Part shown: one piece after another, positions 1 to 64,000 of the stretch
Layout: each line of letters opens with the position of its first letter
Position numbering within the stretch: position 1 is the first letter of the stretch
NCBI GenBank assembly: GCA_937876125.1
Contig: CALEHF010000263.1
Coordinates: 3,025-67,024 of the forward strand
Length of the DNA: 64,000 nucleotides
Source of the DNA: an uncultured bacterium
Lineage (GTDB): Bacteria > Planctomycetota > UBA8108 > UBA1146
Reading direction: 5' to 3'
Notes under the pieces: generated by a model
The model's input: the letters and a program-made list of their open reading frames with translations, nothing else
Databases searched by the model: none
Told to the model about the DNA's origin: nothing
Program-made: the position numbers and the translations under genes

Positions 1-138
1 GCGCCGCCCCGATCGCCCGAGCCGCTTTCAGAGCTTCGCCCGCTTTTCGTTCGGCCCGCCGCTCGAGGAGATCGAGCGGGGACTCGCGAGCTTGGGGCGG
101 GTGATCGCGAAGGATCGATAGCGGCAGGAGGACCAGGC

Positions 139-2313
139 CTAGGTCGCAGGCCGCAAGCTCATCCGCCACGCCCGGTGCACCCGCCGATCTCCGATATCCG
201 GCGGAATCGACCCCGGCGTGATCTCTTCTGCGAGCCACCCCGCCAGCTTCGCCATGTCGAGTTTGAACCGACGGAAGTTGGTCGAAAAGTACACGACGCC
301 ATCCGCGGCGAGGAGCGGGCGCAGGCGCTCGAACAATTCGAGGTAGTCCCTCTGCACATCCCAGATATGGGTCCCGCCGTGGCGGTTCGAGTGGGTCGGC
401 GGATCGACGACCACGATGTCGTAGCTCTCCTCCACCGCATGCGTGCGGAGGAACTCGAGCGCATCCGCACGAACCCACCGGTGCGCCTCACCCGCGAATT
501 CGTTCAACGCCAAGTTCTCGCGCGCCCAGTCCAGATAGGTCTGGGAAGTATCCACCGAGGTGGTCTCTTTCGCATTCCCCGCGATCGCCGCGACGGTGAA
601 CGCTCCCGTGTAGCAGAAGAGGTTGAGCAGGCGCTTGCCCGAGATCGCCTTCCGCACCAAATCGCGCGTGTCGCGATGATCGAGAAAGATGCCAGTGTCG
701 ACGTAGTCGGAGAGATTCGCGATCAACTGGAATCCACCCTCAGAGACGAGCGTTCTCGCACCCTCCCGCGCCTGCACTTCATGCTGCATGCCGCGCCCAC
801 GCTTCGCCTTTCGCTTCACGAAGACCCGCATCGGATCGACCCCGAGGGTCTCACCCGCCCGATGGATAAGGCGCGCCTCTCGGACCGGCTCTTGGATCTC
901 ATCCGGCGGATAGATCGTGATGTGGAGGGCATCCGCGTAGCGATCGACCACCATCGGGACCGAGGGGAGATCTCGGTCATAGAGGCGGTAGGCATCGGTT
1001 CCATACCGTGTGGGCCAACGCCGACGCAGCCGAGCATTCTCCGCCAAGATTTCGGCGAATGCTCGTTCATCGGGGTCCGTGATCTCGACGAGCGTTGCGT
1101 CCGAGCCCTCCCGCGCACGCAGCGCCGGTGCCGCGGGGGTCGCCCTCGTGCCGGCGAGCGCCTCCGGCTCCGAGATCGCGACGCACCACTCGCTTCCCTC
1201 GAACTCGAAGGTCTTCTTGCGCGCCGGCGTGCGGCCGATCCCCTCGAGGAGGTCTTCTCCCAGGCAGATGACCACATGGCGCGCTCGACGCGCCTTCCGC
1301 AGTCGCTCCGCGAGGCGCTCACGACTCCGCGCCCGTGTTTTCGGCTCGGGGTCGGCGAACAGGTGCACGATTGTCTCAGGCAGATCTGCCACCGAACCGG
1401 TGAGGAAGTCGGATTCGAAGTAGACGTCCAAGGCTTCGTCGCGACGTTCGCGAAAGTCCTCTCGTACGGTTGGATCATCCTCGAATGCGATCACTCGGGT
1501 CGCGGCGAGTTGCGCCGAGGCGGCCCCTTGCTCACTCTCCCCACTCCCAGCGAACGATCGCCAACGCGAGCCAGGGGCAAGCGACCCTCGCGGAGTCCCG
1601 CGCGCAAACACGGTCGCCTCCGCCACGATGGAACTCACTCCACCACCGAAGAGGGCGAGAGAAACTCCGGGCTCGAAACCGGCAAAGCGGAGCGCGAGCG
1701 CGGCGAGCGGATCGCCTTGCTCTCCGCGCTCGAACAGGAGGTCGAGGAGCAGCGCGACCGCCCCCTTGCGCTCATCGATGAGACAGAGGGTGCCGAGGCA
1801 CGTGGGATCTTCATCACTGGCCCGAGCCGCAATCTCGGGGATCGCCCCGAGAAGGTGCTCGGCGGAGGCATCGAGGGTGACCCCACACCCCGCGGGCAGC
1901 TGCTCTGTCCAGGGCACCGCCGCCGCGGCGCTCCGAACCTCATCCTCAGTCCCAGAGGTGATCCGCCACGCGAGCGAGGTCAGCGTTCGAGCGCGCGCGA
2001 AGACCTTCCCGATCGCCGAGGCGTCGGCGTGGAACCGAACCTGGGCAGGGCCGTGGATACGCGCGCGCGCACCGAGTTCGGTGAGTTCGCGCACTGCGAG
2101 AGATTCGCCTCCGACGGAAACCGTCGCGAGAAACAGCCACTCCGTCGGGCGCGGAGCTACGACAGCGGCTGCGGCGGGAGAGCCTTCAGTTCCGGCAGCG
2201 GGGTCTGTGCCCGCGACGGGGACTCCTTCGGACCCGTGCTCAGGGAGAGCCGCGCACTCCGGCTGGACCGTTGCGTCTTCTCGCCGCGCACGTTTGCGCC
2301 CTTGTTTGCTCAT
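139..2313 (-). CDS. 23S rRNA methyltransferase, RlmK (m7G2069)-type C-terminal SAM-MTase domain with atypical Arg/Ala-rich N-terminal region
   Basis: C-terminal region LLNLFCYTGAFTV...TSVDTSQTYLDWARENL...DIVVVDPPTHSNRHG closely matches the RlmK half of E. coli RlmKL (DPPTFSNS motif). ORF track start 2382 overlaps upstream gene; ATG at 2313 overlaps upstream TGA as ATGA. Confidence 0.7.
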   Translation of the reverse strand: MSKQGRKRARREDATVQPECAALPEHGSEGVPVAGTDPAAGTEGSPAAAAVVAPRPTEWLFLATVSVGGESLAVRELTELGARARIHGPAQVRFHADASAIGKVFARARTLTSLAWRITSGTEDEVRSAAAAVPWTEQLPAGCGVTLDASAEHLLGAIPEIAARASDEDPTCLGTLCLIDERKGAVALLLDLLFERGEQGDPLAALALRFAGFEPGVSLALFGGGVSSIVAEATVFARGTPRGSLAPGSRWRSFAGSGESEQGAASAQLAATRVIAFEDDPTVREDFRERRDEALDVYFESDFLTGSVADLPETIVHLFADPEPKTRARSRERLAERLRKARRARHVVICLGEDLLEGIGRTPARKKTFEFEGSEWCVAISEPEALAGTRATPAAPALRAREGSDATLVEITDPDERAFAEILAENARLRRRWPTRYGTDAYRLYDRDLPSVPMVVDRYADALHITIYPPDEIQEPVREARLIHRAGETLGVDPMRVFVKRKAKRGRGMQHEVQAREGARTLVSEGGFQLIANLSDYVDTGIFLDHRDTRDLVRKAISGKRLLNLFCYTGAFTVAAIAGNAKETTSVDTSQTYLDWARENLALNEFAGEAHRWVRADALEFLRTHAVEESYDIVVVDPPTHSNRHGGTHIWDVQRDYLELFERLRPLLAADGVVYFSTNFRRFKLDMAKLAGWLAEEITPGSIPPDIGDRRVHRAWRMSLRPAT

Positions 2314-3293
2314 GGTGTTCTCGTCTCCCGTCGCAGGCGCGCGACGAGTTTCTTCATGTCGCCGGGGAACGGCGCCACGCATTCGAGCGCGGAACCCAGG
2401 CGCGGATGTTCGAATCGAAGCCGCTCCGCATGCAGCGCCTGCCGGGGAAATTTGATCGGCTCGCCCACGCGTTTCGTCGTATAGAGCCGCTCGCCGACCA
2501 ATGGATGACCGCGCAGCGACGCTTGGATACGGATCTGATTGCGCTTGCCCGTCACGAGTTCGACCGCGAGAAGAGTTGCCCGATCACCAAACCGTTCGAC
2601 GACGCGGTAGCGGCTGATCGCCTCGACCCCGTCCTCACCCACCCGTGCGCGCCGCTGGACATGGGTTTTTTCATCGGCGAAGAGGCTGTCCTCCCACGTC
2701 CCCGAGTCTTCGACGACCAAGCCGTTCACGACGGCTCGGTAGCTGCGCTCTGGAAGTCGCCGGTAGAACTGGTCGCGGAGCTTTTCCTGCGCTTCGGTGC
2801 TGCGCGCGACAACGACCAGCCCCGTCGTCCAGCGATCGATGCGATGCACAATGAACAAGCGTCGACGCTGCTTTTGGTCCAGGGCGACTTCGAGCCGGGC
2901 CAGCACGGTGTCGTCTTGCCCCTCCGCACCATTGCGCGGCACCGTGAGCAGGCCCGCGGGCTTGTCGACCACGATCAAATCTTCGTCTTCATGAATGATC
3001 TGCATTTCACCGAGCACGCTTCGCGCCGCGCCGCCCGCGGCAAGGCCGGTCGGCTTGGCGGATCCGGGACGATCGAGCCAGATCCGAACCCGCTCTCCCT
3101 CCTTGAGAATTCGCCCCCCGTCGCGCACGCCCTGAAGAGCGTCGTTGACGAAGATCTTGCCCCGTTCGAGGGCCGTAGCGGCGCGCTTCCGTGACCCGAG
3201 GCGCTCGTGGGCCGCGAGCCACTTGTCGAGGCGCTCTCCGGCAGCACTGGCGTCGATCAGTTGCGTCTCGCGGTCGTGGGGGTCGGTATTCAT
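2310..3293 (-). CDS. RluA-family 23S rRNA pseudouridine synthase (RluC/RluD-like, N-terminal S4 domain)
   Basis: S4-like N-terminus (LDKWLAAH..RKRAATALERGKIFVND) and catalytic motif HRIDRWTTGLVVVARS (HRLDxxTSGL). Stop overlaps start of downstream methyltransferase. Confidence 0.8.
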   Translation of the reverse strand: MNTDPHDRETQLIDASAAGERLDKWLAAHERLGSRKRAATALERGKIFVNDALQGVRDGGRILKEGERVRIWLDRPGSAKPTGLAAGGAARSVLGEMQIIHEDEDLIVVDKPAGLLTVPRNGAEGQDDTVLARLEVALDQKQRRRLFIVHRIDRWTTGLVVVARSTEAQEKLRDQFYRRLPERSYRAVVNGLVVEDSGTWEDSLFADEKTHVQRRARVGEDGVEAISRYRVVERFGDRATLLAVELVTGKRNQIRIQASLRGHPLVGERLYTTKRVGEPIKFPRQALHAERLRFEHPRLGSALECVAPFPGDMKKLVARLRRETRTP

Positions 3294-3561
3294 CGGGACT
3301 CATCAGCAAGAAGGGACAGAGAAGACGCCCCCCGGACCATCCGAAGGAGGGGCGAGTATACAGAGCTCGACGCGCCGCGGCCTCGATCCGTGCGGTTCGA
3401 TACTGATTACCGGAAGTTGAAGAAAAATGTCCACACACCCTCCGTTCAGATCGCTGCCCCTTTGGGCCGACAATGACAAGACAGTGCCGGTCGTTCCGAG
3501 TCACTGTTGAGGGACACTCAATCTCGAGGACCAGGAACCCCAACCGGGAGAGAATGTAGGA

Positions 3562-6303
3562 ATGCGCAGCATCCGTCTCCTCATCCCGGTCCTGCTGGCC
3601 TTCGCGGTGGTCTTCGGTCTCGAGATGTACGAGAAGAAACGACGCGATTGCGACCACTGCCTCGAGCAGTTCTGCCGAGAATCGGCCTTGGAGGCGACCG
3701 CCACCGCCCAACGGATCGAGGGACTGTTCGGCCGGGCATACCACGGTATCCGCACCATTTCGCGCCTCCCCGGAGTCCGGCGTCTCTCTGCTGAGACCGG
3801 AACCGAGTTCAAGGGCGGGGGGGAGGCATTCGATGAAGATGCTCGCGCGACGGTGCAGGAGATTTACAACGACCTCGCCTCGACCGTGGCGGTCTCAGAG
3901 ATTTACATTGTTCCCGTCGGATTCGATCCCGATCGTGCCGTGGACTCGGGTGAGTCGGAACAGCCGCTCATCACTTTCGACGAGCTGATCGTCGGCCGCA
4001 CGGCCATGGGCGTGGGTCACGAACACGAGCATGACGAGATCGAAGAAATCGAGATCTTCGAGTACCGCCAAATGCGCGAGCAGCTCCTTTGGTTCGAGAC
4101 TTTCTACCCAACCGAATTCGTGGTCCAGGGCATCGACTATCCTGCTCTCCTGAGCGAGGAGGTCATCACTTGTGACAATTCGCGATTCCATCCCGATCAG
4201 CCGAACGATGCCGACCGCGCAGGCTTCGTCTACTCAACCCCCTTTTACGGAGACGATGGCAAACTGCGCGGGATCGTGTCGTGCGTGCTACTCACTCATC
4301 TGATCCGCGATCGTCTTCCGTCGGGAGACCTCGCGGTGATCGCACCCCACCTCGGGCTCGCCGCCTACGCCCACCTCGAGGGTGCAGCTCAACTCTCTCG
4401 AGCAGCTGTTGAACGCGGCCAGCCGGACTCCGCCCTTCCCTACTCCGAAGTCCAAGAGATGAACATCCGTGACGGCCGAGGCGGCTGGGATCTGTGGACG
4501 GGGAAGACCTCGAAGTACTACTTGGAGCATTCCGGTATCGCAGCGATCAAGCGCGCCGCCTTCTGGAACTACCTCGCTCTTGCGCTCACCACGATCTTCT
4601 TGGTGAGCTTGCTCGAGTTCTTCCGACGTCATGAGATGACCGATGAGCGTCGCCGACTCGCCCTCGAGCAGGCGGTCGAAAAGCGTACCCTAGAGCTGCG
4701 GATCGAGAGTGAACGAGCGCTCGCCGCCAACCGAGCGAAGAGTGAGTTCCTGGCCAATATGAGCCACGAGCTGCGTACTCCCCTCAACGGAGTGATCGGA
4801 ATGACCGAACTCCTGGCCCGCACGAACCTCGACGCGCGTCAGTCGGAGTTCGTGGAAACGACGCGCGTGTCGGCAGACGCGCTCCTCTCGCTCATCAACG
4901 ACGTTCTCGACCTTTCCAAGATCGAAGCTGGCAAACTCGACCTCGAGTCCCGCGACTTCGATCTCTCGAGCGTCGTCGAGCAGGTCGTCGACATCGTCGG
5001 CCACCGCGTCCATGCCAAGGGTCTCGAGCTCAGCTACTTCATCGAACCTGACGTCACCCTCGGCGTCCGCGGAGATGCTGGCCGCCTTCAGCAGGTGCTC
5101 CTCAACCTCGTCAACAACGCGATCAAGTTCACAGAGCGGGGAGAAATCTCGATCCTCATCGAATACCTCGAGCGCGAAACTGGCCCTTCTTGGGTGCGCT
5201 TCTCGGTGCGAGATACCGGGATCGGAATCGCACTCGAGAACCAAGATCGCTTGTTCCGTGCCTTCTCCCAGATCGACAGCTCGACAACCCGCAAATACGA
5301 CGGCACCGGGCTCGGCCTGCGCATCTCGAAACGCCTGGTCGCCCGGATGGGCGGGGACATCGGAGTGGAAAGTGAAGCGGGGGTTGGTTCCACCTTCTGG
5401 TTCCAGCTAGGCCTCGACCCCGCCGAGTCGGAGATCGCGCCGCCCGTCGATCCAGCCGCGATCGAAAGTTTGAGCGGCTCTCGCGTACTCGTCGTCGACG
5501 ACAACACGACCAACCGTCGCATCCTGTTCGAGCAACTGTCGAGTTGGGGACTCAGCGTCGAATGTGTCGATGGGCCCGCCGCGGCACTCGATCGACTGCA
5601 CGAGGAGAGCAACGGCGGAGACCCGTTCCAGCTCGGAATTCTCGACATGCAGATGCCGGGGATGAACGGCGAAGAGCTCGGCATCGCGATCAGTCAAGAC
5701 TCGAGCCTCACACAACTGCGACTGATCATGCTCACGTCACTCGGCGATGCTGGAGATTCGGATCGAATCCTGGAACATGGTTTCTCGGCTTACCTCACCA
5801 AGCCGGTCAAGAGTTCACGGCTTCTAGAAACGCTGGTAAAAGTACTCAACGGCGGCGATGGCACTCCCAACCCTGAAGTCGCGCGCGTTGCTCCCGCTCC
5901 GGTTCGCTCGCTCAAGATCCTGCTCGTCGACGACAACGAGATCAACCTGCTCGTCGCCCAGAGCATGCTGGAGAGCCTCGGCCATCGCGTCACCAGTGCA
6001 TTCGACGGCCACTCTGCGCTGATCGAGGTGCGGAGGAGTCGGTTCGATGTCATCTTGATGGACTGCCAAATGCCAGGGATGGACGGCTACGAGGCGACGC
6101 GCATCATTCGCAAGGAAGAGCGGGCGCGGACCGAACCGGAGCCGGTGCCGATCATCGCGCTCACGGCCAATGCGCTCACAGGCGCAAAGGAGGAGTGCCT
6201 CGCCGCAGGGATGACGGGCTATTTGCTGAAGCCGATCGGCATCGATCCCTTGAGTGACGCGATCTTCCAGGCGGTGCATCCGGAGCTCGACTCGCAGACC
6301 TAA
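3562..6303 (+). CDS. Hybrid sensor histidine kinase with periplasmic sensor domain, HisKA, HATPase and two C-terminal receiver domains
   Basis: TM helix at N-terminus, second TM ~aa 320-345. H-box [21 protein letters not shown], HATPase region (VRDTGIGI...GTGLGL). Two REC domains ([14 protein letters not shown]...[11 protein letters not shown]; [13 protein letters not shown]...[12 protein letters not shown]). GGAG-like RBS upstream. Confidence 0.85.
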
Positions 6304-6321
6304 CCGCCTGCCTGAGTTCCC

Positions 6322-7023
6322 TCAGTCGGGGCTAGCCTCACCCCTGCTCCCCACCCACTCATAACCGCGCCCCACCCTCGTCACGAGCTTGAGCGGCGCG
6401 GACGGGTCGGCTTCGATCTTCCGCCTCAGGTTCATCACGTGATAGTCGACGGTGCGCGCATCACTCGAGCCGGGATCATCCCAAACCGCGAGATGGATCC
6501 GATCGCGCGAGTGCACCTGAGCGGGGTGACGCAGGAAGAATGCGAGCAAGCGCCACTCTGTCTTCGAGAGATCGATCGGTGCTCCTCCACGCCCCACTTT
6601 CTCCGTCTCGAAGTCGATTTCGAGATCACCGACCCGCACGGTCTCGTCGACCGGGATCGCGCGTCTCAAAAGTGCATTGATGCGAGCGGAGAGCTCGTCG
6701 AGGCCAAAGGGCTTCGCCAAGTAGTCGTCCGCACCCGCCTTCAGTCCCTCGACCTTTTGGTCCTCGCGCCCTTTGGCGGACAAGATCAAGACCGGCAACT
6801 TGCGGTCGCGGCGACGCAGCCAGCGGAGCACCGAGAGACCATCGAGCCCGGGAATCATCAGATCGAGGAGGATGAGGTCCGGGGCCCAATCTTCGATGCG
6901 CGCCTGCGCTTCGAGCCCATCGACTGCCGCGGTGACGGTGTGCCCGTCGAGCTCGAGCTTAATGACGAGGCCGGTGCGGATCGCTTCGTCATCCTCGACG
7001 ACCAGTATGCGCGCAATGGTCAC
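6322..7023 (-). CDS. OmpR-family response regulator (REC + winged-helix DNA-binding)
   Basis: ILVVEDDEAIRTGL...LILLDLMIPGLDG...DDYLAKPF receiver; C-terminal winged helix (LSKTEWRLLAFFLRHPAQVHSRDRI). 4-nt overlap with upstream kinase gene. Confidence 0.85.
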   Translation of the reverse strand: MTIARILVVEDDEAIRTGLVIKLELDGHTVTAAVDGLEAQARIEDWAPDLILLDLMIPGLDGLSVLRWLRRRDRKLPVLILSAKGREDQKVEGLKAGADDYLAKPFGLDELSARINALLRRAIPVDETVRVGDLEIDFETEKVGRGGAPIDLSKTEWRLLAFFLRHPAQVHSRDRIHLAVWDDPGSSDARTVDYHVMNLRRKIEADPSAPLKLVTRVGRGYEWVGSRGEASPD

Positions 7024-8876
7024 GGCTTCTCTCCGTTCGGCGTGGCGGCTGGGGCAGATGCGATCCGTAAGGGCAGAGTCAGAGTGAATCGGCTCCCCCC
7101 CCCGGGGCGCGGCGAGTGGTCGAGGGAGCCGCCGAGGCGCTCTGCGAAGTTGCGTGAGATCGAGAGCCCGAGCCCCGTCCCCGACACCGAGAAGTCATCG
7201 TAACGCGCCCGATAGAACGGCTCGAAGATCCGAGCGCTCTGCCCGCTCGGCACGCCGGGGCCATCGTCTTCGACCACCACCTGCGCACTCTCGGCCTCCC
7301 CCAGGACGGTGACCGAGACCTTCGGTCCCTCTGGGCAGCCGGGACGCGTCCCGTACTTCAGCGCATTGTCGATGAGATTCTCGACGATGCGTTCGAGCGC
7401 GTCGCGGTTCGTCTCGACGGTCGCGACAGCGCCGCGGCAATCGAGTGAGAGCTCACCGTGGACCTCCGCGACCCGTGGCAGGAAGTGCCCCACAACCTCC
7501 TCGACCACACTCGGGAGCGCGAGGGACGACTGGGGGAGCGGCATGCGGTCCCGTTCCGATCGTGCGGTTTCGAGGATCTCCTCGATCCGCGTCCCGAGTC
7601 GCTGCGACTCGCGCATGATCAGCTTTCCGAACTCGCGCACGCGCTCCGGGGGCAGCGCTCCTTGTTCGAGCAGCTCACCGAGCATCCGGATCGAGGTGAC
7701 CGGGGTCTTCAATTCGTGGGAGACGTTCGCGAGAAGTCGCATGCGCAGCGCGGCAAGACGCCGCTGTCGATCGATCGCGAACCAGGTCGCGAGCACCGCG
7801 ATGCCGACGATCACAAGTACGGAGAGAAGCAACCAGCGCAGGCGTGCTGCGCGCACCTCGATCGCTTGGAGGCGCGCGGGCAGTTCGGGATCGTCGAGGA
7901 GAACGGACGCGACCGGCGTGCCTTCGACGTTGAGGAAGGGCTCCTCGGTCGGAGTGGAGAACTCGGCGACGAGGGGAAGCGCGGGGCGGGGGAGAGACGC
8001 GGCGATCGGTGCCACCGAGATCTCGATCGCTTGCGGATCCTCCTCCGCACGGCGGGGAAGGAGGAGCAGACCATCGACGAGTGTGGGCTCCCCCCGCCCG
8101 AGCCGTTCCGCGACGGCGGTGATGGCGAACGCCTCTCGTTGCCGCTCCGTGATCTCGGTCGTGAGGCGTGGATCGTCGATCCAGCCGGGCCGGCCCGCGA
8201 ACCGGGTTCCGAGGGCCGAAACCTGACTGGCGGGAAGTGTGTCGAGTCGCCGGAGGAGGTCCGCCGCGGTGACAACTCGCGCGGAGGCCGGAGCCTCTCG
8301 ATCGACCGGGATCGCCAAGAGTGCGAGCAGGTCGACTGGCAATTCTGTTCCGATCGATCCGGTGTCTTCCACCGAGAGCTGATCCAAAGTGGCGACCCCC
8401 CACGCCCGCATCGCATCGGTCTCGAGCGCGGTGATCGCCGCCCGGAGGCGCAACTGTGCGCGGGCGCGTGGGTCTTCGATCTTCGCGAGGAGGAAGGTGT
8501 AGGCATCGATGGCGCGGAGCGGCTCCCCCGCGACCGCGAGGCGATCTCCGCTGGCAAGAGCATGTTCGAACCGGGACCGATCTTCGGCGGCGAGCTCTTT
8601 CGGCGGAGACGGAAAGACCCTGACCTCTTCGAACCCGGCTCCCTGCGCGACAAGAAAGTGTCGCCGGCCGGCGCTCCCGTCGCGCAAACTCCGCGCGACG
8701 CTCGCGAGCACCGCCTCTCCCCCCAGAGCGAGGGCCCGCGCCTCGTCAACCAGGCCTGTGCGCGCTTCCTCGAGGAGAGCGTCGCGATCACGCGACACCC
8801 ATCCGCTGCCGAGGAGTGCCATGCAGCCGAGGCCGGTGACGACGACGAGGATCGGAAAGAGGCGGCGAAGGAACAC
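7020..8876 (-). CDS. Sensor histidine kinase (cognate of adjacent OmpR-type regulator)
   Basis: N-terminal TM, large periplasmic region, second TM. H-box LLANVSHELKTPVTSIRMLGELL; HATPase (VEDDGPGVP...GTGLGLSI). Confidence 0.85.
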   Translation of the reverse strand: MFLRRLFPILVVVTGLGCMALLGSGWVSRDRDALLEEARTGLVDEARALALGGEAVLASVARSLRDGSAGRRHFLVAQGAGFEEVRVFPSPPKELAAEDRSRFEHALASGDRLAVAGEPLRAIDAYTFLLAKIEDPRARAQLRLRAAITALETDAMRAWGVATLDQLSVEDTGSIGTELPVDLLALLAIPVDREAPASARVVTAADLLRRLDTLPASQVSALGTRFAGRPGWIDDPRLTTEITERQREAFAITAVAERLGRGEPTLVDGLLLLPRRAEEDPQAIEISVAPIAASLPRPALPLVAEFSTPTEEPFLNVEGTPVASVLLDDPELPARLQAIEVRAARLRWLLLSVLVIVGIAVLATWFAIDRQRRLAALRMRLLANVSHELKTPVTSIRMLGELLEQGALPPERVREFGKLIMRESQRLGTRIEEILETARSERDRMPLPQSSLALPSVVEEVVGHFLPRVAEVHGELSLDCRGAVATVETNRDALERIVENLIDNALKYGTRPGCPEGPKVSVTVLGEAESAQVVVEDDGPGVPSGQSARIFEPFYRARYDDFSVSGTGLGLSISRNFAERLGGSLDHSPRPGGGSRFTLTLPLRIASAPAATPNGEKP

Positions 8877-8877
8877 C

Positions 8878-11652
8878 CTAGTTGCCCCCCTCGGTGGATT
8901 TCGAAGGAGAGCGCCGACGCCACTTCTCGCGCTCGGCGCGGGTCTTCTCCATCTCCTCGAGGGACTCGAGGGCGCGCGTCTTGACGCTGAGAACCGGGTC
9001 GTCGAGCAACGACTGCATCACCGAGACGCTCTCGGTTTCCGCGAACCGAGTGATGCGCTCGATCGCCTGGAGGCGCTGATCGAGAAGGCGGCCTGCAATC
9101 GCGACTTCGTGGAGGAGCGGAAGTACCTCGACCGTCTCGGCTGCGAAGAGGAATCTCCCCACCGAGTGCAGGACCGCCGGATCAGTATCTGTGAGACCTG
9201 CGCGCAGCGCGTCGACCGATGGCTTCCCCTGGAAGTTCTTCCAAGCCCAGCTGCGCACTTTCGACTGCTCGGCACTCAGGCACGCTTCGCGCCATTCGCT
9301 TGTGATGGACTGGAACCAGCTGCTTCCGAGAATGTCGACTGCGAGCGGATCATCGCCAGTGAGGAACTCTTTCCAATTGAGAACGGAGGCAAGATTCTCC
9401 GGTGCGCGTTTGCCGAGCAACTCCAGTAGGTCTTTCCGTCGAGAATAATTGAGGCTTCGACTCGGGATCATCCGGATGAGCGCCTCGGTGGGAGAATCGT
9501 CGAGCGACTTCCGCTGGAGCTCCTGGCAGTATTCGACGGCGATTTCTGAGTCCGCGAAGCGGTGGAAGTTCGCCGGGATCAGCTCACTCAGCCCATGTCT
9601 TTTGATCGGTTGCGGAGGAACTAGGAACCGAATCAACTGCTGTCGCGCCCCATCGTAGATCGAGGGCTCGAGGAGCTTGGAGACATCTGCCATCCCGTCG
9701 GGGAGCGCTTGGAGCACCAAGGACTCGAGTAGCCCCGACTCCCCCCCTGTGGGAAGTAGGATCATTCGGCTTCCGAGCAGCAGATGCTCGCGTCCATAGC
9801 CGCCGTACCGTCGACCCAGGGGATCTGCGAGAATTTTCTCGCGGTCGATTCTCTCCAGGCAGCCGAGAATGTCCGCGCACTCCTTCTCACCTCCGACTAC
9901 CGGCACGCGATGGATTCCCCCTAGCGCCACCTGAAGTGTACTGATCAAGTCGAGTGACCCTTCACTTCCCCGCCCGAGCAACTCCCCCCAAAGCTCCTCG
10001 GTCTTCGGATCGGGATCAGCAGAGGCTCGGCTCAAGAGAGAGAGGGCAAACGAGCGAACCCAAGGATCGCTCGACTGCTGGTACAACTCGCGCATCGCCG
10101 CTTGAAAACTGTGACTGAAGTGCGCATCGAGCTGGACCTCCTCTCTCGCGGTGCGATACCTCGAGAGGTATCCAATCCAGTCCTCGGCACCAAAAACCGA
10201 GTTCAGGCTCAGAACCTCATCGCGCTCTGTCGACTCGAGCGTCACCGGTAGCGAGGCACTGAACTCCTCGATCCACAGAACGAACTCGGGGATCGCTCGG
10301 TCGTCGGTCAAGGCGAGGCGCAAGAGGAGCACCCCTTCGTTTGTTCGACGGAAAATTTTCGCCCGCCGGTCGACAGAAACCGGTTCAGGATAAAGAGTCC
10401 AGTCGAGAAAACTCCCCACTTTGCCCGTCGAAGTATTTCTCTGACTCAATCGGCGAGACAGACGATCCCCATTCGGCCCCTCGAGAAGGCCAAAGAGATC
10501 CTCGTATCGCTCGAGTTCATAGAGACGTTCGGTCACCAGCCTCCCTCGGTTACGCACGGGGAGCGGTAGCGGTGAGTCGGGATCGAGATAGGGCGCCAAG
10601 TCCTCGAACCGGACTCGATCGGGAGTGTCCTTGAGTAGGTACTCGATCCAAGATTGATACTTCGCGAAGTCAGTGCTCGCCAGCTGGCGCATGGCGTCTC
10701 GCAAGCGAGGAACGAGAGCCGGGTCCCCCCAATGCTTGTCGAGCAGGAAGTGGTAGTAGGAATCTATGGCCAGAATGTCAGCTTCGAGGCTCTTCGTCTC
10801 TCCGAGCACAATGCGAAGCAAAGCTCGATCGTCCACTGAGACTCCCGGCGGCAGCCCAGGTACCAAAGCGAGCCCTCGGGCCTGTACCTCGGGCTCGAGG
10901 CTGGAGAGAAGTTCGAAGAGCCCGCGCACCAGTCCACGGCTACTAGTCTCGAGCGAACTCTCGACGTACGCAGGCAACTGCTCGATGCGTCCGTTCGACA
11001 GGAGAATCCACGCGAGCTTACGTCGATGATCGTGATTCGAAGTGTTCTCGAGCATCGGCTCAAGAACCGGAATAACGCTCGAACCGAGCGCGAGCAACTT
11101 TCGGTTCGCGGCGATCGCGGCGGGGTCCGCTTTGTCTCCGGTGAAGTCCCCCACCAGCTGCATTCCCCACTCGAAGATCTGCGCCTGGATCTGCGGGTTC
11201 TGTTCGACTTGCGCCACCCAATCGAAGTCGGGGAGTTGGTTCGCACCCGCATCGATTTCAGCGACGTAGCGATGCGCAGCCTGCACCAGTCGCGCTTGTC
11301 CGGGGTGCATCGCGATCAACTCTTGGTAGCGCGCCTTCGCCGCCCCGAGCTCGCCGAGCTTGCGATGGGCACGGCCGATCGCGAACAAGGTGCGCGCGCG
11401 GACCGTCGTCTCGAGGTCGCTGGTTTCGAGCAGGCTCTGGTAGATCTTGAGCGCCGCCGCGATATCGCCCTCCCCGAGCTCGATCAGCTCCGCTTCGAGA
11501 AGGCGCGCTTCGGTGGTCTCGGCTTGCGCCGCGGGGGCAGGGGCAGAAACCCCTCCCGTGGCCACCAGGCTCAGCCCAAGTACCAATAGAGTGACTTGGA
11601 ACGCGACGCTCGCAGGCGGCACCAGGGATTGGAGACGTAGGAACCGGGTCAT
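8878..11652 (-). CDS. Large secreted TPR/HEAT-repeat protein, function unknown
   Basis: Signal peptide at internal Met (MTRFLRLQSLVPPASVAF...). TPR-like repeats (AIGRAHRKLGELGAAKARYQELIAMHPGQ); helical repeat architecture throughout. Confidence 0.55.
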   Translation of the reverse strand: MTRFLRLQSLVPPASVAFQVTLLVLGLSLVATGGVSAPAPAAQAETTEARLLEAELIELGEGDIAAALKIYQSLLETSDLETTVRARTLFAIGRAHRKLGELGAAKARYQELIAMHPGQARLVQAAHRYVAEIDAGANQLPDFDWVAQVEQNPQIQAQIFEWGMQLVGDFTGDKADPAAIAANRKLLALGSSVIPVLEPMLENTSNHDHRRKLAWILLSNGRIEQLPAYVESSLETSSRGLVRGLFELLSSLEPEVQARGLALVPGLPPGVSVDDRALLRIVLGETKSLEADILAIDSYYHFLLDKHWGDPALVPRLRDAMRQLASTDFAKYQSWIEYLLKDTPDRVRFEDLAPYLDPDSPLPLPVRNRGRLVTERLYELERYEDLFGLLEGPNGDRLSRRLSQRNTSTGKVGSFLDWTLYPEPVSVDRRAKIFRRTNEGVLLLRLALTDDRAIPEFVLWIEEFSASLPVTLESTERDEVLSLNSVFGAEDWIGYLSRYRTAREEVQLDAHFSHSFQAAMRELYQQSSDPWVRSFALSLLSRASADPDPKTEELWGELLGRGSEGSLDLISTLQVALGGIHRVPVVGGEKECADILGCLERIDREKILADPLGRRYGGYGREHLLLGSRMILLPTGGESGLLESLVLQALPDGMADVSKLLEPSIYDGARQQLIRFLVPPQPIKRHGLSELIPANFHRFADSEIAVEYCQELQRKSLDDSPTEALIRMIPSRSLNYSRRKDLLELLGKRAPENLASVLNWKEFLTGDDPLAVDILGSSWFQSITSEWREACLSAEQSKVRSWAWKNFQGKPSVDALRAGLTDTDPAVLHSVGRFLFAAETVEVLPLLHEVAIAGRLLDQRLQAIERITRFAETESVSVMQSLLDDPVLSVKTRALESLEEMEKTRAEREKWRRRSPSKSTEGGN

Positions 11653-11876
11653 CGAAACTCCCTTCGGGCCGAAGCGACCTCGCGGGGGATCCGCGCGTCG
11701 GTCTCGGCAACCAGGATGATCTTCGTGTGGTCGTGTTGGGAAGCTGTTGGTTCTGGAAAAATGGAAGATACCTGCTCGAAACCAACGCTTCTCGGTGCGG
11801 GCCGGACTCATTGCAGCGCTTCCAAGAGCGCTGCCCGCCCTTGTGCCCGGAGTCTGGAGGGGTAGCGTGGCACCTC

Positions 11877-13544
11877 ATGACACGCCGATCGGAGGCTTCT
11901 TTGATCACGCTCTCTCTGCTCGCCGCGCTGCTCGTGGGTCCGCTGGATCCCCCTCCTGACCCTGTGCGCTACCCGTGGCCCTTCGCACCCGCTTCGAGCG
12001 CCCACGAGATTTCGAATCACTTTTGCGCCCCGCTCATGTTTGACGAAACCCGGGGGTACCTGCACGGCGGCATCGACATTCGAAAGCCGGCGGGGACTCC
12101 GGTTCTTGCCGTAGCCGATGGCACGGTGTGGATCTACCGCGAGAGGCACCTCGACAACCTGGTCTTGACCGAAGCGACCGGCGCTAGCTGGGAGTACCGA
12201 CACCTGTGGGCCGATCACTTCTCCCCGGAGGTGCGCCGAGCGATGGAGCGGGGCCTTCGCGTCAAGGCGGGAACGGTCATCGGCGAGGTCGCGCCATGGG
12301 GAATCGGCTATTCCCACCTGCACTTCAATCGCCGGAGGGGGGACGGGACGATCGTCGATCCGCTTTCCGAGTTGATCGCGCTTCCCGACGGGAATCCGCC
12401 CACCATCCGATCGATCGACATCACTCCCGCACACGGCACCACCCCGTTTCTTCGCGACGACAAAGGTGCGATCGTGATTGCGGGCTCCGTGGATATTGTC
12501 GTCGATGCCTTCGATGGGAGCACGAGCGATCGGTGGATCCACCCCCCCCGCCGGGCTTCGGTCGCGCTCCTCTCGCCGAAGGGCGCGCGTACAGAGATCG
12601 CCTCGTGGCACCCCTTCGACCGCTCGCTTCCCCTCCCCGCGCGGTTACCGGTTCCCCGTTACCCACGCGGTGCTGGGCTCGAGGCCTACCAACGCTTCGG
12701 ACCCATCGCGACGAGCAATACGATCCCGGTCCCCTCCCCGCAACGCTTCTCGATCGTCGTGACCAATGGAATCGTGACTAAAGGAATCGGAGCGAGCGCA
12801 GCCGCAACCGGTGCGTGGGATACCACCACCGTCGCCGACGGGAAGTACACGATCGAAGTCGAGGTGCACGATGCCGCCGGGCTCCACTCAAAGAAAACGG
12901 CTGCGATCGTCATTCAGAACGCGTCGCCGCCCCCCCAGCGCTCTCCGGAATCTCCTTCGACCCTCGAACGCTCGCTCGGCGCTCACGCCTATGAAACTTG
13001 TTTCGCCGGAGATCGGGTCGAGCATACGTTTCGGGTCCCGAACGAATGGCTCGAGGCCGAACTTGTCGCCTCGCCGAGGGTCGAGATCATCGAGCGCAGC
13101 GCGAGTGAGGGGGGCTGCCTATTGACGGTGCGCGCCGAAACCGAGGGACTTTTGGGAAGCGAGACTTTTGAAATTCGGCGCCAGCAGGCGGATCTCGGGG
13201 GCAAAGGACTCACTCTCGAGGTCGAGATTCACCCGCTGTTCGAAGTCGCCCCGCGCCCGCGACTCCGGCGCGATCGGGAGGGGATCACCTTTCTTCACTT
13301 TCGTTTGCGCACGCCCGCCGAAGCCTCCTGCCTCGAGGTGACTTGGCAAAACGGAGAAGAGGCAGGCATTCTCAGAGCCACTCGCCATGGGCTCGGCGCG
13401 CAGGATCTGCACTGCATGACGATCGAGGTCGTCGTTCCAGAGGCTTCCCTCGGCGGAACGATGCAGTGCACCATGACCTCTCTCGATCGGGTGGGGAAAG
13501 TTGAGATCCCGATTCCCAAGGAAGTCTCGACGGAAGCGCTGTGA
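11877..13544 (+). CDS. Secreted M23-family metallopeptidase domain protein with C-terminal extension
   Basis: M23 signature YLHGGIDIRKPAGTPVLAVADGTV ... GYSHLHFN (HxxxD / HxH). Signal peptide at internal Met 11877 (MTRRSEASLITLSLLAALLVG). Confidence 0.7.
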   Translation: MTRRSEASLITLSLLAALLVGPLDPPPDPVRYPWPFAPASSAHEISNHFCAPLMFDETRGYLHGGIDIRKPAGTPVLAVADGTVWIYRERHLDNLVLTEATGASWEYRHLWADHFSPEVRRAMERGLRVKAGTVIGEVAPWGIGYSHLHFNRRRGDGTIVDPLSELIALPDGNPPTIRSIDITPAHGTTPFLRDDKGAIVIAGSVDIVVDAFDGSTSDRWIHPPRRASVALLSPKGARTEIASWHPFDRSLPLPARLPVPRYPRGAGLEAYQRFGPIATSNTIPVPSPQRFSIVVTNGIVTKGIGASAAATGAWDTTTVADGKYTIEVEVHDAAGLHSKKTAAIVIQNASPPPQRSPESPSTLERSLGAHAYETCFAGDRVEHTFRVPNEWLEAELVASPRVEIIERSASEGGCLLTVRAETEGLLGSETFEIRRQQADLGGKGLTLEVEIHPLFEVAPRPRLRRDREGITFLHFRLRTPAEASCLEVTWQNGEEAGILRATRHGLGAQDLHCMTIEVVVPEASLGGTMQCTMTSLDRVGKVEIPIPKEVSTEAL

Positions 13545-13872
13545 GCGCCCGAGGTTGGGCCCGAGCGTCCGCGGTCATCAAGTACGCCTCTCTCACCTCT
13601 TTGAGACCCGCCGCGAGTTTCGCTGATTGACACAGCCCCATCCGGCCGATAGCTTTGGAAGCTCGCCCGTTTCAGCGGGCAAGACTCGAAGCCGCAAGAC
13701 TCGTAAGGAAACCGACCCCATGCGTCATCTCGTATCCCTCACTGCTACGACCCTTCCGTGTCCGCGCCAAATGTGCGTGTGGCACCGTACGTTTATTCGT
13801 ACGTGGGGCCCCGGCAGGATCGAGGAGGCGAGACGATAACGCTTTGAGTTAACGTCGAAACCGTTTCGAAAA

Positions 13873-13907
13873 CCGCCGGGAGCCCCAAGGGCCCCCGGCG
13901 GTTTTTT
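13873..13907 (+). terminator. Rho-independent terminator (GC hairpin ccgccggg...cccggcgg followed by T7)
   Basis: Perfect 8-bp outer stem plus 4-bp inner stem, then TTTTTTT at 13901-13907. Lies 330 bp downstream of the M23 gene stop. Confidence 0.6.
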
Positions 13908-14141
13908 TCGTGCTGTGTTTCTTGGTTCCGCCGCTGGCGCGGATGAGACCTTGGAACTCGAGAGGTCTTGATACGGAGCGAGTCAGAAGTTTTTTCGTTG
14001 GCCGATGGGGCCTATCGGAAGGAGCGCTCGGAAAGGTCGCTCGCTTTCAGAAGACTGCCGTTGAGGTGAGACTCATCTTCGGCGCCCAGAGCGCCGAACA
14101 CCCGTGGTTGCTTCGCGCAGCCTCACTTGAAAGGAACTGTC

Positions 14142-14669
14142 ATGTCGGCTCGGACGACTGGATGTGAAGATTTGCCTTTGGCGGACCTCACCTCCGGAGA
14201 AAGCGCATCTTTGACAAGCACCCGCCTCTCTCCCGAGACGCATGCGGCGCCCCGCGCTCGCGTGTCGTCGGATGAGACTGTGGTTCTTCAGATGTGTCGT
14301 CCGAGCCCACAGATACCCGATCCACGCAACTCGAGTCGGTCGGCCGCAGGCTCGACCCCAACGGTCCAGGTCCTCGCGGATCGCGGCATCCCCTTCGTCA
14401 TCGTCGAGACTCAAGATCCGCCAGCACCGATCGAGTCGATCGCCGATCGCGGCATTTACTTCACGACGACCGGCCAGGAGGAAGCACCGGCTCCCTCCAA
14501 GGAGTCACGTCCGAATCCGATTCCACGGCGACAGCCGCGCCGGACAACTCTCTCGAGCGCCGACTGGTCCGCACTCCTCGGTGCACTGAGGGACAAGGCC
14601 GACCGCCTCGACCTCTCGAAATTCAAGCTCGAAACCGCTCCGACGGTCACCGAAGGAGCAACCCAGTGA
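14142..14669 (+). CDS. Hypothetical protein (internal direct repeat LADRGIPFVIVETQD / IADRGIYFTTTGQEE)
   Basis: ORF with AAGGA RBS 7 nt upstream of ATG 14142; no recognisable family; region has many competing ORFs. Confidence 0.3.
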   Translation: MSARTTGCEDLPLADLTSGESASLTSTRLSPETHAAPRARVSSDETVVLQMCRPSPQIPDPRNSSRSAAGSTPTVQVLADRGIPFVIVETQDPPAPIESIADRGIYFTTTGQEEAPAPSKESRPNPIPRRQPRRTTLSSADWSALLGALRDKADRLDLSKFKLETAPTVTEGATQ

Positions 14670-14925
14670 ACTCATCATCAGTGCCACCTCCCCCCCAAGT
14701 TTCCGCCGCCGGTTGGACTCACCATCCCATTCCGGTAGCGGGACTGTCCTTGAGCCTGCCGCCTCTACCGCGCCCCCTCTGGTGGAGGCGCGGGCCAAGG
14801 GTTTCCAATCGTACTTCCCCTTTCCCACGCAAAGCGCCTCGGCGACTCCACTGGAGCTGCCGAGGCGCGGCGATTTGAGTGAGAAGATGAGTGGGTGAGA
14901 GAGAGCCACCAGATCCCGGAGCGGG

Positions 14926-15513
14926 TTACCCCTTCGGGCGGCTCGCGGGCGCTTCGGACTTCACCTTCTTCGCGATCTTCAGCTCTCCGAGCTTCTTCGC
15001 GAGATCGCTCCCCGCGGTTTTGACACTCACTTTCGTATCGATCGCGATGAGCTTCCCGTCTTTACCGATGTAGACAGTGTGGCGATTCGAGTATCCCGCC
15101 AGAGAGAGTACGCCCATCGCGCGGGCAGCCTTCTTCTCGGGGTCCGCAAGGATCGGATAGGTGACGCCGAGCTCCTTGGCGAACTTCGTTTGGGTCAGGA
15201 CGTCGTCGACGCTCGCCGCAAAGAGCTTGACGTCGAACTCGGAGATTTTGGACTCGCTGTCACGCAGCGAGCGACACTCTGCCGTTCAGCCGCCGGTGAA
15301 GGACTTCGGGAACCAGGCGATGACGACCGCCTGCTTTCCGACGAAGTCGCGGAGCCGGTACTCTTTCCCGTCAGATCCCTTCAGTGTGACGTCTGGGACC
15401 ATGGCACCGACCTTCCACGGCTCTGCCGGTTTCGGGCGCGAGTCCTGAGCCAGAGCCACGGACCCCATGATCGTCATCAGCAACCCCAGGGTCGCGACGA
15501 GTATCCTCTGCAT
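14926..15513 (-). CDS. Secreted BCP/PrxQ-type peroxiredoxin (AhpC/TSA fold) with in-frame UGA at the peroxidatic Cys position - candidate selenoprotein
   Basis: Two ORF-track ORFs (15286..15513 and 14926..15117) are the same frame separated only by TGA at 15286-15288. Read-through gives WFPKSFTGG-U-TAEC...KFAKELGVTYPILADPEKKAARAMGV...TVYIGKDGKLIAID, i.e. the Prx motif FTxGC(T)xxxC with U replacing Cp and a resolving Cys 4 residues later. Signal peptide MQRILVATLGLLMTIMGSVALAQD. Hairpin 13 nt downstream of UGA. Confidence 0.7.
15252..15272 (-). promoter_or_regulatory. Putative bacterial SECIS-like hairpin downstream of in-frame UGA
   Basis: mRNA GCUCGCUG-CGUGA-CAGCGAGU: 8-bp stem (one G.U), 5-nt apical loop containing GU, beginning 13 nt 3' of the UGA. 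Confidence 0.45.
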
Positions 15514-15537
15514 CGTGTTTCCTCTCTCGAGTTCGAT

Positions 15538-16821
15538 TCAATTCGCGGGGTTCGTTTTTTTCAGCGAAGGGTACACAAGTTCAGCGGTGTGGATCCGCGG
15601 AGGCGCTGCCACCTCCCCCTCGCCCCCGAGAGCCTCGGTCCAGGCGATGATCACGCGCTTCCCGCGGGTCTCGATCCGAGGAAAGCCCGCGCTGCGCTCG
15701 GTCGAGGTCCTCGCGACGAGCAAACTCGCTTGAGGGGTGCCGTCGGACCCGATGGCGCGTACCCGAATCTCCCCGCCTTCATCGCCACGCTCGAGCCAGC
15801 ACGCGATCCAGCCGCCGTCGGGGCGCGAGACCAGATCGACTCGTCCGACGGGATTGCCATCGTCGATGGCGATCGGCTTCGAGAACTTGACGCCTCGATC
15901 TCCGGATGACGCGAACAGCACACGCGGCCGCTCCGCCTCGGTGTACCAGAGAGCGGCGACCCGTTTTCCAGCGACGGCGAGGGCGGGGCCATTGACCGGG
16001 CACCCTTCTTGGTTCCAACCGTCGTCGTGGATCATCGCCGGCGTGGAGAGAGACTTCTCGCCGACGCGCACCCACGCGATATCGCGCACTTCTTGGTCGG
16101 ACCGATCGCGCCAGGCAACGAAGACATCCTTGCCTGAAACGACCGCGGCGGTTTGACAACACTCGCAGGTGCGATCGTCGATCTCTTGCTCGCCGGTCAC
16201 CTGGCCGAGTCGATCGATCATCGCGGTTCGGATCGACATCCCTCCGCCGTGGCCATCCGCCTCGTCCAACGCCCCGTGTCCTCCCGCCATCGCGCGGCCA
16301 TCCAACCATACGGCGCGAAAGTGCTGCTCATCGAGGGGAACCAGGGACACGAAGCCGTGCTCGGTCGCCGAGCGATCGGAGTGCGGAGTAAACGGAGTCC
16401 CCCACGTCTTTCCATGATCGGATGAGATGCTCATCCGCACGCCGTAGGAGTAGCTCCCCGTCCCTAGGCGCCCGAGCCAGTGGGCAGCCAGAGTGCCGTC
16501 CTCGAGGGCCGCGAGCGAAGGGAAGTCGGCCCAATTCACGAACCAATCGCCGCCGGACGCGACGGTTCGAGGCTCGGTCCAACCACTGTCGGTGAGGCGG
16601 CAAAAGCGCAGTTGAGTCGCGCCCTTCTCGCCCGGTTCGACCCAACTGAGATACAACTCGCCGTCAGCTCCCAGCGCGAGATTCGGCAGTTGGCTCCGCT
16701 CGCCCGCCGGGTTCGAGAGTGGGCGAATGACGGGGCGAACGCTCGCGGGGGCCCCCTTCACCTTGGGATCAGCTTGGGCCGGAGACATCGAAGAAGAGAG
16801 GAGGAGGATCAGGCAGATCAT
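15538..16821 (-). CDS. Secreted BNR/sialidase-like repeat (exo-alpha-sialidase family) protein
   Basis: BNR Asp-box motifs SSDHGKTW, SGDRGVKF; signal peptide at internal Met (MICLILLLSSSMSPAQA). Confidence 0.65.
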   Translation of the reverse strand: MICLILLLSSSMSPAQADPKVKGAPASVRPVIRPLSNPAGERSQLPNLALGADGELYLSWVEPGEKGATQLRFCRLTDSGWTEPRTVASGGDWFVNWADFPSLAALEDGTLAAHWLGRLGTGSYSYGVRMSISSDHGKTWGTPFTPHSDRSATEHGFVSLVPLDEQHFRAVWLDGRAMAGGHGALDEADGHGGGMSIRTAMIDRLGQVTGEQEIDDRTCECCQTAAVVSGKDVFVAWRDRSDQEVRDIAWVRVGEKSLSTPAMIHDDGWNQEGCPVNGPALAVAGKRVAALWYTEAERPRVLFASSGDRGVKFSKPIAIDDGNPVGRVDLVSRPDGGWIACWLERGDEGGEIRVRAIGSDGTPQASLLVARTSTERSAGFPRIETRGKRVIIAWTEALGGEGEVAAPPRIHTAELVYPSLKKTNPAN

Positions 16822-16908
16822 GGTCGAGATCACAGGCGTTCCTTCCTCATTGGGCGGGTCCAAATCGTGACATTACATCGTGGCGGGTCGAGAGGGGGAT
16901 AACTCAAC

Positions 16909-18621
16909 TCAGTACCCCGCCGCCATCCCATCCTTCCGCGACTCCGACGCCCCCGAGTACACCCCCGTGAGCGGATCGCGCATGATCCCTTGGTAGCCAC
17001 CGAAGGCGCCATTTCCGGGCGTGAAACGATGGCCACGCTTCTTCAGTTCCGCGAGAACTTCTTCGCCGTAGCCTTGTTCGAGACTCACCAAGCCGCCATC
17101 GATCATCGTGGTACCGGTCGGTTGAGACGAACCTTGGTGGAGAATCCGCGACCAGTCCCCCGCCTCCTGCACGTTCATGCCGAAGTCGATGATGTTGATG
17201 ATCACTTGCGCCTGCGCTTGCGGCTGCGTCGCACCCCCCATCACTCCGAAGCTAAACCACGGCTCGCCATTCTTGGTGACGAAGCCAGGGATGATGGTGT
17301 GGAAGGGGCGTTTGCCGGGAGCGTAGACGTTCTGGTGTCCCTCTTCGAGGGCGAACAGCTCGCCCCGATCTTGCAGGCCGAAGCCGAGCCCCTCGGGGCA
17401 AACCCCGCTCCCCATGCCGCGGTAGTTGCTCTGAATGAGGGAGACCATATTGCCATGGCGATCAGCGACGGTGAGGTAAATCGTGTCGCCGTGCTCGAGG
17501 GCCGGGTTGCCGGCCTGAACGCGCATTTGCGCCTTCTTCGGGTCGATCAACTTCCGCCGCTCCGTCGCGTACTCCTTCGAAATGAGCGCCTCGACCGGCA
17601 CTTGGGCCATCGCCATGTCGGCGTAGTACCGTGCGCGATCTTCGAACACGAGCTTCTTCGCCTCGAGGAACGTGTGCACGTACTCGACGCTCTCAGGCCC
17701 CCACCCCGCGAGGTTGTATCCCTCGAGCAGATTGAGAATCTGGAGGACCGCGATCCCCTGCCCGTTCGGAGGAAGCTGCCAGACATCCACGCCGCGGTAG
17801 TTCGTCGATACCGGCTCGACCCACTCCGACTTGTGAGCGGCGAGGTCTTCGATCGACAGATAGCCGCCGTGCTTCTTCACGAACCCCGCGATCGTCTCGG
17901 CGATCTCTCCGCGGTAGAACGCGTCGCGCCCCCCCTCGGCGAGCGCTCGGTAGGTCTTCGCGAGTGCCGGGTTACGGAACATCTCGCCTTCGCGGGGAGC
18001 GCGCTTTCCGTCGACGGCAAAGGTCTCTAGGAAGCCGGGCTGGTTGCCGAGGCGCTTCACGCTGAGGTCCCAGTAGTGGGCGATCAATTCGGTGAGCGGG
18101 AAGCCCTCCTCGGCGTAGCTGATGGCAGGGGCGAGAACGTCTTTCATCGGGAGTGCACCGAAACGTTCGTGAAGCGTGAACCACCCATCGACCGCTCCGG
18201 GAACCGACACCGGGAGCACTCCGTACTTCGGGATCTCCGTCACGCCGAGTTTCTCGAGTTCGGCCTCTAGAATCTCGAGGGTGAGCGAGCGCGGCGATCG
18301 TCCCGAGCCATTCAGACCGTGGAGCTTCTTCGTCTTCGCGTCCCAAACGATGGCGTACATGTCGCCACCGATGCCACTCCCCGTCGGTTCCATCAAACCG
18401 AGACAAGCATTCGCTGCGATGGCGGCGTCGATCGCATTGCCGCCCCGCTTCAGAATGTCGAGCGCGGCTTGCGTCGCAAGGGGATGGCTCGTCGCGGCGA
18501 TCCCGTTCTTCGCGTGCACGACCGAACGCGTGGCGAAGGGACGTCCCGTGACGCGGTCAGCCCCGCCGAGTCGACTGCACACACCAAAGATGAGGAACAT
18601 GAGAATGGCGAGTTTCAACAT
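16909..18621 (-). CDS. ggt: Gamma-glutamyltranspeptidase
   Basis: GGT family hallmarks: TSHPLATQAALDILKRGGNAIDAAIAANACLGLMEPTGSGIGGD and autoprocessing-site region TIYLTVADRHGNMVSLIQSN...GLGFGLQDRG. Signal peptide at internal Met 18621. Confidence 0.85.
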   Translation of the reverse strand: MLKLAILMFLIFGVCSRLGGADRVTGRPFATRSVVHAKNGIAATSHPLATQAALDILKRGGNAIDAAIAANACLGLMEPTGSGIGGDMYAIVWDAKTKKLHGLNGSGRSPRSLTLEILEAELEKLGVTEIPKYGVLPVSVPGAVDGWFTLHERFGALPMKDVLAPAISYAEEGFPLTELIAHYWDLSVKRLGNQPGFLETFAVDGKRAPREGEMFRNPALAKTYRALAEGGRDAFYRGEIAETIAGFVKKHGGYLSIEDLAAHKSEWVEPVSTNYRGVDVWQLPPNGQGIAVLQILNLLEGYNLAGWGPESVEYVHTFLEAKKLVFEDRARYYADMAMAQVPVEALISKEYATERRKLIDPKKAQMRVQAGNPALEHGDTIYLTVADRHGNMVSLIQSNYRGMGSGVCPEGLGFGLQDRGELFALEEGHQNVYAPGKRPFHTIIPGFVTKNGEPWFSFGVMGGATQPQAQAQVIINIIDFGMNVQEAGDWSRILHQGSSQPTGTTMIDGGLVSLEQGYGEEVLAELKKRGHRFTPGNGAFGGYQGIMRDPLTGVYSGASESRKDGMAAGY

Positions 18622-18859
18622 CGGGGTCCTTCCGGGGTGGCCAAGCCCCGCCAGAGAGAGCGCGAGGGAGATCGAGTGGAAGGGATCGGGAGCGTCGTTG
18701 CAAGGATTGCAGAGATTGCGGGTCCGCAGGACCGTACGCCAACGACCCTCGGGGGCCCGCCACAGCGGTCCCACTGGCAATTCTGTCCGCTCCGCTCCAC
18801 CCCCGTCACCGATCGGCTATCCTCCCGGCTCCGACGCCTAGAGACGAAAAAGGAGCCCC

Positions 18860-20155
18860 ATGTCTTCCTCAACGACCACCAATGAAGCCCTCTTCGAGCG
18901 CGCCCAGCGCACCATCCCCGGCGGGGTCAACTCACCGGTCCGGGCGTTCGGTTCCGTGGGCGGCACGCCGCGGTTCATCGCAAGTGCGAAGGGGTGCCGG
19001 GTCACCGACACCGAGGGGAAGTCCTACATCGACTACATCGGATCGTGGGGGCCGATGATCCTCGGGCACGCCCATCCCGCGATCCTGCGCGCCATCGAAA
19101 AGAGTCTTCCCTTGGGAACGAGCTTCGGCGCGCCGACCGAGGGGGAAGTGCTCCTGGCAGAGCGACTGGTCGAGCGCGTCCCCCACGCCGAGATGGCACG
19201 CCTCACGACCAGCGGAACCGAAGCGACGATGACCGCGCTCCGTGTCGCGCGTGGCATCACCGGGCGCGACGCGTTCATCAAGTTCGAAGGGAACTACCAC
19301 GGCCATGCCGACAGCTTCCTCGTCGCTGCCGGTTCGGGCGCCGCGACCCACGGCCACCCCTCGAGCCCCGGGGTTCCCGCGGCGCTCGCCGATCTCACCC
19401 GGCTGGCACCGATCAATGATCTTCCCGCCGTCGAGAAGATCTTCCAGAACGAGGGAGAGACCATCGCCTGCGTGATCGTCGAACCGATCGCCGGCAATAT
19501 TGGCTGCGTGCCCCCGGTCCCCGGCTTCCTCGAAGGATTGCGGAGGCTCTGCACAGAGCATGGCGCACTGTTGATCTTCGACGAAGTGATGACTGGATTT
19601 CGCGTGCATCCGCGCTGCGCGCAGACGCTGTACGGCGTGACGCCGGACCTGACGACACTCGGGAAGATTGTCGGCGGCGGCATGCCGGTCGGCGCGGTGG
19701 TCGGACCGAGGGAAATGATGGAGCAGCTCTCCCCCACCGGCCCGATCTATCAGGCGGGCACGTTGTCGGGGAACCCCCTGTCGGTGGCGGCGGGGCTCGC
19801 CCTGCTCGACGAATTGGCGGAACGAGAGTCGGTGATCTATCCCACTCTCGAGGCATCGTCGGCCCGGCTGGTCGATGGGATCTCCGCCGCGTTCACCGAT
19901 CATGACATCGCCCACACCATCCCGCGGGTCGGCAGCATGTTCTCGATCTACTTTCGCGAAGAGGCGGTGCTCAACTTCGAGCACGCGAAGGAGTCGGACG
20001 CCGAGCGCTTCAAGATCTTCTTCCACGGCCTGCTCGATCGCGGAGTCAACCTCGCACCGAGTCCGTACGAAGCGGCGTTCGTGAGTGAATCCCACGACAA
20101 GGCCGCGATCGACGAAACGATCGCGGCGGTGCGGGAAGTGGCGGGGCTGTTGTAG
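18860..20155 (+). CDS. hemL: Glutamate-1-semialdehyde 2,1-aminomutase
   Basis: N-terminus LFERAQRTIPGGVNSPVRAF...YIDYIGSWGPMILGHAHPAI typical of HemL (class III aminotransferase); GGAG RBS 5 nt upstream of ATG. Confidence 0.9.
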   Translation: MSSSTTTNEALFERAQRTIPGGVNSPVRAFGSVGGTPRFIASAKGCRVTDTEGKSYIDYIGSWGPMILGHAHPAILRAIEKSLPLGTSFGAPTEGEVLLAERLVERVPHAEMARLTTSGTEATMTALRVARGITGRDAFIKFEGNYHGHADSFLVAAGSGAATHGHPSSPGVPAALADLTRLAPINDLPAVEKIFQNEGETIACVIVEPIAGNIGCVPPVPGFLEGLRRLCTEHGALLIFDEVMTGFRVHPRCAQTLYGVTPDLTTLGKIVGGGMPVGAVVGPREMMEQLSPTGPIYQAGTLSGNPLSVAAGLALLDELAERESVIYPTLEASSARLVDGISAAFTDHDIAHTIPRVGSMFSIYFREEAVLNFEHAKESDAERFKIFFHGLLDRGVNLAPSPYEAAFVSESHDKAAIDETIAAVREVAGLL

Positions 20156-20198
20156 GGGGCGCGGTCGGTGCTGGAAGCCTTCCTCTTGGCCAAAAAAA

Positions 20199-20236
20199 GA
20201 ACGACCCCCCGCGAGCTGAGCTCGCGGGGGGTCGTT
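20199..20236. terminator. Bidirectional intrinsic terminator between convergent hemL and dockerin-module gene
   Basis: Perfect 16-bp inverted repeat acgaccccccgcgagc/gctcgcggggggtcgt, flanked by A7 upstream and TTTC downstream. Confidence 0.6.
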
Positions 20237-20276
20237 TCAAATCGCCAGTTCGACGACTCGTAGAGCGACGAATCGC

Positions 20277-21533
20277 TTACGGCTGGTCGTCCGCGTCGTT
20301 GTCGCAACCGAGGCCGTCACCCGGGGTCGGATCGAGATCCGCGGTCGGGAACGGAGCGCTCGGCGGCGCACCTTCACTGAACTGGTAGAGGAAGATCAGA
20401 ATCGCGTCGTTCACCGCAAGGTCGGCATCGTCGTCGGTGTCACACGCGTCGTCGCACACCGGATCCGGGCCACCCTGGAACAGGAAGTTCAGGAGGTAGA
20501 TGCCGTCTGCAATGTTGACGAGAGCGTCGCTGTTGCAGTCGCTGCGCAGGAACGCGTTGAAGTTGACGATCGTCACGGCGCCATCGACCAGGCTCGGCGC
20601 GTAGAGGCCGGCTTGGCCGAAGACCACGCCGTTGTTCGCGGGCGGGCTTCCGAGGCCGTCCGTGAACGCGATCGCGCTCGAACCGACGCCAACGCCGTTC
20701 CAAGTGATCGTAGCGAGCGCGGTGCTCGCCGGCGAAGCGGCGATGAAGTTGTCGAGCGGCGACGTCGTGTCCATGATCAGACCGATGACGAGCTCGCCCG
20801 AGGCGGTGCCCGGCTGAACCTCGAAGAAGTCCGCGCCGGCGGAGTTCGCGACCGAGGCGATCGTGATGACGCTGTCGTCGTAGGTCACAGAGATCGAGGC
20901 CGCGTCGGCGGCACCGAGAGTCACGTTGTTGAAGGAGATCGTCGAGTCCACCGTGGCGCCGAGGAGACCCGTAGCCGAGCTCGCGACGAGCTGGTTCGGG
21001 TCGATGACGTCAATGTTGCCCGCAACTGAAACCGGCGCAATGCTGCTGCCGCCGACCACTACGACCATCGCGACCGGCGGGGTGCCGAGCGTGTCGCAGG
21101 GGGTCACCGGGGTATCCGCGGTTCCGAGGATCGTGTAGTCGACCGTCAAGATGTCGAGCGACGGGCTCGGCGGCAGGACGAGACAGCCGGTGAGGCACAT
21201 GACCACACCGAGGGTCGCTCCTCCGGGGTACGTGGCGAGGTCGATGAAACCATCCTCGTCCGCCAGGAAAGTATCGGCACCCACGGTTGCAAGATCGACT
21301 TGCAGTGCAAGAGGGTCGGAGCAGAGTCCGAAGGACCATCCCTGAAGATCTGCCCCCAAACTTGAGTCAAGGGTCACCGTCGAGGAGACCGGGTCTCCGG
21401 TCGAACCAGATCCGCTAGAGGCCGCCAGCACGTAGTTCGGATCTTGTCCGAATGCAGTCCCCGCCGTGAGAACCATCGCTAGGACAGTACTCGCTACGAG
21501 GCCGCCTGTTCCGAGTCCAAGCTTCATCGCCAT
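20277..21533 (-). CDS. Secreted protein with C-terminal double dockerin-like module (family member A)
   Basis: Signal peptide (MAMKLGLGTGGLVASTVLAMVLTAGTAFG). C-terminus SDCNSDALVNIADGIYLLNFLF...PVCDDACDTDDDADLAVNDAILIFLYQF...GCDNDADDQP. Confidence 0.65.
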   Translation of the reverse strand: MAMKLGLGTGGLVASTVLAMVLTAGTAFGQDPNYVLAASSGSGSTGDPVSSTVTLDSSLGADLQGWSFGLCSDPLALQVDLATVGADTFLADEDGFIDLATYPGGATLGVVMCLTGCLVLPPSPSLDILTVDYTILGTADTPVTPCDTLGTPPVAMVVVVGGSSIAPVSVAGNIDVIDPNQLVASSATGLLGATVDSTISFNNVTLGAADAASISVTYDDSVITIASVANSAGADFFEVQPGTASGELVIGLIMDTTSPLDNFIAASPASTALATITWNGVGVGSSAIAFTDGLGSPPANNGVVFGQAGLYAPSLVDGAVTIVNFNAFLRSDCNSDALVNIADGIYLLNFLFQGGPDPVCDDACDTDDDADLAVNDAILIFLYQFSEGAPPSAPFPTADLDPTPGDGLGCDNDADDQP

Positions 21534-22714
21534 CGTTCCTTTCAAACCGAACGGGGAGTGCAACCGGCACTCCTCCACCCCAGATTCCTCGCGCCCAGTG
21601 ATTTCATTAACGAGCCCGACCCCTCCGGTGAGAAGTGACCTGTCGCTGTGACACCATGTCACCGTGACACACCACCGACCGATGAGGTCAGTTCTCGAAT
21701 ATGGTCCCCACCCGCCAAACCGTCGTCACGAGGTAACAACGATCCGACACCACAGGAAGGACACCCGACGGTCCGGTCTGAGTCATCCCACCATGGGATG
21801 AGACTCGGTCCTAGGACCGCGTCGATAACTGTCAAAGGACAGCGCACACACGCCATCCCGTCTCGCTCGAGTCACCGTTGGCGTTCCCTTCGGAGCGCCT
21901 GGATCATCGAAGCAGAGTCGCATTCAAAAAGTGATTCAGCCCTTTTGAGTCAGCAGTCCCGTTGAGTCAGCCAAGACCCGATACTCCACCTCAGACCTGT
22001 ACCCATCGGCCGCTGCCCTTGGGAACACGCTGCCTTTGCAACGCTGTCCCGGTAAGCACTGCGGCCAGTGAGCACGAAATCCGAGCGGCGCGCCGCGCGG
22101 TTGCTGACAGTCCTCCTCGTTTCACCCCTCGAGACCGAGCCGACGGTCTCAGACCCTGGGGTCCACATAGCGATGGGCTGCACCGGAAGAGAGATCAATC
22201 TCTCGCCCCTCGGTACTGCGCGTGAGCCTCGCTCGTTCGCGAGAGAGTTCTCCCTCAGCCTGAGAGTTTCAGCGCGGGAGAGCCAGTACTGCACACACAT
22301 CTTTAAAACGGAAGGGCGTGACCCGATAGAGCCCAATCAGATGACGCAATGTTAGTGGATCCGAGGGGGAAAGCCAAGGGACTGTTCCCACACTGACACT
22401 GACAGTCGAGGGGGCTCGGGGGGATACGGCAGGAAGCAGGGGGGCATCCGGAGCAATTTGACGTGTGATTTTCTACGCTCGCCGCTTGGGGCTGAGACGA
22501 GATGAGCCATCTTAAAGGTCTACTGAGTTAAAACTTGCGACTCAGCACCCCTCGATCCGGGGCTGGGGAACCAGGTGGCGTTCGCAAGGTGACCCGGGGC
22601 CTCCTTGCCGCCCGCGGCGGCTGGCAGACCCTTCAATTTGAGATGGGGAAGGAGTGCGGAACGATCGACTGATGGTGGCTGAAGCCCGTGATTTCGGGGC
22701 CTCCAGGTCGATTG

Positions 22715-23893
22715 TTATCCCAAGATCCGAAAGGGTGCCCGCCCTCCAGCTGCCCGAACACCACAAAATCGATCGACGGAGAAGAACGCGGGATCGAACG
22801 GCCCGGTGTCTCCGCCCACGACCATTCCGGCGACACCCCGGCCCACCGCCGGCCCGAACTTGAAGTCGTGTCCCGATGCCCCGGCGACGACGGTGAGGCC
22901 TTCGACGCCAGGCACGGTTCCGACAATCGCCCGAGAGTCGGGAGTGACGGTGTAGAGCGCAGCACCCCCACCCTTCGAAGGACTGGCCCCGAGAGAAGGG
23001 AGCCGCTCCGAGATTCCGCGACGACACCGGTGGATGAACTCGCCTGCGATCCCTTCATCGAAGTGATCGGGATCGACTTCGGCAGCATCTTCGAAACTCA
23101 GCTGACCCACGCGGGTCCAGCCGGCGTCCTCAGGTTTCCAATAGAGGCCTGTGACAGTGTCGCAGAAGATCGTGCGACGCGCGGGCTCCGTGACTGGGGG
23201 CTCGAAGTAAGCCTGCTCGCGACGGATCGAACGCAACGGAAGATCCGGCGCGATGGTCTTCAGCAGTTGCTTTGCCCACGGCCCCGCGGCGTTGATCACG
23301 TGAGGACCAGAGACCTTCACTCCGTCTGAGAGACGCACACCGGTGACGCGCCCCCCTTCGACTTCGATCGCGCGCACCGCGACCCCGAACCGTGTCTCGA
23401 CTCCCTGGCGTCGCGCTGCTTCCAGGCACGCGTGGACGGTCTTCGCAGGCTGCACGGTTCCGGCATCGGGGTCCCACAACGCGCGGTCATCCGCATTGAA
23501 CACAGCTTCCGGCTCGAGCTCGCGGAGCTCATCGGGACCGATCACTGATGCCTGAACGTGGTTCTGATTTTGGAGGGTGACGCTTGCGCGGAGAGACGCC
23601 TCTTCGGAGGCATCCGCGATGCAGACCATGCCGACTCGGCGGAAGCCGATGTCGAGGCCATTCTCTGCTTGGAAACTGGCGTAGCGCTCCAGGCTGAAGC
23701 TCGCCATTCGGATCGGGATTTCATAGCAGTCGTCTTGGCTCAAGATTGCGCTCGAGTTGCCGGTCGACCCCGCGCCGGGAAAACTCTTCTCGATGAGGAG
23801 AACCCGATCAGCTCCCAGTCGGGCGAGTTCGAGGGAGATCCACGCCCCCGTGATCCCGCCGCCAATCACGATCGCATCGTAGTTCTGGGTCAA
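22715..23893 (-). CDS. FAD-dependent oxidoreductase (DAO/glycine-sarcosine oxidase family)
   Basis: N-terminal Rossmann YDAIVIGGGITGAWISLELARLG...VLLIEK; TTG start with purine-rich RBS. Confidence 0.75.
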   Translation of the reverse strand: MTQNYDAIVIGGGITGAWISLELARLGADRVLLIEKSFPGAGSTGNSSAILSQDDCYEIPIRMASFSLERYASFQAENGLDIGFRRVGMVCIADASEEASLRASVTLQNQNHVQASVIGPDELRELEPEAVFNADDRALWDPDAGTVQPAKTVHACLEAARRQGVETRFGVAVRAIEVEGGRVTGVRLSDGVKVSGPHVINAAGPWAKQLLKTIAPDLPLRSIRREQAYFEPPVTEPARRTIFCDTVTGLYWKPEDAGWTRVGQLSFEDAAEVDPDHFDEGIAGEFIHRCRRGISERLPSLGASPSKGGGAALYTVTPDSRAIVGTVPGVEGLTVVAGASGHDFKFGPAVGRGVAGMVVGGDTGPFDPAFFSVDRFCGVRAAGGRAPFRILG

Positions 23894-23914
23894 CGCCCCT
23901 CACCCTTCGTCGGG

Positions 23915-24937
23915 TCATGACGCGCGCTTGATCGACTCCTTCGCAAGCTCCCGGGCCAAGAACCCGCACAACTTCCCGAAAGCGTCGACACCTGCGGCGC
24001 GGCAGATGTCCTCGCGATAGACGCTGGTGGCGTTGATGTCGTAGAAGACCCGGCGGCCATCCGCCGTTTCGATGTACTCCACGCCGCCGACGTCCAGACG
24101 CGCTTCCCGAACGATCTCTCGGGCCTGGGCCACCGCTTCAGCCGGGATATCCGGGTACAGCTCGAAGCGGACCTCAGCGCGTCCATCGTTCTTATCGGCG
24201 TCTGCGGGGGATCTCTTGCATCCGTCTGCGGGGCAAAGATTGAATGTGTTCACCGGAGTGACCCGCATCGCGAAGATCAGCTCCCCATCCACGAACTCAG
24301 TTCGGATCACCGAACCGTCCACTGACGTGACAAATTCCTGCAGGAGCAGCAGGTGATCAGGACCGAACAGATCCTCCTCAGAGTCGAGGAGGTGCTCGAG
24401 CTCGGCGAAGGTTTCGACCTTGCGAATCAGCGCTCCGCTGCCGCCGGTGTCGGGCTTGATCATGACCGGGAAGGTGAGATCTCGGGCGAGGACTCGGACC
24501 TGGTCGCGGTTGTTGAAGACAATCGTTTTGGGGGTCGGAACGCCGAGCGATTCCATGAGGAGCTGTTGGCGTACTTTTGAGGTCTCGAGGGCAAAGCTCC
24601 CTGCCCCGTTGGCGACTCGGGTTCCGCCCGATTCGAGCGCCGTGAGGAACGCGTGGGCGTACTGGATCGCAGGTCCGTTGCCGCGCAGGTAGGAGCTGGG
24701 GGAGACGCGGTTCAGGTACATCGAGTGGCGATCGGCCTCGAGCAGAGAGAACGCGGCATCTTTCACTTCGATCGCGTCGAAGGGCACGCCTGCGCGGTTC
24801 AGCGATTCGAACAGGGGGGCGAGCCACTCCCGGTTCTCGTAGAGAATTCCCAGACGCGACGTGGTGGGTGTGTTTGGGCGGTTGACGTTCCGGCGATCGC
24901 GCCAAAGACCGTCCCCTCGGATGATGCGGCTCTGCAT
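23915..24937 (-). CDS. ATP-grasp family ligase (RimK/glutathione-synthetase-like)
   Basis: ATP-grasp features FPVMIKPDTGGSGALIRKV, LLLQEFV; 21 bp upstream of, and co-directional with, the FAD oxidoreductase gene. Confidence 0.6.
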   Translation of the reverse strand: MQSRIIRGDGLWRDRRNVNRPNTPTTSRLGILYENREWLAPLFESLNRAGVPFDAIEVKDAAFSLLEADRHSMYLNRVSPSSYLRGNGPAIQYAHAFLTALESGGTRVANGAGSFALETSKVRQQLLMESLGVPTPKTIVFNNRDQVRVLARDLTFPVMIKPDTGGSGALIRKVETFAELEHLLDSEEDLFGPDHLLLLQEFVTSVDGSVIRTEFVDGELIFAMRVTPVNTFNLCPADGCKRSPADADKNDGRAEVRFELYPDIPAEAVAQAREIVREARLDVGGVEYIETADGRRVFYDINATSVYREDICRAAGVDAFGKLCGFLARELAKESIKRAS

Positions 24938-25444
24938 CGTACGGTTCCCCTCAGATGATCAACGTGGGCGGAGTACAGGTGAAAGATGGTCGGGTGGGTA
25001 AAAAAACCCAGCCGCGCCGGCGAAAAAGGGCCCATCCGGAAAGGAGTGAGGAGTGAGGAGCAAACCGGGCCTTTGATCGTATTCCGAGCGCGACCGGGGA
25101 GAGATATCGACCTCAATGACACAGCCTACGAAGCGACCCGATCACCCAAAAGGAGCGATCCAGTCCCGCAGATTGTGGACGAATTCGGACCAGAGGAGCC
25201 GTGGGATGAGCAGGCTCCGGGAGAGACACACCTCCGGATACGGGGGGGATGAAGCCCGCCGCACGGTCCAAATTGTCGATGAGAAACCCGTTCTTACACC
25301 GATGGTATCACTCGATAGAGAACCGACTACCGGGCAGGCTAACTTTCAAGACATTTGTAAGGTCCGCAGTTTGCGCCTTCGTCAGCTTCGGTCGTCATGA
25401 CTGGAATGTCTATCCAACGGGTCGTTGTAGTGATCGCTCAGCCT

Positions 25445-28400
25445 TCACTTCAATCCGGCGAGGAATTCGAGCAGATCGCGGATCTCACAAGGCTCGAGCG
25501 CGAAGTGCACCTGGGGCATCGCGCTCGGGGTCGCCGTGTTTCCATAGCCCTCGACGATCTGAGCGTTCGGCAGAATGATCGACTCGAGAATCTGAGCGCG
25601 CGTCTGGCGACCTCCGATCCCCTCGAGGGAGGGGCCCGCCACGCCGCCATCTCCCGCGGCGATATGGCAGCGACTGCACTGGGCAACGATGTGCTCGCGA
25701 AACACCCGACCGCCCCGTTCGGCACTCCCCCCGACGAGCGCGACTCGATACGGGGCGAGCTCGTCCCCCTCCGGCAAAGATTCCCGGTAGCGCCCCAAGC
25801 GATCGGCGAGCGCCTCCCCCCGGACCTCTCCTGCACGCGTGATCTCGAGTCCGAGCTCAGGAGGGAGCGTGCCCGCGAGGAACTGATCGAAGAGCGGAAC
25901 CAGGCGGTGATCGGCGGCGCGACTTTTCATCGCCGCGAGCGACGCGATCGTCCCCTGACGCTCGGCGATCGGCCCCTCGGCGAGGACGGCGTCGATCTCG
26001 GCGAATCTCGCTTCCACGTCAGCCATGAGCTCACGCGCGCGCACGCGAAGGAGCGGCGCCTCGCTCTGCCGGGCGGCAAGAATGGCCTCCGCGCGCTCAG
26101 AATCCATCCCGACCAGTTGCTCGAGCGCGACGATCCGAGACTCGACCGACTCCACGGAGCTCGAGAGAATCGAACGGTTCAATGCGACGGGGAGCGGCAC
26201 GCGCAATGCCACGGCGAGACGACGCGCAGCGGCTCCGATATCGCCCCTAGAGTGAGTCGCGATGGCGGCGAGGGTCTCTCCGATGGCGGGCACAAGGGTC
26301 TCGACGCCGCGCTCCCCCTCGAGGACCTCGCGCACCTCTCCCTGCACCCGTTCACGCGGTTCGGGCTCGCTCCACTGGGCGAGGGTCGCGAGCGCCTCTC
26401 GGCGAGCAAGGCTCGGAACGCCCGGATCGGCGGCGAGCGCGCAGAGCGCACTGGCGTTTTCTGCCCCCCCCACCTCGAGGGCGGCGGCGATCACTCGACG
26501 CAGGAGCGGGAGATTCCCTTCCGGCTCCCTCCCGCCGCCGATCGGCTTCTCCCACGTGCCATCGGGGAGTTGCCAAGCAATCTGCAGATGGTCGCCGCCG
26601 GTGCCTTCGATCTGGCGTGCGTCGAGGTGGATCTCCATTCCGGCGCGCAGGGGGATCACCGCGGAGACCTGGCCTGGCTTCCCCTCGAACACATCGCGTC
26701 CGACCCAACCATCGATCTTCGCGATCTCCCGTCGTTTTGCTTCGACCCCGCGCACCGAGAAGAACAGCACCGATTGGTCATCGCTCGCCAGTGCGAAACG
26801 GTAGTCGCCGTCGGCGGGCACGAGAACGGTGCCGGTGAGACGACAGGCGTAACGGTCGCCGATCTCAGAGCCGGTGTCGGCACGGGTGAGCGGTGTACGA
26901 TCCGCGGGCTCACCACGAAAGAGAGCGTCATCGCGCGGATCGGCCGACGTGGGGACGATCGTGGGAGAGAGTGGGTAGATCTCGCGGGTAAATGTAACGG
27001 CGGTCTCCGACCGCGCATCCGAGAGGGACTGACCTGTGCCGAGCTTCCTCGCGAGCCCCGCGAGAGCGGGGCGTGCGGCCACGATCGGAACGTCGTAGAT
27101 CGCGCGGGCGCACTCGGTGACGATGCGCGGATCGGCATCGTCGAGGTAGCGAGCGATCCTCGCATCCCCGAGACGGCGCAGAGCGAGCAGGCACACCATC
27201 CGGGCCGAGGGATGCGGATCGTCAGCGGCATTCACCAACAACTGTGGGGAGGCAACTCGTGCCAAGGCGATCGCGATCAACTGGCGAAGCGTAGGATCCA
27301 TCGCCCCGGGCTGATCCCCGATCGCGCGAGCGCACTCGAGCAGCGGCCCGGTCGCGTGGGTCCCCCCCACCTTCCCGAGCGCTTCGATCGCCCGGGCGAT
27401 GACTCGGCCGCTCTGGTCGCCGAGACGTGCGGTCAGGTCGGGAATCGTCGCGGGATCACGGATTTCTCCTGCCACCTGGCACGCCACCGCCCGTACGCGA
27501 GGATCGTCGTCTGAGATCAACGATTGGACCGTATCGCGCCCCTTCTGGGTGAGTTTCCCCGAACGACCGAGCTGCCCCAGTCCCCACAACCCATGCAGAC
27601 GCGGAAGGGGGTCACCGTGCTCTCGGGCGTAGGCGCAGAAGAGTCCCTCGCCCGACGCACCCCGCGTCGCGAGCTCCCACTGCGCTTCGAAGCGAACCCG
27701 GCGATCGCGATGACGGAGCAGCATCGCAAGCTCGATGGCCGGCCGTTCGAATCCACCGCGAAACAGCTCGGCGACGCGCAACGCCGCCTCAGTGTCGATC
27801 CAATTCGGGTCAGAGATCGCGTACAGCCGCCCCTCCCCGTTCTGCACCCACCCCGCGCCCCAATCGGCCACATACACCCGACCGTCGTAGCCGAACTCCA
27901 CATCGGTGCAGAGAACGTGGTCGATGAATTTGTGTTCGTCAACCATGGCGAAGCCGCCGCCGACCTCCGTCACCGCGAAGCTGCGCACCGAAGAACTCGC
28001 GGCACCGCCGGTGAAGTCACAGACGAAGAAGTGGTTCTGGTAGCGCGGCGGAAGCCCTTGGCCGGGGTAGTGCGTCAAGCCGGAGGGTCCGCTGGTGATG
28101 TGCGCAATCGGCGGCACGACCCAGGCCGGTTGGGCATCGTGCTCTGTCCACCAGATTCCCTCTTGGATCCACGGCCCGCGACGGTTCGACCCCTCGAGGG
28201 TCTGATACTCCATCTGCCAGCCGCTCTCTCCCCCTTCGATGATGTGCACCAGGCGCGCGCGGTCGCCGCCGTCGGAATTGTTGTCGACAGAGAACAGATT
28301 GCCGTCGTCATCAAAGGCGAGCTCTTGGGGATTGCGCAGGCCATGGTGGACCACTTCGAGGTTCGATCCGTCGAGCTCACAGCGCAGCACCGCCCCGGCG

Positions 28401-29173
28401 TTCGGGGAGTCGAGCACCTCCCCATAGGCGGGTTCGACATGGAATCCGCGATCGCCGATCGACCAGTACAGCCGTCGATCCGGGCCGATGACGAGCCCAT
28501 GCATGTCGTGGCCACGGAGTGCGGTCCGGATGCCGTACCCGGTCGACATCACTTCTTTCGAATCGGCACGACCGTCGTCATCGGTGTCGCGCAGGAGATA
28601 GAGGCTCGGAATGTTGGTGTAGAAGAGATCGCCGCGATCGAAGAGCACCCCAGAGCCGGTGCCGTCGAGCGGAGCGCGATAGTTGTCTGAGAAGATGGTC
28701 ACGGTATCGGCGACACCGTCGCCGTCGGTATCCGCGACACGACGGATACGATCTTCAAACTCGCGGTAGTACTCCATCCCACCGACCCGTCGGTCCTGCC
28801 ACTTCTCGTACATGGCGAGACGATCGTCGATCGTTTGCAGCGAGAGGTCATCGAGGAGCCAGTAACTCGAGGATCGGTTGTCTTCGACGCCGCGCTCTTG
28901 CCGGAACGTCTCGGCAACATAGACGCGCCCCTTGCCGTCGAAACAGAACGCGACCGGGTCGGTGACGAGAGGCTCGGCGGCGAAGATCTCCTTGGTGAGC
29001 CCGACCGGGATGGCGAGCGCATCAAATGCGCGCAGTGCAGAGGCGGACCAGGGGAGGCGCGCTTTGCCAAGGGGCGGGGCGTCTCCTGGCTCATCCGCGG
29101 GAAGGGACAGCGTCGACGCGAGCAAGAGAAGAGTGGCGAGAGCGCAGATTTGCGTCGAGGAGCGAGCGAGCAT
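25445..29173 (-). CDS. PVC-type giant membrane-bound dehydrogenase-domain / HEAT-repeat / PA14-like protein with C-terminal cytochrome c (CxxCH) domain
   Basis: N-terminal signal peptide, beta-propeller region (GSGVLFDRGDLFYT..., DDGNLFSVDNNSDGGDRARLVHI), HEAT repeats (DPRVRAVACQVAGEI...). PA14-like segment (DRYACRLTGTVLVPADGDYRFALASDDQSVLF). C-terminal heme motif CSRCH. Confidence 0.7.
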   Translation of the reverse strand: MLARSSTQICALATLLLLASTLSLPADEPGDAPPLGKARLPWSASALRAFDALAIPVGLTKEIFAAEPLVTDPVAFCFDGKGRVYVAETFRQERGVEDNRSSSYWLLDDLSLQTIDDRLAMYEKWQDRRVGGMEYYREFEDRIRRVADTDGDGVADTVTIFSDNYRAPLDGTGSGVLFDRGDLFYTNIPSLYLLRDTDDDGRADSKEVMSTGYGIRTALRGHDMHGLVIGPDRRLYWSIGDRGFHVEPAYGEVLDSPNAGAVLRCELDGSNLEVVHHGLRNPQELAFDDDGNLFSVDNNSDGGDRARLVHIIEGGESGWQMEYQTLEGSNRRGPWIQEGIWWTEHDAQPAWVVPPIAHITSGPSGLTHYPGQGLPPRYQNHFFVCDFTGGAASSSVRSFAVTEVGGGFAMVDEHKFIDHVLCTDVEFGYDGRVYVADWGAGWVQNGEGRLYAISDPNWIDTEAALRVAELFRGGFERPAIELAMLLRHRDRRVRFEAQWELATRGASGEGLFCAYAREHGDPLPRLHGLWGLGQLGRSGKLTQKGRDTVQSLISDDDPRVRAVACQVAGEIRDPATIPDLTARLGDQSGRVIARAIEALGKVGGTHATGPLLECARAIGDQPGAMDPTLRQLIAIALARVASPQLLVNAADDPHPSARMVCLLALRRLGDARIARYLDDADPRIVTECARAIYDVPIVAARPALAGLARKLGTGQSLSDARSETAVTFTREIYPLSPTIVPTSADPRDDALFRGEPADRTPLTRADTGSEIGDRYACRLTGTVLVPADGDYRFALASDDQSVLFFSVRGVEAKRREIAKIDGWVGRDVFEGKPGQVSAVIPLRAGMEIHLDARQIEGTGGDHLQIAWQLPDGTWEKPIGGGREPEGNLPLLRRVIAAALEVGGAENASALCALAADPGVPSLARREALATLAQWSEPEPRERVQGEVREVLEGERGVETLVPAIGETLAAIATHSRGDIGAAARRLAVALRVPLPVALNRSILSSSVESVESRIVALEQLVGMDSERAEAILAARQSEAPLLRVRARELMADVEARFAEIDAVLAEGPIAERQGTIASLAAMKSRAADHRLVPLFDQFLAGTLPPELGLEITRAGEVRGEALADRLGRYRESLPEGDELAPYRVALVGGSAERGGRVFREHIVAQCSRCHIAAGDGGVAGPSLEGIGGRQTRAQILESIILPNAQIVEGYGNTATPSAMPQVHFALEPCEIRDLLEFLAGLK

Positions 29174-29265
29174 GGCGGCCGTCCTTCTGAGTGGGAGAGT
29201 GAAGCTGGACTCTACCTGCTCTTCGGTCGCGCTTGCAACGACGGGCGTGCCAACTCGCGTCCCCC

Positions 29266-29313
29266 GTCAAGTTGCATCCCAGTCAAGTTGCGTCCCAGTC
29301 AAGTTTCGCAGAC
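29266..29313 (+). repeat. Three contiguous 16-bp direct repeats (GTCAAGTTGCATCCCA / GTCAAGTTGCGTCCCA / GTCAAGTTTCGCAGAC) in divergent promoter region
   Basis: Perfect/near-perfect tandem units at 29266-29281, 29282-29297, 29298-29313. They lie between the divergent start codons at 29173 (-) and 29383 (+). Confidence 0.8.
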
Positions 29314-29382
29314 GATAGGCGCCGATCGCTCACCTGTGCGCCTACCGCCGGGGCACTCCCACTCCGTCGAAGGGTCCGACTC

Positions 29383-31116
29383 ATGCGAATCCCCATCTGG
29401 CTCGTCCTCGCGCTCTCGAGTTCTCTCCTTCTCCTCCCCAGTTGCGGGGACGAAAAGAGATCTGGCTCGAAGTCGAGTTCGAAATTCAAGGCGCCCGTCG
29501 CCGAGGCCCCGGCAATGGTGACTCTTCCCGCAGAGATCGCCGCACTCCTGCCGAAGGATTGCTGCGCAATTCTGTACGTCCCATCCGCGCGCGATGCGCG
29601 CACGCAGCTCGCTCCCTTGATGACCGCGACCGGCGAGAGCAAGTTTGATCCGCACGAGCCGATCAGAGAACACCCCTATGCCGACTACCTACTCAATGCG
29701 GGTCTCGTCATCGAGACACGCCCCTACGTGATCGCGTTCTCGATCCAGCAAGGGGGCATGCCGCGGCCGGTCTCGACGATTCTCGTGCCGGTCGAGAATG
29801 CAGAGGACTTGGTCGCAGCCACTCCAGATATGAAAATGATGGCCCCCGCGATCGCAGCCCCGGGCTACATCCTCCTCAGCGACCTCCCCAACAACGTCCC
29901 CCGCGGCATCGAGCCAGTCACTTTCCCCGCCGGCCTCTACTCGGTTCACTGCGATCTCGCCGCGCTGGTCCTTGCGACCCGCCCGTTGATCGAGATGGGG
30001 CTTGCCGGACTCGAGAGCGGAATGATCGGAGGAGCCCCCGGCATCAATCCTGAGATGGGGCAGGAACTCGCGGCAGCGTATGTCACGCCGATTCGCAAGT
30101 TCCTCGACTCGGCAAACACCTTCGCTGCCGGACTCGTCCACTCGAGCGGCGGCTACGAGCTTCACGCCGCCCTCACCGTTCGCGACGGAAGCCCGCTCGC
30201 GCGAACGTCTACCAAGAAGGGCGAAGACCTGTGGGAGATCGCGGGGACCGTCGATCCGAAGGCTCCATTTGCTGTCGTGCTCGGCGGTGACGCGGCCGAG
30301 GGCTTCAACCTCACGCGACCGCTTTGGGGAGCAGCGCTGAGCATGTATCCCCCCGCTCTCTCGGTGAAGCTCCGCATGTGGATGGACGAGTTCATGCCGG
30401 TCATCGAACGCCTCGATGGCGCCTTTTCGATGTCCGGGGGCTTCGGTCCTGGCGGCATGGAGGTCGCGACCTACGGCACCGTTTCGAAGGAGAAGAAGTT
30501 CCTCGAGGAGTACCTGGCGCTACTTTCAGAGAGCCCGGTCCAAGGGGAGGGAGTCGATCTCTCTGAGCCCACCGTGCGGGAGAGCGGAAAGGCCAAGGTC
30601 TATGACTTCACCACCGAGTACGACTTCGAAAAGCTCCTCGGAGCCGAGGGCATGCCGGGGGCCAGCACCGAAGAGGCCGAGCGCATGATGCGCGCCGTGT
30701 ATGGAGACGAAGGCCTCCGGATGAGCCTCGCCGCCCACGATGGAATCTTCGCATTCTTCATGGGCCGCGATCGGGCGGCGGTGGACGCAGCGATCGAGAC
30801 TATGCATCAATCTCCCTCCATCCTCGACGATGAGATGCAACTCGCCATCGCGCGAGTGAATCGCGCTCCGATGGCGATGGCGGGCCAGGTCGACATCACT
30901 GCGTTCCTGCGGTCGGTCGGTCAAATGCAAGCGGCCACCACGGGTCAGAGACAAGATCGAGATCTTTCCGCCTTGCAGTCGGTGGGCCCCACAACCCTCT
31001 ACGGTTGGGGCAGCGTCGAACGGAACACCTGGACGCTCGGGCTCTCGCTCCCGGCGCAAAGCGTAGCGAATCTATTGATGCTAGAGAGTGCGATGAAATC
31101 GTCGGGAGGCTTCTGA
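29383..31116 (+). CDS. Lipoprotein of unknown function (first gene of 4-gene operon)
   Basis: Signal peptide with lipobox MRIPIWLVLALSSSLLLLPSCG; no recognisable family; stop overlaps next start (TGATG). Confidence 0.6.
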   Translation: MRIPIWLVLALSSSLLLLPSCGDEKRSGSKSSSKFKAPVAEAPAMVTLPAEIAALLPKDCCAILYVPSARDARTQLAPLMTATGESKFDPHEPIREHPYADYLLNAGLVIETRPYVIAFSIQQGGMPRPVSTILVPVENAEDLVAATPDMKMMAPAIAAPGYILLSDLPNNVPRGIEPVTFPAGLYSVHCDLAALVLATRPLIEMGLAGLESGMIGGAPGINPEMGQELAAAYVTPIRKFLDSANTFAAGLVHSSGGYELHAALTVRDGSPLARTSTKKGEDLWEIAGTVDPKAPFAVVLGGDAAEGFNLTRPLWGAALSMYPPALSVKLRMWMDEFMPVIERLDGAFSMSGGFGPGGMEVATYGTVSKEKKFLEEYLALLSESPVQGEGVDLSEPTVRESGKAKVYDFTTEYDFEKLLGAEGMPGASTEEAERMMRAVYGDEGLRMSLAAHDGIFAFFMGRDRAAVDAAIETMHQSPSILDDEMQLAIARVNRAPMAMAGQVDITAFLRSVGQMQAATTGQRQDRDLSALQSVGPTTLYGWGSVERNTWTLGLSLPAQSVANLLMLESAMKSSGGF

Positions 31117-31622
31117 TGTCGCGCGCAGTCGTCGAAACACTGCTCATGGCGCTCGAGCATGCGTGGGACCATACGTGGGAAGCGCTCGTCGGCGTGCTCG
31201 CCGGGGTCGAGGAGAACGAGGCAGCCTGGAGCGCGCCCGCCTACGATGACGTCGAGCGAAGAGACGGCGCCCCGAAGCCGGGCAGCATTCACTGGCACGT
31301 GAATCACCTCGCAGGGTGCAAGCTGTACTACATCTCGAGGCTCGCCAACATCCTCGACCCGGGGTCTCCTCCCCGTGAGAACGACCTGCTCGAACCGGAG
31401 GCGACCTACGCCGAGGAGCGCGCGCGACTCGAGTCGATTCTGAAGGATGAGGTCAACCAGATTGCAAGCCTCGAGGACGATGACCTCGAGCGCCCCGTCT
31501 CGGCGGAAAAGAGTCTGACCGAGTTCATCGTCGCGACCACGCGTCACGATACCTGGCACGCAGGCCAGATCGCGGTCGCCCGCCGCCTGTACGCCCGAGC
31601 GAAGAGCGAGGCGAACCAGTGA
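31116..31622 (+). CDS. DinB/YfiT-like (DinB_2 superfamily) metal-dependent protein
   Basis: Conserved His triad pattern (WHVNHL...HDTWHAGQI) typical of DinB_2 four-helix bundle; translationally coupled on both sides. Confidence 0.55.
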   Translation: MSRAVVETLLMALEHAWDHTWEALVGVLAGVEENEAAWSAPAYDDVERRDGAPKPGSIHWHVNHLAGCKLYYISRLANILDPGSPPRENDLLEPEATYAEERARLESILKDEVNQIASLEDDDLERPVSAEKSLTEFIVATTRHDTWHAGQIAVARRLYARAKSEANQ

Positions 31623-32146
31623 CAGAATCTCCGAGCGATCAGTCTCCAGAAGAGACCCACGATTCCCCCAGCGCGGACACCGCCGACCCGATGGATCCCG
31701 CCGGGCCCATCACTTCTTCGCGCTTCCACTGGAACCGCGGGGGTTGGATCGGCGCGCAATTCGGCGTGAGCTGCTGGCTGCTCCCGTTTGGGATCTTGGT
31801 CGGCAGGACCGATCTGCTCGTCGGAACTGTCGCGGTGATCTCCTGCGTCGGAATCAATGCGCTCGGAGTGTTTCTTTGGAGCAAGCGCAGCACCCTCTCT
31901 GCCTACACCGGGATTCAGGTTCTGGTGGGCGCCACCGCGATCGTGAACGCGGTGGTGGTCGTGCTCACGCGGAGCAGTGTGAAGCTCGACCAACTGCCGA
32001 AGGGTGGACCCGTCTCAGCCGAGGTGCCCTACGCCATGATGGGGCTCGCGCCGATGCTCATGCTGATGTTCTTCCTGCAGAAGCTCTCACAGGATCGGCA
32101 TAATGCGAAACTGAAGAATGACCCCGTCGATCCGAGTGAGGGTTGA
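31619..32146 (+). CDS. Integral membrane protein, unknown function
   Basis: Acidic N-terminus then about 4 predicted TM helices (WIGAQFGVSCWLLPFGILVG..., LVGTVAVISCVGINALGVFLW...). Confidence 0.5.
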   Translation: MTESPSDQSPEETHDSPSADTADPMDPAGPITSSRFHWNRGGWIGAQFGVSCWLLPFGILVGRTDLLVGTVAVISCVGINALGVFLWSKRSTLSAYTGIQVLVGATAIVNAVVVVLTRSSVKLDQLPKGGPVSAEVPYAMMGLAPMLMLMFFLQKLSQDRHNAKLKNDPVDPSEG

Positions 32147-32213
32147 CGCAGACGCCGGGTCCGTGACGATAGAGCGACACCGATGGTTCGACAGAGAGAA
32201 GGGGCTCGTTCTG

Positions 32214-32654
32214 ATGCACCCACCAGGGACTAAGTCACAAGCCGCCGCGTTTCTGCTTTCATATTTCCTCGGCATTTTCGGTATCGATCGCTTCTACCTG
32301 GGACAGCCGCTCCTCGGAGTTCTCAAACTCCTCACTCTCGGTGGCTTCGGCGTTTGGTACCTCATCGACCTGCTCCTGATCGGCATGGGTGTCGCTCGGG
32401 ATGGGGACGGCCAGACCTTGCAGGTCTCAGAGTCTCCCTACGGTCCATCCGACAAGCCGCAGTCGGTCGCGTTCATCTTGTCGTACTTTCTCGGAGTGTT
32501 CGCCATCGATCGCTTCTACCTCGGGTACGTCGGTCTCGGCCTCCTCAAGCTATTCACTCTGGGAGGACTCGGCATTTGGGCGGTCATCGATACGTTCATG
32601 ATCGGTTGCGGCGCGATGCGCGACAGGGAAGGGCGTACTCTCGGGATCGGATAA
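32214..32654 (+). CDS. TM2-domain (NINE) membrane protein, tandem TM2 repeats
   Basis: Two copies of TM2 signature (KSQAAAFLLSYFLGIFGIDRFYLGQPLLGVLKLLTLGGFGVWYLIDL; KPQSVAFILSYFLGVFAIDRFYLGYVGLGLLKLFTLGGLGIWAVID). Confidence 0.75.
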   Translation: MHPPGTKSQAAAFLLSYFLGIFGIDRFYLGQPLLGVLKLLTLGGFGVWYLIDLLLIGMGVARDGDGQTLQVSESPYGPSDKPQSVAFILSYFLGVFAIDRFYLGYVGLGLLKLFTLGGLGIWAVIDTFMIGCGAMRDREGRTLGIG

Positions 32655-32668
32655 CGCACCCTACTTTT

Positions 32669-33337
32669 TCAAGGCGCGAGCCGCTCGATCCGCCACTCCT
32701 GATCTCCAGCCCGGTAGCGCACTCGGTCGTGTAATCGATGCCGACGCCCCTGCCAGAACTCCATGGTGTGGGGCCGCACCAAGAAGCCCCCCCACGATGA
32801 AGGGCGAGGGATCGGCGCACTCTCCCCGGCGATCGCGGCCGCATCTGCATAGAGGTGATCGAGGGTCGCCCGGGTAGAGATGACCTGAGATTGCGGGCTC
32901 GCGATGGCGGCGATCTGACTGGCGCGTGGACGTGATTCAAAGTAGCGATCACTCTCCTCGGGCGAGATCGGAGTGGCCACGCCGACGATGCGCACCTGCC
33001 GCTCGAGGCGATCCCAGTGGAAGCTGAGAGCGGCGTGGGGATGCGCGCGAAGCTCTGTCCCCTTCGCCGACTCGTAGTTGGTGAAGAAGACGAACCCCGT
33101 CGGGCGGACCTCGCGCAACAGCACCATGCGCACTTGCGGGTGCCCCTGTGCATCGACGGTCCCGAGCGCCATCGCCGCGGGCTCAACGAGATCGGCCTCC
33201 CGCGCGACGTCGAACCACTGCCGGAATTGAGCGATGGGATCCGGATCGAACCCCCGGACGACGAGAGGCGCCTGCGGGTCGTTGAAACGCTCCTCGACGC
33301 CGGAAGAAGCATCTGCGGAAGGTGGCTCGTCGGACAT
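32669..33337 (-). CDS. pdxH: Pyridoxamine 5'-phosphate oxidase
   Basis: PdxH motifs LREVRPTGFVFFTNYESAKG, ...SFHWDRLERQVRIVG..., C-terminal WGGFLVRPHTMEFWQGRRHRLHDRVRY. Confidence 0.85.
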   Translation of the reverse strand: MSDEPPSADASSGVEERFNDPQAPLVVRGFDPDPIAQFRQWFDVAREADLVEPAAMALGTVDAQGHPQVRMVLLREVRPTGFVFFTNYESAKGTELRAHPHAALSFHWDRLERQVRIVGVATPISPEESDRYFESRPRASQIAAIASPQSQVISTRATLDHLYADAAAIAGESAPIPRPSSWGGFLVRPHTMEFWQGRRHRLHDRVRYRAGDQEWRIERLAP

Positions 33338-33370
33338 GGTTCTCCTCGGGTCAGCTCGCTTCTATCCCGC

Positions 33371-34804
33371 TCAGCAAGCCGGATTCGAAGCGTCGCACGT
33401 GACTGCATCGGCATCGGTATCGGCTCCGCAGCTTCCGGTCGGCGGCGGAAGCGGCGGGGCACTCGGAACGAACAACGATCCCAACAAGAAGATCGCATCG
33501 GCGATGTTGATGCTGCCGTCGTTGTTCCCGTCGAGTGCCTCGTCACAAGGGATGAAGAGCCCCGTCGTGAAGAGGGCGTTCAGTTGGAAGATCGCATCCG
33601 CGATGTTCACCCCGCCATCGGAGTTCGCGTCGCCGCGCTCGAACAACGCGCCACCCACCGGTGGACAGTTGTCATAAAGAGCCAACCGCGCCGCTGCCGC
33701 TCCTCCCGCCGCTGCGAACGACCCTCCGGTGTAGAGCCCGGCATCCAAGCCACCTGCCGGGGCAGGAAGAAACGTCAGTGTCCGCACATCGGCATCGGTC
33801 CCCGCGCCGAGTGTAGAGAATCCGATGCCATCCCAGGTCGCGATGTGGGAGGCCGCCATCCCGCCCACCGACGTGAACGAGCCGCCGAAAGCCAGGCGCG
33901 GGACGCCGTCGATCGTTACCGAGCTCGCCAGACTGAACACGGTCGCGTCGGCTCCGCTCCCACTGCCCGCGATCGCGGACCAACCGAAGGTGTCCCAACG
34001 GGCGATGTGAAGAGCAGACTCGATGTCCGCGGCGGTGAAGTCGCCCCCGACGATCAGACTGGACTCGAAGTTGGAAATTGTCCAGACCGTGTTGTTCACA
34101 CCGAGGCCGAGAGGGAAGAAGTTCGTCCCGTCGAAGCGCGCGATGTGAGAAGCGCCGACCGATCCGATGGTGTTGAAGAAGCCCCCGATGTAGAGGGAAG
34201 GGCCGTTGCCGTCGCCGAGATCGTGAGTGTGGAGGGCGAACAGTTCACCGCCGACATTGCCGTTTCCCGCCGAGAGCCAGGTCGACCCGTTCCACGCCGC
34301 GAGACCCTCGGCGAAGTTGCCGCCGGCGGTCTGGAAGGATCCAGCGGCGTACAGTCGCGGTCCCGTCCCCGCATCGAAGGCGGCGAACGAGAACACGCCC
34401 GCCCCTTCCATTCCCCCTCCGAGATCGGACCAGCTGGTCCCGTTGTATGCCGCCACCCGAGCGACAACGGACCCGCCGACGCCGCCGAATTGCCCGCCGA
34501 CAAAGAGTCGCGGCCCGAAGCCGTCGTTGTGAACCGTCAGCGCCCGGACCGAGCCATTGGCGAACACTCCGGTGCCGACCGCGCTCCACGAGGTGCCGTC
34601 GAAACGCGCGAGGCGAGACGGGGTCGAGACTCCGCCGATCGAGGTGAAGGAGCCTCCGACGTAGAGGGCCGGCCCGGCCCCGTAGTCGTAGACCGCGGTC
34701 GCGAACACGTCGCCGTTCGCGCCCGGATTTCCGAGAGCGACGTCCCACGAGGGAGTGCACTGGGCGGCGGCCGATGGAGCCAGCAGAAGGAGCAGGGTCG
34801 CCAT
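33371..34804 (-). CDS. Secreted beta-propeller-repeat protein with C-terminal double dockerin-like module (family member B)
   Basis: Signal peptide MATLLLLLAPSAAAQ. ~10 repeats of GxFTxIGGxxxxxIARFDGTxWSxLG. C-terminus GDANSDGGVNIADAIFQLNALF...PCDEALDGNNDGSINIADAIFLLGSLF...PPLPPPTGSCGADTDADAVTC. Confidence 0.65.
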   Translation of the reverse strand: MATLLLLLAPSAAAQCTPSWDVALGNPGANGDVFATAVYDYGAGPALYVGGSFTSIGGVSTPSRLARFDGTSWSAVGTGVFANGSVRALTVHNDGFGPRLFVGGQFGGVGGSVVARVAAYNGTSWSDLGGGMEGAGVFSFAAFDAGTGPRLYAAGSFQTAGGNFAEGLAAWNGSTWLSAGNGNVGGELFALHTHDLGDGNGPSLYIGGFFNTIGSVGASHIARFDGTNFFPLGLGVNNTVWTISNFESSLIVGGDFTAADIESALHIARWDTFGWSAIAGSGSGADATVFSLASSVTIDGVPRLAFGGSFTSVGGMAASHIATWDGIGFSTLGAGTDADVRTLTFLPAPAGGLDAGLYTGGSFAAAGGAAAARLALYDNCPPVGGALFERGDANSDGGVNIADAIFQLNALFTTGLFIPCDEALDGNNDGSINIADAIFLLGSLFVPSAPPLPPPTGSCGADTDADAVTCDASNPAC

Positions 34805-35039
34805 CCCTGGGAGGGCGAGTGCAAATCGGCGCTGACTGAACGGACGATGGCTGTTCTGGATAGTGGACCTCGTTCCTGCGGGAGAGCCGTGACCGAGGGC
34901 TCGATGCTACTTCGGGATCGAGTGAGGGCCAAGTCTCGCGTGCTCGACCCTTGGGGAGCCATGCGTCCCCGGCGAGCACTCGCCATTATCGGTCGGTGCC
35001 GTCACGAGTCGCCGATTCCGCATTCAGCCCCGCCACTCT

Positions 35040-36215
35040 TTGGACGATCTAAAGAAAGGAGCTGAAAGGACTGGGTCTGTGGCAGAACTGAACACCCACG
35101 CGGTACGCCCCACCCATCTTCCGGCCCTCGACGGCGTCCGTGGCCTCGCGGCGCTCCTCGTTCTCTGGTGCCACTTCCCCTACATTCAAGGATCGATCGT
35201 CACCCGGACCCTCTCCGAATTCGCCTCATACGCCCAGGTTGGATACTTCGGGGTCGACCTCTTCTTCGTCCTCAGCGGATTCCTCATCACCCGCATCCTT
35301 CTCGCCGAGAGACGTGCCGGCAAGGTTCGCATCGGCCGCTTCTTTCTCCGGAGAACGCTCCGCATCTTCCCGATCTACTACCTGACCGTCGCGTTCTGCG
35401 CGATCTGGTTCGGGGCCGCGTGTCTCGACCTCATCCCCGCGACCTTCTACGTCACGAACATCGCCGCGCTCTTACGGGACTTCAGAGGCACCGGTCCTCT
35501 CTCGCACACTTGGAGCCTCGCGGTCGAGGAGCAGTTCTATCTGATCTGGCCGTTCCTCCTCGGCGGCCTCGCGCTGGCAAGGATCCGCAGTACCCTGGTG
35601 TGGATCTTGCCCGTGGTCGCGATCGTCACGTTCATCCTCATCGAATACGGCTTCGGTCGCCCCGCGATCGCACAGATGCCGGTGCGCATGCTCTCTCTCT
35701 CTCTGGGAGCGGGGCTCGCCGTCCGTGAAGGGGAGATCCGAAACTGGCGTGGCAGCTGGCTCGTCGTCGGATTCTTCGTCGCAGCTCTGGCCCTGTTCAT
35801 CAACCAGCGTTTGGCGAAGCGCGAACTGCTCACGCCCGCTCAGCTCCGCACGATCCAGTACTTCGGATTTGCCGCCGCTTCCACCTGCTTCTTGGCGATC
35901 GTCATCGGGGTCGAGGGGAGGCTCGCGGATGCGCTGAGAACCGTCTTCTCGGGCAGGTGGATCCGAGGGGTCGGAGCGATCTCGTACGGTATCTACCTCT
36001 ATCACATCGTGATCATGCACGTGCTCGGCCTGGAGTACGCGAACTGGATCGGAACCGGCATCACCACCACGAGGTGGGCGCTCGCCCTCGCGCTCGTGTT
36101 CCTCGTCCCGACCGTGAGCTACTGGTGCATCGAGAAACCGATCTTGGGGCTTCGCCACCGCTTCGATCGGCCGCGCACCCCCCGCGCTCCGGCGAGGGCG
36201 TCGCAGCCCGCTTGA
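35040..36215 (+). CDS. Acyltransferase family 3 (OafA/YrhL-like) membrane protein
   Basis: LDGVRGLAALLVLWCHFPY...VGYFGVDLFFVLSGFLITRIL; multiple TM helices. Confidence 0.8.
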   Translation: MDDLKKGAERTGSVAELNTHAVRPTHLPALDGVRGLAALLVLWCHFPYIQGSIVTRTLSEFASYAQVGYFGVDLFFVLSGFLITRILLAERRAGKVRIGRFFLRRTLRIFPIYYLTVAFCAIWFGAACLDLIPATFYVTNIAALLRDFRGTGPLSHTWSLAVEEQFYLIWPFLLGGLALARIRSTLVWILPVVAIVTFILIEYGFGRPAIAQMPVRMLSLSLGAGLAVREGEIRNWRGSWLVVGFFVAALALFINQRLAKRELLTPAQLRTIQYFGFAAASTCFLAIVIGVEGRLADALRTVFSGRWIRGVGAISYGIYLYHIVIMHVLGLEYANWIGTGITTTRWALALALVFLVPTVSYWCIEKPILGLRHRFDRPRTPRAPARASQPA

Positions 36216-36231
36216 GAATCGCCGGCGAGAC

Positions 36232-37785
36232 TCAACGAGCCTCGGAGGCCTGGGTCCGCTTCTCGATCTTCTTCCCGGTGATCGCGAGGTTTCTCTTCGG
36301 GATCGAATAGATCAGCGCTGTCACCGCGGTCGCCGAAATTCTCGAGTCACGACCGTAGCCCGCGTTGTCGCGGTTCGGTTGGTAGTAGAAGCTGCCGTCG
36401 GAGCACTGCGCGAGGATGAACCACCAACGGTTCAGGTCCATCAATCGACGAAACGCAGCCGGTTCGACAGCGGCTGCAAGCGCCGCGTAGCCCATTCCCA
36501 TCACTGGCGAGCCGTGGGTGTCGGGGAAGCTTTCGGGGTGCTCCCCGATCAACTTCGCATGGTCGCGCGCGCGCTTCGCATACTTCTCGTCGGCGTAGGG
36601 GCTGAGGAAGTTCGCGACGCCGGCGGCTCCGGTGCGGCCCATGTCGGCCCAGTCGCGCGCCCCCGCCACTTGATCCTCGTACCAGACATATCCGTTCGGT
36701 CCGGTTCCGCGGTCGAGGAAGTGGTAGGCGAAGTCGTGGCGCTCGCGATCGACCGCGATCCCACAGTGACTCAAGAGCGAAAACGCGAGTGCGCCCTGCC
36801 CCGTCAACATGCTGATCGGCCCATACCCCTCGAAGCCCGGGTTGTGCCCCCAACCGCCGTGGGAATCTAATGCGTCCTTCGGCAAGTCTTCGGGGCGATC
36901 CTCCTTCGTCTTCGGAGCGACCTGCGAGGCATCGATGAACTGGCTCGAGATCAGAAAGTCGTAGACCTCTTGGAGCTCGGGGAGCAGCCAATCTTCGCCG
37001 GTGGCGAGGTAGTACTCGCTCATCACGATCGCGGCGGCCATGTAGCGCCAGTTGATGAGCCATGAGGAGTCCTTGGCTTTGGTGGTGCGCGCATGCATGC
37101 GCACGTTCTTCTCGACCAAGGGGAGATAACGCGCATCGCCGCTCGCCAGAAGCGCGAGCGGGGCGAAGGTGTCGTGTGGTGGGCTGCCCCAAGAACCGTC
37201 CTCTTGCTGGTGGCGCGCGAGGTACTCGAGCAGCTCGGAGTAGATGAGATCAGACTTCGCGCAGCTCTTCGGAAAGCCCTTTGCGTACTGTCCGTACTTC
37301 GTGCCGACGTCGAGAATGACATCGAGCTTCTTCTCGTCGCGGACCAAGTCGAGGCGCAGCTTGCCGCGATTGGTTTTCTTGTTCTTGCCCTGGCACGCTT
37401 CAAGGGCGACGGCGAAGTCGAGAACGGGGCCCGCCGCTCCAAACTTGTCCATCCCGTAGCCGTTTCGGTGCGGGGTCACGAACAGTCGGCCCCCCGCCCC
37501 GACGATCCAATCCCCCACCTCTACCTTGCCGTGCGCGGGACTCGCTTCGAACACGTACCGGACCGCAAGAACGGTCGGTTGGTCGGCAAGCAGCTCGACT
37601 CGTAACCCGGTGATCCCGAGGTTGTAGAACCACCCCGGCACGACTGCGTCAGGCCCACCGTCGGCGCGGTCGTTCCAGGGACGCCCGTCTTTGTGATGGT
37701 GAACCTGCGCGGAGAGTGAGTTCGTCACGGACAGGAGGAGAAGGGCGATCCAGACCCCCATGCGTTTTCGTTCCACGATCGACAT
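36232..37785 (-). CDS. Secreted prenyltransferase/squalene-oxidase-repeat (alpha-alpha toroid) protein
   Basis: Signal peptide (MGVWIALLLLSVTNSLSAQ); QxxDGSWG / HGGWGHNPGFEGYGP repeats typical of terpenoid cyclase/prenyltransferase repeat proteins; GAGGAG RBS. Confidence 0.5.
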   Translation of the reverse strand: MSIVERKRMGVWIALLLLSVTNSLSAQVHHHKDGRPWNDRADGGPDAVVPGWFYNLGITGLRVELLADQPTVLAVRYVFEASPAHGKVEVGDWIVGAGGRLFVTPHRNGYGMDKFGAAGPVLDFAVALEACQGKNKKTNRGKLRLDLVRDEKKLDVILDVGTKYGQYAKGFPKSCAKSDLIYSELLEYLARHQQEDGSWGSPPHDTFAPLALLASGDARYLPLVEKNVRMHARTTKAKDSSWLINWRYMAAAIVMSEYYLATGEDWLLPELQEVYDFLISSQFIDASQVAPKTKEDRPEDLPKDALDSHGGWGHNPGFEGYGPISMLTGQGALAFSLLSHCGIAVDRERHDFAYHFLDRGTGPNGYVWYEDQVAGARDWADMGRTGAAGVANFLSPYADEKYAKRARDHAKLIGEHPESFPDTHGSPVMGMGYAALAAAVEPAAFRRLMDLNRWWFILAQCSDGSFYYQPNRDNAGYGRDSRISATAVTALIYSIPKRNLAITGKKIEKRTQASEAR

Positions 37786-37911
37786 CTTCTCCTCAATTCT
37801 GTGGTGGTCAGCCGGTGAGAGCGCGACTGAACCGTGATCGCTCTGGCACCTAATTCGATCAACAATCGCGAGTGGCCTCGCTCGGGGCCACCCCTGACGA
37901 AGGGAGTCTCG

Positions 37912-39060
37912 ATGTCTCGTCACGGATCCCAGCCTCGTACCGGATCACATCTAGGTCTCGAAGAGAAGCGCTGGCTCCTGGGGATCGGTCTCAGCATCGG
38001 CATCGGTGCAGTCCTGCTCGCACCGGAAAAGCTTGATGCGCAGGTCCCGTTTCGACGTGGCGACCTCGATGGCGATGGGCAAGTGGGGACGATGGCGGAC
38101 GTCTTGCTGGCGATCAACCCGTTCGCCATCTTCCCCTGTTCCGATGCCGGTGATGTGAACGACGACGGCCTCAAGAACATCCTCGATGGTGTCCACCTGG
38201 TGAACTTCCTCATCGGGGACGTGCCCGAGCTCCCCTTACCGGGGACCTTTGGCTGTGGGCTCGACCCGACCGACTTCGACGTGCTCGACTGCCATGCCTA
38301 CTCTACCTGCGCTCTGGTGACGGGCCTCCCCGCCTCACCCGATCACTCACTGCGGATCGAATCGGCGGAGGGAATCGTGGGCACGCAGATCGAGGTCTCC
38401 GTGCGATACGACAACCTATTCAATGAGCCCACTCAGGGGATCGCCCTCGGAGTCTGCCACGATGCCGGCCTCGCGACCCTCGTCAGCGTCGGGTTCGGTT
38501 CCGCGTTTTCTGAGCTCCCCGATGTATTCCTGATTCAGCAGTTTGCCGACGGTTGGACCGGGATGGCGATTTCCAGCGTCACAGGGATCGAGTTCATCAT
38601 GGGAGTCGATCAAGAGCTCTTTGTCGCCACGTACGAAACCGCAGCCAGCGGCGATCTCTCCCTCACAATCTGCGAAGGACTCGCGACGCCAGAGACGTAC
38701 ATTTCCCTCGCTGTGTCGACCTTTAGCGGGGTCGATGGCTTCGTGCCCCACATCGAGAACGGTGTGCTCACTTCGATCCCTGACCCACAGTTCAGGCGTG
38801 GTGATGCGAACGACGACGGAACGACGAACATCGCGGATGCCGTGTCCCTCCTCACCGAATTGTTCGGGAACGGCCCTGCCTCGCCCTGCGCCGATGCGGC
38901 GGACGCGAACGACGACGGCGCCCTCGACATCGGCGATCCGATCGCGGTCCTCAACACCCTTTTCGGCGGGAGCGGGCCGCCGTTGCCGGAGCCGGGATCC
39001 TCGACGTGCGGTGTCGATCCGACCGCCGATGATCTCCGATGTGCGGCGCTCTGCCCCTAG
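37912..39060 (+). CDS. Secreted protein with N- and C-terminal double dockerin-like modules (family member C)
   Basis: N-term FRRGDLDGDGQVGTMADVLLAINPF...PCSDAGDVNDDGLKNILDGVHLVNFL...PLPGTFGCGLDPTDFDVLDC; C-term FRRGDANDDGTTNIADAVSLLTELF...PCADAADANDDGALDIGDPIAVLNTLF...PPLPEPGSSTCGVDPTADDLRC. Confidence 0.65.
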   Translation: MSRHGSQPRTGSHLGLEEKRWLLGIGLSIGIGAVLLAPEKLDAQVPFRRGDLDGDGQVGTMADVLLAINPFAIFPCSDAGDVNDDGLKNILDGVHLVNFLIGDVPELPLPGTFGCGLDPTDFDVLDCHAYSTCALVTGLPASPDHSLRIESAEGIVGTQIEVSVRYDNLFNEPTQGIALGVCHDAGLATLVSVGFGSAFSELPDVFLIQQFADGWTGMAISSVTGIEFIMGVDQELFVATYETAASGDLSLTICEGLATPETYISLAVSTFSGVDGFVPHIENGVLTSIPDPQFRRGDANDDGTTNIADAVSLLTELFGNGPASPCADAADANDDGALDIGDPIAVLNTLFGGSGPPLPEPGSSTCGVDPTADDLRCAALCP

Positions 39061-39526
39061 CAGTCTCGGGTGAAGTGACGACGTAAACTTGAAACCACAG
39101 CACTTCACCCGAGCCTGCAGGTCTTGCGGCGAATCGGCAAGCCGTAGCCGTGATCAGTTGCTTATTCTAGGCCTAGGAGGCTGTCGGAGAACTGCTTTCG
39201 AACCGAGGGTTGTAGATTTCGGTGGCCTGTGCCCTCGGCAGAGCGCAGTCATACTGCTTTGTACGTCGAGTTCTGCCGAGGGTGCAGGGTGCCGGAAGCT
39301 CAAATCGTCGGTCGGAATGAGTTCTCCGACAGCCTCCTAGTGTGGTGTTCGAGCAGGAGAGAGTGATCAAGGTCTTCGAGCAAACTCGGTGAGCTTGCTC
39401 CAGAATCGCGGATCGGTCATGCTCTCGGGCTCCAAGATCGATTCCGATCCCACCCAGAACTCTCGCTCGCGCGCATGGCCTCGGTGCGTGCCGCGGACTC
39501 ATTGAAGTGATGACAATAGCGTCGGT

Positions 39527-39600
39527 GCCCCGTTAGCTCAGCTGGATAGAGCAGCCGCTTCCTAAGCGGCAGGTCACAGGTTCGAATCCTGTACGGGGTA
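39527..39600 (+). tRNA. tRNA-Arg (anticodon CCT)
   Basis: Cloverleaf: acceptor GCCCCGT/ACGGGGT, D-arm AGCTCAGCTGGATAGAGC, anticodon loop TTCCTAA (CCT), T-arm GGTTCGAATCC; discriminator A; CCA not encoded. Confidence 0.85.
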
Positions 39601-39603
39601 CTT
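39559..39603 (+). repeat. attL-like core: 45-bp 3' portion of tRNA-Arg repeated at 47360-47404
   Basis: Identical 45-mer ttcctaagcggcaggtcacaggttcgaatcctgtacggggtactt present at both sites. Confidence 0.8.
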
Positions 39604-39831
39604 CAACCTAAAGCTGAGGGCTCTTGCGGGTCAGGTTCGGTGCGGGACGTACGTGGACGCTGCGCGGAGGGGTTACTTCGTGGCTTCATGGAACGTCGGG
39701 GTGAGGGGGCGTTCGGGGGGGCTCGGGAACGGATCCGAGAAAGCAGCGGAGCACGGAAGTGCTGCGGCTGTGGGGAGGTCCGGAGTCTCTGTGACCGTGT
39801 CACCCTTGACTCCACCCTCTGACCCAGGTCA

Positions 39832-40749
39832 CTAGCCCTCGCTCGCATCACAGACGATCAGCGGAACCGTGCCGATCAAGGCGTCGAGCGCATCCGAGAC
39901 AGGCCCCTCGATGGTGGGCAGGATCGGGGCGAGGGCGTCCTCGATGATCGTTGCGAAGATCCCGTTGAGAATTCCGGAGATCAATCCGAGACCGGGACAG
40001 CGGGAGAAGTCGGCGACCGGGTTGGTCACCGCCGGGACGACCGATCCCGGGGTGACCCCGATGATCTCTGACGCCCCCGGCGCGACCGAGATCGTGTCGA
40101 AAGACCCTGTGAGGGACCAGTCGACCGTGATCGCGACATTGCAGCTCACGTTGATCGTGAATGCGGTGATCGTCACGGGGACCACCGGCGCACCGGCGCT
40201 GCCGGTGACCGTGAAGGTGTGAGTCGCGGCGTCGTACGTGACCGCATCCACGGACAGTTCGGCATCCGCCGCAGAGGTCTCGATGGTGACCCCCGATTGC
40301 TCGAACATCTGCGCCGGAATCACGCCGGGGAGCGGCACGGTTCCCGTGATGATCGAAAGACCCGCCGCCACGACCGTCTCGTCCACGCACGTCACCGTGC
40401 CACAGCCGATGAGGTCGAAGGTCGGATCTTCTCCGAGTTCGCCGTACGGCGGCGGGATGGGGTTGGTGCTGTCGAGGAAGAGGAAGATCAACGTGAAGAT
40501 GGTGTCGGCGCAGTCGATCGTCCCGTCATCGTTCGCGTCCGCGGCGTCATCGCAGGGGAGCGGTGCAGATCCGGGCAAGAAGAGGAAATTGAGCGTCGCG
40601 ATCGGGTCCGCGAGGTCCAGGTCACCGTCTTGATTCACGTCCCCGCGAAGAAAGGGTTGGTCGATCAGACCCGCGGTCAGCGCGGGAGTGAATCCGGTGA
40701 GAAGCGTGGCGATGGACAAGATCAGGACACGTCGCATGATCGGCTCCAA
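39832..40749 (-). CDS. Secreted protein with N-terminal double dockerin-like module (family member D); first gene inside tRNA-Arg island
   Basis: Signal peptide MRRVLILSIATLLTG; FLRGDVNQDGDLDLADPIATLNFLF...PCDDAADANDDGTIDCADTIFTLIFLF...PIPPPYGELGEDPTFDLIGC. Confidence 0.6.
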   Translation of the reverse strand: MEPIMRRVLILSIATLLTGFTPALTAGLIDQPFLRGDVNQDGDLDLADPIATLNFLFLPGSAPLPCDDAADANDDGTIDCADTIFTLIFLFLDSTNPIPPPYGELGEDPTFDLIGCGTVTCVDETVVAAGLSIITGTVPLPGVIPAQMFEQSGVTIETSAADAELSVDAVTYDAATHTFTVTGSAGAPVVPVTITAFTINVSCNVAITVDWSLTGSFDTISVAPGASEIIGVTPGSVVPAVTNPVADFSRCPGLGLISGILNGIFATIIEDALAPILPTIEGPVSDALDALIGTVPLIVCDASEG

Positions 40750-41537
40750 TGCTCGGTCGGCGTAGGGAGAACGTTAGTCGCAGACAATAGCGGCGTCGTC
40801 AGGATCAAGGCAGCGACCGCGTCGCTCACTTTGGTTTCGAGTCCGGCAAGTATCGGATCGATCGCGTCGGTTAACCTGACCGCGCCCACCGTCAATTCGG
40901 CGTCCGCCGTCATGATACCGACCGTCACTCCCGATTGCGTAATCGTTTGGGCGAGGACCGCACGGGAAGAAGAAGGGCTGAGACAGTCACAGGGGCCCCC
41001 GAAGGTCTTCGCATGAGGGGCTTTGCGACTTCCCAACGGCACAGTGAGAGCCCGGTGGTTGCGCACGTCTTAAGTCCACCAACGTCCGCAAGATTCCCGG
41101 CAAGCGGTCTCGCAAGCGCGCTCGAGACAAGGGAGGCAGCTTTCCCCCGCGCGGCGCGGATCACCCATTGCGGAAAGAGTCTTGAGATTTTTGGTGTCTC
41201 GCTAGGAGATGGAATCGAGCTGGATGGGTCGGTAAGGTCCTCATTCAGATACGTGAGTCGATCAAGGATGGAAAAGTTCAAACGCGCGCTGATGCCCTCG
41301 CCCTGATTGAGGAGCTTACTCAGAAGGTCCGGACTGATTCTTGTATGACTGAACTCTGGGTCCGGGTTGTCGAGTTCGTGAGCGACTCAGAGCTTCGTCG
41401 CTCACCCTGTTCCGATCTCGCTGAGAGGGTGGTCGGCGCAAGGCCAGTGGTGCCTCGCGAATCTGGGGGAATACGATTCGACATTGAAGTGATGGCGTGG
41501 ACACGAGCATCCAAGTGAAGCGATGACAGGAGGCCAA

Positions 41538-42380
41538 ATGAAGTGGTTCTGGGTGGGTCTCCTGTGGGGACTCCTCGTTCCCGGGAGTGCACGATCTGCT
41601 GAGCTCGACATCTGGACGTTCAACCTACGTTACGCGAGCACGTCGAATCCCAACTCGTGGGAGGCGCGGCGTCCCGTCGTGAAGGCGCTCTTGAGCTTCG
41701 AACAGCCTGACATCATCGGGACTCAGGAGGGACTGTACGCTCAGGTGCGGGACATCGACGCGGACCTTCCCGCGTACGACTGGATCGGGACGGGTCGAGA
41801 AGGGGGAAGCCGCGGAGAATTCATGGCGATCTTCTACCGCGCGGAACGGTTCGAGCCGATCGCGTTCGACCATCGCTGGCTCTCGAACACGCCCCGCGTG
41901 GTCGGCTCCAAGAGTTGGGGCAACTCCGTCGTGCGCATGGTCACGTGGGTCGAGTTTCGAGATCGCCGCGACGGGACGCGCTTCATCGTCGTCAACACCC
42001 ACTTCGACCACGAGAGCGAAATCTCCAGAATGAAGAGTGCGGAATTTCTGGCCCAACTCGTGGGCGAGCTCGACCCGAAGCTGCCGGTGCTCATCACCGG
42101 GGACTTCAACGCTCCCGCGATGACGAGTGCCACATACCAAGCCCTCGTGAACCACGACGTCATCGACACCTGGACCGAAGCCACATCGAAGTCCGAAGTC
42201 TACGCGACCTATCACGGTTACCGGGGCCCGAAGAAGGACGGCGCGCGCATCGACTGGGTGCTCGCTCGCGGCGTCGCTTCCGTCACGAGCGCGAAGATCC
42301 ATACGGACTCGAAGGACGGCCAGTACCCGAGCGACCATTTCCCGGTATCGGCCGCGGTGCGGCTCACCGCACCGCGGTAG
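41538..42380 (+). CDS. Secreted endonuclease/exonuclease/phosphatase (EEP) family protein
   Basis: EEP motifs LDIWTFNLRY..., IIGTQE, VVNTHFDHES, ITGDFNA, SDHFPV; signal peptide; AGGAGG RBS. Confidence 0.8.
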   Translation: MKWFWVGLLWGLLVPGSARSAELDIWTFNLRYASTSNPNSWEARRPVVKALLSFEQPDIIGTQEGLYAQVRDIDADLPAYDWIGTGREGGSRGEFMAIFYRAERFEPIAFDHRWLSNTPRVVGSKSWGNSVVRMVTWVEFRDRRDGTRFIVVNTHFDHESEISRMKSAEFLAQLVGELDPKLPVLITGDFNAPAMTSATYQALVNHDVIDTWTEATSKSEVYATYHGYRGPKKDGARIDWVLARGVASVTSAKIHTDSKDGQYPSDHFPVSAAVRLTAPR

Positions 42381-42840
42381 CCAACAGGAAGCCGATCCGA
42401 ACGAACTCAGCGAGCGGCCAATCCCACCACCCCGGGACCACAGACAGGTGCTGTCACCACTCGCCAGTTCGAAACCTTCGCTGAAATTGCTCCAGCAAGG
42501 CCGATTCTTCCCCGAGGCGTGGAGCCTTCAGTTCTCAGGAGTGATCTGCTCTTTCTCCAAGCCCTCCGCTTCTTCCCGGTGCTTCAGTACTGACCAAGCA
42601 AGATCAGGCCCAAGGCGGCGCCGCTCCGTCTCGATGGCGCCACTCTGAACTCCACTCTGCCCCCCACGCCCCTCCCGCCCTGCCCCCTGCACGTTCGCAA
42701 CGAGACATCGCACACACTCGGCGGCCTCGGCGTAGAAGCCGCGCGACGCCCAGGGCGATCGTCAGCAACCCAAGTCGACCCTGGAAGGAGCCCATCATCG
42801 ATTGCGGAAGCAGCGAACGCTCTGCTAAAGTCCCTCCGCA

Positions 42841-43344
42841 ATGTCCAAGTCACTCGAACTCCATCGAAGACCGCCGCAAGCGCGCCCTCTGTTTTGCCAG
42901 CTGTTCGCACTCTTGCTGATCGGGTCGAACCTCCTCGTCCCGATCCTGCACGGCTTAGCGCACACCCACTCTCCTGAGTTCATCGCGTCCGGCCCCACCG
43001 CACGCGCCTCTCACTCTCACTCTCACTCTCACTCGCACGCTCACGCGCATGTGCGAGACGGGGCATATCACCATTCGCGCTCTCCTTCCCACGCTTGTTC
43101 TGCCGCTACCAGCAGAGCAAAGCTCGCAAGCCGCGACCCAGCAAATGCGCCGGATCACGACCATCGCACCTGCCTGGTCTGCCAAGCGTTGGCGGGATCA
43201 TGGACTTGGGAACGGCCCGCTCCATCGGCGCTGTTGTGCTCCGCGAGCGGAATCACAGCCCCCACTCGCCACTCATCGGTTTCTCTTCACCGACGTCTCG
43301 ATCTCAGCGCGCGAGCGTCGCGCGCCCCACCTCTCTGGGGATAG
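42841..43344 (+). CDS. Small His-rich (HSHSHSHSHAHAH) putative metal-binding protein
   Basis: N-terminal hydrophobic segment then H-x-H repeat encoded by (CACTCT)4 hexanucleotide tandem repeat at 43011-43034; remaining sequence low complexity. Gene call moderate. Confidence 0.4.
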   Translation: MSKSLELHRRPPQARPLFCQLFALLLIGSNLLVPILHGLAHTHSPEFIASGPTARASHSHSHSHSHAHAHVRDGAYHHSRSPSHACSAATSRAKLASRDPANAPDHDHRTCLVCQALAGSWTWERPAPSALLCSASGITAPTRHSSVSLHRRLDLSARASRAPPLWG

Positions 43345-43494
43345 CGCCTCGCCGCAGTTTCTGCGGCCAGAAGCACATCGTGGCATTCTGAATAGGCCTT
43401 CCTTCGAAGGCCGGTCGATCCCCCACCATCGCCTTCGCTGCGCCCTTTCGATCGGAAGGTCGATCCGCAGCGCCGTGCGCCCAGAGGAGAAAAC

Positions 43495-44925
43495 ATGAAC
43501 AGCTCCCTCAGCCCCTGCGGCGAGTTCTCTGCCCGAATTCGTTGCCTGCTCACCGTCGCGGTCTTGACGCTCCCGTCCCTCTCTGCGATTGCCCAAGATC
43601 ACGATCACTCGAGTGAGAGCCCAGCCGATGCCCCGCAAGTGCTCGCTGGGCCACTGCTCGATTCGTCACAGCTCGATACGTCACTGGTCGATCAATCCAG
43701 GGGTCTCGAACTGGACCAGGACCACTCCCACGAAGCGCAGAGCGATGACCTCGCTTCGCACGAAGCGGGACCGGTCACCTTGCGGCTCACCGACCTCTCG
43801 CTCAATCTGCTTCTCGCCCTGGGCACCTCGACCGAGCGCGATGCCTCTCTCGAGTCTCTCCAAGGAGGGGGCCACGATCCGCGCAAGCGCGGGATCACGC
43901 TGCAGAATCTCGAGTTCTCCATCGCCGGTGCTGTCGACCCGTACTTCTCGGCCGAGACGCACCTCATCTTCTTCGTCGACCCGATCGAGGGAGAATCGAT
44001 CTTCGAAGTCGAGGAGGCCTTTCTCACGACGCAGCAGCTCCCTTTCCATCTCGAAGAACACGGACTCGAGCTCGAACTCGGGCAGATGTTCACGGAGTTC
44101 GGATTGCTGAACCCCCGCCACCCCCACACTTGGGATTGGCTGGACCAGCCGATCATCAACTCGCGGCTCTTCGGACCCGATGGGATGCGGAGCCCGGGGG
44201 TGCGCCTCGAATGGCAAACGCCACTTTCTTGGTACTCGGCGGTTCACGTCGGCATGCAGAACGCCAACGGCGAATCTATGGCGAGCTTTCTCGCCTCCGA
44301 TGAGTTCTTTGGAGAGCGGCCGATCGGCGGGGTGGGGTTCGAGGATCGAGAAGTGCGGTCGCTGCGCGACTTCGTCTACCTCACGCGGTGGCAGAACGCT
44401 GGGTCACTTTCTCCCGAGGTCTCGGGAAAGATTGGAATCTCCGGCCTCATCGGTCCCAATGCGAGTGGGGCAGATGGCCAAACGATCGTCGCCGGAGGAG
44501 ATCTCCTGATCGAGTGGCGCCCCCAACGTGAGGACTCTGCCCCCTTGGTCACCTGGCAGACCGAAGTCATGCAGCGGGACTATGAGGTCGATGACCAAGC
44601 CGCGCTCTTGCCGGGGGAAGATCTCGGGGACTGGGGGATGTACTCGCAGCTCCTCTGGAGTTTCCACCCCAATTGGGCTGCGGGTCTCCGCTATGAGTTT
44701 GTGTCGGGGAGCGGCAGCAGTGTCGGGGGGCGTGACGCCGATCCATTCCGCGACGATCGTCAGCGCATCGCACCGCTGATCGCGTGGGAAGCGAGCCACT
44801 TCTCGCGCGTGCGATTCCAGTACAACTACGACCAGGCCGAACACCTCGAGGACTCCGCCCACTCATTCTGGATCGGGTTCGAGGTGATGTTGGGGACGCA
44901 CCGGCAGCATGAGACAAGGAGGTAA
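43495..44925 (+). CDS. Outer-membrane beta-barrel protein with His/Asp-rich N-terminal region (CopB/PcoB-like metal-resistance porin candidate)
   Basis: Signal peptide (AVLTLPSLSAIAQD). N-terminal DHDHSSES...DQDHSHEAQSDD His-rich region. C-terminal ~330 aa with alternating amphipathic strands ending RVRFQYNYDQ; GAGGAG RBS. Confidence 0.45.
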   Translation: MNSSLSPCGEFSARIRCLLTVAVLTLPSLSAIAQDHDHSSESPADAPQVLAGPLLDSSQLDTSLVDQSRGLELDQDHSHEAQSDDLASHEAGPVTLRLTDLSLNLLLALGTSTERDASLESLQGGGHDPRKRGITLQNLEFSIAGAVDPYFSAETHLIFFVDPIEGESIFEVEEAFLTTQQLPFHLEEHGLELELGQMFTEFGLLNPRHPHTWDWLDQPIINSRLFGPDGMRSPGVRLEWQTPLSWYSAVHVGMQNANGESMASFLASDEFFGERPIGGVGFEDREVRSLRDFVYLTRWQNAGSLSPEVSGKIGISGLIGPNASGADGQTIVAGGDLLIEWRPQREDSAPLVTWQTEVMQRDYEVDDQAALLPGEDLGDWGMYSQLLWSFHPNWAAGLRYEFVSGSGSSVGGRDADPFRDDRQRIAPLIAWEASHFSRVRFQYNYDQAEHLEDSAHSFWIGFEVMLGTHRQHETRR

Positions 44926-45306
44926 CGCGCGCGCGGAGACTGGTCGCCGGAAGGAGGAAGTTCAGCGATCTCGACGTCGAGCCAAGACCGAGTCGATCGC
45001 GTGGACCACATTCTCGAGTTTGGGTGGATTGAGCGCGTCAGGATGCGACGAAGCGCACCGGCGTGAGTCATTGTCGAGGTACTGACCGGAAGCGGCAGCG
45101 AAGCATGGTGACGGATGCACAGGTAGCTGGACTCGGCTGGGGCGGACATCGCCTCCCCCTTCGCGCAATTGTGACGACTGCGGCCGCGCGCCGGGGGGCG
45201 AATTGAAAATCTTGGTTGGCGTCATGCGATCCACCGCCTACCCTCGCAACACTGATCGGGGTGCCGACGAAGCACTCCGGACCCTCCATCCAAGAGAGGA
45301 CATCGG

Positions 45307-46128
45307 GTGCCACGCATGAAGTTGCTGATTTGTTTTGCTGCCATACTTCACCTCACTCTTCCCTTGATCGGTCAGACCGGTGGTCAGTTTCAGGACTGGA
45401 AACGTGACGCTGCGAAGGCAGAGACTTCAGAGGATCGAATCGGGGCCCTCAACCGTATTGCGTGCGCGTCAGCTGAGGAGGCCAAAGCCTCCGAGATCGT
45501 GCGAGCGATCGCGGCCTCGCTGAAGGACGTCAATACCGGCGTTCGCGTACATGCCGCTTGATTACTCGGACAGTGCGAGGACCAGAACGATGCGCTGAGG
45601 AAACTAAAGTCGGCCCTCACCAGTGGCCGCAGTTCATTCCTCAAGGCACAGAAGGTCTTGAGAGTGACGGAGGACCAACGCTTTGCCACGATTCTCCGCT
45701 GGTGGGACATCAAGAACGACCCAAAGTCGGAGAGCGCGGCGGAGTCGGGGTCGTACCTCGCGGTTCTCGCGGCTGAACTCGCTCTCCTTGAAGACTACCT
45801 GGCCGCGCAGCGCAGACGAGACCGCGGACGAGAGTTCTGTCTCGCGATTTGCGAGAGCCTCTCGAAGCTGGAACAGGAGGCGGCTGCCGCCGAGGCCGCG
45901 GTCCTCAAGTTCTATGAAAAAGTCGCCGCGAAGTCGGTCGATCAGTGTGCCCCGTTCGCGCCGATTCTGCTCTCCTTCGGAACGCGACCCTGCTGGGCTG
46001 CGGTCGCAGAGTGCATCGAGGAGAACGATGCGCTTCTTCGCACCTGGAAAACGCGCCGCGAGCTCATAGACTCGTACGAGGCCAGGCGCGCCGAGGGCTC
46101 GCCGACAAAGCCTTCTCCATTCGAGTGA
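45307..46128 (+). pseudogene. Secreted HEAT-repeat protein interrupted by in-frame TGA at 45559-45561
   Basis: ORFs 45307..45561 and 45658..46128 share one frame; only stop between them is TGA at the variable position of a HEAT repeat (VRVHAA-*-LLGQ). No SECIS-like hairpin. Confidence 0.4.
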
Positions 46129-47206
46129 CCTTGTGGTCAAGAAGTAGACAAGCTTCGGAATCGGAGACACTCACCATCTTGGCAACAGTGCGGTGAGTGC
46201 GTCGGAGCAAGTGGCCGGTCTCTGAGGGCAGCGACTTCTCGCGCCACGTGGCGGTGGCGATCACCTTCTTCCCGTCATTCGACCGCGACGGGAATAAGTA
46301 GGGGTTGGGTCCGAAGAGAGCCTCTCCGACTCGAAGTGCTTCCTCGACGATCTCGATCATGGTGTCAGACAACGGCAGGTCGAAGCTACGGCCGCTCTTC
46401 ATGCGAGGTATCCGGATCGCGCGATTCTCCAGGTCGACTCAGTCTCGCCTCAGGCTCACCAGAGTCCCCGGGCGTAAACCTGAGAACAGCCCAAGCTGGT
46501 GCATGCAGCGACGAATCGGATTGTTCAACGCGACAACCTTTGCCAACCAACCGGGGAGATCCTCGGGCAAGATCACCTTGTCGGAGATTCTCTCCTTGTG
46601 ACGCGTCACGGCTGCCGTCGGGTTGGCGGGCAGGGAATCCGGGTCGTCTACCACTCGGAGTGCGAAGTCGTAGGCACTCCGCAATGCCGCCATAGACCGA
46701 TTCGCGGGGTACTTCCCGTGGTCCTTGGTGAGCTGCTCGTGGCGTGCTCGGCATGTGCTCCGTTTCAGCTCGGTGATCGGGAGCTCCGCCCAGTCCGCGA
46801 GGTACTTCGTGAGCATGTAGCGGAATCCGTCGATCGACCGGGGCGACAACTATCGCTTCGTAATGTCCGCTTCGTACTCGTCCCAGAGCCGAGCGACCGT
46901 CCAGGCCTCGGCGTGCTGAGAAGGGGCGTTGGGATCGATCCCACGCTTGATGTCAGCAAGCAGGGTCATGGCTTGTGACCGAGCGTCGTCGAGGATGATC
47001 TCCCCGACCCGGCCGAGCGTTCTCCGCACAGTCCGAACGAGCCTTCGTCGAGGCCGCTCCCCGGTGTAGAGATCAGCCTGGATCTTGAAGGACTTGGACT
47101 TCTGATTCACTTGGACGAAAAAGCCAGGGAGGGCGGAGTCGCGAAGCTGGTACGGCTTCCCGTTGAACTTGGCGTCTCGTATCTTGGCGTCGGTGAGTCG
47201 TGGCAT
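46064..47206 (-). pseudogene. Degenerate P4-type tyrosine integrase (three same-frame fragments separated by TAG and TGA, C-terminus lacking catalytic Tyr)
   Basis: N-terminal Arm-binding domain LTDAKIRDAKFNGKPYQLRDSALPGFFVQV. Core-binding fragment, then catalytic fragment with HLLRRTHRTVA / LLLDHK box II-like motifs. In-frame stops at 46850-46852 (TAG) and 46439-46441 (TGA). Confidence 0.7.
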
Positions 47207-47359
47207 GGCAGCTTCCTCTCGCGAACCGTGTGCGTGGGAAGCCCGAACCGTGTGCGAACCGTGGCACTAGCCGGTTGGCGAAGGTTCCTGTAGAAGTATT
47301 CGATACTAAGTGCTTATAGGCAAGGGACCTGACGGTCTGGGACGCGTAAGCCCTTGCGA

Positions 47360-47404
47360 TTCCTAAGCGGCAGGTCACAGGTTCGAATCCTGTACGGGGT
47401 ACTT
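47360..47404 (+). repeat. attR-like 45-bp direct repeat of tRNA-Arg 3' end
   Basis: Exact copy of 39559-39603 with no upstream D-arm/acceptor, so a fragment rather than a tRNA gene. Together with the integrase remnant at 46064-47206 it defines a ~7.8-kb integrated element (39604-47359). Confidence 0.8.
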
Positions 47405-47605
47405 TCACAGCTTGGCGGCCCAGCTCACAACCGTCCGTTCCACAAAGCAACGGGCTGGAGGTGCTCCCCCATCCACTCTGGAAGGTGATGTCCGGCGAAG
47501 AGCCAGTGCCCGACGGGAAGAGCACGCATTGCTCTCCGTTCATGTACCTTTGCCGCGCTCGCTCGTGGCTCGCGAGGAATGACTTTTCGCCTTGGATCGT
47601 AGCGA

Positions 47606-47674
47606 GCAGCCGCTCGAGGGGGTGCCTCGCGGATCGTGCGGAAGACCTTTGTGGATTAGGGGCTTGAGGGGGGT
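47606..47674 (+). repeat. 65-bp direct repeat R1 (partner at 51631-51697), contains GTCTGTGACCG core motif
   Basis: First 26 nt ggatcgtgcggaagacctttgtggat identical in both copies, remainder ~80% identical. Confidence 0.75.
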
Positions 47675-47740
47675 CTGTGACCGTCCCTTGGTCCCATGAC
47701 CGCGAGGCTCTCCGGAGAAAGTCTACTGTCCCGCCCTTCC

Positions 47741-48994
47741 TTATTCAGCGGCGTGCCCGAAAACGACGACGAAGGCGAGGATCAGAATGAGACCACCAAA
47801 TCGGATTCTCTCGAAGAAACAGCGCCAGCCACTCGTGCACTCTCCGGCGGCGAGCCAAGCATTGATACCCTGCAGCAAGTAGTAGAAGGCGAAGGCGCGC
47901 GAGGCGATGCTGATGATCTCAAAAATTTCGGCGAACCAAACGAGAGCGATCGCAGCGGCAGTGATGACGAGATAGCTGCGACGCACGTCGAGTTTTTGCT
48001 CGGTGTTCTCCGCCATGAGACCGCCGCCGCCCACGGTGTCGGCGACCGCGGCGCTGAACTGGCTCATAACTGCGGCGATGACGAGCATTGCAGGAAGCAC
48101 GGGAGAAACTTGGCGCGTGAGTTCGATGATGGCGGTCTCATCGGGATCGGTTCCTTTGAGATGAGCAAGGAGAGGGAGAGCGAGAAGAACGAAAACCACG
48201 TAGATGACGCCCGACACGAACTGCGCTTGGCGCATGCTGCTGATGCGAGTCTCGACGTCGTATCCCTCACCGAGATAGCGCGAAGTTTCGAACCCCTGCA
48301 CGATGAGGAGCAATCCAGCGAGAAGGCGGACCTGATGAAAGGGGTCATGATCCTTGATCGGGATGGTGTTCGCGAAGACTTCGCCTCCAGAACCGAGGTC
48401 GAACATGCCGAGACCGAGGAGGACCGCGGCGATGATCGCCAGCTTCACGGTGACAGAGAACGCTTCGAGCCGTTCGAGGGCGTGCAGTCCGCGGGTGAAC
48501 CCGGTGAAGCCGATGAAGACAAGGATCGAAGTGGTGAGGAGTTTTGCGTAGGCGCCGACGTCTTGACTGGTTCCATAGAGAAGGAACGAGGCGAGAAGCC
48601 GGACATAAAACGTGACCGAAACGATGTAGGCGGCGGACAGAGCAAGTCCCGAGACCTTCTCGACCAGCCAAATGCTGCGCGGGGGGATGACGTGGTTGAC
48701 AACGAGGGGTTCGACGTGGCGGATATTGAATCGAATGATGCCACCAATGCCGTAGGCGAACAGAACGATCGCAATCATCGCCACCGGGGCGGCATTTCCC
48801 ACGATCACGGCGACGAGAGGCGCCGCAACGAGAAATCCGCTTCCGATGATCGATGCCAACGGTGTGACGGTGGCCTGCCATCGGGCAGACCTCCGCACCT
48901 GGGGTGAGAACAGCCACGCGGCAGTCGCGGCCGCGGCGCCAAGGATGCCGAAGTCGATCAGGGACATAGGGTTGAGTCTACCCCTTTCCGCCAC
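47741..48994 (-). CDS. Polytopic membrane protein (transporter-like), unknown function
   Basis: About 10-12 predicted TM helices, no clear family signature. Confidence 0.5.
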   Translation of the reverse strand: MAERGRLNPMSLIDFGILGAAAATAAWLFSPQVRRSARWQATVTPLASIIGSGFLVAAPLVAVIVGNAAPVAMIAIVLFAYGIGGIIRFNIRHVEPLVVNHVIPPRSIWLVEKVSGLALSAAYIVSVTFYVRLLASFLLYGTSQDVGAYAKLLTTSILVFIGFTGFTRGLHALERLEAFSVTVKLAIIAAVLLGLGMFDLGSGGEVFANTIPIKDHDPFHQVRLLAGLLLIVQGFETSRYLGEGYDVETRISSMRQAQFVSGVIYVVFVLLALPLLAHLKGTDPDETAIIELTRQVSPVLPAMLVIAAVMSQFSAAVADTVGGGGLMAENTEQKLDVRRSYLVITAAAIALVWFAEIFEIISIASRAFAFYYLLQGINAWLAAGECTSGWRCFFERIRFGGLILILAFVVVFGHAAE

Positions 48995-49374
48995 TCGCCA
49001 GCACCGCGAATGCGAGAGCCGGGTGAGTCAATGTTGGCAACCGACGATCCTACCAGCCTCCCTCAAACTTCGAGGCTGGCGAAGACGCTGACCCCAGCCT
49101 TGTCGAGCTTCTGCTGGATGCGCGCCAGCGCCCCGAGCTTATCGTCTCCCCGAACGCGGAGAGCGGGGTGGGGCTCGTCCCCAGCATGCCCCCCCGCTTC
49201 GACGAGATCAGGCTTGTCGGACGTCCCGAGCACCGCGGTGATCTTACGCTCACGCGCGTCGTAAACTTCTTCATCGTCAGCAGGCTCTTCCCTGGATTCG
49301 TTTGGGGAATGGCTGCATTCCTCGCGATGCTCGAGTAGTCCCTGGAAGCACGGAACGGGTGTCCGCACCCGCCT

Positions 49375-49845
49375 CTACCCCCACCTCAACGCGAGAGCGA
49401 AGAGAGCCGCGGCCGCGAGTGGCGCGGCGGTCCTCACGTGATTCCAACGAGTCCATCGAGCGAGATAATGAGTCCAAAACTCGGCAGCGTCCTCCTCATG
49501 CGCTTCAACAGCTGCCAATCGGTTGTTCAGCGGCACGTTGAAGGCGATGGTCACGAGCAGACAGCCGATCAGGTAGAGGCCACTCCCCACGAGCGTCAGG
49601 ATGAGCGGAACACCGATGGCCTGACCGAGAGCGACGATGACCAAGGCGATACACACGACCCCCGTTCCGAAGAAAGCCCCGAGGAACCAAGGGTTCAGGA
49701 CCGTGATGTTGATCGCTTGCATGGCACGCACTCCCGATTTTTCTGGGAGTTGACCGAGAGCGCGCAACACGAAGGTGGAGGACGCAAAGAAGATCCCGGC
49801 GACCAAACCGGAGCCGAGCAGGGCAACGAAGGTCAAAATTTTGCC
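49375..49845 (-). CDS. DUF1772-like small membrane protein
   Basis: Four hydrophobic helices, pattern similar to anthrone oxygenase-like/DUF1772 proteins; ORF-track 5' end overlaps transposase stop, true start likely internal. Confidence 0.4.
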   Translation of the reverse strand, partial: GKILTFVALLGSGLVAGIFFASSTFVLRALGQLPEKSGVRAMQAINITVLNPWFLGAFFGTGVVCIALVIVALGQAIGVPLILTLVGSGLYLIGCLLVTIAFNVPLNNRLAAVEAHEEDAAEFWTHYLARWTRWNHVRTAAPLAAAALFALALRWG

Positions 49846-49850
49846 TCTCC

Positions 49851-51083
49851 TCACACATCTGTGGGTCCCGGCAGAGGCGGATCCAGCTCGATTCCACCAC
49901 GACACAGGTACATGAGCGCGATCAGCGGCTGCGGGCCGTGGAAGCCGAACGCGCGTCGCGCGATCATCCGAAGACGCGTGTTCATCTCTTCGACGATCCC
50001 GTTCGTGAGTCTCTCGTCCACGTACGCCAACACTCCGTCAAGGTGCTTCCGAATCGTTCGCGCTGTCTTCACGAACGGTTTTAGTTTCGACCGTGACGCC
50101 CAAGCTAACCAATCCCTCAATGCTCGCTCTGCCCGCCATCTTTGTTTGTACTCGAGCGCCTTTGCCAGCGTCTCTTTCAACAAGTATGCACGGAAGAGCG
50201 GCGCGTTCGACTTCTCAATCTCCCGCAGCTTCTTCTTCTCTCCGTCGTTGAGGCTCCATGGGTTCTTCAGCACGACGAAACGGCTGCGGAACAGGTCCTT
50301 GCCCTCGGGCGTGCCACGCAACTCTCGAAGCTCCTCACGTCGCACCGCATCGAAGGCGTCACTGGCCAGTCGTTGCACGTGAAAGCGGTCGAAGACCACC
50401 TGGGCATTGGGAAGATGCTCGCGAATCGCTTTGTGATAACCGGCGGACATATCGATCTTCGCCGCTTCGATCTCAGCACATCGCCTCGGTCCGAGTTCCT
50501 CGAAGAAGGAGGCGAGCGTTGTCGCTCTCGCACCAGGCCCAGCCCAGACGATGCGTCGACGGTCGTGATCCACGACAACGGTCAAGTACTTGTGTCGTCG
50601 ACGGTAACTGAACTCGTCGACTCCGATTCGTTTCAGGCCGTTGAGGCGCTCTGGATCGAGTCGATAGCCGACGACCCGATCCACGATCCGGCCCACTGTC
50701 GCCCAGGAGATCCCCATCAACTTTTGAACGGAAGTCTTGTCGGTTGACTGGGCGAGGTAAGCAGTGAGCCCCTCGAAATCGTGAGTGAAGCCGCTGTTGT
50801 GTGCAGCCCAAGGAACCGACTCCACGCGAACTCCACAGGTCGGGCAGCTCACGCGACGAGGGGCGTAGACGAGCCAGACTCGCGGGCGCCCGAGGCCGAG
50901 GTGGCGCCAACGTCGAGAGGAGACCGAGTCGAAGCCCGGCGCGGGAGCCCGACAAACGCCGCAACGAGGCAACTTGGCCCTCGGTCGCACGAAGACCAAG
51001 AGGTCCCCAGAGGAGAAGTCGAATCCCTGAACAAAGAGAGTAGTGATGCCGAGAAGTCGACGAAGTAGAGTCTTGGTGCGCAC
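49851..51083 (-). CDS. ISL3-family transposase
   Basis: N-terminal zinc-finger/HTH region (RCGVCRAPAP...CPTCGVRVESVPWA) and DDE_Tnp_ISL3 core (VDEFSYRRRHKYLTVVVDHDRRRIVW..., KIDMSAGYHKAIREHLPNAQVVFDRFHV). Confidence 0.8.
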   Translation of the reverse strand: MRTKTLLRRLLGITTLFVQGFDFSSGDLLVFVRPRAKLPRCGVCRAPAPGFDSVSSRRWRHLGLGRPRVWLVYAPRRVSCPTCGVRVESVPWAAHNSGFTHDFEGLTAYLAQSTDKTSVQKLMGISWATVGRIVDRVVGYRLDPERLNGLKRIGVDEFSYRRRHKYLTVVVDHDRRRIVWAGPGARATTLASFFEELGPRRCAEIEAAKIDMSAGYHKAIREHLPNAQVVFDRFHVQRLASDAFDAVRREELRELRGTPEGKDLFRSRFVVLKNPWSLNDGEKKKLREIEKSNAPLFRAYLLKETLAKALEYKQRWRAERALRDWLAWASRSKLKPFVKTARTIRKHLDGVLAYVDERLTNGIVEEMNTRLRMIARRAFGFHGPQPLIALMYLCRGGIELDPPLPGPTDV

Positions 51084-51306
51084 GGGACCTCCGCGATCTT
51101 GTGGTTGTGGTTAACAACAAGAAAGCACGGTCTCGTGCCGTTTTCACATCTCTCTCCATCACAAATTCCTGGTGTCCCCCGGAGCTCCGTCGCCCTCGGC
51201 GTCGGTCGCGCCCTGCCCTCGCGAAGCGAGCTTGGGCCGATGCCGAGGGCGGCGGTGCGGAGGGGCCCGGCAGCTCCCGAGCTCGAGGTTGAGTGGGCGA
51301 GGTTTC

Positions 51307-51564
51307 TCACCTACGATCTACCCACTGAGGTGTGAGGAGAGGCCGGTTATTCTCGTTCGATTCGCAACTTGTATCGCGGGTTGGGTCGAAACCGCAATCG
51401 AGCGGCGCGGGGGGCTCTGATCCCATCTGGAACAAGGAGTTCAGCAGGTTGATCGGATCCGCGAGGTCGACGTTGCCATCGTCGTTGGAATCGGATCCGC
51501 TCTGACAGGTGCTCTGGGGATCATTGAAGAGAATGATCCCGAGGAGTGTCAGAGGATCACCCAC
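51307..51564 (-). pseudogene. Truncated dockerin-like module remnant (family member E)
   Basis: Only a single repeat plus terminal Cys motif (SDSNDDGNVDLADPINLLNSLF...PPAPLDCGFDPTRDTSC); upstream body absent; lies between ISL3 and repeat R2. Confidence 0.45.
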
Positions 51565-51630
51565 ATCGACCCCGCCGTCGAGATTGGTATCACCGCGGCG
51601 GAACTGAATCTGTTCGAAGGGGGGCGGCGT

Positions 51631-51697
51631 GGATCGTGCGGAAGACCTTTGTGGATGAGGGCTTGTGGGGTGTCTGTGACCGCCTGTTGGTCAAGCC
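51631..51697 (+). repeat. 65-bp direct repeat R2 (partner of 47606-47674)
   Basis: See R1. Confidence 0.75.
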
Positions 51698-51810
51698 ATC
51701 AAACGACAATCCGAAGATCATCAGGCAACGCACTCCTGTATCGTGTCGATACGAGAAATGTACGTGCCCCAAGAAGAGCGCTGGCCCGATGGATCAGAGG
51801 AGTCGAACGC

Positions 51811-52716
51811 ATGCGTGGCTGGATCATCTATCATCGTCCTGTCGACAAGAACGACGTGAGATCTCACGGGTGCCGCCGCTTCTTGGAGTCGGCGGAGAAG
51901 AACGGAGTCGAGCTTGATGTCGTCTCCCCCGAAGAGATCGATCTGGTCGTCACCCGTGAAGATCGCAAGGGGATCCTGCTCCGAGGCAAGACGACGTCAC
52001 TCCCCGATTTCGTGCTCCCGCGCACCGGCTCTGCAACGACCTACTTCACACTGGCCGTGATTCGCCACCTCGAGCGACTCGGCGTCACCTCATTCAACGG
52101 GTCCCACGCTATCGAAATCGTCAAGGACAAGCTCTACAGCCAGCAGATTCTCGCCCAGAGCAACTTCCCTGTACCGCGAACAATGCTAGGACGGCCACCG
52201 GTCAACCTCGACGTCGTTGAGGCCCAGATACGGTTCCCAGTCATCGCAAAGACGATCAGTGGATCCCAGGGAAAAGGAGTGTATCTCTGCCCCGATCGGG
52301 AAAGTCTGAACGCCACGATGGAAGAGATCAGCGCTCTCAAGCACTCACCGAACGTCATCTTCCAGGAGTTCATCGAAGCAAGCTACGGCCAGGACTTGCG
52401 GGTGTTCATCATCGGGGGACGGGCGATCGGCGCGATTCGGCGGGTAGCAAACGATGGATCGTTCAAGGCGAACATTTCACTCGGGGCGAGGGCAGAACCA
52501 TACGAGTTGACCCCCGAGGCTGAGTGGCTCGCTTCCGAAGTCGCTCGCCTCCTCGGCCTCGAGATCGCGGGAATCGACCTGCTGTTCGATACCGACGGTC
52601 TCAAGATCTGCGAAGCGAACTCCTCACCCGGGTTCAAGGGAATCGAGATGGCCTACGATATCGACGTTCCGAGTGAAATTTTCCGGTTCATCAGAGTCCG
52701 GCTGGGGCTCCTCTGA
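51811..52716 (+). CDS. rimK: RimK-family ATP-grasp alpha-L-glutamate ligase
   Basis: Strong RimK similarity (ATP-grasp motifs FPVIAKTISGSQGKGVYLC, IFQEFIEASYGQDLRVFIIGGRAIGAIRR, EANSSPGFKGIE); ATG 51811 chosen over upstream TTG/ATG. Confidence 0.75.
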   Translation: MRGWIIYHRPVDKNDVRSHGCRRFLESAEKNGVELDVVSPEEIDLVVTREDRKGILLRGKTTSLPDFVLPRTGSATTYFTLAVIRHLERLGVTSFNGSHAIEIVKDKLYSQQILAQSNFPVPRTMLGRPPVNLDVVEAQIRFPVIAKTISGSQGKGVYLCPDRESLNATMEEISALKHSPNVIFQEFIEASYGQDLRVFIIGGRAIGAIRRVANDGSFKANISLGARAEPYELTPEAEWLASEVARLLGLEIAGIDLLFDTDGLKICEANSSPGFKGIEMAYDIDVPSEIFRFIRVRLGLL

Positions 52717-52765
52717 TCCGATCGAAGGAGGGCTGGCAGTGATCCGAGGGGGCGTCACGAGCGCG

Positions 52766-53278
52766 TCATGAACCGGCCTCGTCGAGAACAGAGGCCAGTA
52801 GATCAGCCAACGCTCTCCGCTCGCTGGCCTTGAGAGCAGAGACCGATTCGGCAGCATCCTGAACCCTGGCCCCGATCGCTCGATCGACGAGCAGGCGTCC
52901 TTTCCGCGTGAGGACGACGAGCCAGCTCCGTCCATCCGCCTCGTCCGCTTCTCGCCTGACGAGGCTCCGTTCCTCGAGACGATCGATTCGATTCGTCATC
53001 GCACCAGAGGTCAAATGTGCCGAAGAACAGAGTTCTGTTGGGGTCAGTTCAAACGGTTCCCCCACTCGGCGCAGCGCTGAAAGAACGTCGAACTCCCACG
53101 GCTGCAATTCAAAAGGCTGCAGGGTCTCCTTCAAGCGCCGACCCAAATCTTGCGCCAGGATGAGAACCCTGAGAACAACCGCCATGCCAGTGAGATCGAG
53201 ATCGGGGCGCTCACCCCGCCACTGCTCCAGCATCTCATGTACGACATCACCGGCCGGCTTCTTCTTTGCGCTGTGCAT
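52766..53278 (-). CDS. MarR-family transcriptional regulator
   Basis: wHTH region LQPWEFDVLSALRRVGEPFELTPTELCSSAHLTSGAMTNRIDRLEERSLVRR. Confidence 0.75.
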   Translation of the reverse strand: MHSAKKKPAGDVVHEMLEQWRGERPDLDLTGMAVVLRVLILAQDLGRRLKETLQPFELQPWEFDVLSALRRVGEPFELTPTELCSSAHLTSGAMTNRIDRLEERSLVRREADEADGRSWLVVLTRKGRLLVDRAIGARVQDAAESVSALKASERRALADLLASVLDEAGS

Positions 53279-53288
53279 GGTCCATCTT

Positions 53289-53749
53289 TCAACGAAGGTC
53301 AGTGAGTCGATCCATCGCGTTGTGAGATTTTCTCGATCTTTGAACTCTTGCCCAAGCGGAGGTCTCGAATGCCTCCCCCCGGCGGGAGCGATCTGCGAGG
53401 GGATCTGCGGCCGCCGTCGCGCAATCGATACAATAACGCACGTAGGGGATCGCCTCCAGGCGGGCGCGGCTGATCCCATGGCCGCACATTTCGCACTCGC
53501 CGAAAATCCCGTACTCGATCTTGTCGATCGCCGCATCGATCTCCTTCAGCGCTTCGAAGTCTCGAGCGTACACCCCAAGGGCGAACTCCTCCAATGAGCT
53601 GGTCGAAGCGAGATCGTCGTTCTGATCCTCTCTGGAAAGGGATGTCTCGGTCGCCACTTGGTCATGAAGCTGGGCACGATGCACGAGAATAGCGCGAAGC
53701 TGGTTCAGTCGCCGTTCAAAGTGCCGGGTGTGTTTCGCGCTAAGTGTCA
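53289..53749 (-). CDS. DksA/TraR-family C4 zinc-finger regulator
   Basis: C-terminal CxxC-N17-CxxC zinc finger (CEMCGHGISRARLEAIPYVRYCIDC) after coiled-coil; start approximate. Confidence 0.6.
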
Positions 53750-54094
53750 TGTCTGTCGTCCCTTCCAAATACCTCGCCATTGCCCGCCGGGCAACAATCC
53801 CCCGAAGCACCCCTTCAGGTGGACATCCCGACGTCCGATACCTTCACATGAACGGATGTACCTTCGCGTCAAGGTAAAGTCACCTTCTTTTTCCGGCTCC
53901 TCGGAATTGGCTTGAGCGGCCTGAGCGGATTCGAAAGTAAAGGTTGAAATTGAGTCAACGTGGAGATACATAGCTCGACATCGAGATAGTTTCTCCCCAC
54001 GGCATTCCCCCCCGCGGTGCGCTCCAGGAGCACCTGGGACGTTTCGAGGAGCGCATCGAGTGATCGATGCCAATCAGACTGAGAAGGAGCACGG

Positions 54095-54571
54095 ATGTAC
54101 CCAGAGCACTACGGAACTCACGAGTTCTTTCCCCGCTCCAGTGACTTTGAAGTCGTCCGCCTCGACGACTTTCAGGGACTGGGGGTCCGGTCGCTCAGGC
54201 AGTTCCGCCCGGGTGACCTTGTGGCTGAGTTCACCGGCGAGCTCGTCCTCGAACGCACGCAGCACAGCCTGCAAGTCGACTCGAACCTTCACCTCGAAGA
54301 CCTCTACTTCGTGGGGTACTTCCTCCACTCGTGCGCGCCCAACGTCACCGTCGATATGACGCGAAGGCTTGTTCACGCTGCGGATTGGATCGAGCCGGAA
54401 CAGTTCCTCCGCATGGACTACGCTGAGACAGAGGACATGCTCTACAAGCAGTTTCCCTGTCGTTGCGGCGCCCCGCAGTGCCGCCGGTGGATCACTGGAC
54501 GTCGAGAAGCACCGAACATGTCTCAACCCATCCTGAGCGAAACGTCTGCGCACCAGGACCAAGTCGCGTGA
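54095..54571 (+). CDS. SET-domain protein (putative protein-lysine methyltransferase)
   Basis: SET signatures GxG (GLGVRSL), LHSCAPN (NHSCxPN), post-SET Cys cluster CRCGAPQC; stop overlaps next start (GTGA). Confidence 0.7.
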   Translation: MYPEHYGTHEFFPRSSDFEVVRLDDFQGLGVRSLRQFRPGDLVAEFTGELVLERTQHSLQVDSNLHLEDLYFVGYFLHSCAPNVTVDMTRRLVHAADWIEPEQFLRMDYAETEDMLYKQFPCRCGAPQCRRWITGRREAPNMSQPILSETSAHQDQVA

Positions 54572-55788
54572 CCGTGTTGAACGCTGCTCAATGGTGGGCG
54601 AGGGAGGACCTTCGCATCGATGGCGATCGGCTGGTCTTCGCGGGCCGTCCCGTAGCTGATCTCGTGCGACAGTTCGGGAGTCCGACCTTCTTCTACTCCG
54701 CAAAGCGCGTTCTCTCCAACGCCGAGCGCCTGCACTCGTGCTTTCGAGACGCCGGCCTAGAGGGACGCTCCCGCATCCACTACGCGATGAAGGCGAATCG
54801 ATTTGCCCCGTTGTTGACCTTCCTCAAAGGGACCGGTCTGGTCGGAATCGATGCGTGTTCCCCCAACGAGGTGGAGCACGCCATCGCCTGCGGTTTTCGT
54901 GCGGAAGAGATTTCCTTCACCAATACCAGCCTCTCACCGAGGGATTTGCGACGCCTGGCGGGAATTGATGGCCTGCGCATCAACCTGGATTCCATTGGGG
55001 CGATTCGAAGTTGGGGGACGCTCGCGCCCGGCTCTCGCATTGGAATCCGCGTCAATCCGGGGCTTGGGATCGGCCGCACTTCGAACGACAAACTCAGCTA
55101 CAGCGGCGATCAAACCACTAAGTTCGGAATCTACCGCGAGCAGTTCGATGACGCTCTCGAGATGGCGGACCGTCACAACCTCACCGTCGACACGATTCAC
55201 TTTCATTGCGGCTGCGGATATCTGACGCCGCAGCTGGAAGCACTCGACCGCATTCTCGAAGAGGCCAACTGGTTCGTGCGCCGCTGCCCGACCACCCGTT
55301 CGGTCAATCTCGGAGGCGGACTCGGGGTACCCCACCAGGCGACGGACGAACCGCTCGACTTGCACCGCTGGGCTTCGCTCCTCGTCCAGCACTTCGGTTC
55401 CACCGAATTGGCGCTGGAAATCGAGCCGGGGGACTACCTGGTCAAGGACGCGGGAATCTTGGCCCTGAGTGTTTGCGGGAACGAGGTGAAACGCAGAACG
55501 CGCTTCGTTTCCGTGGATGCCGGATTCAATGTGGCGATCGAGCCCGCGATGTACGGTCTCCCCTTCGAACCGGTCCCAGCCCTTTGGCGTCGGGGTCCGC
55601 TCGAGTTGGTGACGGTGGTCGGCAACATCAACGAGGCGCTCGATGTCTGGGCCACAGACGTGCCGCTGCCATCACTCGAGGAGGGGGACTGCCTCGCACT
55701 GATCAATGCCGGAGCGTACTCGAGCTCGATGGCCTCGAACCATTGCATGCGGGGGGATTGGAAGGAGTTCCTGCTCTTCGATGAGTAG
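54568..55788 (+). CDS. PLP-dependent Orn/DAP/Arg decarboxylase-family enzyme (LysA/NspC-like)
   Basis: TIM-barrel PLP region IHYAMKANRFAPLLTFL (Lys-PLP), C-terminal beta-domain with GEPGDYL-like EPGDYLV motif; translationally coupled to SET gene. Confidence 0.7.
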   Translation: MTVLNAAQWWAREDLRIDGDRLVFAGRPVADLVRQFGSPTFFYSAKRVLSNAERLHSCFRDAGLEGRSRIHYAMKANRFAPLLTFLKGTGLVGIDACSPNEVEHAIACGFRAEEISFTNTSLSPRDLRRLAGIDGLRINLDSIGAIRSWGTLAPGSRIGIRVNPGLGIGRTSNDKLSYSGDQTTKFGIYREQFDDALEMADRHNLTVDTIHFHCGCGYLTPQLEALDRILEEANWFVRRCPTTRSVNLGGGLGVPHQATDEPLDLHRWASLLVQHFGSTELALEIEPGDYLVKDAGILALSVCGNEVKRRTRFVSVDAGFNVAIEPAMYGLPFEPVPALWRRGPLELVTVVGNINEALDVWATDVPLPSLEEGDCLALINAGAYSSSMASNHCMRGDWKEFLLFDE

Positions 55789-55795
55789 GAGCGAC

Positions 55796-56388
55796 TCAAC
55801 GACGCTCGCCGCGCTCCTTTTCCGCGAGCGTGCTGCGCAGCAAGGGGAGCACCGCGAGGTCCTTCGGCGATCCCAGGAGTTCCTTGACTCGATTCAAGCT
55901 CGGTAGGTCCTGCGCACACAGCTCCCGTTCATCCAGGAGCATTCGGTCGCAGGTGGCGAGAAGGTCGGGGTAGCTCTGGCCGCTCGCGAGCTTCCCCAGA
56001 ACGTCGAGCGGACCACACTCCGTGCTCAGCAGGTGGTGCCTTTCCCCGGCAAGATCCTCTGCGCTGGGGCGTCGGCTGAGTTCCGGGCGGATCCGATAGA
56101 GCGCATCGATCTCGACCAGGACGCGACACAACCGCTCGATGTTCCCAGCTTCCCGAGCGTGAACCACGTCCAGGTCGACGGTCGTGATCGGCGCACCCTC
56201 AAGCAGGGCGCCACCCCTCCGACAACAACGAAGTCCACCTCGCTGTCGGCCAACGTGCGCAATAGCTTTCGGAAATCAGCGTGCACGATCCCCGCTCCTC
56301 GGGGTGAAGCCTGGACTTCTCGGGCATCAGCGACAGCGCATCCTGAAGGACCTGAAGTCGCTGCCCCGGCTCGAGGCTGAGCATCCAC
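55796..56388 (-). pseudogene. MNT-type nucleotidyltransferase (AbiEii/KNTase-like) disrupted by -1 frameshift in a G-run
   Basis: Frame 1 gives ...EVDFVVVGG then diverges. An extra G in the GGGG run at ~56214-56217 would restore GGGGALLEGAPITTVDLDVV (GGxAL...R.T.DLD NTase motif) continuing into ORF 55796..56167. Confidence 0.4.
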
Positions 56389-56887
56389 CGGATGGGGCTG
56401 CGGTCGACGCCGTTCGAATCGTAGACGACATCGGTCGAGACCGGTCCGGCGAGGGCGGGAGTTTCTTGTGGGGGCACAGTGTGTTGTGGGGGCACAGGTG
56501 GGTTCTTCATGGCTGCAGTTTTCCGCCCCCGGCTGAACCCGACCAGACGCGGGCGCTCGGGGATGCCTCGAATTGGAATCGCTGAGCCGGCGACGACCGA
56601 CCGATATTCAACCTCCAGGGGCTCCGTCGACCACTCCGAAGTCACCGATCGGTTAGGACCACAACCAGCGAACTGACGTATCCCGATCGTCTCGGACCGC
56701 TTCGATCTAGTGAACAACCCCTCCGCTGCCGCCGCTGCCAAGCATCGGGCGTTTCCAGAGTCTCCCACAGATTTTCCAAGATTCCTCTGCAGGGTCGGTC
56801 CCGCGATCTCGCGGTAGTGGCTGAAGGGGAGTTCGCGCAGTGGGTGCGAGCCCCGAAACCCCGACTGACCTTTGGAAAGGCAGTTCC

Positions 56888-59497
56888 ATGACCAGCACTC
56901 GTCGCACCGCTCTTGTTCTCATTCTTTGCGTCCTCTTCAGCCAAGCCACGATCACCTCGTTCGCCCAATGCGGTGGTTCAGTGGATTTCCCATCGGCGCC
57001 GCTCCCGCTCGATCCGGGCGTCACCGCACACACCGAAGTCGCGGGGAACGCGCTCGTCCTCGAGTCGCCCCTCCTCGTCTGTCACCCGACCGCGTCCCCG
57101 ATCGCGGGAGTGAACCAGATCAGCGTCGACGGGGCGGATCAAACGGTTGTCTTCTCGTCCCCGACCCTGGCAATTCCGGGAGACGCTCCCGCGATCGATG
57201 TGATTCGCGGCGATCAGGTCTTTACCCGGGCGCTGAGCGGGGCCTTCCTGCACGCCGCCGGCGGGCTCTGCACTTCGGCCGCCGGCTACTCGGTCGGCAT
57301 TACCGATGCGGCGATCGCCGTCGTGGTCGGAGATCGGTTCGAGGAACACCCCCTCCCCCCCGGGGAACTCCCTTTGAGTGCTGCGGCGATCGGAGTCTGC
57401 CCGCAGAACGGTTCGTTCATCTTCATCTGCGTCGAGACGACGCTCCCGAGCCTCGAGTTCGTCCTCGGTTCTGAACACGAATCGGTACCGCTCTCCTCGG
57501 CGGGCGCTGCAATTCCCGACAGCTACTCGAACGGTGCGACCGGCGGCGTGCTCTACTACTCCGCGACCGAGGTCCTCTCGATCACGGCGGGAGACGCGAG
57601 CACGACTGCGCTGCCCGGCACGTACGTTTCCCACGCACCGAGCCCTGGTGGAGTGCTCGTCACGACCACCGCGGGTCCCGTTCTGATCCCGCTCCCCACC
57701 GGCTCGATCGTGCTCCCGTTCGCTCCCTGCGACGTGCCGCTCGACTCTTCGGGGCCGGACGCGACCGGCTCGGCGATCGCTATCAACACCGACGCGTGCC
57801 CCGGCGTCGACGGTTCGACCGCGACCTGGCCCGCCCTGACGGCGGTCTGCGGTGGCGGACCCTCCTTCGGATTCTGCGCCTATCCGACGATCTCGGGTCT
57901 GCGGGCGAAGGTCGCGAGTGTGCATGCGTACGCTTCGACCACCCTCGGAGGATCGATGGCTCAGAACATCACCGGTAACATTTGGACTCCGATCGGGCTC
58001 GGCCCGGGGGCTCCGGGAACGGGGAAGACGATCGTCGCGAACGCGATGGTCGGAAATCTCAACGGCGACTTCGCGTGGGCATGGGCGTTCGCTCGTGCGG
58101 CCCTCGCTTCCGCAATTCCCGTCCCGTGCATCCGCATCACTCAGGGTGTTGCCGGCGGCCACGGACTCATCCATAACGAAGGTCACCAGGCGAGCTGGGC
58201 CGCGAGGGTGAAGGATCCGCTGCGCTTCGAGGGGTGGAACGACGCCGACGATCTCAACTTGGTGATCGAACTCTCCGAAGAGATCTTCCTCCCGATCGAC
58301 CCGACCACGCACATCTTCTCCGAGACCGAATACAAGTTCGACATGGGGAGCACATTGCCCGGTCTCCCGGAGCTCTGGCAAGGAACGATCACGGCGGATC
58401 ACAATGGCGTCGATCCCCAGCTGACCGTCGAGTTCTCGAGCAATCCAGCCCTCGGTCTCGACGACAACACAATCGCCCTACTGATCGAAGCCGCGTTCTT
58501 CTACGATGTGGTCCGCGCCGGTTATGCGCTCTCGAGTGCGCTCACGATCCTCACGACGGCGATCGACGTCCCGGCGGGCGTGACCGCGGTCGACATCAAG
58601 TGCGACAGCTCGATCGCGGGCAACCACTTCGAGTCGAGCTACAACGGTCCTCCGATCACCTCGATCTGCGGCGACGGCATCGTCGAAGAAACGGAAGAGT
58701 GCGATCAGACGGGCCAACTCAGCTGCAACCCGAACTGCCAGCTGACCCCCGACAACACGATCTTGATCCTCGACGTCCCCGCGCAGCCCGGTTTCCACCA
58801 GCTGCCGGTGTTCCTCAGCAACCCGGTGCCGAGCTCTCAGTTCTCCCTCGCCATTTGCGCCCCGGGGAACGACTTCGTCGGCCTCTCCTTCCAGGGCACG
58901 ATTACAGAGCTCGTGAACCCCGAACTCGTCCTTCAACAGTTCTTCCCCGGGCAAGGGATGACCCTGCAAGTGGTCTGCGACGCGCTGCCGCCCTACAACG
59001 CTCAAATGCTGCCGCCCGGTCCGTTCGAGCCGATCGTGATCCTCGACGTCTTCGTCAACAATCCGTTCAGCTTCCAGTTCTGCGACGACGCGCTCGGACA
59101 GCAAGGTCAGCCGACCGTGCAGAACTCAGTCATGAACTTCGGTGACCAACTCGTGCTCCAAGATGGCTTCGGATTGATCACCGACGTGCACGTGGTCGGC
59201 GGACCCCAGGTGCAATTCGTGCGGGGCGACGCGAACGCCGACGGCCAGCTCGATATCAGCGATCCGATCTCGACCCTGCTCTTCCTCTTCCCGCCGACCC
59301 CGTTCGGAGCGTTCTTGCCGTGCATGAATGCGGCAGACGTGAACGTCGATGGTCTGATCGATATCGGAGATCCGATCGGCCTCCTCGGACACCTTTTCGA
59401 TCCGCTGGCGCCGCCGATGCCACAACCGTTCCCGCTCTGCGCGCCCGATCCGTTCTTGTCCGGTCTCGAGTGCCAAGTCCAGGCGCTCTGCCCGTAG
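56888..59497 (+). CDS. Large secreted protein with Myxococcus-type Cys-rich repeat and C-terminal double dockerin-like module (family member F)
   Basis: Signal peptide MTSTRRTALVLILCVLFSQATITSFAQ. CGDGIVEETEECDQTGQLSCNPNCQ repeat. C-term FVRGDANADGQLDISDPISTLLFLF...PCMNAADVNVDGLIDIGDPIGLLGHLF...PPMPQPFPLCAPDPFLSGLEC. Confidence 0.65.
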   Translation: MTSTRRTALVLILCVLFSQATITSFAQCGGSVDFPSAPLPLDPGVTAHTEVAGNALVLESPLLVCHPTASPIAGVNQISVDGADQTVVFSSPTLAIPGDAPAIDVIRGDQVFTRALSGAFLHAAGGLCTSAAGYSVGITDAAIAVVVGDRFEEHPLPPGELPLSAAAIGVCPQNGSFIFICVETTLPSLEFVLGSEHESVPLSSAGAAIPDSYSNGATGGVLYYSATEVLSITAGDASTTALPGTYVSHAPSPGGVLVTTTAGPVLIPLPTGSIVLPFAPCDVPLDSSGPDATGSAIAINTDACPGVDGSTATWPALTAVCGGGPSFGFCAYPTISGLRAKVASVHAYASTTLGGSMAQNITGNIWTPIGLGPGAPGTGKTIVANAMVGNLNGDFAWAWAFARAALASAIPVPCIRITQGVAGGHGLIHNEGHQASWAARVKDPLRFEGWNDADDLNLVIELSEEIFLPIDPTTHIFSETEYKFDMGSTLPGLPELWQGTITADHNGVDPQLTVEFSSNPALGLDDNTIALLIEAAFFYDVVRAGYALSSALTILTTAIDVPAGVTAVDIKCDSSIAGNHFESSYNGPPITSICGDGIVEETEECDQTGQLSCNPNCQLTPDNTILILDVPAQPGFHQLPVFLSNPVPSSQFSLAICAPGNDFVGLSFQGTITELVNPELVLQQFFPGQGMTLQVVCDALPPYNAQMLPPGPFEPIVILDVFVNNPFSFQFCDDALGQQGQPTVQNSVMNFGDQLVLQDGFGLITDVHVVGGPQVQFVRGDANADGQLDISDPISTLLFLFPPTPFGAFLPCMNAADVNVDGLIDIGDPIGLLGHLFDPLAPPMPQPFPLCAPDPFLSGLECQVQALCP

Positions 59498-59549
59498 TCG
59501 TCTGGCGAGAAGATCGACTCCGGCACTCTGATTTGACATCCGAATAAAG

Positions 59550-59584
59550 CGGCCGGGGCGTGAGAGCGTCCCGGCCGTTTTTTT
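59550..59584 (+). terminator. Rho-independent terminator after family member F
   Basis: ggccgggg-cgtgagagcgt-cccggcc hairpin followed by T7. Confidence 0.6.
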
Positions 59585-59778
59585 GAGTCAAGATGCTCCG
59601 TTTGCTAGCGACCGTCCTCCAAAGACCTGAAGAGGCGCGCGCCCCGGGAGAAAATCCGGCTGACCTTCAACGACTTGGATTTGCGGAGTCTTTGTGACCG
59701 TCTTCCCGTGACCTTCTTCCCCCAGATTCCCGGCCCGAACTCTTGAACTTGTCCAGAATCAGATCTACTCTGCGACCC

Positions 59779-60228
59779 ATGGACAAAGACCCCGCAAACC
59801 TCCTCAGAGAACACGGTCTCCAAGTGACGGCCCAGCGCCTGGCCGTGCTGCGGGCGGTCTCGGGCCGACCCCACTGCACAGCCGATGAGGTCGCCGAGGA
59901 CGTGCGCGCCGAGATCGGCGCCATCTCTCGCCAAGCGGTGTACGACGCGCTCCGGGTGCTCGCGGAAAAGCAGCTCATCGGGCGCGTCCAGCCCGCCGGG
60001 TCCCCCGCCCTCTTCGACCCCAGGGTCGGGGACAACCACCATCACGTCATCTGCCGCACCTGTGGGAAGGTCGTCGATGTCGACTGCGCCGTCGGCGAAA
60101 CCCCCTGCTTGACCGCCGCCGATCACTCCGGCTACCAGATCGATGAGGCGCAGGTGATCTATTGGGGCCATTGCCCCGAGTGTCTCTCGGAAAAGTCAGA
60201 GTCGGAGCCTTCGAGAACAGGAGCCTGA
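59779..60228 (+). CDS. Fur-family transcriptional regulator (FurA/PerR-like, upstream of katG)
   Basis: Fur fold: HTH ([19 protein letters not shown]), metal sites [12 protein letters not shown]...CPEC; furA-katG arrangement. Confidence 0.8.
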
Positions 60229-62490
<2,262 letters not shown>

Positions 62491-62550
62491 TCGCGCGGAG
62501 TGATCTCTTGAACTCAGGGATCCGCCATGGGGCGGGCCCTTGAAAGCGCA

Positions 62551-62583
62551 GCGGGCCCGCGTCCCTCATGGACGCGGGCCCGC
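62551..62583. terminator. Inverted-repeat terminator between convergent katG and downstream gene
   Basis: 14-15-bp perfect inverted repeat gcgggcccgcgtcc/ggacgcgggcccgc with short loop, followed by TGTTTGTT. Confidence 0.5.
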
Positions 62584-62619
62584 TGTTTGTTCTCTCGGGT
62601 TCACCGCGTCGACTCGCTG

Positions 62620-63468
62620 TCAGGAGTCTCCACCGAGCATGTGCTCGTGCCCAGCCGCGAGCAGTCCGCGCCACCAACCGAGAAGGAAGGTCGCTGGATC
62701 GGGAGTCTCGAGCAGATCGTGGTAGTGCAGTAACGCGCCAGAAAAGCCCGTCGTGTTCCACGACGTCCCCTCGGGCACCGGCAGTTCTGGCAGTGCATCT
62801 GGCAGCGGGTAGGCCGTCACGTAGAAGTAAGGGTTGGGGATCGCGTCGTCCCCCAGGGTGAATCCGAAATTCATTTGCTTGTCGGCGTTCTCTCCATCGG
62901 CCGGATCCTGACCTGGAATCCGCTCTCCCGGTAGCCATACCATCGAGAGATCGAAGTGATGGGGCCAGACTTGGATCGGGCTGGTCTCTTCCCGAATGCC
63001 AGATCGGAACTCGACCATCGAGGCGTTCACAGCACCGAACGACTCGCCGATCTGCTGCGCCGCTTCGGCAGAATAGCCGGGGTGCTCGGGTGCAGGCGCT
63101 TCACCGCCTCCTCGAGCCGCATTCCCACCCGACTCGATTCCCAGCGCGGTCAGAAACTCGCGGACAGACTCGCGGATCGACTGCGCAGACTGTCCACGCA
63201 ACGGCTCTGACGACCGCGCATCCGTCGCCGCCCGCATCTCGAGCAGACTGTTCCGGAGATCGAGTTCGAGCTCGAAATCGACTGCGGCGCTGACGACCCC
63301 TGTCGTGAGACCGTTCAGCGACGGGCGCAGGCTCGCGTGCCACCAATGCTTGCGTTGCGTCCGGCACTCCTTCAGAAGGTCGCCGAGCACGCGCGCGTAG
63401 TCATGGAGCGCGGCGCGGGTGGTATCGATGTGCGCGGGGTCCAGAGTCGAGAATCGGTTTGTGCTCAT
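62620..63468 (-). CDS. Hypothetical protein, unknown function
   Basis: Long ORF with ordinary composition, no recognisable motif. Confidence 0.4.
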   Translation of the reverse strand: MSTNRFSTLDPAHIDTTRAALHDYARVLGDLLKECRTQRKHWWHASLRPSLNGLTTGVVSAAVDFELELDLRNSLLEMRAATDARSSEPLRGQSAQSIRESVREFLTALGIESGGNAARGGGEAPAPEHPGYSAEAAQQIGESFGAVNASMVEFRSGIREETSPIQVWPHHFDLSMVWLPGERIPGQDPADGENADKQMNFGFTLGDDAIPNPYFYVTAYPLPDALPELPVPEGTSWNTTGFSGALLHYHDLLETPDPATFLLGWWRGLLAAGHEHMLGGDS

Positions 63469-63650
63469 GTTGTTCTCATTCTGACCGTCGTGAAGCACTT
63501 CTCATCATCCCGGACGCCCTCCAGCCACATGAGCACTCGCCGGCAGACTCCGCCGAGCGCTCGGACTCAGTTTCGCCGCGGGAGTTGCAAGCCAAGCCGC
63601 AACACGTAACTCTTGCCGTGGGGCGAGCTTCGGGTGTCCCTGTGACCGTG

Positions 63651-63920
63651 CTACTGGAGCAGCACCACTCCGATAATCACGGCCAATAAGACCGCTCCCG
63701 TGACGAGCCCCGCGCCCGCGCCCGCCGCGAGGAACACGCTGCCGCTGATCGCGCAGGCGGCCACCACCGCTCCCCCGAGGAGCACCCAGAAGAGCGGCTC
63801 CGGGCCCCCTGCGACCGGGACCGCCTTCTCGCAAGCCGGGCAGTTCGCGATCCCCCCCTTCAGCGAACGAGGGACCTCGAACTGGTGCCCGCACTCGGAG
63901 CAGTCGACGTTGACCGTCAA
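63651..63920 (-). CDS. Small zinc-ribbon membrane protein
   Basis: N-terminal CxxC...CxxC (CSECGHQFEV...CPACEK) then two hydrophobic helices. Confidence 0.45.
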   Translation of the reverse strand: MTVNVDCSECGHQFEVPRSLKGGIANCPACEKAVPVAGGPEPLFWVLLGGAVVAACAISGSVFLAAGAGAGLVTGAVLLAVIIGVVLLQ

Positions 63921-64000
63921 CGATCAGCCCTTCTGGCGTCCCTCGACCGCGGCGAGCAAGATCCCGCCGGCGAGCACCAAACGAGAATCGATGGCATCTT

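Follow-up and report, generated by a model that had tools for sequence, protein, structure and literature searches.

On the minus strand of the 64-kb window (the whole stretch of DNA analyzed here, with a GC content of 63%), an open reading frame of 75 codons ends at a TGA codon, beyond which the frame stays open for another 119 codons up to a TAA stop (Table 1). The original prediction had described two adjacent same-frame ORFs parted only by this TGA, and we found them exactly where they had been placed. It had also held that reading through the TGA yields a contiguous protein of the AhpC/TSA fold. Indeed, the Pfam AhpC-TSA domain covers residues 35-156 of the read-through product and thereby spans the UGA (E=1.7e-26; 93 bits against a gathering cut-off of 26). 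The product also matches the Pfam family Redoxin, and its homologues span 75–95% of its length.

The gene immediately upstream is BNR-repeat-like and stops with a TGA of its own (15538-15540), 24 nt before the peroxiredoxin ATG; TGA serves as an ordinary stop for other genes of the window as well. Further neighbors are genes for a gamma-glutamyltranspeptidase (GGT), HemL, an M23 peptidase and two-component systems. When related loci were compared, the BNR-like, GGT and M23 peptidase genes showed no conserved adjacency to other Sec (selenocysteine) forms, and no recurrent thioredoxin-like or redox-partner neighbor was found either here or beside the related Sec-form loci. One gene does recur elsewhere (41 loci): it encodes a protein of ~1000 amino acids that is not an obvious redox protein, and it is absent at the window locus. 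The inverted repeat downstream of the peroxiredoxin gene was not reported by a terminator scan, its T-run falling short of the criterion used, and was seen as an inverted repeat only; it is a possible transcript end. We also searched the whole window for other genes interrupted by UGA. The sole further coding-like case was an integrase (46064-47266), which is a true TGA-interrupted pseudogene and not a selenoprotein gene.

Table 1. Features of the peroxiredoxin locus, in the order of transcription (positions in the window).
Feature	Position	Strand	Description
Shine-Dalgarno-like sequence	15521..15528	-	GAGAGAGG, 7 nt 5' of the ATG
AhpC/TSA-fold peroxiredoxin gene	14926..15513	-	195 codons: ATG 15513-15511, UGA as codon 76, TAA 14928-14926
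Predicted Sec-type signal peptide	15448..15513	-	MQRILVATLGLLMTIMGSVALA / QD; positive n-region, uncharged hydrophobic core, A-x-A; heuristic reading
In-frame UGA, predicted selenocysteine U76	15286..15288	-	Peroxidatic position of P69-x-x-x-T73-x-x-U76
Codon 80 (TGT), second Cys at U+4	15274..15276	-	Candidate resolving residue; C/U-T-x-[EQ]-C
Putative SECIS hairpin, codons 81-88	15252..15272	-	GCUCGCUG-CGUGA-CAGCGAGU, 8-bp stem; 5' arm 15272-15265, loop 15264-15260, 3' arm 15259-15252
Codon 144, conserved active-site Arg (SNRHT)	15082..15084	-	Aligns with AhpE 'ANRGT' and E. coli BCP 'HRIS'
Inverted repeat	14834..14868	-	17-nt arms, 88% complementary, then TTT; ~58 nt past the TAA

The catalytic set of a peroxiredoxin is complete in the read-through product and consists of Pro69, Thr73, U76 and Arg144, with the peroxidatic motif T-x-x-U present as F-T-G-G-U. 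The column of U76 aligns with the active-site Cys of both M. tuberculosis AhpE and E. coli BCP. The closest relative of solved structure is AhpE (E=1.3e-13), followed in the PDB by yeast DOT5 and Sulfolobus Bcp proteins. AhpE (Rv2238c; PDB 1xvw, 4x1u) shares the aligned motifs FTG-x-C and NR-x-T with the window protein; in contrast to the latter it uses Cys, and its aligned chain shows neither a second Cys close to the active site nor a signal-peptide-like N-terminus. E. coli BCP (thiol peroxidase, b2480; NC_000913.3) is 29% identical and aligns around the active site without a gap (FPKxxTxGCT...LRD), which puts U76 on its first active-site Cys. Unlike the window protein, BCP carries Cys instead of Sec and lacks an N-terminal extension, its residue 2 aligning with residue 31 of the window protein.

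The protein had been described as a peroxiredoxin of the BCP/PrxQ type. Its assignment to the peroxiredoxins stands, and the two NCBIfam models with the best scores are indeed BCP (PRK09437, 59.1 bits) and PrxQ (54.1 bits), but these scores lie far below the respective cut-offs of 140 and 260. As to a possible assignment to COG1225 (Bcp), the best NCBIfam model is the BCP model PRK09437, at 59 bits versus 140, and the best PDB match is AhpE. We accordingly rejected the protein as an equivalog of the E. coli BCP type, both for these scores and for the position of its second Cys. The selenoprotein models PrxU, Prx-SUH, WAxxUGC and SelL-related were rejected as its family as well, all of them scoring far below their cut-offs. 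Given the PDB ranking and NCBIfam scores that stay under every cut-off, sequence comparison places the protein as an AhpC/TSA peroxiredoxin between the AhpE and the BCP/PrxQ groups and as an equivalog of no curated model.

A Cys four residues downstream of the UGA had been proposed to match the resolving Cys of BCP. The residue is present and was found to be invariant (120/120 nearest homologues), but it does not fall on the BCP resolving position: in E. coli BCP the second Cys lies at +5, and Cys80 is aligned with the Ala that directly precedes it, so that the spacing is U-x-x-x-C rather than C-x-x-x-x-C. Because it is invariant in all 120 homologues, Cys80 is probably functional. Its assignment as the resolving residue is a guess, as it is off the canonical position.

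This pair of residues bears on a competing interpretation, namely that the protein is a genuine selenoprotein without peroxidase activity. The U-x-x-x-C pair would then act as an extracytoplasmic thiol/selenol-disulfide oxidoreductase that, for instance, reduces or isomerizes proteins of the envelope, a role suggested for the selenoproteins termed 'Prx-like thiol:disulfide oxidoreductase'. The predicted export of the protein would suit such a role, as would the presence of two close redox residues at a +4 spacing that characterized BCPs do not use, and weak NCBIfam matches include the redox proteins ResA, TlpA and SelL-related. The Prx-like oxidoreductases are likewise selenoproteins and belong to the same Pfam family (PF00578). 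However, their Sec resides in a thioredoxin-like UxxC (or UxxU) motif (PMC1088965), whereas the window protein has the TxxU motif of Sec-peroxiredoxins, together with U-x-x-x-C and the Thr and Arg residues of a peroxidase. The full peroxiredoxin set of Pro, Thr, Sec/Cys and Arg is conserved, and the top NCBIfam scores are those of peroxiredoxin models. We therefore regard an oxidoreductase of this kind as unlikely and favor a selenium-dependent peroxiredoxin.

Secretion of the protein had been predicted, and in our heuristic reading its N-terminus does resemble a Sec-type signal peptide. The same holds for nearly all members of the family: by a hydrophobic-stretch heuristic, 96/98 Sec forms and 109/113 Cys forms have a hydrophobic, uncharged stretch at the N-terminus. 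These data suggest that the peroxiredoxin family is most likely exported.

We then turned to the UGA itself. That it occupies the position of the peroxidatic Cys was to be verified by alignment with Cys-containing homologues, and this alignment left little ambiguity. Among the 120 nearest database homologues (48–60% identity), the UGA column holds Cys in 116, 'W' in three and 'R' in one, and it is surrounded by the near-invariant motif WFPKAFTGG-C-TAEC (more generally WFPKxFTGG[C/U]TxEC). We fetched the DNA of two 'W' homologues and found TGA, not TGG, at this codon, so the 'W' in the deposited proteins is a translation artefact. In a collection of species-representative genomes, two Acidobacteriota MAGs, one of Candidatus Polarisedimenticolia and one of Vicinamibacterales, likewise have TGA at this codon, while gammaproteobacterial and other acidobacterial relatives carry TGC or TGT. 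Metagenomes were scanned with a pattern consisting of FTGG-TGA-TAEC only, which stops short of the hairpin described below, and at least 120 contigs with TGA at this codon were recovered. Including the window, the TGA forms amount to at least 125 loci and at least 121 distinct 63-nt sequences. Among those listed, 99 are complete ORFs, and the frame after the UGA has a median length of 109 codons. The listed Sec forms share 39–63% identity with the window protein and include its nearest relatives. Since the stop is kept at the catalytic codon across such divergence and the downstream frame stays intact, we conclude from this comparison that the UGA at codon 76 cannot be a product of pseudogene decay.

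Downstream of the UGA, the original prediction had pointed to an 8-bp hairpin with a GU-containing apical loop, beginning 13 nt past the stop codon and SECIS-like in shape and distance. The hairpin is there, with the loop CGUGA and a folding energy of -11.9 kcal/mol. The consensus model of the bacterial SECIS (bSECISearch), in the form quoted in a 2026 review (PMC13188914), calls for an apical loop of 3-9 nt with a G in its first two positions, an upper stem of 4-16 bp, 16-37 nt between UGA and loop, and an MFE <= -7.5 kcal/mol. With a loop of 5 nt that has G at position 2 followed by U, a stem of 8 bp and 21 nt from UGA to loop, the window hairpin lies within all of these ranges. Taken alone it is only mildly unusual: an 8-bp hairpin lies 8-18 nt past 2.6% of the TGA trinucleotides in the window, and the fold of the single 76-nt sequence gave z=-0.32. 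A gathering-threshold Rfam scan of the whole window returned a tRNA-Arg only and no match to the hairpin, and is uninformative on it. The significance of the hairpin rests on comparison with related sequences and not on single-sequence statistics.

This comparison provided clear evidence for a conserved RNA structure. A helix in the same register is possible in all listed TGA-form sequences; the hairpin has 7-8 bp and a G-containing pentaloop and begins 13-14 nt past the UGA. For the 7-bp helix in 116 distinct 45-nt segments, 96.7% of the cells can pair, compared to 32–66% after a shift of the 3' partners by 1-3 columns. Compensatory changes, affecting both sides of a pair, were found in 5/7 stem pairs, and the covariation score of 0.231 was reached in 0/500 shuffles (0.088 ± 0.007). 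RNAalifold independently gave the same helix. The outer pair, formed by the third positions of codons +5 and +11, is illustrative, as it occurs as G-C (63), C-G (20), A-U (13) and G-U (4). Relative to the majority, the window copy itself displays two compensated swaps: its outer pair is C-G instead of G-C, and the pair closing the loop is G-C instead of C-G.

The helix also leaves its mark on the coding sequence. Third-position entropy is 0.31-0.76 bits at codons +6 to +10 (majority TCG CTC CGT GAG AGC), whereas the fourfold sites of Val, Ala, Pro and Gly codons in the rest of the analyzed stretch reach 1.35-1.64 bits. Sec forms encode S-L-R-[E/A]-S at these five codons, whereas Cys forms are highly variable (SMKEN, SFRDN, SMHEH and others) and read SLRES in only 5/116 cases. 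The DNAs of 17 Cys forms keep only 3-6 of the 7 helix pairs, so that the helix is missing from most of them. Two of them that retain 6/7 pairs also read CTAECKSLRESG, the same stem sequence as Sec forms, and look like recent Sec/Cys conversions in which the hairpin has been retained. Taken together, the sequence comparisons strongly indicate that the RNA structure is under selection and is tied to the UGA forms. As in the bacterial SECIS consensus and the E. coli fdhF SECIS, the stem-loop lies directly 3' of the UGA, and positions 2-3 of its small apical loop are G and U. The fdhF SECIS contains a bulged U. In contrast, the window helix is short and uninterrupted (7-8 bp), has a clade-specific sequence and shows no bulged U.

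These findings leave little room for readings without selenium. The UGA might be a real stop, the locus being either a pseudogene whose catalytic TGC/TGT codon underwent a nonsense mutation or two unrelated small ORFs; public gene calls do give two ORFs of 75 and 63 amino acids, TGA terminates genes normally in this genome, and the integrase mentioned above is one true TGA-interrupted pseudogene in the window. Against this, more than 120 divergent sequences share the TGA at this codon and keep a conserved, intact frame beyond it, and independent nonsense mutations hitting a single catalytic codon again and again are not credible. Moreover, the coding signal is equal on both sides (GC3 0.82 before and 0.81 after the UGA) and the covarying hairpin is linked to the TGA forms. 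A real stop is thus very improbable. The same low probability applies to decoding of the UGA without selenium, by an alternative code or near-cognate suppression that would insert Trp, Gly or Cys. Its attraction is that three homologues were deposited (JGI) with W at the UGA position, but the DNA of the two that were fetched reads TGA, and neighboring genes in the window end at TGA. Catalysis would be lost with Trp or Gly in place of the peroxidatic residue, and a conserved SelB-type hairpin would have no role in code-4/25 decoding. Lineages that reassign UGA are typically AT-rich, a profile unlike that of the window. Finally, although a difference of one base would suffice to create the TGA from TGC or TGT, a sequencing or assembly error is refuted for practical purposes, since four contigs from independent ENA assemblies agree at every base of the gene, the TGA included (588/588 bases), and the N-terminal fragment of 75 amino acids turns up on 19 contigs.

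We are thus highly confident, if short of certain, that the locus is a single gene for an AhpC/TSA peroxiredoxin, predicted to be exported, whose peroxidatic residue is selenocysteine, specified by the UGA at codon 76. By analogy with the established bacterial Sec pathway, the hairpin would act as a SECIS and bind SelB.GTP.Sec-tRNA(Sec). The ribosome would pause at UGA76 and Sec would be inserted instead of termination taking place, with reading continuing to the TAA at 14926. The signal peptide, as far as its sequence tells, would direct the unfolded preprotein via the Sec translocon to the periplasm or the cell exterior and would then be cleaved off. Going by the known chemistry of peroxiredoxins, the conserved Pro69/Thr73/Arg144 pocket would activate the selenolate of U76, which would be oxidized to a selenenic acid as it attacks H2O2 or an organic hydroperoxide. 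Resolution of this intermediate to an intramolecular selenenylsulfide would probably fall to Cys80, and an extracytoplasmic thiol reductant would then recycle the enzyme.

Such a pathway requires the machinery for Sec insertion. ARAGORN, Rfam and Pfam searches, the latter on ~35 ORFs, revealed no selA, selB, selD or tRNA-Sec in the 64-kb window, which is part of a 67.6-kb contig, the tRNA-Arg being its only tRNA. The best named homologues of the HemL encoded in the window come from Planctomycetota MAGs (64–71% identity). Complete sets of Sec-insertion genes are documented in several Planctomycetota (PMC4807772), and the Sec trait is plausible in the source organism.

Sec-containing peroxiredoxins had been called an established bacterial class, and rightly so. 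The family (TxxU, COG1225/Bcp, PF00578) has been catalogued since the 2005 study of Zhang, Fomenko & Gladyshev (PMC1088965) and appears in the tables of PMC9312934 and PMC13188914. That Sec can take the place of the peroxidatic Cys in such a bacterial enzyme was shown experimentally for PrxU of Eubacterium acidaminophilum (Soehling et al., 2001, as cited in PMC13188914). PrxU stems from a Gram-positive anaerobe, and the window protein belongs to another subfamily, because it scores 35.8 bits in the PrxU model NF040737 against a cut-off of 270. With the Sec-peroxiredoxin family the window gene shares the AhpC/TSA fold, Sec within PxxxTxxU, a SECIS inside the ORF just downstream of the UGA, and widespread Cys homologues. 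As this type has been catalogued since 2005, the gene is a further, so far unannotated, member of an already known type of selenoprotein, and the knowledge of Sec decoding and of which enzyme families use Sec is unchanged by it. Its protein reaches no NCBIfam cut-off. The clade to which it belongs has a predicted signal peptide and an invariant Cys at U+4; together with the clade-specific SECIS, these traits may be particular to that clade.

We wondered whether these traits delineate a distinct, uncurated clade of exported selenoperoxiredoxins. Its hallmarks would be the U-x-x-x-C pair and a SECIS of its own that dictates S-L-R-[EA]-S in helix alpha2; it would be widespread among environmental Acidobacteriota, and probably among Planctomycetota too, and would be systematically mis-called in public databases as two fragments or as a Trp protein. 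We put this forward tentatively, the odds being slightly against it as a whole. If it is true, many aerobic environmental bacteria would spend selenium on extracytoplasmic peroxide defence, by way of an extracytoplasmic reductant.

The main value of the finding lies in annotation. Public collections list this gene, like at least 120 of its relatives, as fragments, here of 75 and 63 amino acids, or with a Trp in the active site, and for this reason the catalytic residue and the organisms' use of selenium are invisible to standard pipelines. The compared sequences also offer an unusually clean example of an RNA structure within a coding region that constrains synonymous sites as well as the choice of amino acids. 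For the uncultured planctomycete lineage from which the window derives, it would add a selenium-dependent peroxidase, predicted to be extracytoplasmic, to the oxidative-stress repertoire. Elsewhere in the same 64-kb window, a gene for a Fur-family regulator adjoins that of KatG.

In public records the probable selenoperoxiredoxin gene and its relatives are not represented as such. For this gene (also L144-L147), public gene calls give ORFs of 75 and 63 aa instead of one gene of 195 codons, and an AhpC-TSA match, itself weak, is on record only for the N-terminal fragment. Three JGI protein records of the peroxiredoxin family (P0040, P0049 and P0094) show Trp at the active-site position. For two of these, the underlying DNA carries TGA (L019 589-591 and L020 837-839), indicating that the Trp there is a selenocysteine codon translated as if genetic code 4 applied.

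In two Cys-form homologues (L149 301-831 and L150 301-807; TGC/TGT, CTAECKSLRESG) a stem of the SECIS type is retained: 6 of its 7 pairs form, and its sequence is that of the Sec forms. These genes are probably recent Sec/Cys conversions.

Downstream of the Sec-peroxiredoxin and on the same strand, 41 Sec-form metagenome loci (L054 and 40 others) encode a protein of ~1000 aa, which is rich in Ala, Glu and Arg, repeat-like, and located 0.3-3.3 kb from the peroxiredoxin gene. This neighbour is absent from the window. The stretch of ~1.4 kb that separates the peroxiredoxin gene of the window from that of the M23 peptidase (13545-14925) lacks a convincing coding signal and gave no Rfam match, and the sole gene called within it has no Pfam match.

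Another gene of the window contrasts instructively with the peroxiredoxin gene and its Sec UGA. A tyrosine integrase gene is interrupted by a non-TGA stop (46850-46852) as well as by a TGA (46439-46441, both minus strand) and is a real pseudogene. The proximity of an ISL3 transposase gene and a tRNA-Arg(CCT) to the broken integrase suggests a decayed mobile element.

Features of the window
Feature	Position	Strand	Remark
ORF at peroxiredoxin locus	15286-15513	-	public gene call
ORF at peroxiredoxin locus	14926-15117	-	public gene call
175-180-aa ORF	14127-14669	+	sole gene called in 13545-14925
Large DUF7133/HEAT/GSDH/cytochrome-c protein	25445-29173	-	
DUF6288 protein	36232-37923	-	
tRNA-Arg(CCT)	39527-39601		near integrase pseudogene
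Tyrosine integrase	46064-47266	-	three in-frame pieces: Arm-DNA-binding, SAM-like, catalytic Phage_integrase
ISL3 transposase	49851-51083	-	near integrase pseudogene
Fur-family regulator	59743-60228	+	immediately 5' of KatG gene
Catalase-peroxidase KatG	60274-62490	+	directly downstream of Fur-family gene

HemL, encoded near the peroxiredoxin gene, shows 64-71% identity to Planctomycetota MAGs. Taken with the DUF7133/HEAT/GSDH/cytochrome-c and DUF6288 proteins, this suggests an uncultured planctomycete as the source of the window. The Fur-family/KatG gene pair (59743-62490, plus strand) adds a second locus of peroxide defence to the window.

What the first reader, a model, noticed from the sequence alone, without database searches (positions are those of the whole stretch)
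20277..59497. Paralogous family of secreted proteins sharing a Cys-containing double dockerin-like module (6 copies in 64 kb)
Six genes (20277-21533, 33371-34804, 37912-39060 with two copies, 39832-40749, 51307-51564 remnant, 56888-59497) carry an ~85-aa module. Consensus: F-x-R-G-D-[AV]-N-x-D-G-x-x-[DN]-I-[AS]-D-[AP]-I-x-x-L-x-x-L-F-(3-7)-P-C-x-D-A-A-D-[AV]-N-x-D-G-x-[IL]-D-I-x-D-[AP]-I-x-x-L-x-x-L-F-...-P-P-[LM]-P-x-P-...-C-G-x-D-P-T-x-D-x-L-x-C. Each has two EF-hand/dockerin-type Ca-binding repeats followed by a Cys, a Pro-rich linker and a terminal CGxDPTxD..C box. It is usually C-terminal but N-terminal in two proteins, fused to unrelated bodies (beta-propeller repeats, Myxococcus Cys-rich repeats, unknown). 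This suggests a modular docking/sorting or cell-surface anchoring system whose cohesin-like partner is not in the window. The density (one member per ~10 kb) and a truncated copy next to an IS element suggest an actively expanding family.
Basis: seen in the sequence. Interest (0 to 1): 0.7.

Follow-up and report, generated by a model that had tools for sequence, protein, structure and literature searches.

The report
Cysteine-clasped dockerins with built-in cohesins
Six genes in this window carry a ~90-residue calcium-binding "dockerin" plug with an extra cysteine-stapled tail, and three of them also carry the matching "cohesin" socket. They therefore most likely snap together into protein assemblies outside the cell of an uncultured marine planctomycete; the plug is very common in such bacteria, but I found no description of its tail.

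Summary
There are seven copies of a ~90-aa module at six loci: 13 dockerin-type Ca loops against 0.02 expected by chance.

- **Fold.** An AlphaFold2 model (pLDDT 94) matches only solved type I dockerins over its first ~60-78 residues. The last part (PxPxP...CGxDPTxDxLxC...C) matches no PDB entry, Pfam or NCBIfam model. It is as conserved as the Ca loops.
- **Disulfides.** Cys co-occurrence in 422 modules implies two: C1-C3 and C2-C4.
Cohesins are in the window. There are four cohesin modules, all inside dockerin-bearing proteins: SP-Coh-Coh-Doc, SP-Doc-Coh-Doc and body-Coh-Doc. One was confirmed by AF2 and Foldseek (top 50 hits all cohesins).
- **Spread.** The module family is huge: 33,654 clusters at 50% identity with E<=1e-10, mostly uncultured Planctomycetota. 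It is 88% C-terminal but also N-terminal or repeated. Cargo is non-cellulolytic.
- **Best reading.** This is a non-cellulosomal, "planctosome"-like cohesin-dockerin assembly system that uses a disulfide-clasped dockerin variant. Binding itself is untested.
- **Not supported.** An "actively expanding" family, or a sorting signal.

This is a new variant of a known kind, of moderate interest.

The parts
20277..21533 (-). Gene 1: signal-like N-terminus, cohesin, cohesin, Cys-box dockerin (418 aa)
   Evidence: Translation. Dockerin HMM 105 bits. Two cohesin-profile hits. Weak Pfam Cohesin hit, 18 bits.
21000..21446 (-). Cohesin module 1 of gene 1, with the conserved Cys pair
   Evidence: Cohesin-profile domain E=3.7e-32. 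Cys pair present.
20565..20990 (-). Cohesin module 2 of gene 1, with both Cys lost
   Evidence: Cohesin-profile domain E=5.5e-15. Neither Cys is present.
20283..20561 (-). Dockerin module of gene 1. Atypical Cys placement, no 'CG' Cys, four Cys in total.
33371..34804 (-). Gene 2: short signal-like N-terminus, beta-propeller (DUF5122-type repeats), Cys-box dockerin
   Evidence: Translation. Pfam DUF5122 26.8 bits and Dockerin_1 16.8 bits.
33374..33649 (-). Dockerin module of gene 2 (four Cys)
   Evidence: HMM 126 bits. Loops at 33497-33532 and 33596-33631.
37912..39060 (+). Gene 3: signal-like N-terminus, dockerin, cohesin, dockerin (382 aa; identical to P0121)
   Evidence: AF2 pLDDT 89, pTM 0.78. 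Doc-Coh-Doc is the commonest architecture among the top family hits.
38041..38316 (+). N-terminal dockerin module of gene 3. Its first Ca loop is degenerate; the Cys box is present.
   Evidence: HMM 98 bits. Only loop 2 matches the loop pattern. The family consensus shows a degenerate loop 1.
38308..38784 (+). Cohesin module of gene 3
   Evidence: AF2 gives an all-beta region at residues 141-289. Foldseek against PDB returns cohesins as all top 50 hits, E down to 8e-12, TM 0.76-0.82.
38782..39057 (+). C-terminal dockerin module of gene 3 (the canonical example: Cys 35, 75, 86 and 90 of the 91-aa model)
39832..40749 (-). Gene 4: signal-like N-terminus, N-terminal Cys-box dockerin, ~180-aa body of unknown fold. 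It lies inside the tRNA-Arg-flanked island.
40384..40662 (-). Dockerin module of gene 4 (no 'CG' Cys; an extra Cys in loop 2)
   Evidence: HMM 121 bits. Loops.
51310..51615 (-). Remnant: a complete dockerin core and most of the Cys box, with no body and no signal peptide. Stop codons lie upstream.
   Evidence: The called ORF is P0079, identical in 6 metagenome contigs. A 48-nt repeat copy abuts its 5' end.
56888..59497 (+). Gene 5: signal-like N-terminus, ~590-aa unknown body, Cys-rich DUF4215/myxo_disulf repeat, cohesin, Cys-box dockerin (869 aa)
58742..59137 (+). Cohesin-like module of gene 5
   Evidence: Cohesin-profile domain E=4.4e-08.
59207..59494 (+). Dockerin module of gene 5 (four Cys)
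   Evidence: HMM 121 bits. Loops.

Best explanation
The module is a homologue of the type I dockerin: two F-hand Ca2+ loops, each followed by a helix. It carries a conserved ~28-residue C-terminal extension (PxPxP-x-C-G-x-D-P-T-x-D-x-L-x-C-x5-C). The extension most likely folds back on the dockerin core and is stapled by two disulfides. One links the inter-repeat Cys to the 'LxC' Cys, and the other links the 'CG' Cys to the terminal Cys. This would be a covalent version of the dockerin 'intramolecular clasp'.

The proteins are Sec-exported by a marine, probably planctomycete, bacterium. Outside the cytoplasm the dockerins bind, in a Ca2+-dependent way, to cohesin modules that sit in the same protein family (Coh-Coh-Doc, Doc-Coh-Doc, X-Coh-Doc). 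Adaptor-like proteins would then chain or branch into an extracellular or cell-surface scaffold. Single-dockerin cargo, such as the beta-propeller of gene 2 and the unknown body of gene 4, would be plugged onto that scaffold. This would be a non-cellulosomal, 'planctosome'-like assembly.

Shown here: the dockerin fold, the cohesin fold, the conservation of the extension, the Cys co-occurrence, the domain fusions and the distribution.

Inferred: the disulfide pairing, Ca2+ binding, cohesin-dockerin binding and its specificity, polymer or scaffold formation, and attachment to the cell.
For: Dockerin identity
- Loops and alignment.
- AF2 pLDDT 94.4.
- The profile matches PDB dockerins at E down to 5e-8, but only over the two repeats.

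Extension
- P73, G78, D80, T82, D84, L86 and C88 are 78-96% conserved in 422 modules, as high as the Ca ligands.
- Cys patterns: CCCC in 238 modules and C-C- in 105. C2 and C4 are present or absent together. The totals 2 and 4 dominate (106 and 187 of 422).

Cohesins
- AF2 and Foldseek of gene 3: the top 50 hits are all cohesins.
- The profile finds 4 cohesin modules in 3 window proteins.
- The same profile hits only solved cohesins, 28 of 28.

Domain fusion
- Doc-Coh-Doc is the commonest architecture among the 135 best representatives newly returned by the module search (43 of them). Coh-Coh-Doc and Doc-Coh-Doc-Coh-Doc also occur.
- In the window and 86 loci, every complete cohesin-bearing ORF also carries a dockerin module.

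Other support
- pTM 0.78 for the three-domain protein suggests a defined mutual arrangement.
- Signal-like N-termini.
- Cargo census without CAZymes.
- Precedents: non-cellulosomal cohesin-dockerin pairs shown to bind in archaea, and a proposed planctomycete 'planctosome' (PMC9012536, PMC6461901).
Against: - No binding, Ca2+ or disulfide experiment exists, and no multimer prediction could be run.
The Cys-Cys distances and the Doc-Coh interface were therefore not checked.
- No cohesin-bearing anchor protein (membrane, lipid or S-layer attached) was found in the window. Attachment to the cell is unexplained.
- Only about 16% of dockerin-module proteins in the genome loci carry a cohesin. Whole-genome Coh:Doc ratios are unknown.
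- Pfam scores are mostly below the gathering thresholds: Dockerin_1 25, 16.8 and 11.1 bits against 22.9, and Cohesin 18.1 against 24.1.
- The loci were selected through dockerin matches, so the statement 'all cohesins sit with dockerins' is biased.
Confidence: 0.6

Rival explanations
1. It is a partner-less Ca2+-binding stability or folding module. It could also be a module that binds something other than cohesin, such as envelope polysaccharide, peptidoglycan or host/prey surfaces. In either case the dockerin fold is reused as a Ca2+- and disulfide-stabilised cap, or as an adhesin tip on secreted proteins. The cohesin-fold domains would then be generic beta-sandwich spacers.
For: - Most module-bearing proteins (~84% in the loci) have no cohesin.
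- No anchor scaffoldin was found.
- The extension and the 99%-conserved Arg of FxRGD have no counterpart in cohesin-binding dockerins.
- Cargo includes adhesin-type domains: PKD, FG-GAP, LamG, beta-helix.
Against: - Cohesin and this dockerin are fused again and again in fixed orders: Doc-Coh-Doc, Coh-Coh-Doc, Doc-Coh-Doc-Coh-Doc.
- Helix positions that are surface-exposed in dockerins are hypervariable while the core is fixed. This is the pattern expected for specificity-determining interfaces.
- By my own recollection (not checked here), every dockerin-fold module studied so far binds a cohesin.
Confidence: 0.22
2. It is a C-terminal sorting or secretion tag, analogous to PEP-CTERM, MYXO-CTERM or the T9SS CTD. 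A dedicated export or anchoring machinery would recognise it and possibly cleave it.
For: - 111 of 126 modules end within about 20 residues of the stop codon.
- The tail is highly conserved and contains an invariant Cys.
- The proteins are secreted and very diverse.
Against: - No hydrophobic or basic tail follows the box; proteins end ...C-P-stop.
- No NCBIfam sorting-domain model hits.
- 10 modules are N-terminal and 5 are internal or of unclear position.
- One protein can hold 2-7 full modules.
- C-terminal placement is also the rule for ordinary cellulosomal dockerins.
- No conserved neighbouring sortase-like gene is present in the window.
Confidence: 0.07
3. It is a recently and actively expanding paralogous family, driven by IS elements and duplication in this genome.
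For: - A truncated copy lies beside an ISL3 transposase.
- Gene 4 lies on a tRNA-Arg-flanked island.
- Six loci occur in 40 kb.
Against: - The window modules are only 25-49% identical and their bodies are unrelated.
- The remnant and its ISL3 neighbour are identical in six metagenome contigs from different samples.
- High copy number per genome is general in these MAGs.
- The family has >33,000 clusters at 50% identity, so it is an old, domain-shuffled family.
Confidence: 0.1

Closest known systems
Type I dockerin modules of clostridial and ruminococcal cellulosomes (Pfam PF00404; e.g. PDB 1ohz, 2ccl, 4uyq, 5m2o, 6kg9)
   Same: - Two tandem F-hand repeats with DxNxDGxxxIxD loops and helices.
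- Usually C-terminal on secreted proteins.
- Near-symmetrical repeats, as in dual-binding-mode dockerins.
   Different: - ~90 aa instead of ~60-70.
- An invariant Cys in the inter-repeat linker.
- A conserved PxPxP-CGxDPTxDxLxC-x5-C extension, absent from every PDB dockerin and from the Pfam model.
- Arg of FxRGD is 99% conserved.
- Cargo is not CAZymes.
- The host is a Gram-negative-type, apparently aerobic, marine Planctomycetota-like bacterium.
Non-cellulosomal cohesin/dockerin proteins of archaea and bacteria (Archaeoglobus fulgidus cohesin, PDB 2xdh; ANME archaea; Peer et al. 2009 as cited in PMC9012536)
   Same: - Cohesin and dockerin occur in one polypeptide.
- There is no link to cellulose.
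- There are few cohesins per protein.
- 2xdh is among the top structural matches of the window cohesin.
   Different: - The Cys-box extension.
- A disulfide pair in about 21% of the cohesins.
- The recurrent Doc-Coh-Doc layout.
- Far larger family size.
'Planctosome' hypothesis for freshwater Nemodlikiaceae Planctomycetes (Andrei et al. 2019, PMC6461901)
   Same: - Cohesin/dockerin modules in Planctomycetes with no cellulolytic role.
- Signal-peptide proteins with Doc plus Coh acting as adaptors.
- A Ca2+-dependent extracellular complex is proposed.
   Different: - That model is built on an LTD-anchored cohesin protein, a Doc-HYR-Coh adaptor and Doc-tagged M12B/M14 peptidases. None of these is in the window.
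- The passages of that paper I read do not mention the Cys-box extension, its disulfides or the Doc-Coh-Doc family.
- That proposal is also untested.
Dockerin 'intramolecular clasp' (Slutzki et al. 2013, PMC3821032) and the X-module of type II/III X-dockerins
   Same: An element at the dockerin terminus packs back on the module and stabilises the Ca2+-bound fold. The extension here is predicted with pLDDT 88-94 in its main blocks, falling to 73 at the last residue, as part of one compact domain.
   Different: - The known clasps are non-covalent stacking contacts between a few terminal residues, and X-modules are separate ~100-aa Ig-like domains.
- Here the element is a 28-aa Pro-rich arm plus a Cys-bridged hairpin, inferred to be covalently stapled.

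Membership tests
Type I dockerin (PF00404, dockerin fold) | Two tandem ~22-residue segments, each with a 12-residue EF-hand-like Ca loop (D-x-[ND]-x-D-G-x-x-x-[ILV]-x-D) followed by a helix | tested here: met
   13 of 14 loops fit the pattern. Ligand positions are 85-99% conserved in 422 modules. AF2 places helices after each loop.
Type I dockerin (PF00404, dockerin fold) | Three-dimensional similarity to solved dockerins | tested here: met
Type I dockerin (PF00404, dockerin fold) | Score above the Pfam gathering threshold (22.9 bits) | tested here: inconclusive
   25.0 bits for gene 3. 16.8 and 11.1 bits for genes 2 and 4. No hit for genes 1 and 5. 38 of 80 relatives hit at E<=1e-3.
Type I dockerin (PF00404, dockerin fold) | Ca2+-dependent high-affinity binding to a cohesin | not testable with these tools
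   Needs protein biochemistry or multimer modelling. Only co-occurrence and domain fusion with cohesins were shown.
Cohesin (PF00963) | ~140-160-aa nine-stranded beta-sandwich similar to solved cohesins | tested here: met
   Gene 3 residues 141-289: the Foldseek top 50 hits are all cohesins, E 8e-12, TM 0.76-0.82. The family profile hits 28 of 28 PDB cohesins, best E 1.4e-8. For genes 1 and 5 the evidence is profile only.
Cohesin (PF00963) | Score above the Pfam gathering threshold (24.1 bits) | tested here: not met
   The only window hit is 18.1 bits. 6 of 22 family members hit at E<=0.01. These are divergent cohesins recognised by fold and profile, not by the Pfam cut-off.
Cellulosome | Dockerins borne by glycoside hydrolases or other CAZymes | tested here: not met
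   Window cargo is a beta-propeller, a Cys-rich repeat and unknown bodies. Among the 25 most frequent Pfam families listed for the 80 relatives (51 families matched in all), none is a cellulase or CBM (a sialidase N-terminal domain occurs in 2 members). DHOR, PKD, FG-GAP, cytochrome c, LamG and beta-helix are the commonest.
Cellulosome | Scaffoldin with many cohesins plus a CBM, and an SLH- or sortase-anchored cohesin protein | tested here: not met
   At most 2 cohesins per window protein. No CBM, SLH or LPXTG was found among the window ORFs scanned.
C-terminal sorting domains (PEP-CTERM, MYXO-CTERM, T9SS CTD, LPXTG) | A single, strictly C-terminal tag with a motif, a hydrophobic helix and a basic tail (or a CTD beta-sandwich), matched by NCBIfam/TIGRFAM models | tested here: not met
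   No NCBIfam hit. The tail ends ...C-P-stop without a hydrophobic segment. N-terminal, internal and multi-copy occurrences exist.
'Planctosome' (PMC6461901) | LTD-anchored cohesin protein, Doc-HYR-Coh adaptor and Doc-tagged M12B/M14 peptidases | tested here: not met
   None of these components is in the window. LTD occurs in 1 of 80 related proteins. Only the general principle, a planctomycete non-cellulosomal Coh-Doc assembly, is shared.

The most novel reading that the evidence does not exclude
The Cys-box dockerin is a distinct, undescribed dockerin class. Its disulfide-stapled extension would be part of the binding surface or a second interface. Doc-Coh-Doc, Coh-Coh-Doc and X-Coh-Doc proteins would self-polymerise through it into a covalently toughened, Ca2+-dependent extracellular protein lattice on planctomycete cells. 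That lattice would display redox enzymes, propellers and adhesins. It would be a general surface-organising system of an abundant uncultured marine lineage, with no connection to polysaccharide degradation.
Probability: 0.25. Interest if true: 0.7.

Novelty: new variant of a known kind. Interest (0 to 1): 0.45.

Why it matters
Cohesin-dockerin pairs are among the strongest known non-covalent protein connectors and are widely used in synthetic biology. Almost everything known about them comes from anaerobic Firmicutes cellulosomes.

Here a very large family (tens of thousands of sequence clusters) appears in uncultured, mostly marine Planctomycetota. It has a conserved disulfide-clasped extension, matching cohesins fused in the same proteins, and non-carbohydrate cargo.

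If binding is confirmed, three things follow:
- It defines a new dockerin subclass adapted to oxidising environments.
- It gives the speculative 'planctosome' idea concrete components that can be tested.
- It offers new orthogonal, disulfide-stabilised connector pairs.

It also shows that current Pfam and NCBIfam models under-annotate these modules.

Tried and rejected
1. A genome scan with the seven-module alignment A1 failed because it has no conserved 7-10-column stretch. I repeated it with the closer alignment A2.
2. The third word-indexed protein search, with the cohesin profile A6, returned nothing. An unbiased census of cohesin proteins, including possible anchors, could therefore not be made.
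3. The AFDB50 fold library was unavailable.
4. Peer et al. 2009 (PMC3035643) is not held. It is cited only through PMC9012536 and PMC6461901.
5. NCBIfam gave no family for the module or the tail.
6. Model coordinates and PAE are not exposed. The disulfide geometry and any intramolecular Doc-Coh contact could not be measured, so the disulfide pairing rests on Cys co-occurrence only.
7. I looked for the Cys box detached from a dockerin. All 197 boxes found sit behind dockerin loops, and the 25 apparent exceptions were regex misses. The sample was, however, selected through dockerins.
The phylum assignment rests on the nearest homologues being Planctomycetota MAGs and on planctomycete-typical neighbours (DUF7133-HEAT-cytochrome c, DUF6288).
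9. The integrin-type meaning of the 'RGD' in FxRGD was rejected. D is Ca ligand 1 and G is the usual dockerin residue; only the R is unusual.

Full report

Yes. A six-frame scan for the dockerin-type calcium loop finds 13 loops, all inside the six named loci and nowhere else in the 64 kb. Block-shuffled sequence gives 0.02 loops on average and at most 1.

The seven modules align over ~95 columns. F, R, several Asp and two Cys are invariant. An HMM built from them scores each copy at 83-126 bits.

The module is C-terminal in genes 20277-21533, 33371-34804, 37912-39060 and 56888-59497. It is N-terminal, directly after a signal-like hydrophobic segment, in 37912-39060 (second copy) and 39832-40749. 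At 51310-51615 it is an isolated remnant with stop codons just upstream.

All five full-length proteins begin with a hydrophobic stretch followed by an AxA-like site. This is consistent with Sec export, but no signal-peptide predictor was available.

**2. What is the module?**

Pfam sees only a weak Dockerin_1 match over the two repeats: 25, 16.8 and 11.1 bits against a cut-off of 22.9, and nothing in two of the proteins. It sees nothing over the last ~40 residues. NCBIfam has no model for it.

A profile search of PDB sequences aligns only the two F-hand repeats to solved dockerins (E down to 5e-8). No solved chain covers the extension.

In 422 non-redundant modules the extension is as conserved as the Ca ligands: P73 96%, G78 90%, D80 95%, T82 80%, D84 86%, L86 78%, C88 85%. 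The linker Cys is 99% conserved, and so is the Arg of FxRGD.

Cysteines come almost only in two patterns. All four conserved positions are filled in 238 modules, and only the linker Cys plus the 'LxC' Cys in 105 modules. The 'CG' Cys and the terminal Cys are therefore gained or lost together. The simplest reading is two disulfides, C1-C3 and C2-C4. C1-C3 would staple the extension to the dockerin core.

**3. Where is the partner?**

It does not.

The full 382-aa protein of gene 3 was modelled on 46 homologues (pLDDT 89, pTM 0.78). It has an all-beta domain between its two dockerins. The top 50 PDB matches of this model are all cohesins (E down to 8e-12, TM 0.76-0.82). They include the non-cellulosomal Archaeoglobus cohesin 2xdh.

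A profile of that domain finds two cohesin modules in gene 1 (E 3.7e-32 and 5.5e-15) and one in gene 5 (E 4.4e-8). The broadened profile hits only solved cohesins in the PDB, 28 of 28.

The window therefore encodes:
- gene 1: SP-Coh-Coh-Doc
- gene 2: SP-propeller-Doc
- gene 3: SP-Doc-Coh-Doc
- gene 4: SP-Doc-unknown body
- gene 5: SP-unknown-Cys repeat-Coh-Doc

About 21% of the family's cohesins, including three of the four in the window, carry a strictly co-occurring Cys pair: 42 have both, 152 have neither and 4 have one. Both partner modules therefore look adapted to an oxidising compartment.

**4. How widespread is it?**

A profile search of 1.84 billion cluster representatives gives 68,520 hits at E<=1e-3, 33,654 at E<=1e-10 and 5,191 at E<=1e-30.

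A scan of GTDB species genomes with one conserved peptide found more than 591 stretches, of which 430 were confirmed. Almost all are in uncultured Planctomycetota MAGs, often with 10 or more copies per genome. NCBI already names some of them 'dockerin type I domain-containing protein'.

In 86 loci the module is C-terminal 111 times, N-terminal 10 times and internal or unclear 5 times. Among the best representatives, Doc-Coh-Doc is the commonest architecture. Doc-Coh-Doc-Coh-Doc, Coh-Coh-Doc and chains of up to seven modules also occur.

Cargo domains in 80 relatives are DHOR di-haem peroxidases, PKD, FG-GAP, cytochrome c, LamG, beta-helix, CotH and LTD. No cellulases or CBMs appear among the listed families.

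The window's own genes recur identically in marine metagenome contigs. Its other genes are planctomycete-typical.

**5. Mechanism and rivals**

The best-supported explanation is a non-cellulosomal cohesin-dockerin assembly system. Sec-exported proteins fold with Ca2+ and disulfides. Their clasped dockerins plug into cohesins of sister proteins. Bivalent and trivalent adaptors (Doc-Coh-Doc, Coh-Coh-Doc) can chain or branch, and single-dockerin proteins are the cargo.

The repeated fusion of the two module types in fixed orders is the main evidence for a functional link. The hypervariable exposed helix positions on a fixed core fit specificity-determining interfaces. Binding, specificity, polymerisation and anchoring to the cell are all inferred, and no anchor protein was found.

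Three rivals were considered:
- A partner-less Ca2+/disulfide stability or adhesin module (confidence about 0.2).
- A C-terminal sorting tag (about 0.07). This is contradicted by N-terminal and multi-copy placement, by the lack of a hydrophobic tail and by the lack of matches to any sorting model.
This is contradicted by the 25-49% identity between copies, by a remnant that is fixed with its ISL3 neighbour in six independent contigs, and by the size and age of the family.

**6. Comparison with what is known**

By fold, the module is a dockerin and the bodies are cohesins. By Pfam thresholds, membership is borderline for the dockerin and failed for the cohesin.

It is not a cellulosome: there is no CAZyme cargo, no multi-cohesin/CBM scaffoldin and no SLH or sortase anchor.

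The concept of non-cellulosomal cohesin-dockerin systems is established for archaea and other bacteria (summarised in PMC9012536). A 'planctosome' has been proposed for freshwater Planctomycetes (PMC6461901), with components different from those seen here.

The extension recalls the non-covalent 'intramolecular clasp' at dockerin termini (PMC3821032) and the stabilising X-module of type II dockerins. It differs from both in being a short, Pro-rich, Cys-bridged arm. Full-text searches found no description of it.

**7. Verdict**

This is a new structural variant of a known kind of module in a known kind of system. The window itself supplies the missing partner. Interest is moderate (0.45): the result is not categorically new, but it gives a very large, under-annotated family and a concrete, testable assembly model for an abundant uncultured lineage.

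Noticed in passing
window 39527-47404: tRNA-Arg(CCT) lies at 39527-39601. Its 3' 48 nt are repeated (98%) at 47357-47404. This is an attL/attR-like pair bracketing a ~7.8-kb island. The island holds the N-terminal-dockerin gene 39832-40749, an Exo_endo_phos gene (41523-42380), an unknown 476-aa ORF (43495-44925) and fragmented integrase pieces (Arm-DNA-bind_3 at 46850-47206, plus the adjacent ORFs 46439-46849 and 46064-46402). It looks like a degraded integrative element carrying one family member.
   Followed up: partly
window 47614-47661 and 51614-51661: A second 48-nt imperfect direct repeat (88%) brackets a 4-kb segment. The segment holds an unknown 417-aa ORF (47741-48994), 49375-49905, the ISL3 transposase (49851-51083) and the dockerin remnant. 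The right-hand copy abuts the remnant's FRRGD, which is the truncation point. GC falls to 0.585-0.61 across 46-54 kb. The same layout is seen in metagenome contigs L001-L006. L090 shows the adjacent tRNA-Arg island layout.
   Followed up: partly
cohesin modules: window 21000-21446, 38308-38784, 58742-59137; relatives in loci L007-L086: About 21% of these cohesins have two Cys (motifs G-V-C-H-D and F-C-D) that are present or absent together: 42 have both, 152 have neither and 4 have one. This implies a cohesin disulfide. I do not recall one in clostridial cohesins, but this was not checked.
   Followed up: partly
all modules, position -2 from Ca ligand 1 (e.g. window 38791-38799): The Arg of the F-x-R-G-D lead-in is 99% conserved in 422 modules. 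The two aligned PDB dockerins have K/Y-G-D at this point. It may pair with the conserved Asp residues of the extension. The 'RGD' itself is probably coincidental.
   Followed up: no
L087 4056-5318 (also L088, L089): A close paralogue of the remnant (P0027, 105 aa, no signal peptide) sits 106 nt downstream of a 279-aa beta-helix ORF, in contigs from some of the same samples as the window genome. It is either a split or frameshifted beta-helix-dockerin gene, or a stand-alone dockerin mini-ORF.
   Followed up: no
L035 (JAUSIK010000008.1) and L063 (JAGQHR010000503.1): A 341-kb contig labelled 'Nanoarchaeota archaeon' carries three adjacent module genes, so it is probably a mis-binned planctomycete contig. 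One hit is in a 'Candidatus Eisenbacteria' MAG. Protein hits are also labelled Thermoanaerobaculia and Anaerolineales.
   Followed up: no
proteins P0248, P0252-P0255, P0259, P0260, P0278, P0293, P0350: Some ~1,000-aa proteins contain 9-12 tandem matches that cover only the dockerin core of the profile (positions ~33-100) and lack the Cys box. They appear to be arrays of core-only dockerin or EF-hand-like repeats.
   Followed up: no
window 13545-15537: This ~2-kb stretch has no ORF with the window's coding signature (high GC3). Only short overlapping ORFs of 113-194 aa are present. There is no tRNA and no Rfam hit.
   Followed up: no
window 42001-44000: The strongest GC-skew excursion of the window (-0.177) lies inside the tRNA-Arg island.
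   Followed up: no

Follow-up and report, generated by a model that had tools for sequence, protein, structure and literature searches.

[quoted passage not shown] The locus described here, located in a 64-kb stretch of DNA (hereafter the window, to which all positions refer), resembles P4/CP4-57/PICI-like islands in its target, the 3' half of a tRNA gene, in the direct repeat of that half, and in the placement of the attachment site upstream of the 5' end of the integrase gene, together with arm-type repeats. Its intact relatives also share with P4/PICI-like satellites the genes for the integrase (int), an AlpA-type excisionase, a D5-type primase, and terminase. The locus differs from P4-type islands in that int is a pseudogene and the entire backbone is missing, and from P4 and CP4-57 in that int of this clade is tRNA-distal and divergent from the core.

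One of the cargo genes, a leader ORF, is best compared with the copper-responsive upstream ORF CruR (Bp2923) of Bordetella pertussis, a DUF2946 protein in which CxxC and RAPP motifs are separated by 45 residues, RAPP occupies positions 139–142 of 145, and a spacer of 162 nt follows, long spacers being a stated feature of CruR (PMC9426467). CutF of Rhodobacter capsulatus (bioRxiv 10.1101/2025.02.05.636593) is, alongside CruR, the closest known system, and stalling or a metal response of such leaders has been demonstrated experimentally only in Bordetella and Rhodobacter. The window leader shares with CruR and CutF an N-terminal export-like segment, CxxC, an interval of similar length (46 residues, versus 45 in Bp2923), and RAPP three residues from the stop codon; as in CruR, it is the first gene of its unit and is followed by a long spacer (150 nt versus 162 nt in Bordetella) and an outer-membrane transporter gene. 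However, the downstream gene encodes a TonB-independent porin instead of a TonB-dependent transporter and PepSY_TM, the operon in related loci continues with a ZnuA-family ABC importer, and the window leader carries a His-rich insert and scores below the Pfam cut-off.

The target tRNA gene, att repeats and integrase

The single tRNA gene found by ARAGORN in the window is an intact tRNA-Arg(CCT) gene at 39527..39601 of the plus strand (Rfam tRNA, 68 bits), the integration target, lying on the attL side; the Rfam search of the window returned no match beyond it. An exact 45-bp direct repeat, TTCCTAAGCGGCAGGTCACAGGTTCGAATCCTGTACGGGGTACTT, extends from the first base of the anticodon loop to 2 nt beyond the discriminator base at the tRNA 3' end. 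One copy is the attL core (39559..39603, plus strand), and the other, identical at 45 of 45 positions, is the attR core (47360..47404, plus strand), a displaced copy of the tRNA 3' half. No exact copies are expected in shuffled sequences, no further match was found in the window with up to three mismatches allowed, and the two halves of the repeat searched singly in the window revealed the same two sites and no third att copy. The sequence-only reading, in which an intact tRNA-Arg(CCT) gene and an exact copy of its 3' end bracket 7.8 kb, is confirmed by ARAGORN and the repeat search, and the 45-mer, with two copies in the 64-kb window and no others, does not behave there as a dispersed repeat.

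Beside the distal repeat lies a P4-type tyrosine integrase pseudogene (46113..47206, minus strand), recognised by Pfam, homology, and translation. It occupies a single frame running from 47206 to about 46113 without frameshifts, which is interrupted by TAG at 46850–46852 and TGA at 46439–46441. Pfam detected the Arm-DNA-bind_3, SAM-like (SAM_1), and Phage_integrase domains, the last covering only positions 24–138 of 172, and similarity to intact relatives breaks off just short of GMDGVY, the motif that holds the tyrosine; the 3' part of the gene, including the codon for the catalytic tyrosine, is deleted. Contigs assembled independently from further samples show the same two nonsense codons, which rules out sequencing errors. 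An intact frame and a catalytic tyrosine, which define a functional integrase, are both absent, and the in-frame stops and the loss of homology before GMDGVY identify the element as a remnant, not an active one. These data bear out the earlier description of the gene as P4-type, broken by TAG and TGA and without the tyrosine region, and support that of a tRNA-targeted element which is not self-mobile because its integrase is dead. The locus is a tRNA-targeted integrative island, an immobilised remnant and, as such, an ordinary kind of feature.

Two intact integrases (P0121 and P0122) are 71% identical to that of the window and belong to elements of 10.5–11 kb, located next to tRNA-Arg(CCT) and carrying int, an HTH_17 excisionase, a D5/DUF5906 primase, and TerS/TerL; a search of viral contigs with an intact integrase relative found nothing. 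In the intact locus L010, int is preceded at a distance of 147 nt, in divergent orientation, by an imperfect 45-nt copy of the tRNA 3' half, and the intact tRNA gene is 10.9 kb away; the topology is the same in the window, where 153 nt separate the int start from the attR core. The att-to-int spacer can be aligned among the window, L010, and L012 and contains three conserved ACGGTTCG repeats. In the window, the corresponding direct CACGGTTCG repeats are located at 47222..47263 (minus strand) between the att core and the int start; three of the four window copies of this motif occur here, they are conserved at the corresponding place in L010 and L012, and they are probable arm-type integrase binding sites. 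The intact relatives and the window agree in att layout, in arm-type repeats, and in having int at the distal end. A tblastn search of the window with the L010 and L012 proteins for the satellite backbone (AlpA/HTH_17 excisionase, D5-type primase, and packaging genes) matched int only; since the window copy retains only int and att, the remaining backbone was deleted.

Cargo genes and the proposed decay of the element

Besides the leader–porin pair considered below, three cargo genes were predicted. The first (39832..40749, minus strand; an ORF with host-like GC3 of 0.83) encodes a secreted protein of 301–305 aa with two DxNxDG dockerin/EF-hand-like repeats; the Pfam Dockerin_1 match is only sub-threshold (E=0.47), and the protein is 38–44% identical to dockerin modules of neighbouring genes. 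The second (41538..42380, plus strand) encodes a secreted EEP-family hydrolase (Pfam Exo_endo_phos, 1e-15), whose closest solved structures include PDB 3g6s (6e-42) and the mannosyl-6-phosphatase 4c1r (1e-34); a sugar phosphatase is thus its likelier identity, ahead of a nuclease. The third (45307..46128, plus strand) is an ORFan and putative pseudogene with a signal peptide and, in translation, one in-frame TGA at 45559; its match to Pfam HEAT_2 (E=0.0044) is under the cut-off, and the database search returned the ORF itself only, with no homologue outside this strain. Of the ORFs listed by the sequence-only reading, those for the EEP, His-rich, and barrel proteins exist as it described them, while the dockerin and HEAT labels are weak. 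Its description of the cargo as metal-related holds for two of the five ORFs and fails for the EEP protein, nearest a sugar phosphatase, and for the weakly assigned dockerin and HEAT genes.

The reading that we favour, at a probability of roughly 0.7, is that a satellite integrated here and decayed in place, leaving behind accessory DNA that includes the leader–porin metal module. An approximately 11-kb P4/PICI-like satellite would have entered at tRNA-Arg(CCT). Its integrase would have recombined the chromosomal gene with an attP core identical to the tRNA 3' half (anticodon loop to 3' end), thereby rebuilding the tRNA gene at attL and moving the old 3' half to attR. The int gene would have lain at the tRNA-distal end and been read inward from the att-proximal region with the three arm-type repeats. 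We infer that a single internal deletion, with its junction at about 46112–46128, removed the last ~25 int codons, including that of the catalytic tyrosine, together with the whole excisionase–primase–terminase backbone, and that the two nonsense mutations in int may have arisen either before or after it. The residual 7.8 kb would be unable to excise alone and would have become fixed in the sampled population, with the dockerin-like protein, the EEP phosphatase, the ORFan pseudogene, and the two-gene metal module as remaining accessory DNA. The island would then be a routine case of tRNA-targeting satellites dying in place while accessory genes are left, adding a clade with a tRNA-distal integrase.

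Since tRNA sites are known hot spots of serial integration, two elements could instead have been inserted successively at the one tRNA gene, a single deletion then removing the first integrase, the middle att site, and the second backbone; the dockerin, EEP, leader, and porin DNA would in that case be foreign to the element of the surviving integrase. The cargo is indeed unlike any backbone or accessory gene of the intact relatives, and the truncation point of int abuts the unrelated, convergent HEAT-like ORF, whose 3' end adjoins it. The GC3 of the two leftmost cargo genes is 0.82–0.83, similar to that of the host, versus 0.65–0.76 in the right part, so the cargo may be a mosaic. However, neither a third att copy nor a second integrase was traced, and accessory genes occupy the tRNA-proximal end of intact relatives as well (L012 has an RM module there, L010 a moron), so that a simple internal deletion suffices. 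We consider such accretion unlikely, and in-place decay of one satellite remains the preferred history.

The leader ORF and the outer-membrane porin

The His-rich ORF at 42841..43344 (plus strand) encodes 167 aa with an N-terminal hydrophobic segment and was recognised as CruR-like (DUF2946) by its motifs, synteny, and DUF2946 scores. CLVC at positions 111–114 is followed by 46 aa, RAPP at 161–164, 3 aa, and the stop codon; the protein has 18 His in total and a 13-residue (H-S/A)n insert, HSHSHSHSHAHAH. Leaders with the same motifs were found upstream of the porin gene in five other loci, where the CxxC-to-RAPP spacing is 44–46, in agreement with the DUF2946/CruR architecture, in which it stays within 1–2 residues of 45; the order CxxC, 44–46 aa, R(A/G)PP, 1–8 aa, stop, a spacer of at least 98 nt, and the porin gene is thus conserved in all six loci. 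The leader is the first gene of the unit, and the spacer to the porin gene is 150 nt in the window and 98–538 nt elsewhere. In the window, this spacer (43345..43494, plus strand) is C-rich (C 0.36 versus G 0.27) and structured (fold z-score −2.65) and carries an AGAGGAG Shine–Dalgarno-like site before the porin ATG; consensus scans of the coding strand around the unit revealed no sigma-70-like promoter and no terminator.

Against the PF11162 gathering cut-off of 23.7 bits, DUF2946 scores were 27.6 bits for L008, 23.6 for L122, and 11.3 for the window leader, so that L008 lies above the cut-off and the window leader below it. Searched with phmmer in 1.84 billion representatives, the leader had a single credible relative. 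The GC3 of the leader is 0.65 with a flat signal; it is skipped by most gene callers, and in most contigs checked the leader preceding the porin was missed. As judged from its sequence, the window leader is a divergent DUF2946 subfamily. The His-rich HxHxH protein proposed earlier as a metal-handling factor is most likely a DUF2946/CruR-type leader peptide, not a structural metal-binding protein, a correction suggested by CxxC, RAPP, their spacing, and synteny.

The 476-aa product of the next gene (43495..44925, plus strand) is a 16-stranded OprP-like outer-membrane porin with a disordered, His/Asp-rich N-terminal region, not CopB/PcoB. By fold comparison, it resembles OprP/OprO and the general 16-stranded trimeric porins in fold alone: neither a Pfam Porin_O_P match nor a PDB sequence match was obtained, and by sequence it is not a member of the OprO/OprP family. 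Unlike in OprP/OprO, invariant His/Asp/Glu residues (GGGHDPRKRG, NPRHPHxWxW, and a C-terminal HxxH) replace the arginine ladder, and the gene is linked to metal importers. The label of TonB-dependent receptor given to homologues by some sources was rejected, as the protein is not a 22-stranded barrel with an N-terminal plug and a TonB box. No zinc porin of such kind turned up in the literature searched; the Geobacter FUR-regulated 'psp' porin, weakly similar to OprP (PMC545781), may be related. This widespread family, unnamed or called a TonB-dependent receptor, consists of OprP-like porins tied to ZnuABC importers: znuA(C)B lies downstream of the leader–porin pair in all five other loci, from five other genomes, with the pair heading the operon. 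In the window, tblastn detected no remnants of znuA, znuB, or znuC, and without znuABC the window porin may be a non-functional leftover.

The cargo had been interpreted as a module of the CopB/PcoB type, serving copper resistance or metal handling in the periplasm, in which the His-rich protein binds metal. A barrel with a His-rich N-terminus is present, and CopB/PcoB likewise join a disordered, His-rich N-terminal region to a beta-barrel of the outer membrane; both window proteins have His-rich tracts, and the literature links DUF2946 proteins to copper. However, Pfam CopB gave no match even at E<=10, the fold is OprP-like and 16-stranded, the small ORF is built like a regulatory leader with an arrest peptide, and the conserved partners are ZnuA-family importers instead of cop/pco genes, which makes a copper module very improbable. 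The gene neighbourhood in the relatives indicates import of the ZnuA-family type (Zn/Mn/Fe) rather than resistance to copper.

One could tentatively propose, at less than even odds, that the leader–porin pair represents an undescribed branch of CruR-type arrest peptides conserved across phyla (planctomycete-like, deltaproteobacterial, and Geobacteraceae), in which a His-rich DUF2946 leader controls a metal porin and a ZnuABC-type importer and responds to scarcity of zinc (or Mn/Fe), not copper. In the favoured reading of the locus, the 167-aa leader would be translated first and, by analogy with Bordetella CruR, the nascent chain would stall the ribosome at RAPP under metal scarcity; the stalled ribosome could shield the C-rich spacer from Rho, or open the spacer, so that the porin is expressed. 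Metal bound to CxxC, probably aided by the extra His tract, would free the stall and turn expression off. The porin would feed a ZnuABC-type importer in other genomes, the importer being missing from the window locus. If the proposed branch exists, it would be the first case of a protein leader acting as a switch for a transition metal other than copper, and it would define a metal-selective porin of the OprP-like fold. If the leader senses zinc, the recently discovered copper-sensing arrest-peptide mechanism would extend to another metal, offering a testable route for outer-membrane zinc passage, which is poorly understood outside TonB-dependent systems.

Distribution and composition of the island

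The right-flank APC permease found at best a 61% identical protein among genome contigs (a Verrucomicrobiales MAG), with no tRNA-Arg nearby, and the left-flank DUF6288 protein found 78 relatives of 60–69% identity in metagenome contigs, with neither a neighbouring tRNA-Arg nor a shared neighbour gene. An empty tRNA-Arg site was detected neither among informative same-strain contigs nor in the relatives examined, so the insertion is inferred from anatomy only; the comparison suggested by the sequence-only reading yielded same-strain contigs that all carry the island and distant relatives that have lost synteny.

The GC content of the island is 0.62 versus about 0.635 for the host. Its tetranucleotide distance ranks only among the top 5% of windows, as does that of the right flank, the atypical zone running past attR to ~53.5 kb; the proposed comparison of island and flanks gave a nearly host-like GC content and a tetranucleotide signal shared with the right flank. 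That the region is ancestral, with the repeat and the integrase fragment brought in by partial duplication of the tRNA gene or a small rearrangement of unrelated origin, agrees with the near-host composition and with the lack of an observed empty site in the contigs and relatives searched, but is hardly credible given that the boundary of the repeat coincides precisely with the anticodon loop, that the att–int spacer, conserved arm repeats, and int orientation match intact elements throughout, and that site-specific integration puts all DNA between both cores inside the element. The earlier view of an old acquisition is left unproven, considering the absence of frameshifts in int, the 45/45 identity of the attR core, the host-like composition, and the lack of an empty site.

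Fixation of the element in the sampled population is supported: the island occurs in assemblies from eight different samples and in every informative contig of the strain, and exact-protein look-ups of both flank genes retrieved same-strain contigs only, all with the island. One contig with a different left flank (L001), at first considered as a variant locus, more plausibly reflects a break in the assembly, or a rearrangement, at an IS-derived MITE.

Attachment site and integrase remnant

The only tRNA gene that ARAGORN finds in the 64 kb is tRNA-Arg(CCT), located at 39527–39601 on the forward strand, and the Rfam search agrees with this assignment. A 45-mer extending from the first base of its anticodon loop to two bases beyond the discriminator is present in the window in two exact copies, at 39559–39603 and 47360–47404. 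No third site was detected in the window with up to three mismatches, none being expected by chance, and searches with the two halves of the 45-mer separately returned the same two sites and nothing more.

Next to the distal copy lies a P4-type integrase pseudogene on the reverse strand (47206 to about 46113), with a single frame interrupted by TAG (46850–46852) and TGA (46439–46441). It matches the Arm-DNA-bind_3, SAM-like and catalytic domains of Pfam, the last only at profile positions 24–138 of 172. The bases at both stop codons are identical in contigs assembled independently from other samples, and therefore the lesions are real; no frameshift was found over 1.1 kb. DNA homology ends at about 46112–46116, just ahead of the GMDGVY codons carrying the catalytic tyrosine in relatives, after which comes the terminal part of a convergently oriented ORF with its stop codon at 46126–46128. 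The tRNA gene, the exact pair of 45-mers, and the interrupted and shortened integrase thus bear out the sequence-only reading of a decayed integrative island at tRNA-Arg, and islands of this type are well known. The predicted empty-site junction is ...GAGCAGCCGC + 45-mer + TCACAGCTTGG, and the predicted circle junction is ...GCCCTTGCGA + 45-mer + CAACCTAAAG.

The best intact relatives of the integrase (P0121 and P0122, 71% identity) both reside within elements of 10.5–11 kb adjoining tRNA-Arg(CCT), which encode an integrase, an HTH_17/AlpA-type excisionase, and a D5/DUF5906 primase. The element on contig L010 further carries genes for the small and large terminase subunits and a moron, while that on contig L012 has a restriction-modification module and an inserted IS256-type transposase. 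The 3' half of the tRNA recurs imperfectly on L010 as a 45-nt copy that also ends at the anticodon loop; it is located 147 nt upstream of the divergently oriented integrase gene, at a distance of 10.9 kb from the intact tRNA gene, whose 3' end points toward the element. The window has the same layout, with a spacer of 153 nt between the core and the integrase, divergent orientation, and the tRNA gene at a distance of 7.8 kb. This spacer can be aligned across the window, L010 and L012, and contains three conserved ACGGTTCG repeats; three of the four copies of CACGGTTCG in the 64-kb window are these repeats, which, judging from sequence, are candidate arm-type integrase sites. Since layout, spacer and repeats match, the attR end of the island and the end of the intact satellite-like elements are homologous in each of their features.

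On L012 (9495–20467), as well as on L013, the intact relative is placed between two complete but differing tRNA-Arg(CCT) genes, one of them immediately upstream of the integrase gene in divergent orientation. A complete tRNA copy therefore seems to be part of the element itself, along with the IS256-type transposase and the restriction-modification module.

History of the island

A tblastn search of the window with every backbone protein of the L010 and L012 elements matched only the integrase. The simplest history would be one internal deletion that removed the end of the integrase gene together with the excisionase–primase–packaging block. A possible alternative is tandem accretion, in which two elements were acquired and one deletion followed; it is slightly favoured by the GC3 mosaic of the island, the two left genes having values of 0.82–0.83 and the others 0.65–0.76. 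Gene-poor stretches of 380–770 bp without a convincing gene occur at 40750–41522, 42381–42840 and 44926–45306, and such an unusually low coding density fits decay.

Exact-protein look-ups with the porin and both flanking genes retrieved contigs from eight different samples. The island is present in every contig long enough to inform, which supports the proposal that it is fixed, and an empty site, in which tRNA-Arg would border the right flank without an intervening island, occurs in none of them. In GTDB, sampled at one genome per species, no relative of the right-flank permease exceeds 61% identity, and the left-flank DUF6288 gene has 78 metagenomic relatives (60–69% identity), none of which has neighbours or a tRNA-Arg in common with the window. 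The further suggestion that the acquisition is old found no support, given the near-host composition, the integrase frame free of frameshifts, and the attR core. The composition of the island is only slightly different from that of the host, and the right flank departs from it to the same degree as far as about 53.5 kb; the core is identical to the tRNA at 45 of 45 positions, compared with 4 mismatches in 45 on L010. The donor would thus have had an identical tRNA half, i.e., it was probably a close relative, and the inactivation of the integrase need not be ancient.

The leader–porin module

We conclude that the leader and the OprP-like porin of the cargo were taken from a leader–porin–ZnuABC module conserved across phyla, and this module is the only part of the finding that deserves follow-up. 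The 476-aa porin has more than 1000 homologues, roughly 1200 altogether, with 50–65% identity in different phyla, most of them unnamed and a few designated 'TonB-dependent receptor', and gave no sequence match in Pfam, NCBIfam or PDB. Five other loci with a porin homologue were compared, three from planctomycete-like contexts, one labelled Deltaproteobacteria, and one Geobacteraceae. In all five, znuA directly follows the porin gene and znuB comes after it, usually with znuC between the two; the neighbours include FeoAB together with a Fur-family regulator, a CDF exporter, and a Cu/Zn SOD. The znuABC context in relatives therefore places the module in divalent-metal import, zinc being the most likely metal and Mn or Fe also possible. 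No remnant of znuABC was found in the window, and the island carries the usual operon only in truncated form.

The 167-aa His-rich leader ORF occupies 42841–43344 on the forward strand. Each of the five other loci has an ORF of the same design upstream of its porin gene. In all six cases the ORF encodes a hydrophobic N-terminal segment, a His-rich stretch, CxxC, 44–46 residues, R(A/G)PP (codons 43321–43332 in the window), and 1–8 residues before the stop; the spacer to the porin gene is 98–538 nt long. The CruR family is defined by CxxC, RAPP, the spacing between them (45 residues in Bp2923), operon-first position, and a long intergenic region (Roy et al., PMC9426467). The nascent CruR chain arrests the ribosome at RAPP; copper, sensed via CxxC, relieves this arrest and permits Rho-dependent termination ahead of the TonB-dependent transporter gene (Roy et al., PMC9426467). 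A related case, which acts at the level of translation, is CutF of Rhodobacter. The window leader and those of the five loci resemble CruR in CxxC, the RAPP-type motif, their spacing, and the long spacer. The leader–porin–ZnuABC module is absent from the CruR contexts given in PMC9426467.

Among the DUF2946 scores obtained, only that of L008 (27.6 bits) exceeds the Pfam cut-off of 23.7 bits, followed by L122 (23.6), P0249 (13.9), and the window copy (11.3). GC3 is flat across the window leader, and in most contigs gene prediction passes over it; the leader ORFs of the other loci (L007 7531–7902, L008 7324–7737, L009 6995–7462, L122 5619–5897, and L124 5626–5889) are likewise uncalled, which points to systematic under-annotation of CruR-like leaders. 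The window leader is unusual in having the HSHSHSHSHAHAH insert and 18 histidines altogether. Its 150-nt spacer is C-rich (0.36 C versus 0.27 G) and folds better than shuffled controls (z = -2.65), and GC skew at 42.5–43.5 kb is the most negative of the region; these properties are compatible with a rut-type or structure-based switch, although they do not prove it.

The porin (window 43495–43740, residues 29–82) carries in its disordered N-terminal region the His/Asp-rich motifs DHDHSSE and DQDHSHE, which are missing from the L007 and L008 orthologues, in parallel with the extra His tract of the island leader.

Other cargo and flanking regions

The EEP protein has a signal peptide. Among solved structures it is closest to EEP proteins of Bacteroides, one of which is the mannosyl-6-phosphatase 4c1r; judged by sequence, a carbohydrate-related phosphatase is more likely than a nuclease or a metal protein. 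The proposed metal-related cargo is narrowed to the metal-import leader–porin pair, and copper resistance is rejected in view of the znuABC context. A 305-aa protein contains two DxNxDG repeats resembling modules of neighbouring host genes, with E = 0.47 at best against Pfam Dockerin_1. The 'HEAT' ORF (45307–46128) has a signal peptide, one in-frame TGA, a sub-threshold HEAT_2 match, and no homologue found outside this strain.

A MITE-like element of 168 bp with 29-bp terminal inverted repeats (39173–39340) is located 186 bp upstream of the tRNA gene, and the same inverted repeats bracket a full DDE_Tnp_1 transposase gene on contig L001 (1714–3363). L001 has an unrelated left flank whose junction with the window sequence coincides exactly with this element, inside which the sister contig L118 ends; this suggests either an assembly break at the repeat or a rearrangement mediated by an IS. 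The SNPs that distinguish the contigs are concentrated at 39150–39249. The right flank (47405–53500) encodes an APC_Aq_097 permease, an Anthrone_oxy protein, an ISL3 transposase (49851–51083), RimK, and MarR; both its GC content (about 0.60) and its GC3 are lower than in the rest of the window. The region of 39–53.5 kb as a whole may be a composite variable region.

Follow-up and report, generated by a model that had tools for sequence, protein, structure and literature searches.

The motif that recurs between genes in the window (the whole 64,000-nt stretch of DNA from an uncultured bacterium that was analysed) is probably where a family of short repeats, dispersed outside genes and cognate to a RAYT-like HUH/Y1 enzyme, has its conserved outer end (...GGAGTCTCTGTGACCGTC). 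This enzyme would belong to the IS200/IS605 superfamily, and its gene appears to lie elsewhere in the same organism, framed by inverted copies of the repeat. The evidence consists of a family of repeats in extragenic positions and their identity with the repeats flanking a transposase-like gene, the recurrence of the same repeat-gene architecture around diverged homologues, and a decayed copy of the gene beside one of the repeats in the window (copy B). Since the repeat also flanks a RAYT-like gene, it can be placed among repeats of an already known kind, selfish or domesticated, rather than among regulatory sites or RNAs.

By analogy with RAYT/REP systems and with IS200/IS605 elements, the enzyme would recognise the end of the repeat and cut one strand of the DNA, an activity that may have spread the repeats into new intergenic sites, where the copies would now persist as mostly passive DNA. 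The copies could also act as substrates for rearrangement, possible examples being the truncated gene next to copy C, the loss of most of a RAYT gene next to copy B and the breaks in assemblies at repeat clusters. No evidence of recent mobility was found, as every assembly of this population has the same structure throughout the region.

Repeat copies in the window

Six copies are present, all within the last 24 kb of the window and all in non-coding DNA between called genes, in agreement with the intergenic placement put forward in an earlier, sequence-only reading. The five plus-strand copies of GTCTnTGTGACCG that it described were also recovered, 0–4 nt from where it had placed them. Copy A (39740–39800, plus strand; core 39782–39799, GGAGTCTCTGTGACCGTG) lies in the interior of a tRNA island, between a tRNA-Arg gene and the stop codon of a minus-strand dockerin-like gene. 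Copy B (47614–47693, plus strand; core 47668–47685, GGGGGGTCTGTGACCGTC) is a full-length long form situated 53 nt past the stop codon of a minus-strand APC transporter gene, and copy C (51614–51692, plus strand; core 51667–51684, GGGGTGTCTGTGACCGCC) is another full-length long form, which abuts a 5'-truncated dockerin-like gene fragment and is followed by the start of rimK 124 nt downstream. Copy D (59654–59703, plus strand; core 59685–59702, GGAGTCTTTGTGACCGTC) lies between the end of an 869-aa gene and fur, upstream of a conserved promoter-like box of fur, and copy E (63590–63651, plus strand; core 63633–63650, GGTGTCCCTGTGACCGTG) is found between the stop codon of a minus-strand 89-aa gene and the start of a DUF5996 gene. 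The sixth, copy F (about 40979–41034, minus strand; core 40982–40999), is an inverted, shorter variant (GCGAAGACCTTCGGGGGCCCCTGTGACTGTC) located between divergent genes. The earlier claim that all copies share one strand thus holds for five of the six but fails for copy F (two-sided P = 0.22). The window copies are singletons, with A and F, 1.2 kb apart, as the sole inverted pair, and every possible orientation relative to the neighbouring genes is seen.

The repeat occurs as a core or short form of about 18–25 nt and as a long form of about 50–70 nt, with GGTCTGCTCGCGCTGnGTGCGGAAGACCTTTGTCGACTAGGCTTTGnnGAGCCCCTGTGACCGTCC as the long-form consensus. Similarity between copies stops right after TGTGACCGT(C), a sharp boundary that fits an element terminus. 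The 16-mer GGAGTCTCTGTGACCG is a representative repeat sequence, of which variants exist. A 65-bp direct repeat that had been described as bracketing a 4-kb segment corresponds to copies B and C: the repeat is real, but it extends over about 80 nt at 85% identity, and the bracketing amounts merely to two full-length copies of a dispersed element. The inverted partners previously attached to the motif are not conserved from copy to copy, and the palindromes present are local and likewise non-conserved (GTGAC-CGT-GTCAC in A, GGTC-TGT-GACC in B and CTGTGACCGTCACAG at position 2025 of contig L106, described below).

Exact matches to GTCTNTGTGACCG are limited to copies A and D (2 observed against 0.01 expected; 0/100 shuffles), and B, C and E carry 1–2 mismatches to it. 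When up to 2 mismatches are allowed, 13 matches are obtained against 6.9 expected, which is barely over chance. The invariant 8-mer TGTGACCG is found 6 times on the plus strand of the window and 0 times on the minus strand. In leave-one-out nhmmer searches, every left-out copy was the best non-training match (E 2e-9 to 0.018).

Repeats flanking RAYT-like genes

A pattern scan of metagenomes returned a 5.2-kb contig, L106 (ERZ891418 NODE_2675; coverage 4.26), for which blastn against the window gave no similarity. On this contig the repeats frame an ORF (542–1807) encoding a protein of 421 aa, P0121. Upstream of the gene lie at least seven reverse-orientation heads (GGACGGTCACAGG; 117–410) in a head-to-tail cluster, three of them with the full tail, and downstream lies one forward copy (GGAGTCTCTGTGACCGTC; 2017–2034). 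An independent HMM, trained solely on the three long copies of L106 and then run on the window, ranked B, D and C first (E 9e-8 to 1.6e-6), with F, A and E also among the top 7 window matches. In all, 14 copies are found at two loci, within about 80 kb of this organism's DNA.

An equivalent contig (L134) is present in ERZ23486493. Both ERZ891418 and ERZ23486493 contain contigs 99.9–100% identical to the window, those in ERZ891418 having a coverage of 4.76–5.40, and L106 has a GC content of 62.8%, against 58.5–67.4% for the window taken in 2-kb stretches. That L106 and the window come from the same organism, probably a planctomycete, is suggested by their co-occurrence, their coverage and the repeats they have in common, not by physical linkage.

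P0121 is RAYT-like in its sequence motifs and predicted fold. It matches the NCBIfam profile NF047646 ('REP-associated tyrosine transposase') at E 2e-9 over profile positions 5–143 of 146, with a score of 37.5 bits that is under the curated cut-off of 80 bits, and Pfam Y1_Tnp at E 0.19; a sequence-level search of the PDB with P0121 gave nothing below E 0.3. The N-H-x-H (HUH) and Y...NP motifs are invariant over 28 homologues, one of which carries the JGI name 'REP element-mobilizing transposase RayT'. The best PDB match of the AlphaFold2 model (pLDDT 82.6) is 4er8_A, the E. coli RAYT in complex with a REP hairpin (E 1.3e-6, TM 0.68), followed by the TnpA structures of IS608, ISDra2 and IS200 (Foldseek 2vjv, 2xm3: E about 1e-5). 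The model also predicts about 150 additional, mostly helical residues at the C-terminus (about 280–421).

The same architecture is found around diverged homologues of the gene. A homologue with 60% identity (L138) is preceded by two reverse heads and followed by two forward copies, one of the latter being exactly GGAGTCTCTGTGACCGT, and another with 55% identity (L135) is flanked by a variant, GGAGTCACTGTGGC, with one reversed copy upstream and 2–3 forward copies downstream (0.21 expected). A paralogue with 46% identity to P0121, from the same samples, bears its own, different 25-nt inverted repeats (L139), bringing the contigs on which a RAYT-like gene has inverted flanks to L106, L138, L135 and L139; no obvious flanking repeats are seen on L136.

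In the window itself, the left side of copy B directly abuts a remnant of a RAYT-family gene (47505–47618, minus strand; LERLLATIQGEKSFLASHERARQRYMNGEQCVLFPSGT) with 59% identity to P0121 residues 367–403 (tblastn E 1e-6; BLASTP E 3e-12). With the RAYT-family profile it is the sole hmmsearch match in the six-frame translation of the window (E 4e-9). The gene is represented by a single intact copy and, in the window, by a decayed remnant, alongside the 46% paralogue, whose repeats differ. A REP-like element had been among the candidates of the sequence-only reading, and it is this candidate that gains support from the same repeat flanking a RAYT-like gene, in inverted orientation, on L106/L134, L138 and L135, and further support from the remnant abutting copy B.

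Alternative origins of the motif

The copies could instead be solo ends of decayed full-length, autonomous IS200/IS605-like insertion sequences and not miniatures spread by a single-copy RAYT, which we consider improbable. Such an origin would fit the behaviour of the repeats as terminal inverted repeats whose outer end is sharp, the transposase-like gene remnant directly beside copy B and the presence, now or in the past, of two or more P0121-like genes in the organism besides the 46% paralogue. However, no trace of a gene was found near the other copies, the remnant being the one family-profile match in the translated window. Moreover, the intact gene is preceded by at least seven heads in a head-to-tail cluster, an arrangement typical of REP clusters and not of an IS end, and this gene has been seen in one genomic context only.

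It is highly improbable that the motif is a transcription-factor operator (for example, for a local Fur/PerR-like or MarR-like protein) through which stress and surface genes in the neighbourhood are co-regulated. Copies C, D and F do lie upstream of same-orientation genes (rimK, fur and a dockerin-like gene, respectively), and the half-site-like GTGAC is invariant, forming a palindrome in copy A. However, in three relatives (L011, L012 and L013) with Fur proteins 81–84% identical, the motif is absent upstream of fur, and these relatives share a different box, CTCTTGAACTTGTCCAGAATCAG, beside the fur start codon. Positions relative to genes are also inconsistent, with mixed orientations and with three copies just past gene ends, 0–53 nt beyond minus-strand stop codons, and the partner half-sites vary in spacing and orientation. 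In addition, this sequence frames a transposase-like gene in inverted orientation and occurs there as a 7-fold tandem cluster. An operator family, as entertained earlier, thus finds no support, and the link to stress and redox genes is judged incidental.

The three copies past stop codons would also suit a terminator-like or mRNA-stabilising element, or a motif belonging to a structured non-coding RNA, and REPs in other bacteria can serve as RNA elements (PMC3733652). Such a role has very little probability here: there is no Rfam match, the RNAalifold consensus has broken pairs and energies of only -4.4 and -1.0 kcal/mol, with no consensus structure on either strand, and the DNA and RNA folds of single repeat units are no better than those of shuffles (z -1.7 to +1.1). 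The structured-RNA candidate is left unsupported by these results, and any such role would be a secondary co-option of a REP-like repeat.

Equally little probability attaches to the copies being att scars of islands or cassettes inserted in tandem beside tRNA-Arg by a tyrosine integrase, in spite of five direct copies at intervals of 7.9, 4.0, 8.0 and 3.9 kb on the right-hand side of the tRNA gene, an integrase fragment nearby and mosaic gene content in the region, since the only demonstrable island has tRNA 3' att repeats, no further tRNA fragments occur near C, D or E, and a Y1 transposase-like gene at an unrelated locus is surrounded by the same repeat. The motif had been placed at both junctions of this island, a candidate that was rejected: the exact junctions are formed by 48-nt copies of the tRNA-Arg(CCT) 3' end, both outside the repeat family, namely attL (39556–39603, plus strand), which is the 3' end of the tRNA gene at 39527–39601, and attR (47357–47404, plus strand), identical at 47/48 positions. 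Copy A is offset 178 nt inside the island and copy B 263 nt outside it.

Comparison with known repeat systems

Repeats cognate to a RAYT-like enzyme, as preferred here, can be compared with the REP/RAYT systems exemplified by E. coli TnpA_REP (PDB 4er8) and the Pseudomonas REPINs (PMC2817692, PMC3116915, PMC5581495). As in these systems, the repeats are short and extragenic, flank the gene for an HUH/Y1 enzyme in inverted orientation and cluster beside it; the best structural match is the E. coli RAYT, and repeat sequence and protein diverge in step between homologues. Unlike them, the repeat ends in ...TGTGACCGTC, CGTG or CGCC and lacks a GTAG tag, the unit has no significant hairpin and has a long form of 50–70 nt, and the protein has the predicted additional C-terminal region and scores under the cut-off of the curated RAYT model. 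The inverted doublets of textbook REPs or REPINs are also absent, with singletons in the window and a head-to-tail cluster on L106. By copy, the end is CGTC in B, D and most L106 copies, TGTC in F, CGTG in A and E, and CGCC in C. CGTC-tagged REPs, as described in PMC3733652, have an 8–9 bp stem with a 4–5 nt loop in addition to the tag, whereas no 8–9 bp stem is found here.

With IS200/IS605 elements (IS608, ISDra2) and their non-autonomous derivatives, the present repeats share the enzyme superfamily, short specific end sequences and, in the window, a decayed gene copy. IS200/IS605 elements end in subterminal hairpins, the left one unlike the right, whereas here the ends are inverted copies of one sequence. 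IS200/IS605 elements are also usually multi-copy as whole units, and, in contrast to them, there is no tnpB-like gene here.

The closest parallels come from PMC3733652 (Di Nocera et al. 2013). In RAYT loci described there, the gene has on either side REPs or else longer inverted repeats without GTAG, and repeats of the latter sort also occur as dispersed families; the layout in which inverted cognate repeats frame the transposase gene is known in the literature as a 'REPtron' or 'TIRtron'. Some TIRtron repeats form dispersed families of moderate abundance, and for the planctomycete R. baltica the paper reports numerous tyrosine-transposase genes whose flanking repeats match. As in the TIRtrons/TIRYTs of that account, non-GTAG, largely non-palindromic repeats frame the gene as inverted repeats and recur elsewhere as singles and clusters; the GGGGWSAS motif it gives for some TIRs is not evident here. 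It is possible, although we think it unlikely, that the system represents a distinct, Planctomycetota-restricted branch of RAYTs, in which a Y1/HUH enzyme with an extra helical C-terminal domain of about 150 aa recognises a non-hairpin, single-ended repeat ending in ...TGTGACCGTC. This repeat family, ending in CGTC, would then have a transposase dedicated to it, something that PMC3733652 reports as lacking for CGTC repeats, and recognition would be mechanistically unlike the hairpin-plus-GTAG mode of 4er8. As they stand, the repeats and their enzyme add one more case to the known REP/RAYT ('TIRtron') type.

Copies and extent of the repeat family

The motif recurs on the + strand of the window (about 63% GC) at five cores, termed copies A (39782-39799), B (47668-47685), C (51667-51684), D (59685-59702) and E (63633-63650). 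Its 13-mer GTCTNTGTGACCG has two exact matches (39785 and 59688) against 0.01 expected, a count reached in 0 of 100 shuffles; allowing up to two mismatches gives 13 matches against 6.9 expected and adds three + strand sites (47671, 51670 and 63636), so that the 13-mer by itself is weak evidence. Despite these statistics the repeat family is real. The 8-mer TGTGACCG occurs six times on the + strand and never on the - strand of the window, and beyond it the five sites have in common GGnGksyyTGTGACCG and, upstream, a looser block about 45 nt long (GGAGTCTCTGTGACCG is an example of a 16-mer of the family). In leave-one-out nhmmer searches the omitted copy was the top non-training match every time (E 2e-9 to 0.018). 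The 8-mer counts and these searches bear out the five-copy + strand family proposed in the sequence-only reading. The claim that all copies lie on that strand did not hold, since a weaker - strand match recurring in the same searches (40979-41034) is a shorter inverted member, GCGAAGACCTTCGGGGGCCCCTGTGACTGTC (copy F, core 40982-40999). Two features are suggestive only: the same-strand bias (5/6 copies, P = 0.22) and the crowding of copies into the last 24 kb of the window (P about 0.003, post hoc). All six copies are non-coding in location.

Copies B and C do match, as had been noted, but with 85% identity over some 80 nt (47614-47693 and 51614-51692) rather than as a 65-bp direct repeat. Similarity between copies drops sharply just past TGTGACCGT(C), which fits the end of an element. 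Between B and C lie 4 kb of DNA with an APC transporter gene, an Anthrone_oxy gene and a dockerin-like gene in truncated form. An ISL3-family insertion sequence (49843-51343, 1.5 kb, imperfect inverted repeats of 24 nt) lies between the last two. It occupies one locus only and is present in all assemblies of the population. Copy C adjoins the dockerin-like fragment, which is without its signal-peptide end.

Copies had also been placed at both junctions of the 7.8-kb genomic island (39527-47404) sited at tRNA-Arg(CCT) (39527-39601). Self-comparison shows that its borders are instead 48-nt direct copies of the tRNA 3' end (39556-39603 and 47357-47404, 47/48 identical), and the motif copies are therefore not island junctions. 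A degraded, fragmented integrase gene retaining only the Arm-DNA-bind_3 domain (46439-47206, - strand) lies at the far end of the island. Between its start and attR (47223-47263) are three direct repeats GAACCGTG(TGCG), at 47223-47234, 47245-47256 and 47256-47263, which resemble integrase binding sites of the arm type; the ACCGTG that they share with the motif core is probably coincidental. The tRNA gene has an imperfect inverted repeat of 170 nt (39173-39340) just upstream. A tandem-island model was rejected, no additional tRNA fragments being found in the window.

Many lake metagenome assemblies contain contigs 99.9-100% identical to the window. At this identity every assembly of the population is collinear, with no strain-level presence or absence of inter-motif segments, and mobility was thus not observed. 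Contigs from three independent assemblies start at 54738, in an ornithine decarboxylase-like gene, and contigs from two samples start at 59711, 8 nt past the end of copy D; these starts may reflect either boundaries that vary between strains or assembly breaks caused by repeats.

Regulatory, RNA and coding readings

For the motif, copies of which lie beside fur/katG, rimK and surface-protein genes, a regulator operator had been one of the proposals. The window genes include DUF6288 and dockerin-like secreted proteins, and its Fur is closest to an Aeoliella sp. protein, a gene content that points to a planctomycete. In three related loci encoding Fur proteins 81-84% identical (L011, L012 from Aeoliella sp., and L013) the motif is absent upstream of fur-katG. 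These loci and the window have in common a different box next to the fur start codon, in the window CTCTTGAACTTGTCCAGAATCAG at 59740-59762, which is probably the real fur/katG promoter-operator. Gene positions around the copies are also mixed: read in the orientation of the element, A, B and E are followed by gene ends and C, D and F by gene starts, and the upstream neighbours are likewise mixed. The motif beside these genes is repeat DNA and not a common regulatory site, which removes a tempting false lead. As for a shared promoter, sigma-70, sigma-54 and ECF-type element spacings were compared by eye in the five aligned copies and none fits across them.

The suggestion of a structured RNA fared no better, as Rfam gave no match at the motif sites at gathering or E-value thresholds, RNAalifold found no supported or significant consensus structure on either strand, and single-sequence folds of the copies were no better than shuffles. 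A coding reading was rejected despite the 3-nt period of the variable positions (TVTxTPQA in - strand translation, GV[SFP]VTV in + strand translation), there being no open frame common to the copies and a 1-nt indel within the repeat between B and C.

Elsewhere in the window, near-perfect palindromes of 35-37 nt occur at 62549-62585, 20200-20236, 13869-13905 and 14834-14868, one of them terminator-like between the convergent katG and DUF5996 gene ends. Internal DNA similarity of 71-83% links 38894-38965 with 59220-59399 (in the 3' regions of two genes for secreted proteins) and 32246-32383 with 32468-32605 (two adjacent small genes), these being paralogous domains or a tandem duplication.

A RAYT-like gene framed by the repeats

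Scanning a genome collection with CGGAAGN{21,24}GGNGKSYYTGTGACCG returned only 16 single chance matches in unrelated taxa, so that collection does not include the source genome; a viral-contig scan gave 12 single matches, none with extended similarity, and a literature search for the 8-mer found primers only. A metagenome scan with CTTSNGGNGKSYYTGTGACCGY yielded 74 loci, from which family HMM scoring singled out two: L065 (copy C of the window itself) and L106 (ERZ891418 NODE_2675, 5,208 nt, coverage 4.26), a contig with four strong family HMM matches and no blastn similarity to the window. At 117-410, L106 carries the motif's reverse complement as seven or more heads GGACGGTCACAGG, three of which run on into the full tail ...CAAAGCCTAGTCGACAAAGGTCTTCCGCA as in copies B and C; an ORF (542-1807) follows, and then one forward copy, GGAGTCTCTGTGACCGTC, at 2017-2034. 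An HMM built from the three long L106 copies only ranked B, D and C top in the window (E 9e-8, 3e-7 and 1.6e-6), with F, A and E also among the top seven matches. An equivalent contig (L134) comes from sample ERZ23486493, and both contigs begin within the repeat cluster. The window organism is present in both samples, and in ERZ891418 the coverage of L106 agrees with that of the window contigs (4.76-5.40); L106 appears to come from the same genome.

The ORF encodes P0121 (421 aa), which matches NCBIfam NF047646 'REP-associated tyrosine transposase' (RAYT) over 139/146 profile positions (E 2e-9) with a score of 37.5 bits, under the 80-bit cut-off, and Pfam Y1_Tnp marginally (E 0.19). Among its 44 homologues, those with names are labelled 'Planctomycetota', 'transposase' or 'RayT', and an alignment of 28 shows N129-H130-x-H132 (HUH) and Y190...N194-P195 to be invariant. 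Foldseek against the PDB with an AlphaFold2 model (mean pLDDT 82.6) returned first 4er8_A, the E. coli RAYT in complex with a REP hairpin (E 1.3e-6, target TM 0.68), followed by IS608, ISDra2 and IS200 TnpA structures. The P0121 clade is divergent and has a C-terminal extension.

Similar layouts surround some of its relatives. At L138 (60% identity to P0121) two reversed heads lie upstream and GAGTCTCTGTGGCCGT and GGAGTCTCTGTGACCGT downstream; at L135 (55%) a variant, GGAGTCACTGTGGC, has one reversed copy upstream and two to three forward copies downstream (0.21 matches expected). The 46% paralogue P0133 (L139-L144), found in the same samples as the window and at matching coverage (NODE_549, 4.97), has its own 25-nt inverted repeats, GACyGCAACAGTGACGCTyCAAGCT, while L136 (43%) has no obvious flanking repeats. 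Repeats and proteins thus diverge in step. Within a gene of the window, 20522-20540 matches the P0133 repeat at 17/19 positions (0.01 expected). Dockerin-like (DxDxDG repeat) secreted-protein genes adjoin RAYT-like genes or repeat copies at L106 1995-2363, where the reading frame crosses the repeat (...VTVTETPED), at L136 8994-9815 and in the window at 39832-40749 and 51344-51613, which may reflect the commonness of that gene family.

The window itself retains a trace of such a gene. On the - strand, 47505-47618 encodes LERLLATIQGEKSFLASHERARQRYMNGEQCVLFPSGT, 59% identical by tblastn to P0121 residues 367-403, and in a six-frame translation it is the only match to the RAYT family profile (E 4e-9). 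This remnant adjoins copy B, which is oriented relative to it like the 'upstream' repeats; most of a second RAYT-like gene was therefore deleted at the repeat. The REP-like element offered in the sequence-only reading is thus upheld by the framing of the L106 gene and by the remnant, and the motif is very probably the outer terminus of a REP-like/TIR-like repeat whose cognate enzyme is a RAYT-like Y1/HUH protein. By analogy with RAYT/REP and IS200/IS605 systems (PMC2817692, PMC3116915, PMC3479197, PMC5581495), the enzyme would recognise and cut single-stranded DNA at the repeat end, and this cutting activity would have spread the repeats.

An uncultured freshwater planctomycete-like lineage is in this way seen with a divergent RAYT-like enzyme that scores under the threshold of curated models, together with the repeats cognate to it, a paralogue that has repeats of its own, and a decayed copy. 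Repeats of this kind break metagenome assemblies and mark rearrangement sites, with one copy next to a truncated gene and another next to a largely deleted transposase gene, and strain typing is a possible use. If a non-hairpin end is truly recognised, knowledge of DNA choice by Y1 transposases would be widened.

Comparison with known RAYT-associated repeats

The window repeats differ from the textbook REP in being without a GTAG tag, a significant hairpin or REPIN doublets. Di Nocera et al. (PMC3733652) describe RAYT-like genes with long non-GTAG inverted repeats forming moderately abundant families, the planctomycete R. baltica having many genes of this type flanked by matching repeats, and CGTC repeat families that have an 8-9 bp stem and are reported there to lack a dedicated transposase. 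Most copies of the repeat are like the CGTC families in their CGTC end, but the repeat differs in being without the 8-9 bp stem. The layout of repeats and RAYT-like gene matches the REPtron/TIRtron as presented in that paper, and this match, taken with the divergences from the textbook REP, places the repeats within a known kind of RAYT-associated repeat.
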